From Candidatus Woesearchaeota archaeon (lineage in GTDB: Archaea; Nanobdellota; Nanobdellia; Woesearchaeales; GW2011-AR9): 40,620 nucleotides of DNA. Of the stretch, positions 1-40,620 are shown piece by piece (position 1 is the first letter of the stretch; every line of letters starts with the position of its first letter). The DNA lies in contig JAGVYL010000002.1 of NCBI GenBank assembly GCA_018303285.1, positions 6,483-47,102 on the forward strand, read 5' to 3'. The translations under genes were made by a program, and so were the position numbers. Below the pieces are notes generated by a model, which worked only from the letters and a program-made list of their open reading frames with translations, did no database searches and was not told where the DNA came from.

Positions 1-55
1 TGCGATGTTCGGGTTTATCTTCCACAATCAATATCTTCAACTTTCGTGTTTCCAT
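1..55 (-). CDS. N-terminal fragment (runs off window) of a response-regulator receiver-like protein
   Basis: ATG at 55 reads METRKLKILIVEDKPEHR, matching the receiver beta1 'KILIVED' motif; preceded by the same SD leader as the two upstream genes. Confidence 0.6.
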   Translation of the reverse strand, partial: METRKLKILIVEDKPEHR

Positions 56-117
56 TTTTTATCCCTCATTTTGTTTTGCTTTTTTGTTACGTCTTCAATC
101 ATTTTTCTTTCCTTCGT

Positions 118-666
118 TTAGATTTTGCCTGCAATAGAGAAGTCACTCCCCTTAGAGATACAAGTTACACTCTTAGCTCCCAGCCCATACTTAAATCGCA
201 CCATTAGCAAAGCAATAGTCTGTTCACAACCTTCGCATTCCCATACTTTTGGAAATTCGTATGAAAGTTTCTCGTGTTTCAGTTTTACTGCCCGATCAAT
301 CGCATAATCAAGTCCAGAACTCCTACCCGGCTCAAATAAAACTATATCTTTGCCTTCTAATGCAGAGGCTCCTTCTCTTTCAAAATACTTCTCAAAACAT
401 TCTCCGAACTCACCTGAACACCCTAAGCAACCAGCTTTCGCTGCAAAGTAAATTGTACCTTTCTCTTCTAGTACCGACAGTCCATGCATTTCAACTCTAC
501 TTTTAGCTTCGCTTATCTTTGCTTCCAATTCCCCCACGGTATATACCATCTTTGGGCTCACCCAAAAAGCTCTGGATCCGCTTTTAGCTTCGCTCATATA
601 TGCCTCAAATCTTACCACTGGTTCTGCAATTAGACACTCTCCTTCAGCAATAACTCTTTCATACAA
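118..666 (-). CDS. hypothetical protein (start uncertain)
   Basis: 182-aa ORF with TTG start; the SD-linked ATG at 679 is out of frame. Confidence 0.65.
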   Translation of the reverse strand: MYERVIAEGECLIAEPVVRFEAYMSEAKSGSRAFWVSPKMVYTVGELEAKISEAKSRVEMHGLSVLEEKGTIYFAAKAGCLGCSGEFGECFEKYFEREGASALEGKDIVLFEPGRSSGLDYAIDRAVKLKHEKLSYEFPKVWECEGCEQTIALLMVRFKYGLGAKSVTCISKGSDFSIAGKI

Positions 667-710
667 TCCTTTTTCCCATTTTTTATCCCTCCATTTTTTT
701 TATTTTGTTT

Positions 711-1514
711 TTACAGTCGCTTGTGCTTAACATATTCATCGCATAGGCCGTCCATTCCCAACTCTAACTGAATCATCAATGCTTCAGTAGCACTTTCGCA
801 CATTCCATCAGCAACTCTTGTAAGGATCTCCCCCGACCACACCGGTTTTATTCCCGTTATTTCTTGCAGTTCTTTGATGTAGCCAGAATACTTCAAAAAC
901 TTTCTCCTCACTTCAGCCCTCGCCTCAAATGTAGATTCCATACCCTTTTCTAGAATGGCAACATATGCTTTTCTGACCATTTCCTCATCGGGCTCAAAGC
1001 CACTTAATTCTTTAATCGTTTTTACATAGTCCACAAATGCCCAAGGATGTTTTAATGCTGCTTCCAAATAACCTTTTTTAATACAGGATTCAGATGGTGC
1101 CTCTAATGCACTTTCTAACGATTTATACGTTGCAATTGCTTCTTCACGTCTTTCTGAACAGTGCCTTGCTATTGCTGCGTCTCTACGACTTAGTTCATCA
1201 CTTGTCGAATATATGATTCCCTTCCACACTTGTTCATAAGCTGTTGAAATAACTTCCTGTGGGACACACGGCTCAATTTCAGTAATAGATTCTAGTTCTG
1301 CAATCAAATGCGGACCAAATCTAGCAGCTAAACGATAGAACTTCTGAATTACTTCTTCTTTTGGAGTAATTCCTGCAATCTCTTTTCTAACTCTGATATC
1401 TTCAATAAATTTTCCAAGTGGTAGATGCACACCGGAGTATTCTTCTGTTCTCATTACCAAAGAGCCCATCTCTTCCGCTTCTCTTGCTAATACCTCTAAA
1501 GTTGTTTTTCCCAT
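711..1514 (-). CDS. hypothetical alpha-helical protein
   Basis: 267-aa ORF, SD GGAGGGAT upstream; internal loosely repeated 'L.E.TG..P..E....Y' segments. Confidence 0.8.
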   Translation of the reverse strand: MGKTTLEVLAREAEEMGSLVMRTEEYSGVHLPLGKFIEDIRVRKEIAGITPKEEVIQKFYRLAARFGPHLIAELESITEIEPCVPQEVISTAYEQVWKGIIYSTSDELSRRDAAIARHCSERREEAIATYKSLESALEAPSESCIKKGYLEAALKHPWAFVDYVKTIKELSGFEPDEEMVRKAYVAILEKGMESTFEARAEVRRKFLKYSGYIKELQEITGIKPVWSGEILTRVADGMCESATEALMIQLELGMDGLCDEYVKHKRL

Positions 1515-1565
1515 TTTTTCATCCCTCCATTTTTTGTTTTTTGTTTCTATTCATTTGTTATGTCT

Positions 1566-1613
1566 TAGTAGTAACGTAGCTACTATTTAAACACTTGTAG
1601 TAATAATTATTAC
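1566..1613 (-). promoter_or_regulatory. archaeal promoter with flanking palindromic operators
   Basis: TATA (TTTAAATA on - strand, 1584-1591) flanked by perfect palindrome GTAATAATTATTAC (1600-1613) and TAGTAG-N8-CTACTA (1566-1585). Confidence 0.5.
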
Positions 1614-1704
1614 GAAAGTGCCACTAAACAGTGTATATCCCAAATAGAAACTATCTTCTATTGTTAATAGAAACATTTAAATAGTTCCGTTCTTTTGCCA
1701 GCTT

Positions 1705-2913
1705 ATGCTCACCAAAGAAACTTTAAAAGAAGTAATCCTTTCCCAAAGGGCTTATTTAGACCGGGCAGATTTAGGCACTTTGCGTCAGAAAGAGATAACC
1801 ATCGGGGGTTCTTTTGCAATATTAATTACTGGTATAAGAAGATGTGGAAAAAGCACTTTCCTCAATCAAGTGCTAAAAAAACAGAAAAAAGGATATTACC
1901 TTAACTTGGAAGATCCTCGGCTGGAAGGGTTTGAGTTGTCAGATTTTAATAAAGTAGAAACTATCTTAAATGAGATCTACGGGGTGGGGGGAGTTTACTT
2001 TTTTGATGAGATTCAGAATATTGAAAAGTGGGAGAAATTTGTAAGATATCTTATTGATAAAAAAGAAAAAGTAGTTATTACCGGTTCAAATGCCTCTCTC
2101 CTAAGTCGGGAGCTAGGCACCAAACTAACCGGAAGGCATTTACAACTAGAGCTGTTCCCTTTCTCTTATCAGGAGTTCTTAGACTTAAAGAAGAAAAGCC
2201 CGTCCGTAGATTCTTTTGAAGAATACTTTAATCTGGGTGGATTCCCGGAATATCTAAAAAAAGAAGATCCAGCCATCCTTCATGAACTGCTCTCGGATGT
2301 GGTGATGAAAGATATTGCCATTAGGTTTGGCATAAAGAACACCAATATGCTTAACAAAATTGTGATTTATCTCATTAGCAATGCGGGGAAAGAATTTTCG
2401 TATAATTCTATCAAAAATATGCTGGAAATTAAGTCGGTTCAGAGTGTTATTGATTATGTTTCCTATCTTGAAAACACCTATCTAATATTCACAATTCCCC
2501 GATTTAGCTATTCTTATAAGCAGCAGCAGGTCAATCCTAAAAAAGTGTATTCCATAGACAACGGCTTTTCTAGCAGCAATTCGGCATCTTTCTCCCAAGA
2601 CAAAGGGAAAATGCTGGAGAATATGGCTTTTTTAGGGCTGCGAAGAAGATTCAGAGATATATTTTACTTCCAAGATAAAGTAGAATGTGACTTTGTTATA
2701 AAAGAAAAAGAGAAAATAACTAAAGCCATTCAGGTATGTTTTGATTTTAATGAAGAGACTAAAGGCCGCGAGATTAAAGGATTGCTCACTGCTTTAAAAT
2801 ATTTTAATCTTAAAGAAGGGCTTATCTTGACGTATAATCAAGAAGATGAATTCCTGCTAGAAGGGAAGAAAGTAATAATTCAACCAGTTTGGAAATGGTT
2901 ACTTGAAGAGTAA
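1705..2913 (+). CDS. AAA+ ATPase (AAA_14 + DUF4143-type, C-terminal PD-(D/E)xK-like)
   Basis: Walker A GIRRCGKS, Walker B YFFDEIQ, 'ITGSNASLL', 'GGFPE', 'KKVYSIDNG', 'ECDFV...AIQV'; TATA TTTAAATA at 1676. Confidence 0.9.
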   Translation: MLTKETLKEVILSQRAYLDRADLGTLRQKEITIGGSFAILITGIRRCGKSTFLNQVLKKQKKGYYLNLEDPRLEGFELSDFNKVETILNEIYGVGGVYFFDEIQNIEKWEKFVRYLIDKKEKVVITGSNASLLSRELGTKLTGRHLQLELFPFSYQEFLDLKKKSPSVDSFEEYFNLGGFPEYLKKEDPAILHELLSDVVMKDIAIRFGIKNTNMLNKIVIYLISNAGKEFSYNSIKNMLEIKSVQSVIDYVSYLENTYLIFTIPRFSYSYKQQQVNPKKVYSIDNGFSSSNSASFSQDKGKMLENMAFLGLRRRFRDIFYFQDKVECDFVIKEKEKITKAIQVCFDFNEETKGREIKGLLTALKYFNLKEGLILTYNQEDEFLLEGKKVIIQPVWKWLLEE

Positions 2914-2955
2914 CTTGAAAACGAAGTGACCCTAGCTGCTTGAAGAGAATTGAAT

Positions 2956-3693
2956 ATGGAAATTAAAGAAATATTGCTGGGATTAGGAATGACTCATAAC
3001 GAAGTCGAGGTATACCTAACCCTATTAAAATCAGGCTCCCTCTCTGTAAATGACATCGGAGAGAAATCCGGTCTGCACCGCCAAGTATGCTATGATGCTT
3101 TAGAACGCTTATTGGAAAAAGGCTTCGTGTCTTATGTCATTCAGAACAGTAAGAAGTATTTCCAGGCGTTAAACCCACAGAGGTTGTTAGCTTATCTGGA
3201 GCAGAAGAAAGAAGCAGTACAGCAAATTCTGCCCGAATTGCTTGGATTTACTTCCCTTCCTAAAGAAGAAACTGCCATAGAAGTAATAAAAGGGAAAAAC
3301 GTAATAAGAACCATACTCCAAGATGTGATAAACACCCTGAAAAAGAACAACGGGGAACTGTTAATGCTGGGAGTAGAAGAAAGCAAGTTTCTGGAAGAAG
3401 ATAAGATAGCCATCCAGCAATATCTGCGGGACTTGAAGCGATTCAATCTGAAAGAAAAGCTTCTGGCCAGCTCTAAAGCAAAGCTCTATTTTGAGGGAGA
3501 GCAGTCTGAATACCGGCTGATAGATGCTCAGTATTTTAATCCCAATCCACTTTATATCTACAACGGAAAAGTAGTGCAAGTTGTTTGGAGTAATCCCAAT
3601 TATGCGGTTATGATCAACAACCATGAGATTTACGACAGCTATAAAAAGCACTTTGAGATGCTTTGGGAAATGGCTAAACCGCTGAAAAGATGA
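2956..3693 (+). CDS. TrmB-family transcriptional regulator
   Basis: N-terminal wHTH 'LGMTHNEVEVYLTLL...YDALERLLEKGFV'; C-terminal 'YKKHFEMLWEMA'. Confidence 0.9.
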   Translation: MEIKEILLGLGMTHNEVEVYLTLLKSGSLSVNDIGEKSGLHRQVCYDALERLLEKGFVSYVIQNSKKYFQALNPQRLLAYLEQKKEAVQQILPELLGFTSLPKEETAIEVIKGKNVIRTILQDVINTLKKNNGELLMLGVEESKFLEEDKIAIQQYLRDLKRFNLKEKLLASSKAKLYFEGEQSEYRLIDAQYFNPNPLYIYNGKVVQVVWSNPNYAVMINNHEIYDSYKKHFEMLWEMAKPLKR

Positions 3694-3801
3694 AAATTGT
3701 TCCGTTTAAAGCCTTATTGATGTTATTCCTAAAAAGTGCTAAAAGCATGGAAAGATTTATAAAGTACCGCCTTCTATAAGAGATAAATCAAGATAAACAA
3801 A

Positions 3802-4245
3802 ATGATTTCAACTAAAATTCGAAATGCCCTTTTGGTGGGCGGAATGTACTGTTTGATGGGCAGTGGTCTGGCCAAAGCTGACCAGAATGCTTCCCTGCCA
3901 AGCTTAGAGAAGATTATGTGTATTCTAAAAGTAGACAAGCCGTCTCAGGTAGTACAACTTCCAGGAGGTTATGTAACTACCCCCCGGGCAGCTGTTGAGT
4001 TAGATATCTTAGCTAATGTTATTTCTGGTTCGATTCAAATCACTCCCAAAGTTGTTAAAGATAAATATGGAGTCTTACGCGAAATTAAAGTTTTTAATGG
4101 TACTTATCAACCGGGAAATTATTTGGAAGAGAAAAAGACTCTTTTCCCTAAAGCGGATATAGATAGAAACCATATTCTTACTGAAGAAGAAGTGCTGAGA
4201 TTAGAAAAAGAGATGTATTCTTCTCGCAAAGTGCCTTCTCAATAG
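3802..4245 (+). CDS. secreted hypothetical protein with EF-hand-like loop
   Basis: Signal-like N-terminus (AKA-D); 'DIDRNHILTEEE' Ca-loop-like; TATA TTTATAAA at 3756. Confidence 0.7.
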   Translation: MISTKIRNALLVGGMYCLMGSGLAKADQNASLPSLEKIMCILKVDKPSQVVQLPGGYVTTPRAAVELDILANVISGSIQITPKVVKDKYGVLREIKVFNGTYQPGNYLEEKKTLFPKADIDRNHILTEEEVLRLEKEMYSSRKVPSQ

Positions 4246-4248
4246 AGA

Positions 4249-5832
4249 TTACCATTTTCCTCCAATAACAACGTTAACTTTTCCAAAGTTATCCTCTTCA
4301 AAATTGGAGGGAGTTGAAAAAGAGAGAGAACTGCTGACTTTATCCCCCAAGGGAACGATTAATTTGTAAGACCCGTAATTATCTTTTTCTGGAGCATATT
4401 CTGCGGATAGGATACTTCCATCCTCCAGTTTAAATTTTGCAGAGTATTCTTGTTCTTGTTCTCCCCAGTATACTCCCAATGAAACTCCTTCCGAGATCCC
4501 TGCATAAGTATCAACTCTCCATGTCTTAAAAGTGGTAAGGGGCTGCATAGTGAAATATGCTTTTTTTTCCTCTTCTCTTTGATACTGAGTTGATAGAAAT
4601 ACTTGATTTCCGTTATGTACCACTACGGACTTTACAGTTTCCCCTTCATAAAGAGAATATTCTTTAGCCGCAATTTTGTCTAATGCCATTCCCGCTAAAG
4701 CTGCACCAGCAAATGAACCTATTTTTTTAGGAGCATATCTTGTTTGCAGTTCAGTTTCCAAATCATCCCAAGAAACCAGCCAACTTGGTTTACAGGCCCC
4801 TCCTTCGCAAAATTTTTCCTTTTCTGATGGAAGAATCAATGGTTTAAATGGTTCTGACTTTGTAGGAGACGGGGACTTTGGTGTTTTTTGTTCCTCGGGA
4901 ACTACTTTTTTCGATTTTTGTTCGGGAGGAATCAGGGAAAGTGTAGAAAAAGAACTAGTTTTATCTCCTGCTGATTTTAGTATACCACTTATCTCTCCAC
5001 TAAATGACTTAACAATTTTGCTTTCTATAAGTGCTAAACCAGAGGATTCTCCGGAAGGAAATTCTAATGGATTAAAAGAACGGATGTACGCGATATTCTG
5101 CATATCTATCTTTCCAGTTTTGTAGTTAAGATTAAATTTTCCTTTTGAGTCCGCTTCATTCAACCCTTCAAACCCCACTCCCAGATAAACATACTCCGGA
5201 GTTTCTTTTTTTAACGGATCAGGATCCCAAGTCTTGACAGAAGCCAAATAGATTGCTCTGGCTGTGGCGATTCCTTCAACTGTGATTCCTTCTTCTCCCA
5301 AAGTGACTTTCGTTCCTTCAAAAAGAGATTCTACTTCAGTAAGATGAAAATCGCGCATTCTTGCCCCGTTGGATAAAATGAATTCATTAGCATTTCTGAT
5401 TTCTATCGGACCTTGTGCTTCGCTCAAGTCAAAAAAATTATCCTCAAAAGAAAATCCTTGATCAGAACTTCCTTTCCAAATAGAAAATCCTCCGCCCCCC
5501 AAAGCTTTGATAATTGTTCCTTTAAGATTTTTATCTTTAAGATTTAAAGTTATTCCGTTAGTAATTTCACCATTAGAGTAGATGGTATGACCTTGACTTA
5601 GATCTAGGTTCATCAAATCAGGATGCATCTTTTTGATGGCTTGTTGAGCCAGAGGATATTGACTAAGATCTCCTGCTAATTCTAGATTATCGCCTTCCAT
5701 CCATTGATCTATATTTAATGCAAGAAAATCAATTTTATTTTCTGGTGGCGCAAGAAGTGTTTCCGTCTCTGCTGCCAAAGTTCCATAAGTTATGATAAAG
5801 AAAACAAATAGATAAAAATTTATTTTTCTCAT
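4249..5832 (-). CDS. large secreted protein, partner of pilin-like module 1; beta-rich C-terminus
   Basis: 527 aa, signal peptide, Pro/Lys linker, ATGA overlap with 5829-6644. Confidence 0.8.
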   Translation of the reverse strand: MRKINFYLFVFFIITYGTLAAETETLLAPPENKIDFLALNIDQWMEGDNLELAGDLSQYPLAQQAIKKMHPDLMNLDLSQGHTIYSNGEITNGITLNLKDKNLKGTIIKALGGGGFSIWKGSSDQGFSFEDNFFDLSEAQGPIEIRNANEFILSNGARMRDFHLTEVESLFEGTKVTLGEEGITVEGIATARAIYLASVKTWDPDPLKKETPEYVYLGVGFEGLNEADSKGKFNLNYKTGKIDMQNIAYIRSFNPLEFPSGESSGLALIESKIVKSFSGEISGILKSAGDKTSSFSTLSLIPPEQKSKKVVPEEQKTPKSPSPTKSEPFKPLILPSEKEKFCEGGACKPSWLVSWDDLETELQTRYAPKKIGSFAGAALAGMALDKIAAKEYSLYEGETVKSVVVHNGNQVFLSTQYQREEEKKAYFTMQPLTTFKTWRVDTYAGISEGVSLGVYWGEQEQEYSAKFKLEDGSILSAEYAPEKDNYGSYKLIVPLGDKVSSSLSFSTPSNFEEDNFGKVNVVIGGKW

Positions 5833-6644
5833 TTTTGTTCCTCAACGGCATTTATTTTAGCAGCGAATAAAAATCTTATTGGTTGAGACTCTATCTTTGA
5901 TTGATTGTCTGTAATTAAAAAGAGGTAAGTATCCTTATTAAACAAGGCAGCATCAATAAAATATCCTTCATGTAACAAAGCTAGGGGGTCTATGAAAAAA
6001 GGATGTTCTTGAATCTGAAGAGTAAGATTTTGTACAAAAAGAGAGAGTTCTTTTAATTTAATCTTATGGTTAATTTCGAAGAAAGCTACTTCTCTCTCGG
6101 ATGTACCTTGGATTATTTTTATTGGCCAATTAACCTGGAATAAAACTGTTTGTTCTCCGATTTTAGCGGTAGTTTCCAATTTTCCTATTTGCACATTTGT
6201 TAGATATGCTATGTTTTTATTTAGTCCATTCCCATTTAAAACAGAATAATTCTTGATACCTGCTCCTGTTGCACAAGAGGGCAGATGTTCCTCAATCATT
6301 TCAGCGAGATACTCTTCCATCTCTTCGGTTGAAGGGGTGGTATCCGCTCCTAAATAATGACCATAATTAGCATTAAACATCTCGCCTTCAAAGTAAGGAA
6401 AAAAAATAGTATCCCTGCCGCCGAAATAACCAAGATTCAATAAGGCTTTCCCGCTAACTTTTTTTAAACATTTATCTAGTGTCATCTTTATTTTCTCTGA
6501 TTCTGCATTTAAATAAATAGTATCTTCGACTTCGTTCTGATGTTTAAACCTGGTTCCAATCAAAGATAAAATTAATACTAGTGTGAGAACTATCACCCCC
6601 CCAATAATTATAAACATCGTCACCTGCCCTCGTTTCTTGGTCAT
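5829..6644 (-). CDS. class III signal peptide (pilin-like) membrane protein, paralog 1
   Basis: MTKKRG-QVTMFIIIG, 'LDKCLK', 'GYFGG', C-terminal 'DTYLFLITD...FLFA'. Confidence 0.8.
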   Translation of the reverse strand: MTKKRGQVTMFIIIGGVIVLTLVLILSLIGTRFKHQNEVEDTIYLNAESEKIKMTLDKCLKKVSGKALLNLGYFGGRDTIFFPYFEGEMFNANYGHYLGADTTPSTEEMEEYLAEMIEEHLPSCATGAGIKNYSVLNGNGLNKNIAYLTNVQIGKLETTAKIGEQTVLFQVNWPIKIIQGTSEREVAFFEINHKIKLKELSLFVQNLTLQIQEHPFFIDPLALLHEGYFIDAALFNKDTYLFLITDNQSKIESQPIRFLFAAKINAVEEQK

Positions 6645-6794
6645 ATAAAGCAGGAAAGAAAAGTAGTATTTAAAGATAATCCTGCAGATTAGTAAAAAAT
6701 ATGTAATCGGTCTATAATTCTCAGTTTACTCTGATGGATGTGTGAGGTGAAAAAGTTGCTTCTTCGAACGGGGAAAAAGCGACTAACTAATCAA

Positions 6795-7181
6795 TCATCT
6801 TAGAACTGCTTTAATTTTATGTGTAAAAAGTTCCGCTTGATATTTCTTAAACAATATCTCAATCTTTTCTTTAATTGGTTTTTCTACAGTAGAATCTATC
6901 TCAAAAAACCAAACACTGCTTTTATCTAAATTTGCCCCAAAAATCCTCCGTGAAAAACTATACCATTTTCGTTGATGGTGTATAAATATGTCCGTAAAAT
7001 CCATTTCAGTATGGTCACGAGTTTCGTGATATACTCTATTGCCTCCCAGTTCAACTTTTCCCTCAGCAAACAAAGGGGTGATCTCTTTGGCAATTTTTTC
7101 CATAATTGAAGCTACTGCCACTCCGGGGGCTCTTTTATGTTTATCCATCCCTCCTAACATGTTAATTAGTTTTGCGGTCAT
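6795..7181 (-). CDS. hypothetical protein
   Basis: 128-aa ORF, TATA (TTTATAAA) at ~7206-7213. Confidence 0.7.
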   Translation of the reverse strand: MTAKLINMLGGMDKHKRAPGVAVASIMEKIAKEITPLFAEGKVELGGNRVYHETRDHTEMDFTDIFIHHQRKWYSFSRRIFGANLDKSSVWFFEIDSTVEKPIKEKIEILFKKYQAELFTHKIKAVLR

Positions 7182-7295
7182 GTTCTTTTAATGAGGATTT
7201 TTTCTTTTATAAACTTTGTGTGCTTTCGATTAAGTCTCTACTAAACGTCATCTTTAAATATTAGTTCTTTTTCTCTGTTTTTAGAGGTGATTATT

Positions 7296-7685
7296 ATGTT
7301 GAAATGTGAATTATGTTGGTCGGATAAAGTGGTCAAAAAAGGGATGAGGCATAATGCTTCAGGATCGAAACAAAAATTTTTCTGTCACGATTGTAAAAAG
7401 TGGTATGTACATGATGATGGGTTTAAACGGATGAGAATCAAACCAGAACATATCGTGCGTGCTCTGCACGAATATGGAGATGGAGCATCACTTAAAAAAG
7501 TGAGAGAACATCTCAAACAGCATGATAATGTTCAAGTTACTCTATGGGCAATACGAAAATGGATAGTAAAGTATGCTCATCTCCTAAAAAAAACGAGCAG
7601 AAACTCGGTACTCCAACGATTAAGGGGCGTATCCACTTCGATGAAAAATATACCCGTGTCAGAGACCATTGGGAATATAGGCTAA
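7296..7685 (+). CDS. transposase OrfA (Zn-ribbon + HTH, InsA-like)
   Basis: CxxC..KKG..QKFFCxxC; SD GAGGTGA at 7284-7290. Confidence 0.8.
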   Translation: MLKCELCWSDKVVKKGMRHNASGSKQKFFCHDCKKWYVHDDGFKRMRIKPEHIVRALHEYGDGASLKKVREHLKQHDNVQVTLWAIRKWIVKYAHLLKKTSRNSVLQRLRGVSTSMKNIPVSETIGNIG

Positions 7686-8224
7686 CTGCAATTGATAGTA
7701 AAACAAAAATGGTTCTTGCTGAAATTGTCGTTGTAGAGAGAACACTAAAAGCATGCGTTGCATTTCTCAAACAAATTAAAGATTGGTGCTACAAACAGAT
7801 GCTAGAGAAGTACAGAGAAGAAATGAAGAAACCTGTCAGTAAAAGAAAATTGATTATTTTTGTTTCAGATAAATTTGGAAATTATACATCTGCATGGAAA
7901 AAATTGTTTAATAGGATCACCAAATTGCGATTTGGAGTTCCAATCGCCTGTAAAAAATTTGGATTGAAACATAACAACAATAGTGTCGAACGGCACAATC
8001 GAGAACTGAATAGAAGATTTGATGCCCTCAATGTTTTTCAAACGCACGAGGGAGCACAAGTAACCTCAACAATGTCCAAGATATTGCATAATTATGTCAA
8101 TCCTCATAGTATGCTTCATGGAAAAACGCCTGCAGAGAAAGCAGAACTTATTTTGCCATTGGGAACAAATAAGTTGCTGGGAATGATAGAATTAGCTAGA
8201 AAAGCGGAGATGACGACAAGTTGA
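7544..8224 (+). CDS. transposase OrfB, DDE domain; probably fused to OrfA by -1 frameshift at A8C (7586-7594)
   Basis: 'IHFDEKY', 'AIDSKTK', 'VSDK', 'NNSVERHN', 'HNYVNPH..L.GKTPAEKA'. Confidence 0.85.
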   Translation: MGNTKMDSKVCSSPKKNEQKLGTPTIKGRIHFDEKYTRVRDHWEYRLTAIDSKTKMVLAEIVVVERTLKACVAFLKQIKDWCYKQMLEKYREEMKKPVSKRKLIIFVSDKFGNYTSAWKKLFNRITKLRFGVPIACKKFGLKHNNNSVERHNRELNRRFDALNVFQTHEGAQVTSTMSKILHNYVNPHSMLHGKTPAEKAELILPLGTNKLLGMIELARKAEMTTS

Positions 8225-8240
8225 CTTAATCCTCCCTCCA

Positions 8241-8414
8241 GTATGTGCATAGCATCTTCAAAACCCTAGATGAATATATCAATTGCCCTGCGTTCCCGCA
8301 GGGAGCATCCTGTTGCAGCAGCAACATTGAGAGACCCGCAGGTCGAACTTACCTCGCAACGGGCTCGCTCCTACAAATTGATTGGGTTTTGACTTTAGGA
8401 TGCTATGCACATAC
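8241..8414. mobile_element. MITE, 174 bp, 16-bp perfect TIR and 8-bp target-site duplication
   Basis: TIR GTATGTGCATAGCATC (8241-8256 / 8399-8414); TSD TCCCTCCA at 8233-8240 and 8415-8422; nested internal hairpins. Confidence 0.85.
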
Positions 8415-8436
8415 TCCCTCCAAACTGCCTAAACAA

Positions 8437-9591
8437 TCAATCCAGAGCTTTCCCCAGAATCTTATTGGCAACATACATTCCATAAATATATGAATCTTCC
8501 ATCCCACAAATATTATTATCTCCAATAAGAAACAGCTTCTCTCCTTGAATAAAGTCAATAATATTGCTTCCACCGATATGAAAAGCAGGATTCCAAAATA
8601 TATGCTTAATTATTTTATGGTTGAAGAAATATTTACCAAAATCTGGTTTTGCTTCTGTGGTATAAAACAAATAAGAGTTATCTTTCTGGTGGGCAATCGC
8701 CAACATTCTATTTTGATCCTCAAATAAGTCCTCTTCTCCTTTATTCCAATCTGGCTTAATTCTGCCGGATAGATGAAACATATGAGCTTTTGCTGTTTTT
8801 CTCAAATGAGTTTTTAACTTCAGCAGCTTCTTGGATATCTGCGGCGGTGTAGCAACAACCAAATACTCGCAGAAATAACTCTTCTGTTTTTTTGTGAGCA
8901 CTTCATATCTGTTATGGTCATGGTCATATTGAATCTTTTCAACCGCGTCTCTTACCCATTTATCTTTGATTGATTTCAGCACTTCATCTTTCTTAAATTT
9001 AAATTCATAAATCGGAACTATCAGCGGTAAAGAAAAATGCAAGAAAGTAAAAGCGTTAAGATTTTTCAGAGGAGTGAAAGTGGTTCCATGCAGCACTTCA
9101 GCGAGATAATCATAGACAATCTCTTTGATTTTATTTTTTTCAATAAATGATTCAGCATCGGAATTATATAAGTCCCAGAGATAAGAGTCATTTTTCAGGC
9201 AAGTTACCTGTGAGCCATATACTGATTTCTGTTTAAAGAGCTCATAATGCTTTTTGAATTTTCGCAGGATTAGAACCAATCTTATTAATTGAGCCAAATG
9301 TGTAAACAACTTCCTATCAAGTATATTGTAAGAATGGTTTGACTTACGAAACATTAATTTGGAAGGGCTTATTCTTCTGCCTTTGTTCACCCAAGAAGCA
9401 ACATTATGATAAATGCTCATAACATAATAGGCTCCATATTGAACCATCCCATTTTCTGAACTTATAATCCTCCCTCCGATATCTGGACTAATTATCCTGA
9501 ATTCAGAGCTGTTCTCGGATAATTTATGTGCGCATCCTATCCCGGATATTCCTGCACCGATGATAAGTGTTTTATAGATCTTCGGAGCCAT
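8437..9591 (-). CDS. FAD-dependent oxidoreductase (amine oxidase-like)
   Basis: IIGAGISG dinucleotide motif, 'IGGRI', 'YGA', 'LVVATP', 'LIGD...GME.S'. Confidence 0.85.
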   Translation of the reverse strand: MAPKIYKTLIIGAGISGIGCAHKLSENSSEFRIISPDIGGRIISSENGMVQYGAYYVMSIYHNVASWVNKGRRISPSKLMFRKSNHSYNILDRKLFTHLAQLIRLVLILRKFKKHYELFKQKSVYGSQVTCLKNDSYLWDLYNSDAESFIEKNKIKEIVYDYLAEVLHGTTFTPLKNLNAFTFLHFSLPLIVPIYEFKFKKDEVLKSIKDKWVRDAVEKIQYDHDHNRYEVLTKKQKSYFCEYLVVATPPQISKKLLKLKTHLRKTAKAHMFHLSGRIKPDWNKGEEDLFEDQNRMLAIAHQKDNSYLFYTTEAKPDFGKYFFNHKIIKHIFWNPAFHIGGSNIIDFIQGEKLFLIGDNNICGMEDSYIYGMYVANKILGKALD

Positions 9592-9635
9592 ACATCTCCT
9601 ACACTTTTAAGAAGATTATAAATTTATCTGCGTCT

Positions 9636-9758
9636 CGTATGTATTAAGTCTCTTCGGGACAGGGGGTTCAAAATTGAGCGAATAGAATCTGCCTTCTGAC
9701 TGACTGTTTAAGTCGGGCAGGCCTATTCCGCCTCCCTGTCCCCGACTTAATACATACG
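9636..9758. mobile_element. MITE-like long hairpin element / structured RNA
   Basis: 15-bp perfect IR CGTATGTATTAAGTC (9636-9650 / 9744-9758) with nested stems GGGACAGGG/CCCTGTCCC, GAATAG/CTATTC, CTGCC/GGCAG; no TSD seen. Confidence 0.65.
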
Positions 9759-9798
9759 CAAGAAATATCTAAAAATAGGAAGGAAGTGAAAGCTAAAA

Positions 9799-10563
9799 AT
9801 GACCCGTCAACCCGTCGTCGCTGGAATGTTTTATCCCAAGAATCCTGATGAGTTAAAACAGATGCTCAGCTCTTTCCTGGAACAAGCAGAAGAGATTAAA
9901 CTGAAAGAAAAACTGCGGGCTTTAATCGTTCCTCATGCCGGATACATCTATTCTGGAATCGTGGCAGCACAAGGGTATAAACTCTTAACCAAGAACCAGT
10001 TCCAGAAAGTAATTTTGCTTGGTCCTTCACATTATGTGGCTTTCTATGACGCGGCTATCGCGGATGAAGATTTCTTAACTCCATTAGGGAAAGTAAAAGT
10101 GGGAGAAATCAATAACTGGATTAAAGAAGGATTGGTGGAAGTATCTTCTGAAGCACATACTAAAGAGCACAGCCTGGAAGTGCAGCTGCCGTTCCTGCAG
10201 GAAACGTTAGGAGATAGGTTTGAATTATATGCTTTAGTATTAGGAACGGTTAATGAAGCTAAATTAGCTAAATTTATTTCCGAGAAATTGGACGAGGACA
10301 CTATTGTGGTGGTCAGCTCTGATTTAAGCCATTACCTGCCCTATAATAAAGCCGTTCTAAAAGATAACCAAACCCTCAACAACATTCTGAAAGGCGATGC
10401 GGCTAATTTAGATGCCTGTGGCAGAATTCCCATTAAAGTATTGATGCATTTAGCTGAACTGAAAGGCTGGAAGCCCAAATTATTGGACTATCGCAATTCT
10501 GGTGATACGGCTGGGGATAAAGGAACGGTGGTGGGGTATGCGAGTATGGCGTGGGTGGAATAA
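9799..10563 (+). CDS. amrB: AmmeMemoRadiSam system protein B (MEMO1 family)
   Basis: 'RQPVVAGMFYP', 'PHAGYIYSG', 'LGPSH', 'EHSLEVQLPFLQ', 'SSDLSHY', 'VVGYAS'. Confidence 0.95.
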   Translation: MTRQPVVAGMFYPKNPDELKQMLSSFLEQAEEIKLKEKLRALIVPHAGYIYSGIVAAQGYKLLTKNQFQKVILLGPSHYVAFYDAAIADEDFLTPLGKVKVGEINNWIKEGLVEVSSEAHTKEHSLEVQLPFLQETLGDRFELYALVLGTVNEAKLAKFISEKLDEDTIVVVSSDLSHYLPYNKAVLKDNQTLNNILKGDAANLDACGRIPIKVLMHLAELKGWKPKLLDYRNSGDTAGDKGTVVGYASMAWVE

Positions 10564-10651
10564 AATCTACGGAATACTTTCCGCTGCCTAAGCTGTCCTT
10601 TCCAACATAATCGCAAACCCAACTGGCTCGGTAGGCTCCACAACCGGAGGC
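10562..10651 (-). pseudogene. fragment paralogous to the 3' end of lipoprotein gene 14874-15209
   Basis: 84/90 nt identical to 14898-14987; encodes ASGCGAYRASWVCDYVGKDSLGSGKYSVDF; in-frame stop upstream and no start. Confidence 0.8.
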
Positions 10652-10733
10652 GATCCAAGCTTCGTCGCTCTTGTAATAGTGGTTAACCTAGATGGCACTA
10701 GTTTTATATACTTTGTTTTTCTTTACCAGAAAT

Positions 10734-11501
10734 ATGTTTAAAAGAGGTCAGATAACAGTTTTTATTATAATCGGGATAGTGGTGTTATTCATAATGGTAG
10801 CTCTCTTATCAACCTACTCTACTATTTCTCTGAAAAAGACTACTGTCTCTGAAGAGGGAGTGTTGGATGCAAGTAATATTGCCGGCCCGATAAAAAGTTA
10901 TGTGGAGTCTTGTTTGGAAAAAACTACCCAAGAGGCTATTTTTGAAAATGGGCTTAAAGGGGGTTATTTTCAGCTTCCCGAAAGATCTACTACTGAATAC
11001 TTAGATAATCTTCCTTATTATGTTTCTCTTGGAGAAAGTTTAATCCCAAACCAAGAAACTTTAGAACAAGAAATACAGAACTATACAAATTACTTTCTCT
11101 ACCGGTGCTTGAAATTTGACTCTTTTAAACAAGAAGGATATAATATAAGTTACGTTGCTCCACAGACAAAAATTATTATTAAGCCCAAAAAAATTATGGT
11201 CACTTTGGATATGCTTGTAGAAATCCAGAGAGATGCTTTTATCACTCAAATATCTAAGTTTGTAGTAGTGATTCCCAATGACCAGCTTTATGCTGATTTC
11301 CAGAGCGTAATAAACGTGCTCAATGAAAGCCAAAGAGGCATGTTTTGTCTTAGTTGCATAGCCACAGAAGGGAAAAAAAACAATCTCACTTTTGTTATCA
11401 ATTCTTTAGGTAACAACACCCACATAATCCGGGTTGTAGACAATGATTATGTCTTTTATTTAGAGCCTTATATCTTAAATTTTGTGGTTAACTATGGTTA
11501 A
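10734..11501 (+). CDS. class III signal peptide (pilin-like) membrane protein, paralog 2
   Basis: MFKRG-QITVFIIIG; 'GPIKSYVESCLEKT', 'GGYF.L.E.ST...N.PYY', 'CLSC'; TATA TTTTATATA at 10702. Confidence 0.85.
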   Translation: MFKRGQITVFIIIGIVVLFIMVALLSTYSTISLKKTTVSEEGVLDASNIAGPIKSYVESCLEKTTQEAIFENGLKGGYFQLPERSTTEYLDNLPYYVSLGESLIPNQETLEQEIQNYTNYFLYRCLKFDSFKQEGYNISYVAPQTKIIIKPKKIMVTLDMLVEIQRDAFITQISKFVVVIPNDQLYADFQSVINVLNESQRGMFCLSCIATEGKKNNLTFVINSLGNNTHIIRVVDNDYVFYLEPYILNFVVNYG

Positions 11502-14088
11502 AAACAGTTGGGTTTGGCTAGCAGTATTTTTGTGTTTAGTTGCAACACTCTCAGCTTTAGATGCCCCTACTTCAAATGATCTTAATGCATTTAATCCGAA
11601 TAATCCCTCCGTTTTCGACTACACTAATGGAGATTATTCTACTATTACTGATTGGAGCAAAGCGGATTGGAACCAAGTAAGATGGGAGAACATTCCTTGG
11701 GGGACTACAAGCTCTAATTCGAAATTTTGGGAGAGCATTCCTATAGATAAAGTTCCCGATATTCCTGAAGACAAAATAAACTATATGTTATTAGGAGAGA
11801 ATCAGAGAAAAGCACTTACTACTAACCAAATTGCGGTTAACTTAGATAAGATTGAGAATCTTGCCACGGATGTTAATCCAGATAATGCTCGGGAAGCAGT
11901 ACTTCAGAAGGCAGGCATATTGGTGGAAAGCTTTGGACAAGGAACTCGGGTGGAACAAGGAATGTTGAAATCAACTACTGGAAAAAAAGACCGGCTGGAT
12001 TTAGGAAAAGTCTCTTCAGAGGGGAAATACTCTCTTAAATCGGGATGGATTGTTACGGTCACAGAAGAGGGGGAAATTTTAGTAAGCAAAAAAAGCCGAC
12101 CAATGGAAGGAAGTTCCCTAGAGGAGGACGTTCCGGTAGAAGAAAAAGATTTTTCGCCCCAAGATTCTTTTACTCTTGAGAGAGTGGATGTTCAACTGTC
12201 TAACGGAAGGGTTGTTCGCCAGGCGAGGCAGCTTAGTTACAAAGAGGAAGAATATTATGTGCCTGAAGGGAAAGAAGCTTATGTTGACTTTTATAAAATT
12301 GGTTTATCTGCTAATGAAGGGGATGAATTAGATCGGTATCTTCTTGAAGACGAAATTAAAGAAGGAAAGATACAGCCCATTACAGTTTATTTTGATGGGA
12401 AAGAACACTCGGGAGATTATGTTTCTTTAGGAGAAAAAGAAGTTTCTTTAGGAAGCACCAACAAAGAAGAAGTAAGGTTAGCACCGCAGCCGGGGAATGA
12501 ATTCTTTTTGATGATAAAAAGAGTCTATGAAAAAGATGATGAAGAGAAATTGATACCAAATCGTTTCACTTTGGTCCCTGATGAGCGAGACACCCTAGAG
12601 ATTACAGTTAAACCTGGAGCCAGCATACTAATAACAAATCGCAAAGAGGACAATTTAATTCCATTAGTACAGAGTACCATTAGTGGTAGTGGTAGTGTAG
12701 AAATAGTAACTGGTCCCGGTAGCAAGATAGAAGACATCACCAAAGGGGCATCATATGATTTGAAATCTGCGGCTTGGGGAGATGTTAGTTTGATGAACGG
12801 AAACAGCGTTCCTTTAGAATTTATTCCAACTGATAGAAAATCAAGAATATTAATTACTTCTTCTAATCGCCTGGCAGCAATAGACTATGATGATGTTAGC
12901 CGCTTTTACGCAACTACCGCTGCTGGACTTAAAGTAACAAACAATCTAGATTTTAACTTGATAAAAACCGAAGACGATGTGGCAGTAAGATTCCCAAATT
13001 TAGAGTTTGCAAGAAAAAATATCTGGACCGGGGAGACAAATCCAAAGAATTATCCCGTAATCAGCCCAAATCTCGCTCAGCTGACTATAGAATGGCTGGA
13101 AAAAAATCCGAAAGTTGGCATTTTAAAAGGGGTATTTTTTGCGGATACTTATAATGCGGCTAATATTAATGATCCCAACAAACCGGGTTATATAATAATT
13201 GGAGATAAGATTTCTGAAGAAGAGAACTTAAAGATGACCGGCGTACGAGAGATGAAAACGGTCTTCGAAGTACTAAACCACGAAATGAACCACATGCAAG
13301 ATACTTACGTTAAAGTAGAAGAGAATAAATTGAATGGAAAAGAGAATCCCACTTTAAATGAAGTTTATAAAGAACTCTATGAGGACTTTGGAAAACAACT
13401 TACACTGGAGAAAGGGTTCCAACTATTCTTGAGTGAACCTTCACCACCGATAACACTAGGCAACCTTAAAACTAGAAGAGAAGACATTGCTACTGTTCTG
13501 AAAGCATTGGTTGATGATAATGTTGATAATGTCAAGAACGCAGCGAATGCGCTTCAGATTACAGAAGAAAAATTTCGAAAAGAGATTATGGAAAATCCGA
13601 TTATTAGTCGTGTCGCAAAAAAAATACTTACCACAGAAGGATTAGAAGTGAATGGAAAAATAGTATTACTTGAGTTTAATGAGAATTATGACAAAGCTAC
13701 TCCTGAAGAAAAGAGTAGTGTTGCTGCTGCTTTTGTGAGTGAAAAGCTACCTGCTTTATCCTTCCTGAAGATTGATGATACTAACCTCCAGTCAGCAGTA
13801 AGAGAAATAATTCCTTTAAAAGAGGGAGAATACGCACTTCACGCCTATCTATTCGAAGAAGGTAGATCATACGCCGAAATGGGAACTGTACCTTTAGAAA
13901 TTCCACCTAATCGGGTAGCGATGTCTATCGCCAGCGGCAATGAATTTCTACGTAAAGCCACCCAAGTTGCTTACGATGTTGGTAAGATAGATCAATTAGA
14001 ATACCAACAACGAATGGGCTTTTATTGTGATGTTTTTCCTCAAAATTGTGGTAAGTGTATTGTTTACAAGCGCACTTGCAAGCCATAA
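11494..14088 (+). CDS. large secreted HExxH metalloprotease-like protein, partner of module 2
   Basis: Signal peptide; HEMNH; distal 'YA..AY...Y.E'; C-terminal YCDVFPQNCGKCIVYKRTCKP; paralog of 25011-27401. Confidence 0.8.
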   Translation: MVKNSWVWLAVFLCLVATLSALDAPTSNDLNAFNPNNPSVFDYTNGDYSTITDWSKADWNQVRWENIPWGTTSSNSKFWESIPIDKVPDIPEDKINYMLLGENQRKALTTNQIAVNLDKIENLATDVNPDNAREAVLQKAGILVESFGQGTRVEQGMLKSTTGKKDRLDLGKVSSEGKYSLKSGWIVTVTEEGEILVSKKSRPMEGSSLEEDVPVEEKDFSPQDSFTLERVDVQLSNGRVVRQARQLSYKEEEYYVPEGKEAYVDFYKIGLSANEGDELDRYLLEDEIKEGKIQPITVYFDGKEHSGDYVSLGEKEVSLGSTNKEEVRLAPQPGNEFFLMIKRVYEKDDEEKLIPNRFTLVPDERDTLEITVKPGASILITNRKEDNLIPLVQSTISGSGSVEIVTGPGSKIEDITKGASYDLKSAAWGDVSLMNGNSVPLEFIPTDRKSRILITSSNRLAAIDYDDVSRFYATTAAGLKVTNNLDFNLIKTEDDVAVRFPNLEFARKNIWTGETNPKNYPVISPNLAQLTIEWLEKNPKVGILKGVFFADTYNAANINDPNKPGYIIIGDKISEEENLKMTGVREMKTVFEVLNHEMNHMQDTYVKVEENKLNGKENPTLNEVYKELYEDFGKQLTLEKGFQLFLSEPSPPITLGNLKTRREDIATVLKALVDDNVDNVKNAANALQITEEKFRKEIMENPIISRVAKKILTTEGLEVNGKIVLLEFNENYDKATPEEKSSVAAAFVSEKLPALSFLKIDDTNLQSAVREIIPLKEGEYALHAYLFEEGRSYAEMGTVPLEIPPNRVAMSIASGNEFLRKATQVAYDVGKIDQLEYQQRMGFYCDVFPQNCGKCIVYKRTCKP

Positions 14089-14135
14089 TCTTCTAAGCTA
14101 ATAGCCGTAGCAAATGGTAAAGATTTCTTTCCGAC

Positions 14136-14846
14136 TTAAAAGATATTCTCTAAATCTTGCATACAAGTTGGACAAAAAGTACCATAAATCACTTTCTCCT
14201 CCTGGCCAAGAACACGGCCTAAAAAGTCAGCCTTCTGCTGCACAAAAGAAGTATGGCTTTGCATTACGCATTCATTAACACAATGTCTTCCAGCAGGAGT
14301 ATACTTTACATTTTCTATTCGTTCATTTGGGATTAAGCCTAAAATATGGCCCATTTCATGCATAGCTAAACTTCGAATATTTTGGCAGGCATCTTTTTTT
14401 TCTCCATGTCTAGAAGCATAAGTTGAGATTACCGCCGCTTCTCCCGATGCAGCCAGGCCATTCAAAAAAATAGTTTCCCCATTGACTTCAATATAAATTT
14501 CCTCGTGATGCACCAAGATTTCATAAGGCTTTTTTTTCCAGCTGTGATGGCTTCCTTTGTCTCGTGGTGCTCTTTCACTTAATGCAGAAAGAAGCGCTGA
14601 AGCGTTGAGCAAACCTTTTCTTTCACTAGCAATTCTTCCTTGTTCAATATACCAATCAACACTCTGATGAGGTTTTAAAGAACCATCTGCATTTTTGTGC
14701 TCTTCCGTTTTCCAATCATACAAATTAACCAAACCATTACTCCCTGCCGCGGTTAGCATAAGAACACTGTAAATACCATCCATCACCGCTTTTCTTTCTA
14801 ATTCATAAATCCCTTCCTGGTCCATGATACGAACAGGTTTAATCAT
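14136..14846 (-). CDS. archaemetzincin-like zinc peptidase
   Basis: HEMGHILG followed by HC...CVM...FCPTC; 'AVIST'. Confidence 0.75.
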   Translation of the reverse strand: MIKPVRIMDQEGIYELERKAVMDGIYSVLMLTAAGSNGLVNLYDWKTEEHKNADGSLKPHQSVDWYIEQGRIASERKGLLNASALLSALSERAPRDKGSHHSWKKKPYEILVHHEEIYIEVNGETIFLNGLAASGEAAVISTYASRHGEKKDACQNIRSLAMHEMGHILGLIPNERIENVKYTPAGRHCVNECVMQSHTSFVQQKADFLGRVLGQEEKVIYGTFCPTCMQDLENIF

Positions 14847-14873
14847 TTTTAACTTTCCTCGGTTTAATCTGTC

Positions 14874-15209
14874 TCATTCTTCCATCTTTTCGTAATCAAA
14901 ATCTACGGAATACTTCCCGCCGCCTAAGCTGTCCTTTCCGATATAGTCGCAAACCCAACTGGCTCGGTAGGCTCCACAGCCGGAGGCTGCCCATATCTCA
15001 TTTCGGTGTTCTACAATTTCATAAAGATCCTTATCTAATCGGTTCAGTTCCGGGCTGCCATCATAATACTTGGACTTCCACTCGCAGGTGTTTCCAAATG
15101 CATCTTCTAACTTTTCCACTTTAGCCATGCATTCTTTTAGCTTTGCATCCTGGCATCCGCTAGTTAAACCCATTAGTACAGTTGCAATGGAGATTATTGA
15201 TTTGTTCAT
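14874..15209 (-). CDS. small Cys-containing lipoprotein
   Basis: Lipobox LTSG-C; ATGA overlap with upstream gene. Confidence 0.75.
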   Translation of the reverse strand: MNKSIISIATVLMGLTSGCQDAKLKECMAKVEKLEDAFGNTCEWKSKYYDGSPELNRLDKDLYEIVEHRNEIWAASGCGAYRASWVCDYIGKDSLGGGKYSVDFDYEKMEE

Positions 15210-16786
15210 TTTTGTTCCAAGTCGCCTGGCTCTTTAGGGAAATGATACTTTTTGGTCAAATCTATCACTTCATCAAATGCTGATGCCATTAGTCCTTTGA
15301 ATTTATTTTCCCTTTGGGGCGGAGTGAACGTTTCCCTGCCTCTATCTGCCATGTTATAACTTCTTCCTAGATACACTTCATCCGGGGAGACATACCAAAA
15401 CATTCCCGCTATCATCTCTTCACTAGGGGCATAAGTTCTTCGATGTGTGGCAAGCGCGATATCTCTTGCAATATTATCATCACCTGCGCCAGTCAAGCAT
15501 GAAGCCAAGACTATAGTTGCATCATCAGCCAAAATTTGGTCTAATGGTCCCAGCCATTCACCCATGGTATCTTTTGAGATAAAATATGCATCATCACCAT
15601 AACCATCTACAAGCATGAGGTTCTGCAGGCCATGCAGATGGAAAGTTATATTTCCTGCCGTGATGCCTCTTCCGCGCAAATATGTCAAAATCTCGCCTAA
15701 TTTTTTGTCTTTTCCTGGTTGAATTGCAATAGGCGCATAATCTTTTAATTCACGGAGTGCATAATCATCGTTTGTTTCTGGCTCTATCATCATTCCATTA
15801 ATCTCAGGCTCCCGAGTTAGAACATAAATTGCCGCCGGCTTTTCTTTGGGGTGCTCGATAGTGTGGATGGTGCGTTCCAATAATTCCGTAGAGAACCACC
15901 CGAATTGTATAATCCCTAAATTATAATAAAGTAATGCCGGATTGCTTACGGTTTCAATCCTCTCAAAATTTTGTTTTTCCACTAGATTGGAAATTTCCGG
16001 TGCAGGAACACTTTGGAACCCTTTGCTTTCTAATGCTGATAAGCGATAAGAAATATTAACCATATCGGATGAATCTGATAATAATCCTATCAGTGCTATA
16101 TATACATCTATTCCATTGGTTTTGCCGATCATTTTCTTTAGCTTAGGAACATATTTTTCAGGCACTTCACCCAGACATAAGGCTAACACTTCCTCAGGAT
16201 GTTTTTTTAAGAAATTCCAAGCATACTTTTCGTTATCTTTTGAGAATAATCTCTGAAAATAATCTAAATTGTGCTTGATTTTAGCTGGGGATACTTCTGT
16301 TAATCTCTTTTTTAAATGCTCATAATTTTGTACAACATAATCGATATCTATTCTGAAAGCTAAACCGGAAGCTAGACTGAGGGAATCACTAATTTGTCTG
16401 GATACCTGGTTTAGGTCCGCTGTAAATTCTGAATCACTGCATACTTTAACATATTTTCTTGCTAGGTATCTTGACAAGTCCCGAGATTCATATTCGGATC
16501 TTTTCTCATTGGCCACATATTCTTCTACAGATTTTAGTTTCAATTCAAGTGTGGTGCTTTTACAATTTTCTCTGGCTTTAGCTTCAGCTGCTTCAAAAGA
16601 GCTTATGGCTGCATCAGCAGCGTCGGTAGAAGTATCCTTTTCAGTGGATTGTACATTCGGATTATCAGGCGGCGTTTGGGCATGTGCATAATTTGGCCCT
16701 GATGCTAGTATAGTGCCCATTATTCCCAGCCCAATAACTGGCTTAACTAAAGCTCGGGTTATTTTTTCAAGTGTGTTTTTTGTCAT
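15206..16786 (-). CDS. secreted protein with C-terminal clan CD-like (DUF4347/CHAT-like) His-Cys domain
   Basis: Signal peptide (AHA-Q); 'ITFHLHG' ... 'IVLASCLTG' ... 'IARDIA...YAP'. Confidence 0.7.
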   Translation of the reverse strand: MTKNTLEKITRALVKPVIGLGIMGTILASGPNYAHAQTPPDNPNVQSTEKDTSTDAADAAISSFEAAEAKARENCKSTTLELKLKSVEEYVANEKRSEYESRDLSRYLARKYVKVCSDSEFTADLNQVSRQISDSLSLASGLAFRIDIDYVVQNYEHLKKRLTEVSPAKIKHNLDYFQRLFSKDNEKYAWNFLKKHPEEVLALCLGEVPEKYVPKLKKMIGKTNGIDVYIALIGLLSDSSDMVNISYRLSALESKGFQSVPAPEISNLVEKQNFERIETVSNPALLYYNLGIIQFGWFSTELLERTIHTIEHPKEKPAAIYVLTREPEINGMMIEPETNDDYALRELKDYAPIAIQPGKDKKLGEILTYLRGRGITAGNITFHLHGLQNLMLVDGYGDDAYFISKDTMGEWLGPLDQILADDATIVLASCLTGAGDDNIARDIALATHRRTYAPSEEMIAGMFWYVSPDEVYLGRSYNMADRGRETFTPPQRENKFKGLMASAFDEVIDLTKKYHFPKEPGDLEQK

Positions 16787-18003
16787 TTTACCTCTTCTCG
16801 TAACTGTTGTCTATATCGTTCAACCAGTGGAGCTAAAATTTTTTGTCTCTTATACTCCAACTGCTCTAAATTCTGTAGCACGGGCTCGTTCAAGCGTAAT
16901 CTCATGGGGGCAGTAGTGATTGGCCCCCTATAACCGTCAACCAAAGAATCAATTACGGCGGCAAACTGTTCTTCCATCTGAGAATCATGATATAAATTAA
17001 ATGTAGTTTGCGCTCCGAGAGCTAATCCAGATGAAATATTTCCATAAATAATAAGCAGGTCAACATAAGATACAAGTGCCCGGTCTATTCTCTCGGCCAG
17101 AGCAGGGGAGATTTCTTCATTATTTTGGGAGGTTATATTGTCAACCATTGAAGAAAGTAAATCCATATACTCTTTTTTTGTTTGTTGATAGCGAGTTAGG
17201 TCAAATAGTTTTCCTCGAGCTAGAGGATTATCGATTGGTTCTACTTTTGGACAGGCGGGGGATATTTTAGATGATTGGTGATAAATTATCTTTGCTTCTT
17301 CTTTGGCACATTCTCCGGCATCAACAGAAGTTTTAACTATCTTTGCAGCGGCGGTATATTTTTCTTTAGTACAGTTAGGAAACATTTTTTTGTAGGCATC
17401 ACGCGTGGCTTTAACTGCGTCTGAATTAAAATCTACCCCTAACTCTTGCAAAATAGCAGTAAATTCTCGGTCATATTTATCTAAAGCTAAGAACTCTTTA
17501 CAAAGCGACAAGTCATGGATCTGCTCTCCAACCTGACTAAAGATTTCTGCAGTTTTCTCCATCTTAATTTGTAATTGGCGAAAGCTTTCTGCATCAGGCA
17601 TCTGTAACCTTTCATCAATTGCTTCAGCTAATTTTTCTTTTGATTCTTTTGAAAGACTTGGATAGATATGATGCCCTAATTCATGTTCTAAAGAATCAGT
17701 CTGACACCGGGTATAATCTAGAGTGCAACGGATAATAATCTTATTTGGCAGGTAACTACAAGTTAAGATGGAGTTAGTAGTTTCTAATTCCACTGTCAAT
17801 TCTGATTGTTCAATCTCTTCAGCAATCACGGGAGAAAAATCTTCTGCCCTTCTTTCAAGATCTGCCTGTGCTTTTAATCGATTCTCCTCTTCTATTGTTG
17901 GTTGGACTATTTTGGGTGTGTCTGGTTTAACAGCTACTTCTGAAAGATTACATCCAGCAACTGCTGTGACAATCAAAGAAGATATGATCTTGGGTAGGCT
18001 CAT
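16783..18003 (-). CDS. lipoprotein with HExxH zincin motif
   Basis: Lipobox AVAG-C; HELGHH; distal 'EEQFA'. Confidence 0.75.
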   Translation of the reverse strand: MSLPKIISSLIVTAVAGCNLSEVAVKPDTPKIVQPTIEEENRLKAQADLERRAEDFSPVIAEEIEQSELTVELETTNSILTCSYLPNKIIIRCTLDYTRCQTDSLEHELGHHIYPSLSKESKEKLAEAIDERLQMPDAESFRQLQIKMEKTAEIFSQVGEQIHDLSLCKEFLALDKYDREFTAILQELGVDFNSDAVKATRDAYKKMFPNCTKEKYTAAAKIVKTSVDAGECAKEEAKIIYHQSSKISPACPKVEPIDNPLARGKLFDLTRYQQTKKEYMDLLSSMVDNITSQNNEEISPALAERIDRALVSYVDLLIIYGNISSGLALGAQTTFNLYHDSQMEEQFAAVIDSLVDGYRGPITTAPMRLRLNEPVLQNLEQLEYKRQKILAPLVERYRQQLREEVK

Positions 18004-18021
18004 TTAGTTTTCTCCGCTTTT

Positions 18022-18894
18022 TTATTTCTCTTTAGGATTTATCATTTCTTCCATTTCCAAATATTTTACTGGTGGATTTGTTATTAAGTCCACATCAGTT
18101 CCTTCTTTAAGTCCAATCCAAGCCGGAAAATCACATCTACGGTCTTCCTTCCTTTGAAAAGACATAGACTTCGCACGATAAGTGTTAAAGACAACAGAGA
18201 AATTCTTTCCGGCAGTAGCCTGAGAAAGGAAATATCCCAACGGATTTCCACAACCTATCTCTGTACGACATTCACCTGTGCTTCTTGGAGAACATTTTTT
18301 AGATGAAGGTTGTTCTATCGCATGCCATGCACCAAAAAAGAGAATTACTTTTGATTCGGGATTATCTGAAAAAACTTTCTTCTCCAGATTGTGGTAGATT
18401 TGAGCATCTCGATTAACTACTTTTCCTTCTATTTCATCTGGTCCGTCATGACAATCATGAGAATCAATAGCGTACACTTTAATCCCTGCTTCTTTTGCTT
18501 TATGTAAAAAGTAGAGGAACCCTTTACGCATACTATAAGTTTCTTTAGAGAACTGCTCATCGCTGATCTCCCCTTCTAAAAAGCGGTCTAATATTGGTTG
18601 GCTGTGATAGTCTAATTCTACTCCTAAGTTATTGTACCCTCTCGTTTTCAGTTTTGCCAGCAAATCACCTGCAAAATAATCATCTGCATCAACATCATGA
18701 AATTCACCTAAAATAAGGGTTTGGCTTTGTTCAGCTTGTTTGAGAATAGTTTCCTCTAAATCTGGCGTTTGCTCATTTTTTTTAAGAACAATTATTTGTG
18801 AAGGGCTAAGACTAGTCATCTCTAAGTTAGAAGTAGCGCATCCGGCTAACGCAAGAGCTAGACTTGCTCCTGCAATTAAATGTTTTAGACTCAT
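18022..18894 (-). CDS. lipoprotein of the ChaN/EreA/Tiki-like hydrolase superfamily
   Basis: Lipobox LAG-C; 'LILGEFHD', 'LGVEL', 'VYAID', 'RD', 'FFGAWH'. Confidence 0.75.
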   Translation of the reverse strand: MSLKHLIAGASLALALAGCATSNLEMTSLSPSQIIVLKKNEQTPDLEETILKQAEQSQTLILGEFHDVDADDYFAGDLLAKLKTRGYNNLGVELDYHSQPILDRFLEGEISDEQFSKETYSMRKGFLYFLHKAKEAGIKVYAIDSHDCHDGPDEIEGKVVNRDAQIYHNLEKKVFSDNPESKVILFFGAWHAIEQPSSKKCSPRSTGECRTEIGCGNPLGYFLSQATAGKNFSVVFNTYRAKSMSFQRKEDRRCDFPAWIGLKEGTDVDLITNPPVKYLEMEEMINPKEK

Positions 18895-19448
18895 TTTCTC
18901 TTCTCCGTTTTTTCATAATTACATTTTATTTTTGGATTAGAAGAAGTTGCTGTAGCTTGATAAGCAGTCAAATCTTCTAAAGTAATATATCCATCATTAT
19001 TGAGATCATCTGCAGGAGATAAGTAACAATCACCATTGACATCTGCAGGAATAAAGTTATCTTTAATTGTTCCTGCGACCAAATATGCAATCATAGATGG
19101 AGATAATTCACCTTTTCTGACCTTATCGCAATCGCTGTTCCACAATATGTATTCCATTATTAGAGATTTAGCATATTCTAACGAGCCAAGCCGGCCATCT
19201 TTTGGATCAGCTTTTTCACTCGAGCAGGGAGATTGCCAGCCATCATATCTTTGAATTGTTTTTGCTAATTCGGTGAAGCAAGTTAAGTCCTTTTCCATCA
19301 ACTCTACAGAAGATGAAGATGAACAAGTGGCTTTGTCTGCTAAAGTAGTCTTAGAATAAGCAGGAGCATCTGCCAAAGCAGGCGAACTAGTTAACCCTAA
19401 ATAAAATGCTGCCAGTCCAGTTATGATTGCCGTTTTTATGTTTACCAT
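18891..19448 (-). CDS. secreted protein with tandem EF-hand/dockerin-like Ca-binding loops
   Basis: Signal peptide ALA-D; 'DVNGDCYLSPAD' and 'DLNNDGYITLED'; TATA TTTATAAA at ~19508. Confidence 0.75.
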   Translation of the reverse strand: MVNIKTAIITGLAAFYLGLTSSPALADAPAYSKTTLADKATCSSSSSVELMEKDLTCFTELAKTIQRYDGWQSPCSSEKADPKDGRLGSLEYAKSLIMEYILWNSDCDKVRKGELSPSMIAYLVAGTIKDNFIPADVNGDCYLSPADDLNNDGYITLEDLTAYQATATSSNPKIKCNYEKTEKRK

Positions 19449-19581
19449 TTTGTGTTATCTCTTTATTTTTTAAGTTATCCTCATTCTGTGCTTAAAATCT
19501 CTCTAGTTTATAAACTTTTTGTTATTTTTATCACTTTAGAGTAGTCTCCAAACAAAGAGGACTGAATCTGTCATTTTTCTC

Positions 19582-21129
19582 TCATTCCAGCACTTCCATC
19601 ATGTGTCCCAGCAGCTTGTACGTTTTTACTCTTATAGATTCCTGCGTTTTCCATCCTGCTCTGTACCATAACACATGTTTTGACAATTTACTTCCTACTT
19701 TTCCGCGAGGGTCATCATCTAACCTCAACGTTTTAGTAGTAGGCAAGCCTTGATAGACATCTAATGCTGCATGAACTGTTCCGTCCAACATCCTTTGCGT
19801 AAGCGCCATCTGATCTACCGCGTTGCCGTCACTAGTGTTGATGAAGTATGTTCCTGCTCGCATCAGTCCAATCCTCTCTGCAGAGATAAGCCCTTCTGCT
19901 TTATGCGCTTTCACGTTTACAGAGACAATATCACTTGTTTCTAACAAAGTGTCTAGCTCTATATATTCATAGTCTACCGCTTTCTTTGTCGGACCAGCAT
20001 ATTGAACTTTCATACCTAAAGCAGCTCCAATTTGTGCTACTCTCCCGCCAATTCTACCCAATCCTACTATTCCCAACTTTTTACCTCTCAATGTTTCATC
20101 GTAATGGGAAAGGCTTTGGACATCAATCGCTTTATCTTTTTTGATAAGTTGAATCTTTCGTTTTACTGTTTCACTTACTTTATTAGAATCATATACAATA
20201 GTTTCGTGAGTGGCTAAGTACTTGTAAAATTCTGCACTACTTTCATCAATAGTTACTACTCTGTCCACTTTTATCTTAAAGCCCTCAGCCAAAACGGATT
20301 CCAAGTAATCTAAGCTCGTTTGTTCACCCAGTATTCCCACACGTTTCCCTTCCAGCAATTGTTCAGGCAGGATTTCATCTAAAGTCTTATCGTTAAAGCC
20401 GCCATAATGTTCCTGCGATCTTCCCAACTTATGAAATTGGTGTGAAAACTTGCCTCTGCGAGTACTTCTCTCGTTGAGGTGTGATTTTCTGTAGCGAGTA
20501 AACAAGCTGCTAAGAACGCCAATGGCAATATCCTCATCAGTCTCTGCTTTTTTATCTGTCTTTTTGGTTCTCTCAATTAATTTTACTAAGCCATCAAACT
20601 CTAGTTCTGATACTGCATCCGTCCCGTAATCCTGAACGCAGTTTGTATATATCCTTGCTTTACGTGTTTTCTCTACATCTAAGCGATGTTCAAATTCATG
20701 GGTCCAAGTGATAATGGCTTTAGTTTGACCATCCTCTACTAATTTATCTAAAACCGTCCCAGGGATGTTCGTCCAGCAGGTAAGCACACAATCAGCTCCT
20801 TTCACTCTGTTGTACAAGCACTGTGCAGAAACATCTTCTCTTAGTCCGGCTTCAGTCCAACATTGTGCTGTTTTTAATCTCTCATGCAATTCTGGAGTAA
20901 TTCCTTCAAAACTCTCCGGCAAACTAGACGGCCAGATAATTATGTTCGCATCAGTTGGAATCTCATAACTTTCTGGAACCACCCACTGCTTACTCGCCTC
21001 ATCATAAGTCATAGGGACTCGTTCAATTTTAGGCTTCTCAACTAACTGTTTAAGTACGGCTTCGTGCTCAGGATAGAAGATTATTGTATCCAAAGCCACT
21101 ACTTTTTTGAATTTTTGTACCGTTTTCAT
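19582..21129 (-). CDS. atypical D-2-hydroxyacid dehydrogenase-like NAD(P)-binding protein
   Basis: 'DYGTDAVSE', 'LRGKKLGIVGLGRIG', 'LLETSDIVSV', 'INTSDG', 'ALDVY'; ~180-aa internal insertion. Confidence 0.8.
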   Translation of the reverse strand: MKTVQKFKKVVALDTIIFYPEHEAVLKQLVEKPKIERVPMTYDEASKQWVVPESYEIPTDANIIIWPSSLPESFEGITPELHERLKTAQCWTEAGLREDVSAQCLYNRVKGADCVLTCWTNIPGTVLDKLVEDGQTKAIITWTHEFEHRLDVEKTRKARIYTNCVQDYGTDAVSELEFDGLVKLIERTKKTDKKAETDEDIAIGVLSSLFTRYRKSHLNERSTRRGKFSHQFHKLGRSQEHYGGFNDKTLDEILPEQLLEGKRVGILGEQTSLDYLESVLAEGFKIKVDRVVTIDESSAEFYKYLATHETIVYDSNKVSETVKRKIQLIKKDKAIDVQSLSHYDETLRGKKLGIVGLGRIGGRVAQIGAALGMKVQYAGPTKKAVDYEYIELDTLLETSDIVSVNVKAHKAEGLISAERIGLMRAGTYFINTSDGNAVDQMALTQRMLDGTVHAALDVYQGLPTTKTLRLDDDPRGKVGSKLSKHVLWYRAGWKTQESIRVKTYKLLGHMMEVLE

Positions 21130-21190
21130 GTGATTGCCTCCGTGTTTTAATCTTTGTTTATCACTATAAAGTAAACACAGAGGTTACTAC

Positions 21191-21233
21191 TTTAATATTT
21201 GTTGTCTTATTGATAAAACGACAAGTTTAAAAA
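21191..21233. promoter_or_regulatory. divergent promoters with central imperfect palindrome
   Basis: TTGTC-N13-GACAA (21202-21224) between TATA-like TTTAATAT (21191) and TTTAAAAA (21226). Confidence 0.5.
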
Positions 21234-21254
21234 GTCCAAGATTATTCTCTCATA

Positions 21255-22403
21255 ATGGACATAAAAATCATCAGTGATAATTTTGATCTTACTAAAACCG
21301 AAGTAAACATCTATCTCTCGCTTCTTGAGCTAGGTGAAGCTACCGCAGCAGAGATTGCCTTAAAGAACGGCCTAAACCGAACCTTTACTTACGATCGAAT
21401 TGACAAACTATTAAAGAAGGGCTTGGCAAGCTATTACATCAAAGATGATAAAAAATACTTTAAGCCTGCTGATCCTTCCCAACTCATTGCTCTATTGAAA
21501 GAACATCAAGAAGAGATTCTGTCTAAGCTTAAGAAAAGAGAACAACAAGTTCAAGAGCTAATCCCCACACTGCAAAAATTTCAGAAGCCTAAAGAAAAAG
21601 TGCCATTGGTAGAGTTGTACTCCACCAAGAAAGGCATTAAAACTGTGCTTAATATCGCTTTGCGGGATAAAAACGAACTTTATATTCATGGGTCAATCGA
21701 TAAATTCGGTGAAACCATGGAGCATTATTATGAAATCTGGAATAAGCAGCGAGCAGAAGCAAACATAAACACTAAAGTCTTAACTGCAGATACCATTCAA
21801 TTAGACCGTGCCGAAACTGATTTTCTTGCCTCGGAAGAAAACGGGAATTCTACCACGTTCATCTTTGGGAATAATGTGGTCATTGTCTTATGGAGCCAGT
21901 TTCCCGTAGCCATTAGAATGCAAAGTGCAGAACTAGCTAAGAGCATGATTAAATCCTTTTTTACCTTATGGAATCGAGAAGTGAAGATTTATAGCGGAGT
22001 ACAGGGAATACAACGAGCTTATTGGGAATTAATATCTGGCAAAGCTAAAACTTATCGAGGTTACGGCTATTCCAAGCAGCTGGCCAACATTTACACCACT
22101 GAATTCAGTAATGCCTGGCATGTAGAGCGATTGAAAAATGGTATCGATAATAAGATAATTTCGTTTGACGATACCGCTTCCAGAGAATATTTTGGACCAA
22201 GAACAAAGAAGATCGGCTTATTTGAAGTTAGATTCTTAGACAAAGATTTGCAAGGCCCCGTGTGCGTAACTTTCTCGGAAAACTTAGTGGTTACATTTAT
22301 TTATACGGAAAAAGAATTAAAAGTAATCTTAAACAAAAACAAAGAAAGCATCGCTGCGTATAAAAGACATTTTGAATATCTTTGGAAAAGGGCGAAAAAG
22401 TAA
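21255..22403 (+). CDS. TrmB-family regulator with duplicated effector domain
   Basis: wHTH 'LTKTEVNIYLSLLELG'; two 'Y...GI...F..LW' effector repeats. Confidence 0.85.
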   Translation: MDIKIISDNFDLTKTEVNIYLSLLELGEATAAEIALKNGLNRTFTYDRIDKLLKKGLASYYIKDDKKYFKPADPSQLIALLKEHQEEILSKLKKREQQVQELIPTLQKFQKPKEKVPLVELYSTKKGIKTVLNIALRDKNELYIHGSIDKFGETMEHYYEIWNKQRAEANINTKVLTADTIQLDRAETDFLASEENGNSTTFIFGNNVVIVLWSQFPVAIRMQSAELAKSMIKSFFTLWNREVKIYSGVQGIQRAYWELISGKAKTYRGYGYSKQLANIYTTEFSNAWHVERLKNGIDNKIISFDDTASREYFGPRTKKIGLFEVRFLDKDLQGPVCVTFSENLVVTFIYTEKELKVILNKNKESIAAYKRHFEYLWKRAKK

Positions 22404-22536
22404 TACTATTTATTGATAATGCTCTATTCTTTTAACTATTAAACATATAATACGTTTAATCATTTACTTTCTCACTTTCGTGGATTTGTAGAGGTGTGCA
22501 AAAGAAGAGAAAAACGTTTCTTCTGCTCCACCTGAT

Positions 22537-23553
<1,017 letters not shown>

Positions 23554-23644
23554 TTATACTGACCGGAAAGGCGGCAGGTTTTAAAAAGGTATTTGTGATT
23601 TCATTTCCACAAAAGTTATAAATGGAAAAATAATCTTTTGAAAC

Positions 23645-23848
23645 ATGCTGGAAAAAATGGTGGAGAATGAAAAATTTTGTTTAGATACTAAAGCAAAACA
23701 GACTACGATCTCTCACGAAGGATGGCAGTACAAAGGGATGCTTAAACAACATTATTATGACACTGAGAAAAGAATCGAAGGGATTATATGTTATGATTGC
23801 ATGTATGTTCCAGCATTAGACCGATATGCATGGACTAAACGGCCTTAA
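23645..23848 (+). CDS. small hypothetical protein
   Basis: 67-aa ORF with TATA TTATAAAT ~28 nt upstream; CxxC. Confidence 0.5.
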   Translation: MLEKMVENEKFCLDTKAKQTTISHEGWQYKGMLKQHYYDTEKRIEGIICYDCMYVPALDRYAWTKRP

Positions 23849-23858
23849 AAACATTGAG

Positions 23859-24003
23859 TTATTCTTGTTTTTTTATTTTAGCAATGAAAAAACTATCGTC
23901 ACTCACTCTATTCGTGCTGGAAGTTTCTTTATCTTGGCGATAAAAAAACTATCGTCACTCATTCTATTCTTGCCGGAAGTTTTTTTATTTTAGCAATAAA
24001 AAA
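23859..24003 (-). repeat. 56-bp tandem triplication of the RsmB gene 3' end, creating two coupled micro-ORFs (23903-23962, 23859-23906)
   Basis: Units encode FFIAKIKKLPARIE*, MSDDSFFIAKIKKLPARIE* and MSDDSFFIAKIKKQE*. Confidence 0.85.
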
Positions 24004-24921
24004 ACCTTCCGTATCATTGTCCTGCGGCCAAATACGCAAGCACTTTTTTATTTCTGGAGAATATGTTTCTTTTTCAAACTGTAGAACGGCCGGACTGTGC
24101 TTTAAACCGTGCAGTTTTATTTCTTCCAATCTGGCTGCAGGATATTTCTCCAAAAGCCAATTGATTACTCCTTCATCTTCTTCCGGCTCTAAAGTGCAGG
24201 TAGAATAAACCAGCTCTCCGCCTTCTTTAAGATTGTTGAAAGCTGTTTCCAAAAGCTTTCTTTGCTGAGAAGCCAACCGTTTGGCCGCTTGAGGATTCCA
24301 CCAGTTAAGAATGCGGGGAGATTTCATAATTGTTCCTGTACCTGTACAGGGGGCGTCCAAAAGAATCTTATCGAACTGTATGGTCTTAAAACCATAGCCA
24401 GTCATATTTGTAACTACCACATTGAGAATGCCGCTTCTCTGAAGATTAATTCCCAAGGATTTGATTCTTTCTCCGCTCAGCTCATTGGCAATGATAATTC
24501 CTTTGTTCTGCATCATGGCGGCCATCTGAGTTGTTTTACTCCCTGGAGCAGCACACATATCCAAAACAATCTCTCCTGGTTTCGGCTGAAGAACAATAGG
24601 GGGAATCATGGATGAAGCATCTTGGACGTAGAAATAGCCAAGATGATGCTCAAGCAGATTACCGATGTCTCGGCGTTCTTCTCTCTTATGGCTGATCCAG
24701 AATCCTTCCTTACACCAAGGAATAGGCTGAAGAGACCAGTTTTTTTCTATGCGGTTTTTTAATTCAGAAGCAGATATTTTGAGAGTGTTAGCACGGATAG
24801 AACGGCGAAGAAAAGAGAGAGAAGCTTGTTTGAATGTTTCCCAATCAGTTAATTGAGAGTATCTCTCGATAAACTTTTCTTTGAAAACGTATTTGCCGGC
24901 ATTGGGGAAGGGGGGAAGCAT
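23959..24921 (-). CDS. RsmB/NOP2 (NOL1/NOP2/Sun) RNA m5C methyltransferase
   Basis: 'YVQDASSM', 'LDMCAAPGSKT', 'LLDAPCTG', 'VYSTCT', 'EGFFIA'. Confidence 0.95.
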   Translation of the reverse strand: MLPPFPNAGKYVFKEKFIERYSQLTDWETFKQASLSFLRRSIRANTLKISASELKNRIEKNWSLQPIPWCKEGFWISHKREERRDIGNLLEHHLGYFYVQDASSMIPPIVLQPKPGEIVLDMCAAPGSKTTQMAAMMQNKGIIIANELSGERIKSLGINLQRSGILNVVVTNMTGYGFKTIQFDKILLDAPCTGTGTIMKSPRILNWWNPQAAKRLASQQRKLLETAFNNLKEGGELVYSTCTLEPEEDEGVINWLLEKYPAARLEEIKLHGLKHSPAVLQFEKETYSPEIKKCLRIWPQDNDTEGFFIAKIKKLPARIE

Positions 24922-24974
24922 TTAGAAAGAAAACGAGGAGTTCTTTTTATATTATTTTGAAAAAATAAAGAACT

Positions 24975-25018
24975 TATTTATTCGGTATTTATTCGATATT
25001 TATTCGGTATTTATTCTG
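24975..25018. repeat. 11-bp tandem repeat x4 (TATTTATTCNN)
   Basis: TATTTATTCGG, TATTTATTCGA, TATTTATTCGG, TATTTATTCTG; last unit contains the stop codon of the 801-aa gene. Confidence 0.85.
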
Positions 25019-27401
25019 CTTTACAAGTTAGTTTATATTTCAGGCACGGTCCACACGGGTTTTTACTGCAATATGAACCATCTTTGCCGCCCATAATTTG
25101 ATAGTACCTTTCTTCGGCTTGCTGCCAAAGCCAGTCTGGAGGGTCAGTGCTTATCACTAAATCGTATTCTAACTGGGCACAAGATAAACATTTTTTGGCT
25201 TCAGGAATTGGCAACTCGCTGTATACAGAAAATATTTCTTCATAATTTCCTCCGTAAGCCCTAAATGCATACGGATAAAAACCAGTTTCTTCCCGTATGA
25301 AATGCGTATACCTGTTTCTTAAATCCTCTGCCCCCTCAATTTTTTCCTCGGTCCAATAATCCAGATTAGCGCCAATCTTTTGGATGTAGTCCGCTCTGAG
25401 GGGGGAATCCTTACTTTCTAGCATAAGAGATTTTAAATGTTCTCCGTTTGCTACACCTTTTCCCAGGTCTTGTGCTTTTCTTGCTAATTCTTCTACTTCT
25501 TCGACCATTATTTCAAAATCTTCAGAAGAACTAACATATATCTCATCCGCAAGATTAACCGCTATCGTGTTTTCTTTCATTTCAATACCTCTCGATTTAA
25601 GGATAGCTTTAAGGTGTTTATCTCCTAATTCCATAATCTGACTATTTAATTCTTTTTCAGTTATTTCTTCGGATTCAAATCTTTCTAAAAGCAATCCTTC
25701 TTCAACAAGATATTCTGGTGAATCTTTAAGATGTACCTCGGAAGCTTCTTTAGAAATTATATACCCCTTCAGAATGTGTTTAAACTCATGATCTAATGTT
25801 CCTAAAGGCGTGGTCCCAGTTCTGATTGCAGGATTAAAAGAAATAGTGGAACCGTCCATCATTCTTTCTCCTACGGATAAGGTTAACAAAGTGCCTCCGG
25901 CATTTAACTGAGTGCCAAAGTACACTTGAGAGATGTATTTGTTCAGGCTGGTTTTTCCTTTTAGCCATTGGTCTGTAGTTTGGGCTAGATTAGCTGTAAT
26001 CTCTTGGTATTCTGGAGGAGTAGGATTGCCATACCCTTTTTTAAGATACTCTTCTATACTTTCTGGTGTAGCCATTCCGATAGAAAAATCTATTTGGGGG
26101 TGTTTCACCCGCAGATCATCCATAGTTTTCATCATATTCGATTCAATAAAATCAGAAACCTCCAGCCCCAGACTATTTCCCCCTATAGGTTTATCGTTTC
26201 TTAACAAAAGATATCTATTTGAAGAGCTTGTTCTAAGAAGGTCTGCGAAATTATTTGAGATCAATTCCATAGCAACACTATTCCGTTGGTCTATCGGGCC
26301 GGCCTTTCCTTCGAATGGCTTGGAAGGAATCATAGTCAGTTTTCCTTCCTGGACGTTTATTCCCATTCGGCCATTTTCTAAACTTGTTTTTCCGCCTCCG
26401 TTCTGATGCCTTAATAAAGGAGTTTTTTCCGCTTCGGCACGAGAAATAACCTCTAAATTATCTCCCCCCAAAACAGTTATAGACAGCGTATCTCTCTCAT
26501 CAGGCACCCAGGTAAACTTATCTTTAATCAGCTTTCCATCTTCATCTTTCTCGTACTGCCGTTTTACCATATTGAACAGAAGATTTCCCGGTAGAGGATC
26601 GATTTTAACCGTTCCGTCTTTAGTCGTTCTGATATCTAATCCTGCATCAGAGATAGCTATATAATTACCTTCTGGTTTGATTAAAGGATTAAAATGAATA
26701 TCTATCGGATTGGTCTCTGCGAGAATCTCGTAAAAATCTATTCTTGCCGTATTCCCTAGTTTCACATAGCTTTGACCATTTCTAAAACTAAGCGATTTAA
26801 CGGACAGAACAGAGCCATCTTTTCCAATGTATGCTGTTTCCTCCTGTATGGTAAAACTATCTTCAAAAGAAATGCTGCTTTCTTGAATTTCCTTGAGACC
26901 GAGATGATTTATCTCTCCGTTTTCATCTATTTCTACTTCCCAGCCTTCCTTTCCGGCAAAGACTAAACTCTCCTCTTCTCCAAAAGTAGCTCTAAGAATA
27001 CCGTGGACGATTTTAGCGCTCTGGCCTAAGCTTTTAACCTTGATTTGGGTTACTTTTTCGATCGCCTCTCTGGCGCGCTCTTCGTTTACATCAATCGCTA
27101 AATTGTTAATTTTTTCTAGATTAAGAACGATTTGTTCTGTGGTCGTAGCCAAACGTTGATCCACGTTAAGTTGATTGTAGTTTAGTTTATCTGCGGGGAC
27201 ATCGGGAATTCTGGAGGGGGGAATTTTACTCCAGATTGCATTACCCCAATCGATAGAAGAATAATCGCCGGTTTGATAATTGAACTGCTCTGGTGCATCT
27301 TTGTTCCAAGGACAATCAATATCTTCTGGACAAGCGGCAAAAGAGATAGGAAGAACTAACAAGATAACTAGTATGAATAGATTAAGTTTATTCTTTTTCA
27401 T
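25011..27401 (-). CDS. large secreted HExxH metalloprotease-like protein, partner of module 3
   Basis: Signal peptide; HEFKH; 'YAFRAYGGNYEEIF'; C-terminal YCSKNPCGPCLKYKLTCKAE; paralog of 11494-14088. Confidence 0.8.
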   Translation of the reverse strand: MKKNKLNLFILVILLVLPISFAACPEDIDCPWNKDAPEQFNYQTGDYSSIDWGNAIWSKIPPSRIPDVPADKLNYNQLNVDQRLATTTEQIVLNLEKINNLAIDVNEERAREAIEKVTQIKVKSLGQSAKIVHGILRATFGEEESLVFAGKEGWEVEIDENGEINHLGLKEIQESSISFEDSFTIQEETAYIGKDGSVLSVKSLSFRNGQSYVKLGNTARIDFYEILAETNPIDIHFNPLIKPEGNYIAISDAGLDIRTTKDGTVKIDPLPGNLLFNMVKRQYEKDEDGKLIKDKFTWVPDERDTLSITVLGGDNLEVISRAEAEKTPLLRHQNGGGKTSLENGRMGINVQEGKLTMIPSKPFEGKAGPIDQRNSVAMELISNNFADLLRTSSSNRYLLLRNDKPIGGNSLGLEVSDFIESNMMKTMDDLRVKHPQIDFSIGMATPESIEEYLKKGYGNPTPPEYQEITANLAQTTDQWLKGKTSLNKYISQVYFGTQLNAGGTLLTLSVGERMMDGSTISFNPAIRTGTTPLGTLDHEFKHILKGYIISKEASEVHLKDSPEYLVEEGLLLERFESEEITEKELNSQIMELGDKHLKAILKSRGIEMKENTIAVNLADEIYVSSSEDFEIMVEEVEELARKAQDLGKGVANGEHLKSLMLESKDSPLRADYIQKIGANLDYWTEEKIEGAEDLRNRYTHFIREETGFYPYAFRAYGGNYEEIFSVYSELPIPEAKKCLSCAQLEYDLVISTDPPDWLWQQAEERYYQIMGGKDGSYCSKNPCGPCLKYKLTCKAE

Positions 27402-28131
27402 TATAACGCACCGCAAATCTCAAATGATATTTTTCCCCTTCGTGAAGATACTCGCTTTGTTCTATATCAAACAGATAGGTGTCATTACTAACAGAAAGAA
27501 GATTAACGAAAAGACCATTTTGGGAAGCTAATTCTGAAAAACAGCTTAAACAGACTTCTTCGTCTTTTTGGGATTGAACAATCTGCTTGGCCGTCTGAAA
27601 GGCAGAGTACATCTTTTTAGATGAGATTTCCGTAACAAAGGAAGAAATCTCTTTGACTTGATTATTTTTGGTGATAGTTGCCAGAAGATTGGTGTTCAGA
27701 ATTATTTTTTGCGTAGTTAAGATGACCTGAGAAGAAGGTTTAGAAAAATTAATGTTATAATCGGAATCTTTGGAGAAATCAGTTACGCATAAGCCAACTA
27801 ATGAATCAACGTATTTAGATAATTGCTGGGCGAGGATTTCATCTGTAGGAAAAATGTTTTCTTTTCCATTAAGATAGTAGGGGACATTTTCTGTTGATTC
27901 TAATGTTGATTTTTCCGATAGAATGAAGTAACCGCCCCGCCGGCTGTTCTCAAAGACGGCATCTTCCAGAGTTTTCTTTAGGCAAGATTGAATATATTCT
28001 TGAATTGGACCAGTGTTTAAAACGTTTGGCTCCGGCTTCTCTTTAAAGGAAAAAAAGAAAAACGCGGCAAGGATAAGAAAAAGGAAAATACCAAAAATAA
28101 TAAAAATAGTAATTTGCCCCGTTTTAGCCAT
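27388..28131 (-). CDS. class III signal peptide (pilin-like) membrane protein, paralog 3
   Basis: MAKTG-QITIFIIFG; 'GPIQEYIQSCLKKT', 'GGYFILSEKST...NVPYY', 'CLSC'. Confidence 0.85.
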   Translation of the reverse strand: MAKTGQITIFIIFGIFLFLILAAFFFFSFKEKPEPNVLNTGPIQEYIQSCLKKTLEDAVFENSRRGGYFILSEKSTLESTENVPYYLNGKENIFPTDEILAQQLSKYVDSLVGLCVTDFSKDSDYNINFSKPSSQVILTTQKIILNTNLLATITKNNQVKEISSFVTEISSKKMYSAFQTAKQIVQSQKDEEVCLSCFSELASQNGLFVNLLSVSNDTYLFDIEQSEYLHEGEKYHLRFAVRYNEKE

Positions 28132-28164
28132 ATGCTCGTTAAACAACGGATTACAATTAAAAAT

Positions 28165-28709
28165 CTATCTATTTTTTACAGTAGTTTTTGCTCCGGTCAG
28201 ATCCACAATTTGCGATGGGCGGCCGCGCTTCTCTCCTTCATAAATGATAAAATCCAAGCCACGCTTGATATCAGGATGGAGATTTTCATGGGAAGTCATA
28301 AACGGCTCGCCAGTGCGGTTGGCGGAGGTGGTAATAATTGGAGTATTTACTGCCGAAACAAAATCCTGCATCCAATGGCTGGGAATTCTTACACCGAGTG
28401 TATTCTTATCTAGATGGACACTTTTGGCCACGCAACTTTTGTTTTTCATTTTCAAAATTAAAGTGTAAGGGCCGGGCAGTTTACCTAACCATTCTTCTGC
28501 TTTTTTATCCACTACACAATTCTCTCTAATCCAATCGACAGAAGGAGCCCATACAGAGAAAGGCTTATCGCTTTGGCCTTTTAGTTCTCTGACTTTCTTT
28601 ACTGCTTTTTCGTCTTTAGCATTACATCCCAAACCGTAGATAGTATCGCTAGGATGTCGGCAATCTGAGGAGCAGCTAATTCCAATTCATGCTTATTTAA
28701 CATATCCAC
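28165..28709 (-). pseudogene. tsaC: threonylcarbamoyl-AMP synthase (TsaC/Sua5), frameshifted near N-terminus
   Basis: 'PSDTIYGLGCNA', 'K.Q..KPFS', 'LPGPYTLIL', 'TLGVRIP', 'TTSAN'; SD-linked N-terminus (28709/28703) is out of frame at ~28655. Confidence 0.8.
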
Positions 28710-28831
28710 ATAAATCACCCCAGTACCCAGCGCAAAACCACTGTTTATAAGTATTACGTATATACCTCATATTTACCTAAGAATAAATGTAAATAGTGCT
28801 AAATACAGGTTATATTGTATAGAGAAACGGA

Positions 28832-29711
28832 TTATTTTCTGTCTTCAATCTGCTTCTTTTTCTTTTCTTCTGCTAAATGCAGATAATTTTTATCTGATAC
28901 AATAGGTTTACCTATCTTCTGCTCTAGTTCTGTTCGAGTGTGTTTAGCAATATCGCCGCCTTCTTTGGCAGTGCTTACTAATTCTGGAATTCCTTTTGCT
29001 AATCTTTCTAAACAAGAAACTTCTGTTGCAACAATGCCGGAAGGAATTGTGAAGGGCATTACTTTTTTGCTTCCGATGTTCCCAATCGGTCATATGGTCT
29101 CTGAGGTTTTGATTTGACTTACTCAGTCCTTTGAATTGTTTGTATTCTCCAACCGTCTTGCCAAATGTCGCTTTAGAGATTTCAGTAGTAAGAATAGCAA
29201 AATCTTTCTCATTCTCAGCGCCCCTGTTTTTCCACTCATCTGTTAATTCTTGTCGAATAGCTATTCCTCGCAGTCTTTTTTCTATCCATGCAGGAGGATA
29301 ACCTTTCATTTCATAATATCCCTTAACTCGGTTTTGAGCCAGTTCAGGGTTTTCTATTTCTTGGATGCGTTCATGGCCTACTTTAGCTAACCATAATTTG
29401 AATGGCTCTGCTTTTGGAGAAGTTACAGATTGGATAATTCTAAGCAAAGTTTCAGTATTAGCACAGTCAGTTTCGTAATATTTGCCATCTGGGGAAGGTA
29501 ATTTCAGGTGTACGATTTTTTCGTACAACTCGAATCCTTCTTCTTTCAGTCTTATCTTAAGATCCGACCAATACCTGCGAGGAATAGAACTTTCAGTTAA
29601 TACTGCAATGATGTCAACGATAGAAAAAAACCACTGACCTTCGTGCAAAATCCGTCTGATGGTTCTATCTTGAAATACTATTAATCCATTCTTAGTCTCT
29701 TTTTCTACCAT
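28832..29711 (-). pseudogene. Bro-N domain protein, disrupted near 29078
   Basis: 'WFFSIVDII', 'PKAEPFKLWLA', 'RQELTDEW', 'NLRDHMTDWE'; expected C-terminus 'AKEGGDIA...IVS..NYL' continues in another frame (28832-29059). Confidence 0.8.
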
Positions 29712-29755
29712 CCTGAACCTTAAAATAACTTTCGTTTAAATATTTTCTTAAAACG

Positions 29756-29956
29756 CTAACGAACCAGGCGTAATGGGGAAAGTTCCATGCTAGAAGAGAT
29801 TCTTTCAACAATGTCATTTGGTAAGATTCCTTGAGTAACATTGATCATCTGCTTTTCAAAAGCTTTACGAAAACTTTTTGGATGGAGGTCGAGGGAGATA
29901 TCTAACGGCAAACAACGAACGATTTTATGACCAAAGTCTGGATGGAATCTTTTCAT
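29756..29956 (-). CDS. small hypothetical protein
   Basis: Strong SD GGAGGTGA (29962-29969) before ATG 29956; TATA at ~30081. Confidence 0.6.
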   Translation of the reverse strand: MKRFHPDFGHKIVRCLPLDISLDLHPKSFRKAFEKQMINVTQGILPNDIVERISSSMELSPLRLVR

Positions 29957-30007
29957 ATATCTCACCTCCAAAGGGAAATATGGTTTTATTAATTTTTTAT
30001 TTAGTAG

Positions 30008-30050
30008 TTTGTAGCGGGTGGGGGGAAAAGAGGAAACCCACCCTGCAAAC
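30008..30050 (-). promoter_or_regulatory. GC-rich stem-loop in the 5' leader of 29756-29956
   Basis: GTTTGTAGCGGGTGGG ... CCCACCCTGCAAAC. Confidence 0.5.
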
Positions 30051-30087
30051 CACGAACAAATATTAATGGGGGGCTGGGCTTTATATA

Positions 30088-30222
30088 TCCCGCGAGGGAG
30101 GTTGACCAGTGGCTAGTGGCTTGTTTTCAATATGGAAATAATAAAAACTAATATGATTAACTACTCTAACGGCGAGGCGTATTTTCGCGTTATGGGCCGA
30201 GCAACGACAAAAGTTTCCCGAA
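30088..30222. repeat. dispersed ~130-nt element, copy 1 (copy 2 at 35863-35985)
   Basis: Shared TCCCGC..GGGAG, CCAGTGGCTAGTGGCTT (17/17), ATTAACTACT, GGCG.ATTTT.GCGTTAT. Confidence 0.75.
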
Positions 30223-30251
30223 TAAATTTATAAAAAATCGGTAATTTTTGA

Positions 30252-30454
30252 CAATTCCACATAACAAGTGTTATGTTTAATTTTTTCTCCGCTCTATGAG
30301 TAAACCGAAAATGCCTGTCATTGATACCTACACCTATACGGAAAAGACGGAATTGCTTCGCAACTTTCTATAACAAGGTATAAGTGTAATTTTTACTTAC
30401 TAAACGACGAGAGGGGAAGTTCCGTAACGACTTAGAATTAATATAAAGTTATAG
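30252..30454 (-). repeat. attC-like structured repeat, copy 1 (inverted copy at 33027-33200)
   Basis: On - strand: CTATAAC just after stop of 30458 gene; blocks CGGAACTTCCCCTCT, TAAGTAAAAA, GGTATCAATG, GGCATTTTCGG, GCGGAGAAAAAA, AAACATAACA..GTTATGTG. Confidence 0.7.
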
Positions 30455-30457
30455 GAA

Positions 30458-30727
30458 TTAATCGGAATATCTTCGATATATGAACAAAGCGATAATTATC
30501 AAGCCGATGAGTCCAGCAATACCAGAGACAAGAAAGTAACCATTTGTTAGAATACTTAATGATTTCTTTCCTTGTTCTAAAGTATTATTGGCATATTCAT
30601 TTTCGCCTAGAGGACTTTCCTGTAACTCATTAAGTAACGAAAATAGAAAAACTATTATCAAGATAAATACTATCATACTTACTATTCCTTTAAAATCTAG
30701 AAGTTTTTCTAACATGAGATCATCCAA
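30458..30727 (-). CDS. small two-TM membrane protein
   Basis: Two hydrophobic helices; overlaps upstream gene. Confidence 0.7.
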   Translation of the reverse strand: MDDLMLEKLLDFKGIVSMIVFILIIVFLFSLLNELQESPLGENEYANNTLEQGKKSLSILTNGYFLVSGIAGLIGLIIIALFIYRRYSD

Positions 30728-31076
30728 TAGGTAATACGCTATTCATTTTAGCATTCATTAAAGTAAAGTATAAAATAATAATACAAAAAATCATAGCTAA
30801 TGATAAGTAAAAACTCCAATTAATTAATTTTTCATCATCTTTTTTAATTCCCATAAATGAAAGGATCAAAGAAGCTACTCCAAATAATATTAAAAGTGTC
30901 ATTAATATAGTAAAAACCATTATATTTTTAATTATAACATTCTGAAGAAACAGATTAAAAACGCCAACAGCGATACCTAAGAATATGAGTGTGCCGGTAT
31001 AAACTAATTTGGCGGCTTCAATACTCCAATTTTTAGGATTATTGGCCAAGCTTGACCTCTGTTTCTTTTTCATCAA
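30720..31076 (-). CDS. small three-TM membrane protein
   Basis: Three hydrophobic segments. Confidence 0.65.
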   Translation of the reverse strand: MMKKKQRSSLANNPKNWSIEAAKLVYTGTLIFLGIAVGVFNLFLQNVIIKNIMVFTILMTLLILFGVASLILSFMGIKKDDEKLINWSFYLSLAMIFCIIILYFTLMNAKMNSVLPIG

Positions 31077-31488
31077 CTTTTATCCAATTTGAATTCTTAA
31101 AATCATATATTTCGGCTTTAATTAACCAACTACCTTCCTGCACCGGCGGCTTTTCTGGTATAACAATTGAATGTTCTCCAACCCCAACATTTATTCGTTC
31201 TTCAAGTGAAATTGGTTTAAAGATAGGTAGAATCCAATGTGCTTCCACTTTCAATGCGTATTTTCCTTCCGCACCTTTCTGTTCAAACAATTGTATATAT
31301 GGCACTTTAACTGTTTGAATATTTAAGTAGTCAATTTTTGGATTGTTATCTGAGTCCAGTTTTATACCTATATGAACTTCTTGTCTTTCTTGAGTTGGAA
31401 CAATAAATAAAAATATTGCAATAATAAATATTAGTATAATCACCCCAGAACCAATTGCTACATTTCCTTTTTTAGACTTGAATTTCAT
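31039..31488 (-). CDS. class III signal peptide protein with beta-rich domain
   Basis: MKFKSKKG-NVAIG + hydrophobic stretch; starts 1 nt after MTase stop. Confidence 0.7.
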   Translation of the reverse strand: MKFKSKKGNVAIGSGVIILIFIIAIFLFIVPTQERQEVHIGIKLDSDNNPKIDYLNIQTVKVPYIQLFEQKGAEGKYALKVEAHWILPIFKPISLEERINVGVGEHSIVIPEKPPVQEGSWLIKAEIYDFKNSNWIKVDEKETEVKLGQ

Positions 31489-31489
31489 T

Positions 31490-32290
31490 TTACTTCACAA
31501 TATTAATTTCAACATCTTCCCCGATTTTTTTCTGCACTGGTCTTAATCTCTTCTCAATAATCTTAAGATATTTCTCCTCTCGGTCTATACCAATAGAATT
31601 TCTTCCCATTGCTAAAGCAACCGCAGAAGTAGTTCCAGAACCAACAAATGGGTCTAAAACTGTTTCTCCGGGCTTAGTACAAGCTAATATTATTCTTCTC
31701 AGTAACTCCTCTGGCTTCTGTGTGGGATGTTCACCCGCCCATTTCTCTTTCTTTGATGTGAGAGGGATACTCCAGACATTTCTCGTTTGCTTACCTTTTG
31801 GGTTGATATCATCCCATATTTTATTTTTGGTGTCTTCATAATTAAATGTCCATTTCATCCCATTTCCATTTTTAGAAGCCCAAATAAGATGCTCAGCACT
31901 TTCTGTAAAAAATCTACAAGTAATATTCGGTTGGGCATTGGGTTTAAACCAGACCACATGATTATTTACTTTTAGATCCGTAAAGTTCTGAATAATATAA
32001 CCCAGTTGATAGATATTATGAAAAGAACCACAAACCCACAAGCTACCACCATGCTTCAAAACACGAGTACATTCTTTAATCCATTTAGCATTAAATTGAA
32101 AAAATTCATCTTTAGTAAAAATATCCCAGCCTTCCTGCATGGTAACGTGCTTACTATACTTCCATCCCAATCCTTTTTTCTTAGACATATTGTAAGGCGG
32201 ATCAGCGAAAACTAAATCCACGCTTTCGTCAGGAATGCCCTTTAATTTTTCTAAAGCGTCTCCAATTATGATTTTATGCGTAGTTTTCAT
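31490..32290 (-). CDS. site-specific DNA methyltransferase, N4/N6 beta class
   Basis: DPPY motif before 'DPFVGSGTT'; 'HPTQKP'. Confidence 0.93.
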   Translation of the reverse strand: MKTTHKIIIGDALEKLKGIPDESVDLVFADPPYNMSKKKGLGWKYSKHVTMQEGWDIFTKDEFFQFNAKWIKECTRVLKHGGSLWVCGSFHNIYQLGYIIQNFTDLKVNNHVVWFKPNAQPNITCRFFTESAEHLIWASKNGNGMKWTFNYEDTKNKIWDDINPKGKQTRNVWSIPLTSKKEKWAGEHPTQKPEELLRRIILACTKPGETVLDPFVGSGTTSAVALAMGRNSIGIDREEKYLKIIEKRLRPVQKKIGEDVEINIVK

Positions 32291-32427
32291 TTACCGTTAC
32301 CTTCAACCCATTCTTTCATAAGTGTGTTTATCTTTGTTGAAACTTTCATATCATTATTTTCACAACAATCTTTAAATTTATCCAGAACTTCTTTATCAAC
32401 CGTGATATTAAGCGGAACTTTTCCCAT
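32287..32427 (-). CDS. ribbon-helix-helix (CopG-like) regulator, not in ORF track
   Basis: MGKVPLNITVDKEVLDKFKDCCENNDMKVSTKINTLMKEWVEGNGK; SD AGAGGGGGT; ATGA overlap with MTase. Confidence 0.8.
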   Translation of the reverse strand: MGKVPLNITVDKEVLDKFKDCCENNDMKVSTKINTLMKEWVEGNGK

Positions 32428-32507
32428 TTTACCCCCTCTTTACTAATATTGATTAATAAATAGTAATATACATAACTCTTTTATAAAGTTTTCTAATCTC
32501 CATTCAT

Positions 32508-33044
32508 ATGGTTCTGGAATGGAAGCCCAAAAAGAAAGATAAAGTACAAGCGTTTAAAGAATTCTCTCTACAAGACGGAGCAGTTATTGGCGTGTTTCAG
32601 GGTTCTAAAGGGAAAAATCCAGACTTAGATATTGTTGTAAAGTACAAAGATAAATTCACTAAGAGGGTGGTTAGGACACCAAAACATATCCATTGGGTAA
32701 TAGACTTACTTATCAAGAAAGAACATGACCAAGAACTAACTTTAGAATTCATAAATTACTTATTTTCTATGTATGATAAAATTCAACCATTCAAAAATAA
32801 AGCGGAACAGCAAAAATGTGAGTTAAAATTTACAAGTCCAGAAAAATTGAAAAAATATGCTCCATTAAATAAATTTGGAGAGCATTCTGTAGAATTTATT
32901 GGCCATATTATTGAGCTTCTAAGCATTGAGGAAAAAACAGGATTTGAGGGAGCATTCATGTTTAAGAATGTCCTTCAAGCACTAAAAGAAGAAAAAGACA
33001 TTTTCTCGATCGTATCTACCGCAACGCATAACGGAAGACTCTAA
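32508..33044 (+). CDS. hypothetical protein divergent from MTase (candidate nuclease/defence partner)
   Basis: 178 aa; TATA TTTATAAA ~32479; motif 'DIVVKY...RTPKHIHWVIDLLIK' and 'EEKT'. Confidence 0.75.
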   Translation: MVLEWKPKKKDKVQAFKEFSLQDGAVIGVFQGSKGKNPDLDIVVKYKDKFTKRVVRTPKHIHWVIDLLIKKEHDQELTLEFINYLFSMYDKIQPFKNKAEQQKCELKFTSPEKLKKYAPLNKFGEHSVEFIGHIIELLSIEEKTGFEGAFMFKNVLQALKEEKDIFSIVSTATHNGRL

Positions 33045-33200
33045 GCGGAACTCCCCCTCTACGAACCTAAACTTAACTTTAAGTAAAAACTCCGGTATCA
33101 ATGGCATTTTCGGCGGAGAAAAAACTCTGTGCTTCTCATAGCGATTGCGATGCTCGGGGAGACATAAAGTCTCCCAAACATAACATCGTTATGTGCAATT
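33027..33200 (+). repeat. attC-like structured repeat, copy 2
   Basis: CATAAC (33027) ... GTTATG (33193); same collinear blocks as 30252-30454; internal hairpin GGGAGAC/GTCTCCC. Confidence 0.7.
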
Positions 33201-33259
33201 TCTTCTTGGCCGCTCCCACTCATCCAAATCCTTTTAAATCTCCACCGTTTCCTTCTTCT

Positions 33260-33691
33260 ATGGCCGCTCATCGACTCCTGCTGCAACGAGTGAAGAAGCA
33301 TCTCCGTTCTGCAGAGTTAAGAAAAGGAGAAACTGTTTCAGTAGAAAGCAAGTTCTCTGCGGCCTTGCTGAGGAAATGTCTTAATGCCCTGCCGCTAGAA
33401 ATCCAGACTAAAGGAAACGGAAAAAAGCTGGCCGAAGCCACTCTAGATGATGAGATTTACACTTTTCTGGAATCTTTTTTGTTTAAAAGATACCAACCTA
33501 AAAAGAAAGCTGCCTTTTCCCTGCTGGCTCCGTTGACTGATGAAGAAGCAGTTAGATTGGCCCATTTTTTTGGATTTACCTTTAAACCAAAGCAAAAGAA
33601 TAAAAAGCTGAAAGTATTCCTTGAGAAATTAGGCGGAGAAGAACTGAAATTCCGTCTGCACAAGAGCATTAAGGAAGTAGAATCATTATAG
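33260..33691 (+). CDS. hypothetical basic protein (start 33260 preferred over 33101)
   Basis: TATA TTTTAAAT at 33232; upstream part of the ORF lies inside the repeat. Confidence 0.6.
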   Translation: MAAHRLLLQRVKKHLRSAELRKGETVSVESKFSAALLRKCLNALPLEIQTKGNGKKLAEATLDDEIYTFLESFLFKRYQPKKKAAFSLLAPLTDEEAVRLAHFFGFTFKPKQKNKKLKVFLEKLGGEELKFRLHKSIKEVESL

Positions 33692-33722
33692 ATCATAGCA
33701 AATAAAAAAGACGGTGAACTGG

Positions 33723-34736
33723 ATGAAAATTGCTTTTTTTGAGATAGAAAGATGGGAAGAGCCAATTCTCAAGGAGCAGCTGAAAGGCCATGAGCTTTTT
33801 TTCTCTGCTAAACCATTGGGAAAAAGCGACTTAAAGAAAATAAAAGACTTTGATATTCTCTCGGTTTTTATCTATTCTTATTTAAAGAAGGAGATGCTCA
33901 GCTCGTTCACAAAATTAAAACTGATTACTACTCGAAGCACTGGTTTTGATCATATCGATGTGGAAGAATGCAAAAAACGAAAGATTGCTGTGGCTAATGT
34001 ACCAACCTATGGAGAGAATACTGTAGCCGAGCATACTTTTGCTCTGCTCTTGGCTCTCAGCCGCAAGATTGTAGAAAGCGTGGGCAGAACCCGCAGAGGC
34101 AACTTTGACTTAGAAGGATTAAGGGGTTTTGATCTTAAGGGCAAGACCTTAGGAGTAGTAGGCTGCGGAAATATCGGCAGACATGTAGTGCGAATCGCTA
34201 AAGGCTTTGAAATGAAAGTTCTAGTCTTCGATGTCAAGCCAGACACTGCTTTTGCCAAACTGCACGGCTTCAGATATGTGCCTCTGAATACTTTGCTGGC
34301 TGAGTCGGATATTGTTACCCTGCACGTTCCTTTAAATTCGCATACTTTTCACCTGCTTAATGCCAAGAACATGAAACTCTTGAAGAAAGGGGCTCTGCTG
34401 ATAAATACTGCTCGAGGAGGACTGATTGAAACCGATGCTTTGGTCCAAGCCTTAAAGAAAAAACATCTGACCAGAGTAGCTTTAGATGTGCTGGAAGAAG
34501 AATGTGAAATCCGGGAGGAACGTCAATTGCTCAGCAGCCACTTTAAACAACATACGGCTAATAAATGCGATATTCAAGTGGCTTTAGAGAACCATATTCT
34601 CCTTGCCCAGGATAATGTGATTGTCACGCCTCACAATGCATTTAACAGCAATGAAGCCTTGATGAGGATTTTGGAAACGGATTTAGCTAATATTCATGGT
34701 TTCCTAAAGAAAGGCAAAATCAATCTAGTGAATTAG
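33723..34736 (+). CDS. D-2-hydroxyacid (D-lactate-type) dehydrogenase
   Basis: 'TRSTGFDHID', 'GVVGCGNIG', 'INTARG', 'LDVLEEE', 'TPHNAF'; SD GGTGA. Confidence 0.92.
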   Translation: MKIAFFEIERWEEPILKEQLKGHELFFSAKPLGKSDLKKIKDFDILSVFIYSYLKKEMLSSFTKLKLITTRSTGFDHIDVEECKKRKIAVANVPTYGENTVAEHTFALLLALSRKIVESVGRTRRGNFDLEGLRGFDLKGKTLGVVGCGNIGRHVVRIAKGFEMKVLVFDVKPDTAFAKLHGFRYVPLNTLLAESDIVTLHVPLNSHTFHLLNAKNMKLLKKGALLINTARGGLIETDALVQALKKKHLTRVALDVLEEECEIREERQLLSSHFKQHTANKCDIQVALENHILLAQDNVIVTPHNAFNSNEALMRILETDLANIHGFLKKGKINLVN

Positions 34737-34771
34737 TTAACTTTATATATTTCCTTTGTTTGACTAGAAAA

Positions 34772-35506
34772 ATGGTGAAAAAAAGAGCGGTGAAAGGAAA
34801 TGAAAAGAAGTGTACTCATTGTCACTCTCGTCTTTCCTGGCTTGTTTGGGGGATTGTAGCTATCCTAGTTGTTCTGGTTTTAATCTGGCTGCTAAATTTG
34901 CCCTCCGCCGGATTGTCCGGCAATGCAGCTTTGCAGACTGTTGCTTATATGCCTAAAGATAGCACTTTAAATTTTGAAGTGAAAATAGATGGATTAAAAG
35001 AAATGACTGTAACTTTCTCTGAAACTGTTAAAGATGCAGTCATCAAAGTTGATGAAATAAGCAAACCATCTTGGGAATTTGAGGGAGCTTTCTTGTCTGG
35101 ATTTAAAGTGGAATCTGCAGATGCGGATAAGATTAGTAATGTTAAATTTTTGCTGAAGATAAACGAAGAAGATTTTAAGCCCGTGGGATTAAAATTTGGA
35201 GAAGTGACTTTTTATAACGCAAACGGAGAGATGGAGTGGAAACTGATTAAAAAAGATGGCAGTTATCGATATTATGAAGCGGAAAGTACAGAATTAGGGG
35301 AGTTCATGATTGGCCGAGCAGCGATAGAAGCTATGCCCAAAACTCCAGAAGAAACAATCACTCCTGGGCCAGAAGTTTCTGAGGAAAAGCCGGTGGAAGA
35401 AAAAATAGCAAAAGAACAGCCAGTTGAGACCGCTCAACCTGTACAGGTCAAGAAGAAAAACTTCATCGGTCGAGCTTGGGCCGGAATAGCTAAGCTGTTT
35501 AGTTAA
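34772..35506 (+). CDS. membrane-anchored surface protein (PGF-pre-PGF-like domain)
   Basis: N-terminal TM then 'LSGNA'; 'YRYYEAESTELGEFMIG'; Pro/Glu linker. Confidence 0.65.
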   Translation: MVKKRAVKGNEKKCTHCHSRLSWLVWGIVAILVVLVLIWLLNLPSAGLSGNAALQTVAYMPKDSTLNFEVKIDGLKEMTVTFSETVKDAVIKVDEISKPSWEFEGAFLSGFKVESADADKISNVKFLLKINEEDFKPVGLKFGEVTFYNANGEMEWKLIKKDGSYRYYEAESTELGEFMIGRAAIEAMPKTPEETITPGPEVSEEKPVEEKIAKEQPVETAQPVQVKKKNFIGRAWAGIAKLFS

Positions 35507-35829
35507 GTTGTTTTCTCTTTTTGTTTTCTGGTTCGACGAGATAATTGGTGGGAGAAGTAATTGATGGTATTATCCTAAAAACTCATGCAGTATTAACAAA
35601 CACAATTTATCTTTTGCGCCCCGCCGAATGTATCGACTAAAAGGGTATGTATAATCTGTACCCACCCTTGAGCCAATGGTTCGTCCCTCTGCCTCATTTT
35701 ATTGATATATTGTTTAGAATCTGTAAGAACAAAGACAATATCTTCTATAACAAACCACCATTCATTTCCATGCCAAGTTTTTCTTATTCGCTTGCCTTCA
35801 AAAACGGCTAAGGCTTGATTTTGCTCCAT
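35503..35829 (-). pseudogene. internally deleted Bro-N gene
   Basis: 'IRKTWHGNEWWFVIEDIV...GWVQI.HTL' ends at 35593; C-terminal remnant SPTNYLVEPENKKRKQ at ~35505-35555. Confidence 0.7.
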
Positions 35830-35862
35830 TTTTAATGTATGAATACTTGAAGTTTATAAATC

Positions 35863-35985
35863 TCCCGCAGGGAGTTAGCCAGTGGCTAGTGGCTTATTTA
35901 GAGTATTGAAATGATACTATTAACTACTTCTATGAGGGGGCGGATTTTGGCGTTATTGGGGCTATTCAATCAAAGCTTTTTCGAA
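35863..35985. repeat. dispersed ~130-nt element, copy 2
   Basis: Collinear with 30088-30222; directly upstream of the TATA box (35853-35860) of the Bro-N remnant. Confidence 0.75.
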
Positions 35986-35989
35986 CAGA

Positions 35990-36216
35990 GTGTAACAAAA
36001 CTCGCCTGCTCGGAGCTATCGTCACTGCTGTGCCGGAACCTTTTTGTATAACTCAAAGGTATCGAAACTACGATTTCGGAACCATCCTCGTAAAACTCGG
36101 AGGTATCCCCGACCTAAACGCTAAAAAATCATGGATTTTTGGCGTCCCGGAAATATAGAGTATTTCCGTGAGGTCGGGGCTTTACGCTCCTCGCCTATCG
36201 GCGAGTTTTGGAACAC
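35990..36216. mobile_element. MITE-like element with 17-bp imperfect TIR
   Basis: GTGTAACAAAACTCGCC (35990-36006) vs GGCGAGTTTTGGAACAC (36200-36216), 15/17; nested stems CCCCGACCT/AGGTCGGGG, CGAAA/TTTCG. Confidence 0.6.
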
Positions 36217-36221
36217 GACAT

Positions 36222-36366
36222 TGCACGCTAAAGCGCGGGGCTTTAAACCCAGCAATGTCTTTGTAAAAAAAAATGCGAACTATCCCCGCTCTAAAGAGCG
36301 GGGCTTTTCCATTCGCATTTTTGAAACCTTAACAGCCTTCATCTCCACACTGAAGTGTGGAGCTTT
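36222..36366. mobile_element. IS200/IS605-type terminal hairpin relics (PATE-like), three hairpins
   Basis: CACGCTAAAGCGCGGGGCTTT, CCCCGCTCTAAAGAGCGGGGCTTT, CTCCACACTGAAGTGTGGAGCTTT. Confidence 0.6.
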
Positions 36367-36521
36367 CGGCTTAGTTAAGGTAAGAACTTATGTATGCCAT
36401 GTTGCACCTCTTTTTATTGACGATAAAACCATATTTTATAGACGAGAAGAAGTATTTAAAACTTATGAATTGTGGGACAGTCTGAAGTGTTACGCGGAAT
36501 TTTAAATAATTCATTTACTCT

Positions 36522-36947
36522 TCAAATATCCACAATCACTCTGGCCGTCCATCCGGCCTTCTCTTTCTTCACCTCAAAGAGATGCAGGGTAATGGCCTTG
36601 ACATCATTGCGGAACTCCTGAGTTTTCATGTTGAGCTTATCTCCTTTCAGCTCGGCCTGCAGAGAAAAATTTCCTTTCGCTTCTTCTACCTTTACTTTAA
36701 ACGCGGAGAAAACCAGCTGCTCTGCATCCTTAAGATAAAGCAGTTCTGAAAGGAAATCAAAGAGAAGCATCTCTACCTTAACATTTTGCAGCTTAACTAT
36801 TTTAGCAGTTTTCGGCTTGACGTCTTTTGTCTTGACCATAGATTCAGAGACTGCTAATGCCGCATTCTCAAACAATTCATTCAGACTTTTGCCATAGGCT
36901 TCAAACATAATGTCCGCGGTGTGCTCTAAGAATCTGAATTTGGCCAT
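36522..36947 (-). CDS. archease
   Basis: 'FLEHTADIMFEAYG..L.ELFENAA', 'DVKAITLH', 'VIVDI'. Confidence 0.95.
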   Translation of the reverse strand: MAKFRFLEHTADIMFEAYGKSLNELFENAALAVSESMVKTKDVKPKTAKIVKLQNVKVEMLLFDFLSELLYLKDAEQLVFSAFKVKVEEAKGNFSLQAELKGDKLNMKTQEFRNDVKAITLHLFEVKKEKAGWTARVIVDI

Positions 36948-36948
36948 T

Positions 36949-37479
36949 TTAATTGTCTCCCTGTACAATCAAACTTAGTTTAGCTACAAAATGGGTAGCA
37001 TTTTCAAATATTTCTTCCAATCGGCGTTCAGTGTATGTTTTTATTGCCGTATATCTGGCAATATGACTTTCGGTTTTAGCATCTTCAAAGTATTTTACAT
37101 ACTCATCTTCAAATATTTTGTATGCTTGGTTAAGAAGTTCCAAATCTTCTTTTTCCATTGCATCTGGTACAAGTAAATGACCTAAAGCAATCTGGGCTGC
37201 ATCGTGATCTTTAACTTCGTAACCCTTGTATAAAATAGCTGCTTTAGCCGCATAGAGCATAGAATAATACGAGATAGTAATAGCCCAATAATTCCAGTGA
37301 AGTTTCTGCGGCTGAGATTTACTGGGGTTTATATCCTTATGAAATTTAGCAATTTGCAAACTATTTTCTCCTTTCTGAAGAAAAAGTTTTATCTTGAACG
37401 GATTATCTGAAGGTACTATCCTGCCTGAACGCAAGAACTCTTTAAATTGTGTTTGATATACCGCTCGATTAAATTCCAT
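36949..37479 (-). CDS. HEPN domain protein
   Basis: 'WAITISYYSMLYAAKA...KDH', helical; coupled to MNT. Confidence 0.8.
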   Translation of the reverse strand: MEFNRAVYQTQFKEFLRSGRIVPSDNPFKIKLFLQKGENSLQIAKFHKDINPSKSQPQKLHWNYWAITISYYSMLYAAKAAILYKGYEVKDHDAAQIALGHLLVPDAMEKEDLELLNQAYKIFEDEYVKYFEDAKTESHIARYTAIKTYTERRLEEIFENATHFVAKLSLIVQGDN

Positions 37480-38041
37480 TTAACACCATTTCCCAAAAAT
37501 GCTCCGGATTATTTAAGATTATATGATTTTTTAAAACCTGTTTGCCTACATTCTCTTCTTTTTCTTTAAGCATCAGTTTAAACTCTTTTTCTGTAATAAA
37601 AAGGGGATTAATCTTTTTTTTAAAGAGCAGTTCATATTTGGAGAAAGAAAGACTCTTTTCTCCTTTTTTGTTAATAATCATCAAATCTATGTCACTTTGT
37701 TCAGTTTCTTTCCTCCGGGCGTAACTTCCGAACAAAACCACCACCTCTTTAGTATTTATCTCAGCAGCTATCTTTTTTATTAAAGGATTAATCTGGGTGA
37801 ATTCTTTCTTTTCTTCATCGGAAGAGATAGCTAGATAGGATTTAATAAGGGGGTGGGCGTAGTTTAGCTGGATAGTTTTTGCTTTGCCTACCTGTTGGAT
37901 AATCAATAAACTATGCATCTCCTTAAGCATCCGATAAAAAGTAGCGTAGGGTATTTTTAACAATAGACTTAATTGATGCATGGTATAGCTTCCGGTTAAA
38001 TTTTTGCCTAAGAAAACAATTAGTTTCTGTTTATTATCCAT
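37469..38041 (-). CDS. HTH + minimal nucleotidyltransferase (MNT antitoxin-like)
   Basis: 'VVLFGSYAR...SDIDLMII'; N-terminal wHTH. Confidence 0.88.
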   Translation of the reverse strand: MDNKQKLIVFLGKNLTGSYTMHQLSLLLKIPYATFYRMLKEMHSLLIIQQVGKAKTIQLNYAHPLIKSYLAISSDEEKKEFTQINPLIKKIAAEINTKEVVVLFGSYARRKETEQSDIDLMIINKKGEKSLSFSKYELLFKKKINPLFITEKEFKLMLKEKEENVGKQVLKNHIILNNPEHFWEMVLNGI

Positions 38042-38112
38042 TTTTAGATAACATTATCCGTATTTGATATATAAACTTTACGGTTGAATTGATGCCATCA
38101 AGGAAAAACATA

Positions 38113-39864
38113 TTATTCCAAAACTGCTTTAATCCTTCTTATCCCCGCAGCTACTGCTTCTTCTTTTGTAATCTTGAACTTTCCCAGCTCAGAAGTATTC
38201 TGGACATGCGGCCCCATGCAAATCTCTTTAGAATAATCACCTATAGAATAGACTGAAACTTTCTCAGGATATTTGGCTCCGAATTCAGCTTGAGCCCCGC
38301 TTTTCAAAGCCTGGTGTAACGGCATTTCCTCTCGTTTGATATTCAGTTTCAGTTTAATTATTTGATTAACTTCTGTTTCTACTTTTTTAATCTCTTCGTC
38401 AGTTAACTTATGATCAAAATTAAAGTCAAAGCGTAAACGTTCAGCAGTGATGTTGCTGCCTCGTTGTTTAATATCTTTTTTTAACACTTTACGCAACGCT
38501 TCGTTTAAAATATGAGTTGCAGTATGCAATTTAGTCGTCTCAGCAGAAGCATCGCTCAATCCGCCTTTGAATTTCTGTTCCGCTCCGACACGAGACAGTT
38601 CTTGATGGTGCTCAAACTCTTTTTTGAATCCAACTGCATCTACTTTAATGTTCTTCTCCGCCGCTAATTCCTGCGTCATCTCTAATGGAAAGCCATAACT
38701 TTGGAATAATAAGAAAGCTTCCTTTCCAGAAATAATTTTACTCTGAGCAGCTATTTTATCGAACTCTTTCAATCCCTGTTCTAACGTATAATTAAATTTA
38801 TGTTCCTCTTTCTCTAACTCAGATAAGATTTTAACATAATTCTGATGTAGTTCCGGATAAGAAGATTTATACTCTTTAACTACGATTTCGGCGATTTGCA
38901 CCGTGAAACATCCGCCGATTTCAATCAACTTCCCCAGCCGAATCGCTTTACGAATTAATCGCCTAAGCACATATCCCTGATCTACATTGGATGGAACAAT
39001 CCCACTCTGGTCTCCGAGCAAGAATACTGCGGCTCGAAGATGGTCAGCGATGATGCGCATGTTTTTCTTTTCCGAAGCATACGTTTTCTTACTAAGCTCT
39101 TCTATTTTTTTAATCGACGGCAAGAACAAATCTGTTTCGTACGCACTTTGTTCTCCAGTAAGAGCAGCTAATGTTCGTTCATAACCCATGCCCGTATCTA
39201 CATTTTTCTGTTTCAATGGTTCTAAAGTTTCGTCTTCCTTGCGATTATAAATCATAAATACATTATTCCAGATTTCCACCCAGTTATTATCATTTGCATC
39301 GAATACTTTAGGCGCTTTGCTTTTTGACTTCCAATAGAAAATTTCTGTAGATGGACCGCATGGCCCTTTCTCTCCTGCGCTCCAAAAGTTATCTTTGCCT
39401 AAATAAGCAATCCTATCTTTAGATACACCTAAACTTCTCCAAATCTCAGCAGATTCTTCATCTTTGGGCACGACTTTATCTCCTTGATATACTGTAAATG
39501 CCAATTTGTCTATTGGCAGGTTCAGCCATTTTTTATCGGTTAAGAATTCAAAGCTCCATGTAATAGATTCTTTCTTGAAGTAATCCCCTAAAGACCAATT
39601 TCCCAGCATCTGAAAGAAAGTATGATGAGTGTCATCTCCGATATTCTCGAAATCTACTGTACGTAAACATTTTTGGACATTAGTCAAGCGTTTTCCCTGC
39701 GGATGCTTTTGTCCAATTAGGAATGGAACTAACGGCTGCATTCCTGCGGTGTTGAATAGGACTGAAGAATCATTAACCGGGATTAAAGAAGCGGAAGGGA
39801 TGAGCTTATGGCCGTGCTGCTTGAAAAAGTCTAAGTACTTCTTTTTTAGCTCTTTGGCTTTCAT
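38113..39864 (-). CDS. alaS: alanine--tRNA ligase (compact form)
   Basis: 'FNTAGMQP', 'HHTFFQMLGNWSLGDYFK', 'VDTGMG.ER', 'ADHLR', 'HTATH', 'EICMGPH'. Confidence 0.96.
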   Translation of the reverse strand: MKAKELKKKYLDFFKQHGHKLIPSASLIPVNDSSVLFNTAGMQPLVPFLIGQKHPQGKRLTNVQKCLRTVDFENIGDDTHHTFFQMLGNWSLGDYFKKESITWSFEFLTDKKWLNLPIDKLAFTVYQGDKVVPKDEESAEIWRSLGVSKDRIAYLGKDNFWSAGEKGPCGPSTEIFYWKSKSKAPKVFDANDNNWVEIWNNVFMIYNRKEDETLEPLKQKNVDTGMGYERTLAALTGEQSAYETDLFLPSIKKIEELSKKTYASEKKNMRIIADHLRAAVFLLGDQSGIVPSNVDQGYVLRRLIRKAIRLGKLIEIGGCFTVQIAEIVVKEYKSSYPELHQNYVKILSELEKEEHKFNYTLEQGLKEFDKIAAQSKIISGKEAFLLFQSYGFPLEMTQELAAEKNIKVDAVGFKKEFEHHQELSRVGAEQKFKGGLSDASAETTKLHTATHILNEALRKVLKKDIKQRGSNITAERLRFDFNFDHKLTDEEIKKVETEVNQIIKLKLNIKREEMPLHQALKSGAQAEFGAKYPEKVSVYSIGDYSKEICMGPHVQNTSELGKFKITKEEAVAAGIRRIKAVLE

Positions 39865-39914
39865 AGAGGAATATTTTACTGGTGGTATATAAATATTTCA
39901 GTCAAAAAAGAGAG

Positions 39915-40619
39915 TTAAAATTCCGTCAAACTTTTCTGTTTTTTCTTTAGGGGAATGGAAGTTGCTTCTTTCTTTTGGGGTTCTTTTGTTTGGTCAGCAT
40001 TCTCAAATATCGGTTTTCCATAAACTCCATCATAACCGGGCTTTATTTCAACCTGGCGGTTTCTGCTCTTGATAATCGCTTCGGCCAGCTTAGGATGGAC
40101 TACTTTGGCCAATTCTGTGCCAGAAAGGCTCAGTAAGATATTGTTCTCGCTGCCGCCGAGCTGAATCAGCTTGTCGTAATTCTCCTGTGTTGTTTTGGAA
40201 CCGACAGAAGTTTGGTAAACTCCAGCAATGATCTCCTGCAAGGGAATCAAACTTTTGAAAGGAATTGCATTTTTCTTGACAAAGCCGAGCGGCCGATCAG
40301 CCAGCTGCTCTACTCTATAAGCTACTCCTAAAGTCAGCTGCTTGCGGCAGACCGGACAGATGCGGTCATGTTTTCCCGTTTCTTCCGGGGAGAAAACAAT
40401 ATTGCAAGAACGATGGCCGTCAAAGTGATACTTGCCATAAGCGGGATCAGTTTCAATCGTTTGGATGATGCGATTTTTACCAAAGCCATGTTCTAATCCG
40501 TTGTCTCTAATAGCTTGAAGGATATTTTGGTATGTTAACTTTTCTAATTCAAAGATGGTTGCTTCCCGGCCTAAGCGGTACGGCCAAAACGAATGGCTGT
40601 CAGAAAAAGAAACTAAATT
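39915..40619 (-). CDS. endonuclease Q / PHP-domain protein (TIGR00375-like), C-terminal part; start beyond window
   Basis: Open frame to window end: 'SFSDSHSFWPYRLGREAT', 'YGKYHFDGHRSC', 'ICPVC...LTLGV..RV', 'IPLQEII', 'PGYDGVYG'. Confidence 0.88.
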   Translation of the reverse strand, partial: NLVSFSDSHSFWPYRLGREATIFELEKLTYQNILQAIRDNGLEHGFGKNRIIQTIETDPAYGKYHFDGHRSCNIVFSPEETGKHDRICPVCRKQLTLGVAYRVEQLADRPLGFVKKNAIPFKSLIPLQEIIAGVYQTSVGSKTTQENYDKLIQLGGSENNILLSLSGTELAKVVHPKLAEAIIKSRNRQVEIKPGYDGVYGKPIFENADQTKEPQKKEATSIPLKKKQKSLTEF

Positions 40620-40620
40620 A

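Follow-up and report, generated by a model that had tools for sequence, protein, structure and literature searches.

Class III signals combine a short basic leader and a small residue (G/A/S) at -1 with a hydrophobic stretch of about 20 residues. Solved pilins have an extended N-terminal alpha-helix, the C-terminal part of which packs on an antiparallel sheet, and in partners of the PilY1/PilC type a conserved C-terminal strand completes the pilin sheet.

Several systems are known in which proteins with pilin-type signals mount other proteins on the surface. Minor pilins with large secreted partners are represented by PilK-PilC/PilY1 (PMC13533445) and by CofB-CofJ and TcpB-TcpF (PMC6048534, PMC9565799). 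In the type IVa tip complexes, a class III-signal protein of the PilK/GspK family is encoded beside a large Sec-signal non-pilin, PilC/PilY1, which has no anchor of its own and is carried at the filament tip by a minor pilin, within a four-pilin complex (PMC13533445). In ETEC (CofB-CofJ) and V. cholerae (TcpB-TcpF), the minor pilin is large and has several domains; it binds a soluble Sec-exported product of its own operon, which it presents or exports (PMC6048534, PMC9565799, PMC10120004). Each of these pilus operons encodes a single such pair, whose genes are not known to overlap translationally. The Sulfolobales bindosome ("functionalised T4F") uses a prepilin-type signal, fused to the functional domain, to mount non-pilin functional proteins, among them substrate-binding proteins, on the surface, and its genes are scattered away from the assembly machinery (PMC13705601). 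Archaeal Epd-type ("system 1") loci combine many class III-signal minor pilins with two platform genes and large secreted adhesin candidates, predicted to be PilY-like; reports of system 1 pilins cover 1990 genomes of Nanobdellati (PMC4858521, PMC13705601). Finally, large proteins with a pilin-like N-terminus, of the TadG/CpaL type, act in tip initiation of Tad pili (PMC13533445).

We analyzed a window of 40,620 nucleotides from a Candidatus Woesearchaeota archaeon, which holds three two-gene modules, each consisting of a class III-signal protein (anchor) followed by a large Sec-signal protein (cargo). The arrangement is like that of the type IVa tip complexes, including the lack of a membrane anchor on the cargos. 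However, neither sequence similarity nor convincing fold similarity to PilK, PilC or PilY1 was found, no PilY1-type Pfam domain was found in any cargo searched, and the cargo families have unrelated C-termini with no common strand-like motif. Moreover, there is one head per partner here instead of a four-pilin complex, there are many paralogous pairs per genome, and the organism is an archaeon. Homology between the modules and CofB-CofJ or TcpB-TcpF was not detected. Like the bindosome genes, the modules lie away from the assembly machinery, but their functional part is a separate Sec-exported polypeptide, a Pfam search found no substrate-binding-protein domain in the anchors, and no ABC transporter was seen adjoining any of the three modules. 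The accessible parts of the Epd-type accounts contain neither this head family nor one-to-one pairing (PMC4858521, PMC13705601), and DUF2341, reported there in large system-1 proteins, is absent from the Pfam matches of the cargos. The only likeness of the anchors to TadG/CpaL-type proteins is a set of matches to TadE/G-like Pfam models (Tad/TadE), below the Pfam cut-offs (E 0.0067-0.18) and confined to the hydrophobic N-terminus; no vWA or other domain common with these proteins was found in the anchors. Full-text literature searches listed no description of the head family.

Three modules of a class-wide gene pair

The positions of the modules are collected in Table 1. The first-pass annotation had described three paralogous ORFs of about 250-270 aa that share short sequence motifs and each overlap the start of a large Sec-signal gene, and this description holds. 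In pairwise BLASTP, anchors 2 and 3 are 33% identical over 205 aa (E 2e-44); anchor 1 is the most divergent of the three (E 3e-10 with anchor 2, 1e-3 with anchor 3). The motifs are seen in the three-way alignment, where K4, G6, Q7, T9, F11, I12, I13, G15, C59, L60, K62, G75, G76, T239 and F260 are invariant. Alternative upstream starts exist for anchor 2 (ATG at 10692) and anchor 3 (TTG at 28146). The anchor stop and the cargo ATG overlap by 4 nt (ATGA) in module 1, 8 nt in module 2 and 14 nt in module 3, and all three cargos begin with a hydrophobic signal that ends, as read by eye, in an A-x-A-like site.

Table 1. Positions in the window of the three anchor-cargo modules and of the direct repeat around module 2
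Feature	Position	Strand	Description
Anchor 1	5829..6644	-	271 aa; class III-type N-terminus MTKKRG|QVTMFIIIG; Cys 59, 124
Cargo 1	4249..5832	-	527 aa; Sec-type signal; no family match; orphan
Anchor 2	10734..11501	+	255 aa from ATG 10734; MFKRG|QITVFIIIG; Cys 60/125 and C205xxC208
Cargo 2	11494..14088	+	864 aa; Sec-type signal, conserved N-terminal region, HEMNH 13279-13293, C-terminal CGKCxxYxxTC
Anchor 3	27388..28131	-	247 aa; MAKTG|QITIFIIFG; Cys 50/115 and C194xxC197
Cargo 3	25011..27401	-	796 aa; cargo 2 homolog; HEFKH 25776-25790; C-terminal CGPCxxYxxTC
Direct repeat, left copy	10562..10651		90 nt; left of module 2 and the 236-aa HExxH gene
Direct repeat, right copy	14898..14987		90 nt; within 111-aa ORF 14874-15209(-)

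Two of the modules had also been placed near MITE or duplication scars. Module 2, together with one more gene (the 236-aa HExxH gene), is flanked by the two repeat copies, which are 93% identical, and a search of the window found no inverted repeats of at least 40 nt. The duplication scar is thus confirmed, while the MITE is not. About 0.9 kb separates module 1 from an ORF for an IS240-type DDE transposase.

The three anchors belong, as short forms, to a very large family, as yet unnamed, that also has long forms. There are 8 copies in this genome, and the family occurs in 31 of 31 relatives and in 192 of 201 sampled genomes of the class; it has 9074 cluster representatives at E<=1e-3. A genome carries 2-12 paralogs, every one of which has a partner of its own. 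No match over cut-off was found for it in Pfam, NCBIfam or PDB sequences, and its neighbors in a protein atlas are all "hypothetical" archaeal clusters. The modules of the window are lineage-variable short forms of a class-wide two-gene system of Nanoarchaeia, i.e., of DPANN archaea of the Woesearchaeota and Pacearchaeota type.

The proposal of a two-gene module depends on anchor homologs elsewhere being coupled to a large secreted gene as well, and this is what we observe. In this genome, each of the 8 copies is directly followed, on its own strand, by a large signal-bearing gene. As a background, a strict version of this downstream-gene criterion picks out 14 of the 765 ORFs of at least 150 aa in the genome, 5 of which are anchors. 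Among the 12 best-hit loci whose DNA extends beyond the anchor, the downstream gene has a signal-like N-terminus in 11, and the gap between anchor and cargo is -44 to +38 nt, likewise in 11. In four relatives the first or second downstream gene encodes a large signal-bearing protein for 26 of 31 anchors, the other 5 having no large secreted neighbor, and the gap to the next gene is within 40 nt for 22 of the 31. The reverse comparison agrees: an anchor lies immediately upstream in 6/6 loci with homologs of the HExxH cargos. The coupling is far beyond chance.

The pairs are also inherited together. The grouping of the anchor tree matches cargo family exactly: the 6 groups need 5 changes, which is the minimum, and none of 200 shuffles gave a value as low. 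Anchor 1 is sister to the anchors of two further loci (L070/L071, support 94/91). Anchors that group exactly by cargo family imply that the pairs co-diverge and are passed on as units rather than freely exchanged; the earlier suggestion of an exchangeable cargo is not supported in that form. The variation comes from fast cargo divergence, from orphan cargos and, in one of the 13 homologs of the HExxH cargos, from an exchange of the C-terminal enzyme domain.

Anchor and cargo proteins

The anchors share one layout. A basic leader of 4-6 residues and a G/A/S|Q site precede a hydrophobic stretch of about 22 residues, which a polar linker of variable length joins to a cysteine-bearing alpha/beta head of roughly 200 aa. 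Among 104 aligned family members, K is found at -3 in 90, R/K at -2 in 101, G/A/S at -1 in 89/11/4, Q at +1 in every one and F at +5 in 99, and the leader is 4-6 aa long in 96. A FlaFind-like pattern matches anchors 1 and 2 among 19 matches altogether; the pattern requires K, R, D or E at -2, and anchor 3 (MAKTG|Q), with a T in this position, falls outside. Small pilin-like genes in the same genome carry a [KR][GA]|Q site too, and no curated pilin family in Pfam or NCBIfam matches the anchors over cut-off. These motif statistics, together with the A24 prepilin peptidase gene in the genome, bear out the class III signal ascribed to the anchors. By their N-termini they are prepilin-like proteins, with cleavage predicted at G|Q.

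A pilin-like helix at the N-terminus had been expected as well, and the AF2 model of full-length anchor 2 (pLDDT 94.1) contains a long helix at residues 4-74, followed by an alpha/beta head with beta-sheets. The confidence is lower at residues 31-50 (pLDDT 69-82), and the distance from Q to the first Cys, a variable polar stretch, ranges over 44-54 residues among the three paralogs. A linker of variable length with lower pLDDT gives the protein the look of a flexible tether, rather than of a tightly packed filament subunit. Foldseek returned nothing at E<=1e-3 for either the full-length model or a model of the head alone (pLDDT 92.7). The matches of the full anchor 2 model in VIA-align were mostly trivial long-helix matches, and a TssE/gp25-like fold, which reached Z 6.1 with the full model, was rejected after falling to Z 4.2 with the head alone. 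None of 48,161 PDB representative chains reached Z>=5 in the head-only search; pilins and pseudopilins make up 6 of the 50 matches listed, at Z only 3.2-3.7, and the head exceeds typical pilins in size. As modeled, the head has no convincing match to a known fold and is not convincingly pilin-like.

The cargos had been called variable, but not every one of the three is distinct. Cargos 2 and 3 are homologs (27% identity, E 3e-70). Cargo 1 is unrelated to either, found no homologs in 30 relatives when used as the query, and is not similar to the cargos of its sister anchors (L070/L071) or to the C20 cargo. No family match over cut-off was found for the cargos in Pfam, NCBIfam or PDB sequences. 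In 13 homologs of the HExxH cargos, H543 is invariant, E544 and H547 are at least 90% conserved, and the near-invariant E727 and E734 are candidates for the third metal ligand. The motif is present in the cargos of 5 of 6 relatives; the sixth ORF extends past the end of its locus. Conservation of the HExxH points to cargos 2 and 3 as putative secreted zinc hydrolases. Peptidase_M91 matches below threshold (E 0.11), no peptidase family over cut-off was found in the 13 homologs, and a search of PDB sequences gave no match. In one of the 13, a poly-gamma-glutamate hydrolase domain (PF05908, E 1.5e-38) replaces the HExxH region, and one cargo copy in the genome is the N-terminal part alone, 440 aa long. 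For the cargo C-terminus, the protein atlas gave scores of only 0.88-0.89 and one cluster with 17% ATLF, which is a lead only. Further cargo families include giant Ig/FN3-like and Cys-rich proteins. We also considered whether the anchor CxxC co-varies with the C-terminal Cys motif of the cargo, and rejected the idea because anchors with CxxC pair with cargos that lack the motif.

Probable filament machinery and possible modes of action

The genome encodes an A24 prepilin peptidase (contig C18; PF01478, 55.4 bits vs. a cut-off of 26.5) and a divergent T2SSE-family ATPase (PF00437, 58.8 bits, a 768-aa ORF), which are found in 28 and 31 of 31 genomes respectively. The PF00482 platform protein has no match in this genome; among 18 relatives from the window's own family it is recognizable in 2, and the other 16 gave no match. 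However, an 8-TM protein adjoins the ATPase in one relative (G027), with a sub-threshold PF00482 score of 21.4 bits vs. 25.2, and has a homolog in this genome (E 9e-30 over 91 aa) whose gene is truncated by a contig end. The divergent ATPase and its 8-TM partner are found throughout the order, and this neighbor is probably the platform protein.

Several gene neighborhoods connect the family to such machinery, in keeping with the pilus association that had been proposed. In this genome and in 4/4 relatives examined, a conserved series of small genes, about 10-14 in number, begins with one core paralog; the small genes are pilin-like by their N-terminal motifs alone, with no support from Pfam. 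A short-form module directly follows the ATPase gene in relative G016, and in G028 canonical pilins, two platform genes and the ATPase lie about 4 kb from core modules; the proximity is similar in G024 and G022, judged by coordinates. By gene context, the family is associated with type IV filament genes.

The two-gene unit is real, and we infer a mechanism for it. We tentatively favor a head that is trimmed by the A24 peptidase, mounted by the type IV filament machine and holds its cognate secreted partner on the surface, which is quite possible on this evidence. Specifically, the prepilin peptidase would trim the head protein, and the filament machinery (the divergent ATPase of ~770 aa and the probable 8-TM platform) would insert it into a short filament, at its tip or its base. 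The second gene is translationally coupled to the first, and its large Sec-exported product (for modules 2 and 3 a putative zinc hydrolase with an HExxH motif, for module 1 an orphan) would be kept at the cell surface by the head. Several different partners could then be presented by one machine. On this model, the probable role of the family is to display enzymes and adhesins at the cell surface.

The same observations can be read without a filament. In a bindosome-like arrangement the head, trimmed or uncut, would simply stay in the membrane by its N-terminal helix and hold the partner as a static tether. The Sulfolobales bindosome is a known case of surface proteins that have class III signals but form no filament (PMC13705601), and the variable polar linker between hydrophobic segment and head, the size of the head and its not convincingly pilin-like fold, the many paralogs with individual partners, and a canonical platform protein found neither here nor in 16 of 18 genomes of the family all fit such a tether. 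We nevertheless consider it somewhat unlikely, since a mere anchor has no need for a near-invariant Q(+1) and F(+5), and since it leaves aside the conserved run of small pilin-like genes beside one core paralog, the ATPase and platform genes near modules in several genomes, and the occurrence of the divergent ATPase with its 8-TM partner throughout the order.

Two further explanations loosen the bond between anchor and cargo. The anchor could have a transient role, after which the partner is released: it could work like the piston of a pseudopilus across the S-layer, on the lines of type II secretion or TcpB-TcpF, or it could chaperone or inhibit the hydrolase. The giant Ig/FN3-like and Cys-rich cargo families, typical of surface structures, argue against release, and non-enzymatic cargos are left unexplained by an inhibitor role, making this distinctly unlikely even though the cargos have no anchor of their own, two have the conserved HExxH, translational coupling suggests 1:1 production, and pilus-dependent secretion of TcpF and CofJ is a precedent (PMC9565799, PMC10120004, PMC6048534). 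It is very unlikely that the two products have no physical partnership and that co-transcribed envelope genes (e.g., for S-layer-associated proteins) just travel together. Any linked gene pair would show the co-clustering of anchor and cargo family on the tree, but the pairing persists in both the short and the long anchor forms, with no fewer than six cargo families and over the whole class, it is also seen in dispersed single modules such as the three here, and the cargo start typically overlaps the anchor stop.

The model of a filament-mounted head can be taken one step further. Polymorphic toxin and effector systems have a conserved delivery part, interchangeable C-terminal enzyme domains and an immunity gene. 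It is conceivable, though unlikely, that one filament machine uses interchangeable "tip cartridges", each head priming or capping a filament loaded with its own secreted enzyme or adhesin. The basic attachment apparatus would then be built from three ancient cartridges, and the fast-evolving short forms (HExxH hydrolases and the orphan) would be contact-dependent effectors with host or competitor cells as their target. If this is true, pilus-dependent secretion would have a counterpart in archaea that also employs polymorphic effectors.

Archaea of the Woesearchaeota and Pacearchaeota type occur in abundance, are uncultured and presumably depend on other cells. The secreted proteins with which the anchor family is consistently paired are the largest in these very small genomes. 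Being near-universal (192/201), multi-copy and unnamed as well, the family is a concrete candidate for surface-display or host-contact machinery, and with no convincing match to its head among the PDB representative chains it is a structural target too. A head protein that holds its own secreted partner would take the principle of a minor pilin carrying a secreted partner beyond a few bacterial pili to an entire class of archaea, with one head for each partner.

Anchor and cargo genes in the window

The three small open reading frames singled out by the first-pass annotation are present and paralogous: anchors 2 and 3 are 33% identical (E 2e-44), and pairwise comparison gives E 3e-10 for anchor 1 with anchor 2 and E 1e-3 for anchor 1 with anchor 3. 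The common motifs attributed to them are real, and in all three modules the stop codon of the anchor gene overlaps the ATG of the cargo gene, by 4, 8 or 14 nt. The cargo products are 527, 864 and 796 aa long, each with a Sec-type signal at the start as read by eye. The first-pass annotation needs one correction: cargos 2 and 3 are homologous (27% identity, E 3e-70), leaving cargo 1 as the one unrelated cargo.

Cargos 2 and 3 are putative zinc hydrolases, a designation taken solely from their HExxH motif because no curated peptidase family was reached. In 13 cargo homologs a conserved N-terminal region of ~500 residues is followed by this motif (H543 invariant, E544 and H547 conserved at 90% or above), by near-invariant Glu residues ~180-190 positions further on, and by a C-terminal CGPCxxYxxTC tail. 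In one homolog of cargo 3 (protein P0167) the N-terminal ~500 residues are kept and a poly-gamma-glutamate hydrolase domain (PF05908, E 1.5e-38) replaces the HExxH region, which looks like a C-terminal enzyme-domain swap. One copy in the window's own genome (G000) consists of the N-terminal cargo part alone, 440 aa. The cargos of this family are thus built from a conserved N-terminal part and an enzymatic end that varies.

The source genome is archaeal (~0.99 Mb, 50 contigs, completeness 93.6%), and the modules have archaeal housekeeping genes as neighbours (archease, TrmB-type regulators, AlaRS). Protein-atlas neighbours of the window proteins are from Nanobdellota/Woesearchaeota, and relatives of these proteins carry no database name beyond 'hypothetical protein [Candidatus Nanoarchaeia archaeon]'. 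The repeat pair around module 2 is consistent with an inserted or duplicated 4.3-kb segment; its left copy appears to be a piece of the 111-aa ORF gene, since the right copy lies inside that ORF. The ORF pair ~0.9 kb from module 1 is possibly a frameshifted or two-part transposase, and the 64-nt repeats, which enclose small unknown ORFs and an N6/N4 DNA methylase, may mark where an integrated element ends on either side. Among the six secreted or lipoprotein-like genes one is ChaN/Tiki-like (PF04187, E 1.7e-9) and two carry HExxH; no family match was found for the rest of the set.

Features of the window and of its source genome
Feature	Position	Strand	Remarks
Anchor 1	5829-6644	-	
Overlapping ORFs, 132 and 226 aa	7287-8224	+	second with IS240-type DDE transposase domain, E 4.8e-9
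Direct repeat, 90 nt	10562-10651 and 14898-14987		93% identical; copies on either side of module 2 plus the 236-aa HExxH gene
Anchor 2	10734-11501	+	
Six secreted or lipoprotein-like genes	14136-19448	-	co-directional, between modules 2 and 3
HEMGH motif	14346-14360	-	one of the six genes; product 236 aa, weak met-zincin/matrixin matches
111-aa ORF	14874-15209		contains right copy of 90-nt repeat
HELGH motif	17671-17685	-	another of the six genes
Tandem 56-nt repeats, three	23867-24034		second and third 86% and 61% identical to first; span 5' end of methyltransferase gene
RsmB/F-type methyltransferase gene	23959-24921	-	
Anchor 3	27388-28131	-	
Bro-N domain gene	28944-29711		immediately upstream of left 64-nt repeat copy
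Direct repeat, 64 nt	30080-30143 and 35853-35916		77% identical; flanks ~5.8 kb
Core-paralog cluster (loci L085, L036)	G000:C12:10000-28800		unidirectional
ATPase locus (L086)	G000:C43:19768-23968		holds gene for divergent T2SSE-type ATPase, 768 aa

An unnamed family spread across the class, with a prepilin-type signal

A profile search of the window's own genome found eight anchors, five short (252-288 aa) and three long (658, 793 and >761 aa), and after every one the next gene, on the same strand, encodes a large protein with an N-terminal signal (440 to 1311 aa). The family occurs in 31/31 close relatives (1-12 matches per genome) and in 192 of 201 genomes of a phylum sample (E<=1e-5), all labelled as the same family, order or class as the window's genome, and kin genomes of this sort are non-independent samples. 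A library of 1.84 billion proteins yielded 9074 cluster representatives at E<=1e-3, 2147 of them at E<=1e-30. No match was found in Pfam, NCBIfam or PDB sequences, and the portions available to us of the literature on the closest systems contain no description of the anchor-cargo family (PMC13533445, PMC13705601, PMC4858521).

The class III signal first proposed by inspection is borne out by an alignment of 104 members, whose N-terminus has the form of a prepilin-peptidase site: M-x-K-[RK]-[GAS]/Q-[VIL]-[TS]-x-F-[IV]-[IV]-x-G, the slash marking the junction. Q(+1) is invariant, residue -1 is G in 89 members, A in 11 and S in 4, and the leader has 4-6 residues in 96. Small pilin-like genes of the window's genome bear the same [KR][GA]/Q junction. 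An AlphaFold2 model from 100 sequences (pLDDT 94.1) predicts a helix at residues 4-74 followed by two helix-plus-beta-meander units, with a variable polar stretch at residues 31-50 where pLDDT falls to 69-82. The head, i.e., the alpha/beta part after the helix, was modelled on its own at pLDDT 92.7 and had no convincing structural relative among 48,161 representative chains (none at Z>=5); pilins or pseudopilins made up 6 of the 50 rows listed, only at Z 3.2-3.7, and Foldseek returned nothing at E<=1e-3.

Coupling and co-inheritance of anchor and cargo

The anchor is paired with a large Sec-exported protein, and the two genes overlap translationally. Best-hit loci were taken one per relative from 19 relatives, and in 11 of the 12 that had DNA past the anchor a gene whose N-terminus is signal-like starts -44 to +38 nt from the anchor stop. 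We also tallied 31 anchors in four relatives picked for contiguity (few contigs; G018, G010, G025 and G002), using ~7 kb around each listed non-edge match and leaving out contig-end matches and those beyond the ones listed. A strict rule (gap <=40 nt, signal-like N-terminus, and either >=500 aa or an ORF still open at the locus end), with signal peptides and small pilins called by simple in-house rules, held for 20 of them. Two more fail solely through a miscalled start or the locus end, in another two the large gene is 137 or 478 nt away, and in two the secreted gene (1151 aa or more) comes second, behind a small Cys-rich secreted one; five are without a large secreted neighbour. As background, the rule picks out 14 of 765 ORFs of >=150 aa in the window's genome, 5 of which are anchors. 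In the reverse direction, homologs of cargo 3 were found in 4/30 relatives, and an anchor gene lies directly upstream in 6/6 loci examined.

Anchor-cargo pairs are inherited together. All-against-all BLAST sorted 36 downstream proteins into six families, with eleven left as singletons. Family membership follows the size class of the anchor: HExxH cargos are coupled to anchors of 212-269 aa, the ~900-940-aa cargos to anchors of 341-433 aa, Cys-rich proteins to 571-851 aa, FN3/Ig-like giants (1684 aa or more) to 653-708 aa, and the ~1040-1110-aa cargos to 747-775 aa. Mapped on a maximum-likelihood tree built from 41 anchor domains, the labels of the six cargo families require 5 changes, the minimum possible; shuffled labels require 15.3 on average, and 0/200 shuffles came down to 5. 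The first-pass idea of an exchangeable cargo is not supported in the form given: the pairs are co-inherited, not shuffled. The genomes examined all have three recurrent long-form pairs, often within one locus, in the order anchor, ~1000-aa protein, ~500-aa protein, small membrane protein, second anchor, giant. The variable fraction of the family is the short forms, including the three in the window; for cargo 1 no homolog was detected in 30 relatives, and it does not resemble the cargos that accompany the sister clade of its anchor.

Filament machinery and a proposed role for the anchor

Both a prepilin peptidase and a T2SSE-type ATPase are present. The window's genome encodes an A24 peptidase, found in 28/31 genomes, and homologs of its T2SSE-type ATPase (~760-795 aa) occur in 31/31. 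A recognisable platform protein (PF00482) was found in only 12/31 genomes, in 2/18 within the window's own family, and not in the window's genome. In one relative (G027:C7, L103) the ATPase is followed by a 721-aa protein with eight TM segments and a sub-threshold T2SSF match (21.4 bits), whose homolog in the window's genome (48% identity over 91 aa, E 9e-30) lies 1.3 kb past the ATPase, cut by the contig end. The two may be an unrecognised filament ATPase/platform pair of this order.

One core anchor paralog heads a unidirectional cluster with about 10-14 small class III-like genes, which have no Pfam support; the cluster has the same order in the window's genome and in 4/4 relatives examined (G010, G002, G025, G018). 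In the window's genome it begins with a 793-aa anchor; next come a Cys-rich secreted protein of 1311 aa that carries CarboxypepD_reg domains, one of 747 aa, and ~ten small genes. A short-form module directly follows the ATPase gene in G016, the core modules of G028 have canonical pilins ~4 kb away together with two platform genes and an ATPase of 485 aa, and coordinates suggest similar proximity in G024 and G022; these are noticed cases rather than a systematic survey.

We tentatively favour the anchor as a filament-dependent display adaptor over a static membrane tether. The tether reading stays alive because of the variable linker of the anchors and the weak platform evidence, though we hold it to be rather unlikely. 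A transient role of the anchor in export or maturation seems improbable, and that anchor and cargo have no partnership at all seems more improbable still. The closest known systems are minor pilin-PilC/PilY1 tip complexes (PMC13533445), CofB-CofJ and TcpB-TcpF (PMC6048534, PMC9565799), and, among archaea, system-1 loci and functionalised filaments of the bindosome type (PMC13705601, PMC4858521). As a display adaptor, the anchor would have its signal cleaved, its head would bind the secreted partner, and the two would be mounted on or by a type IV filament.
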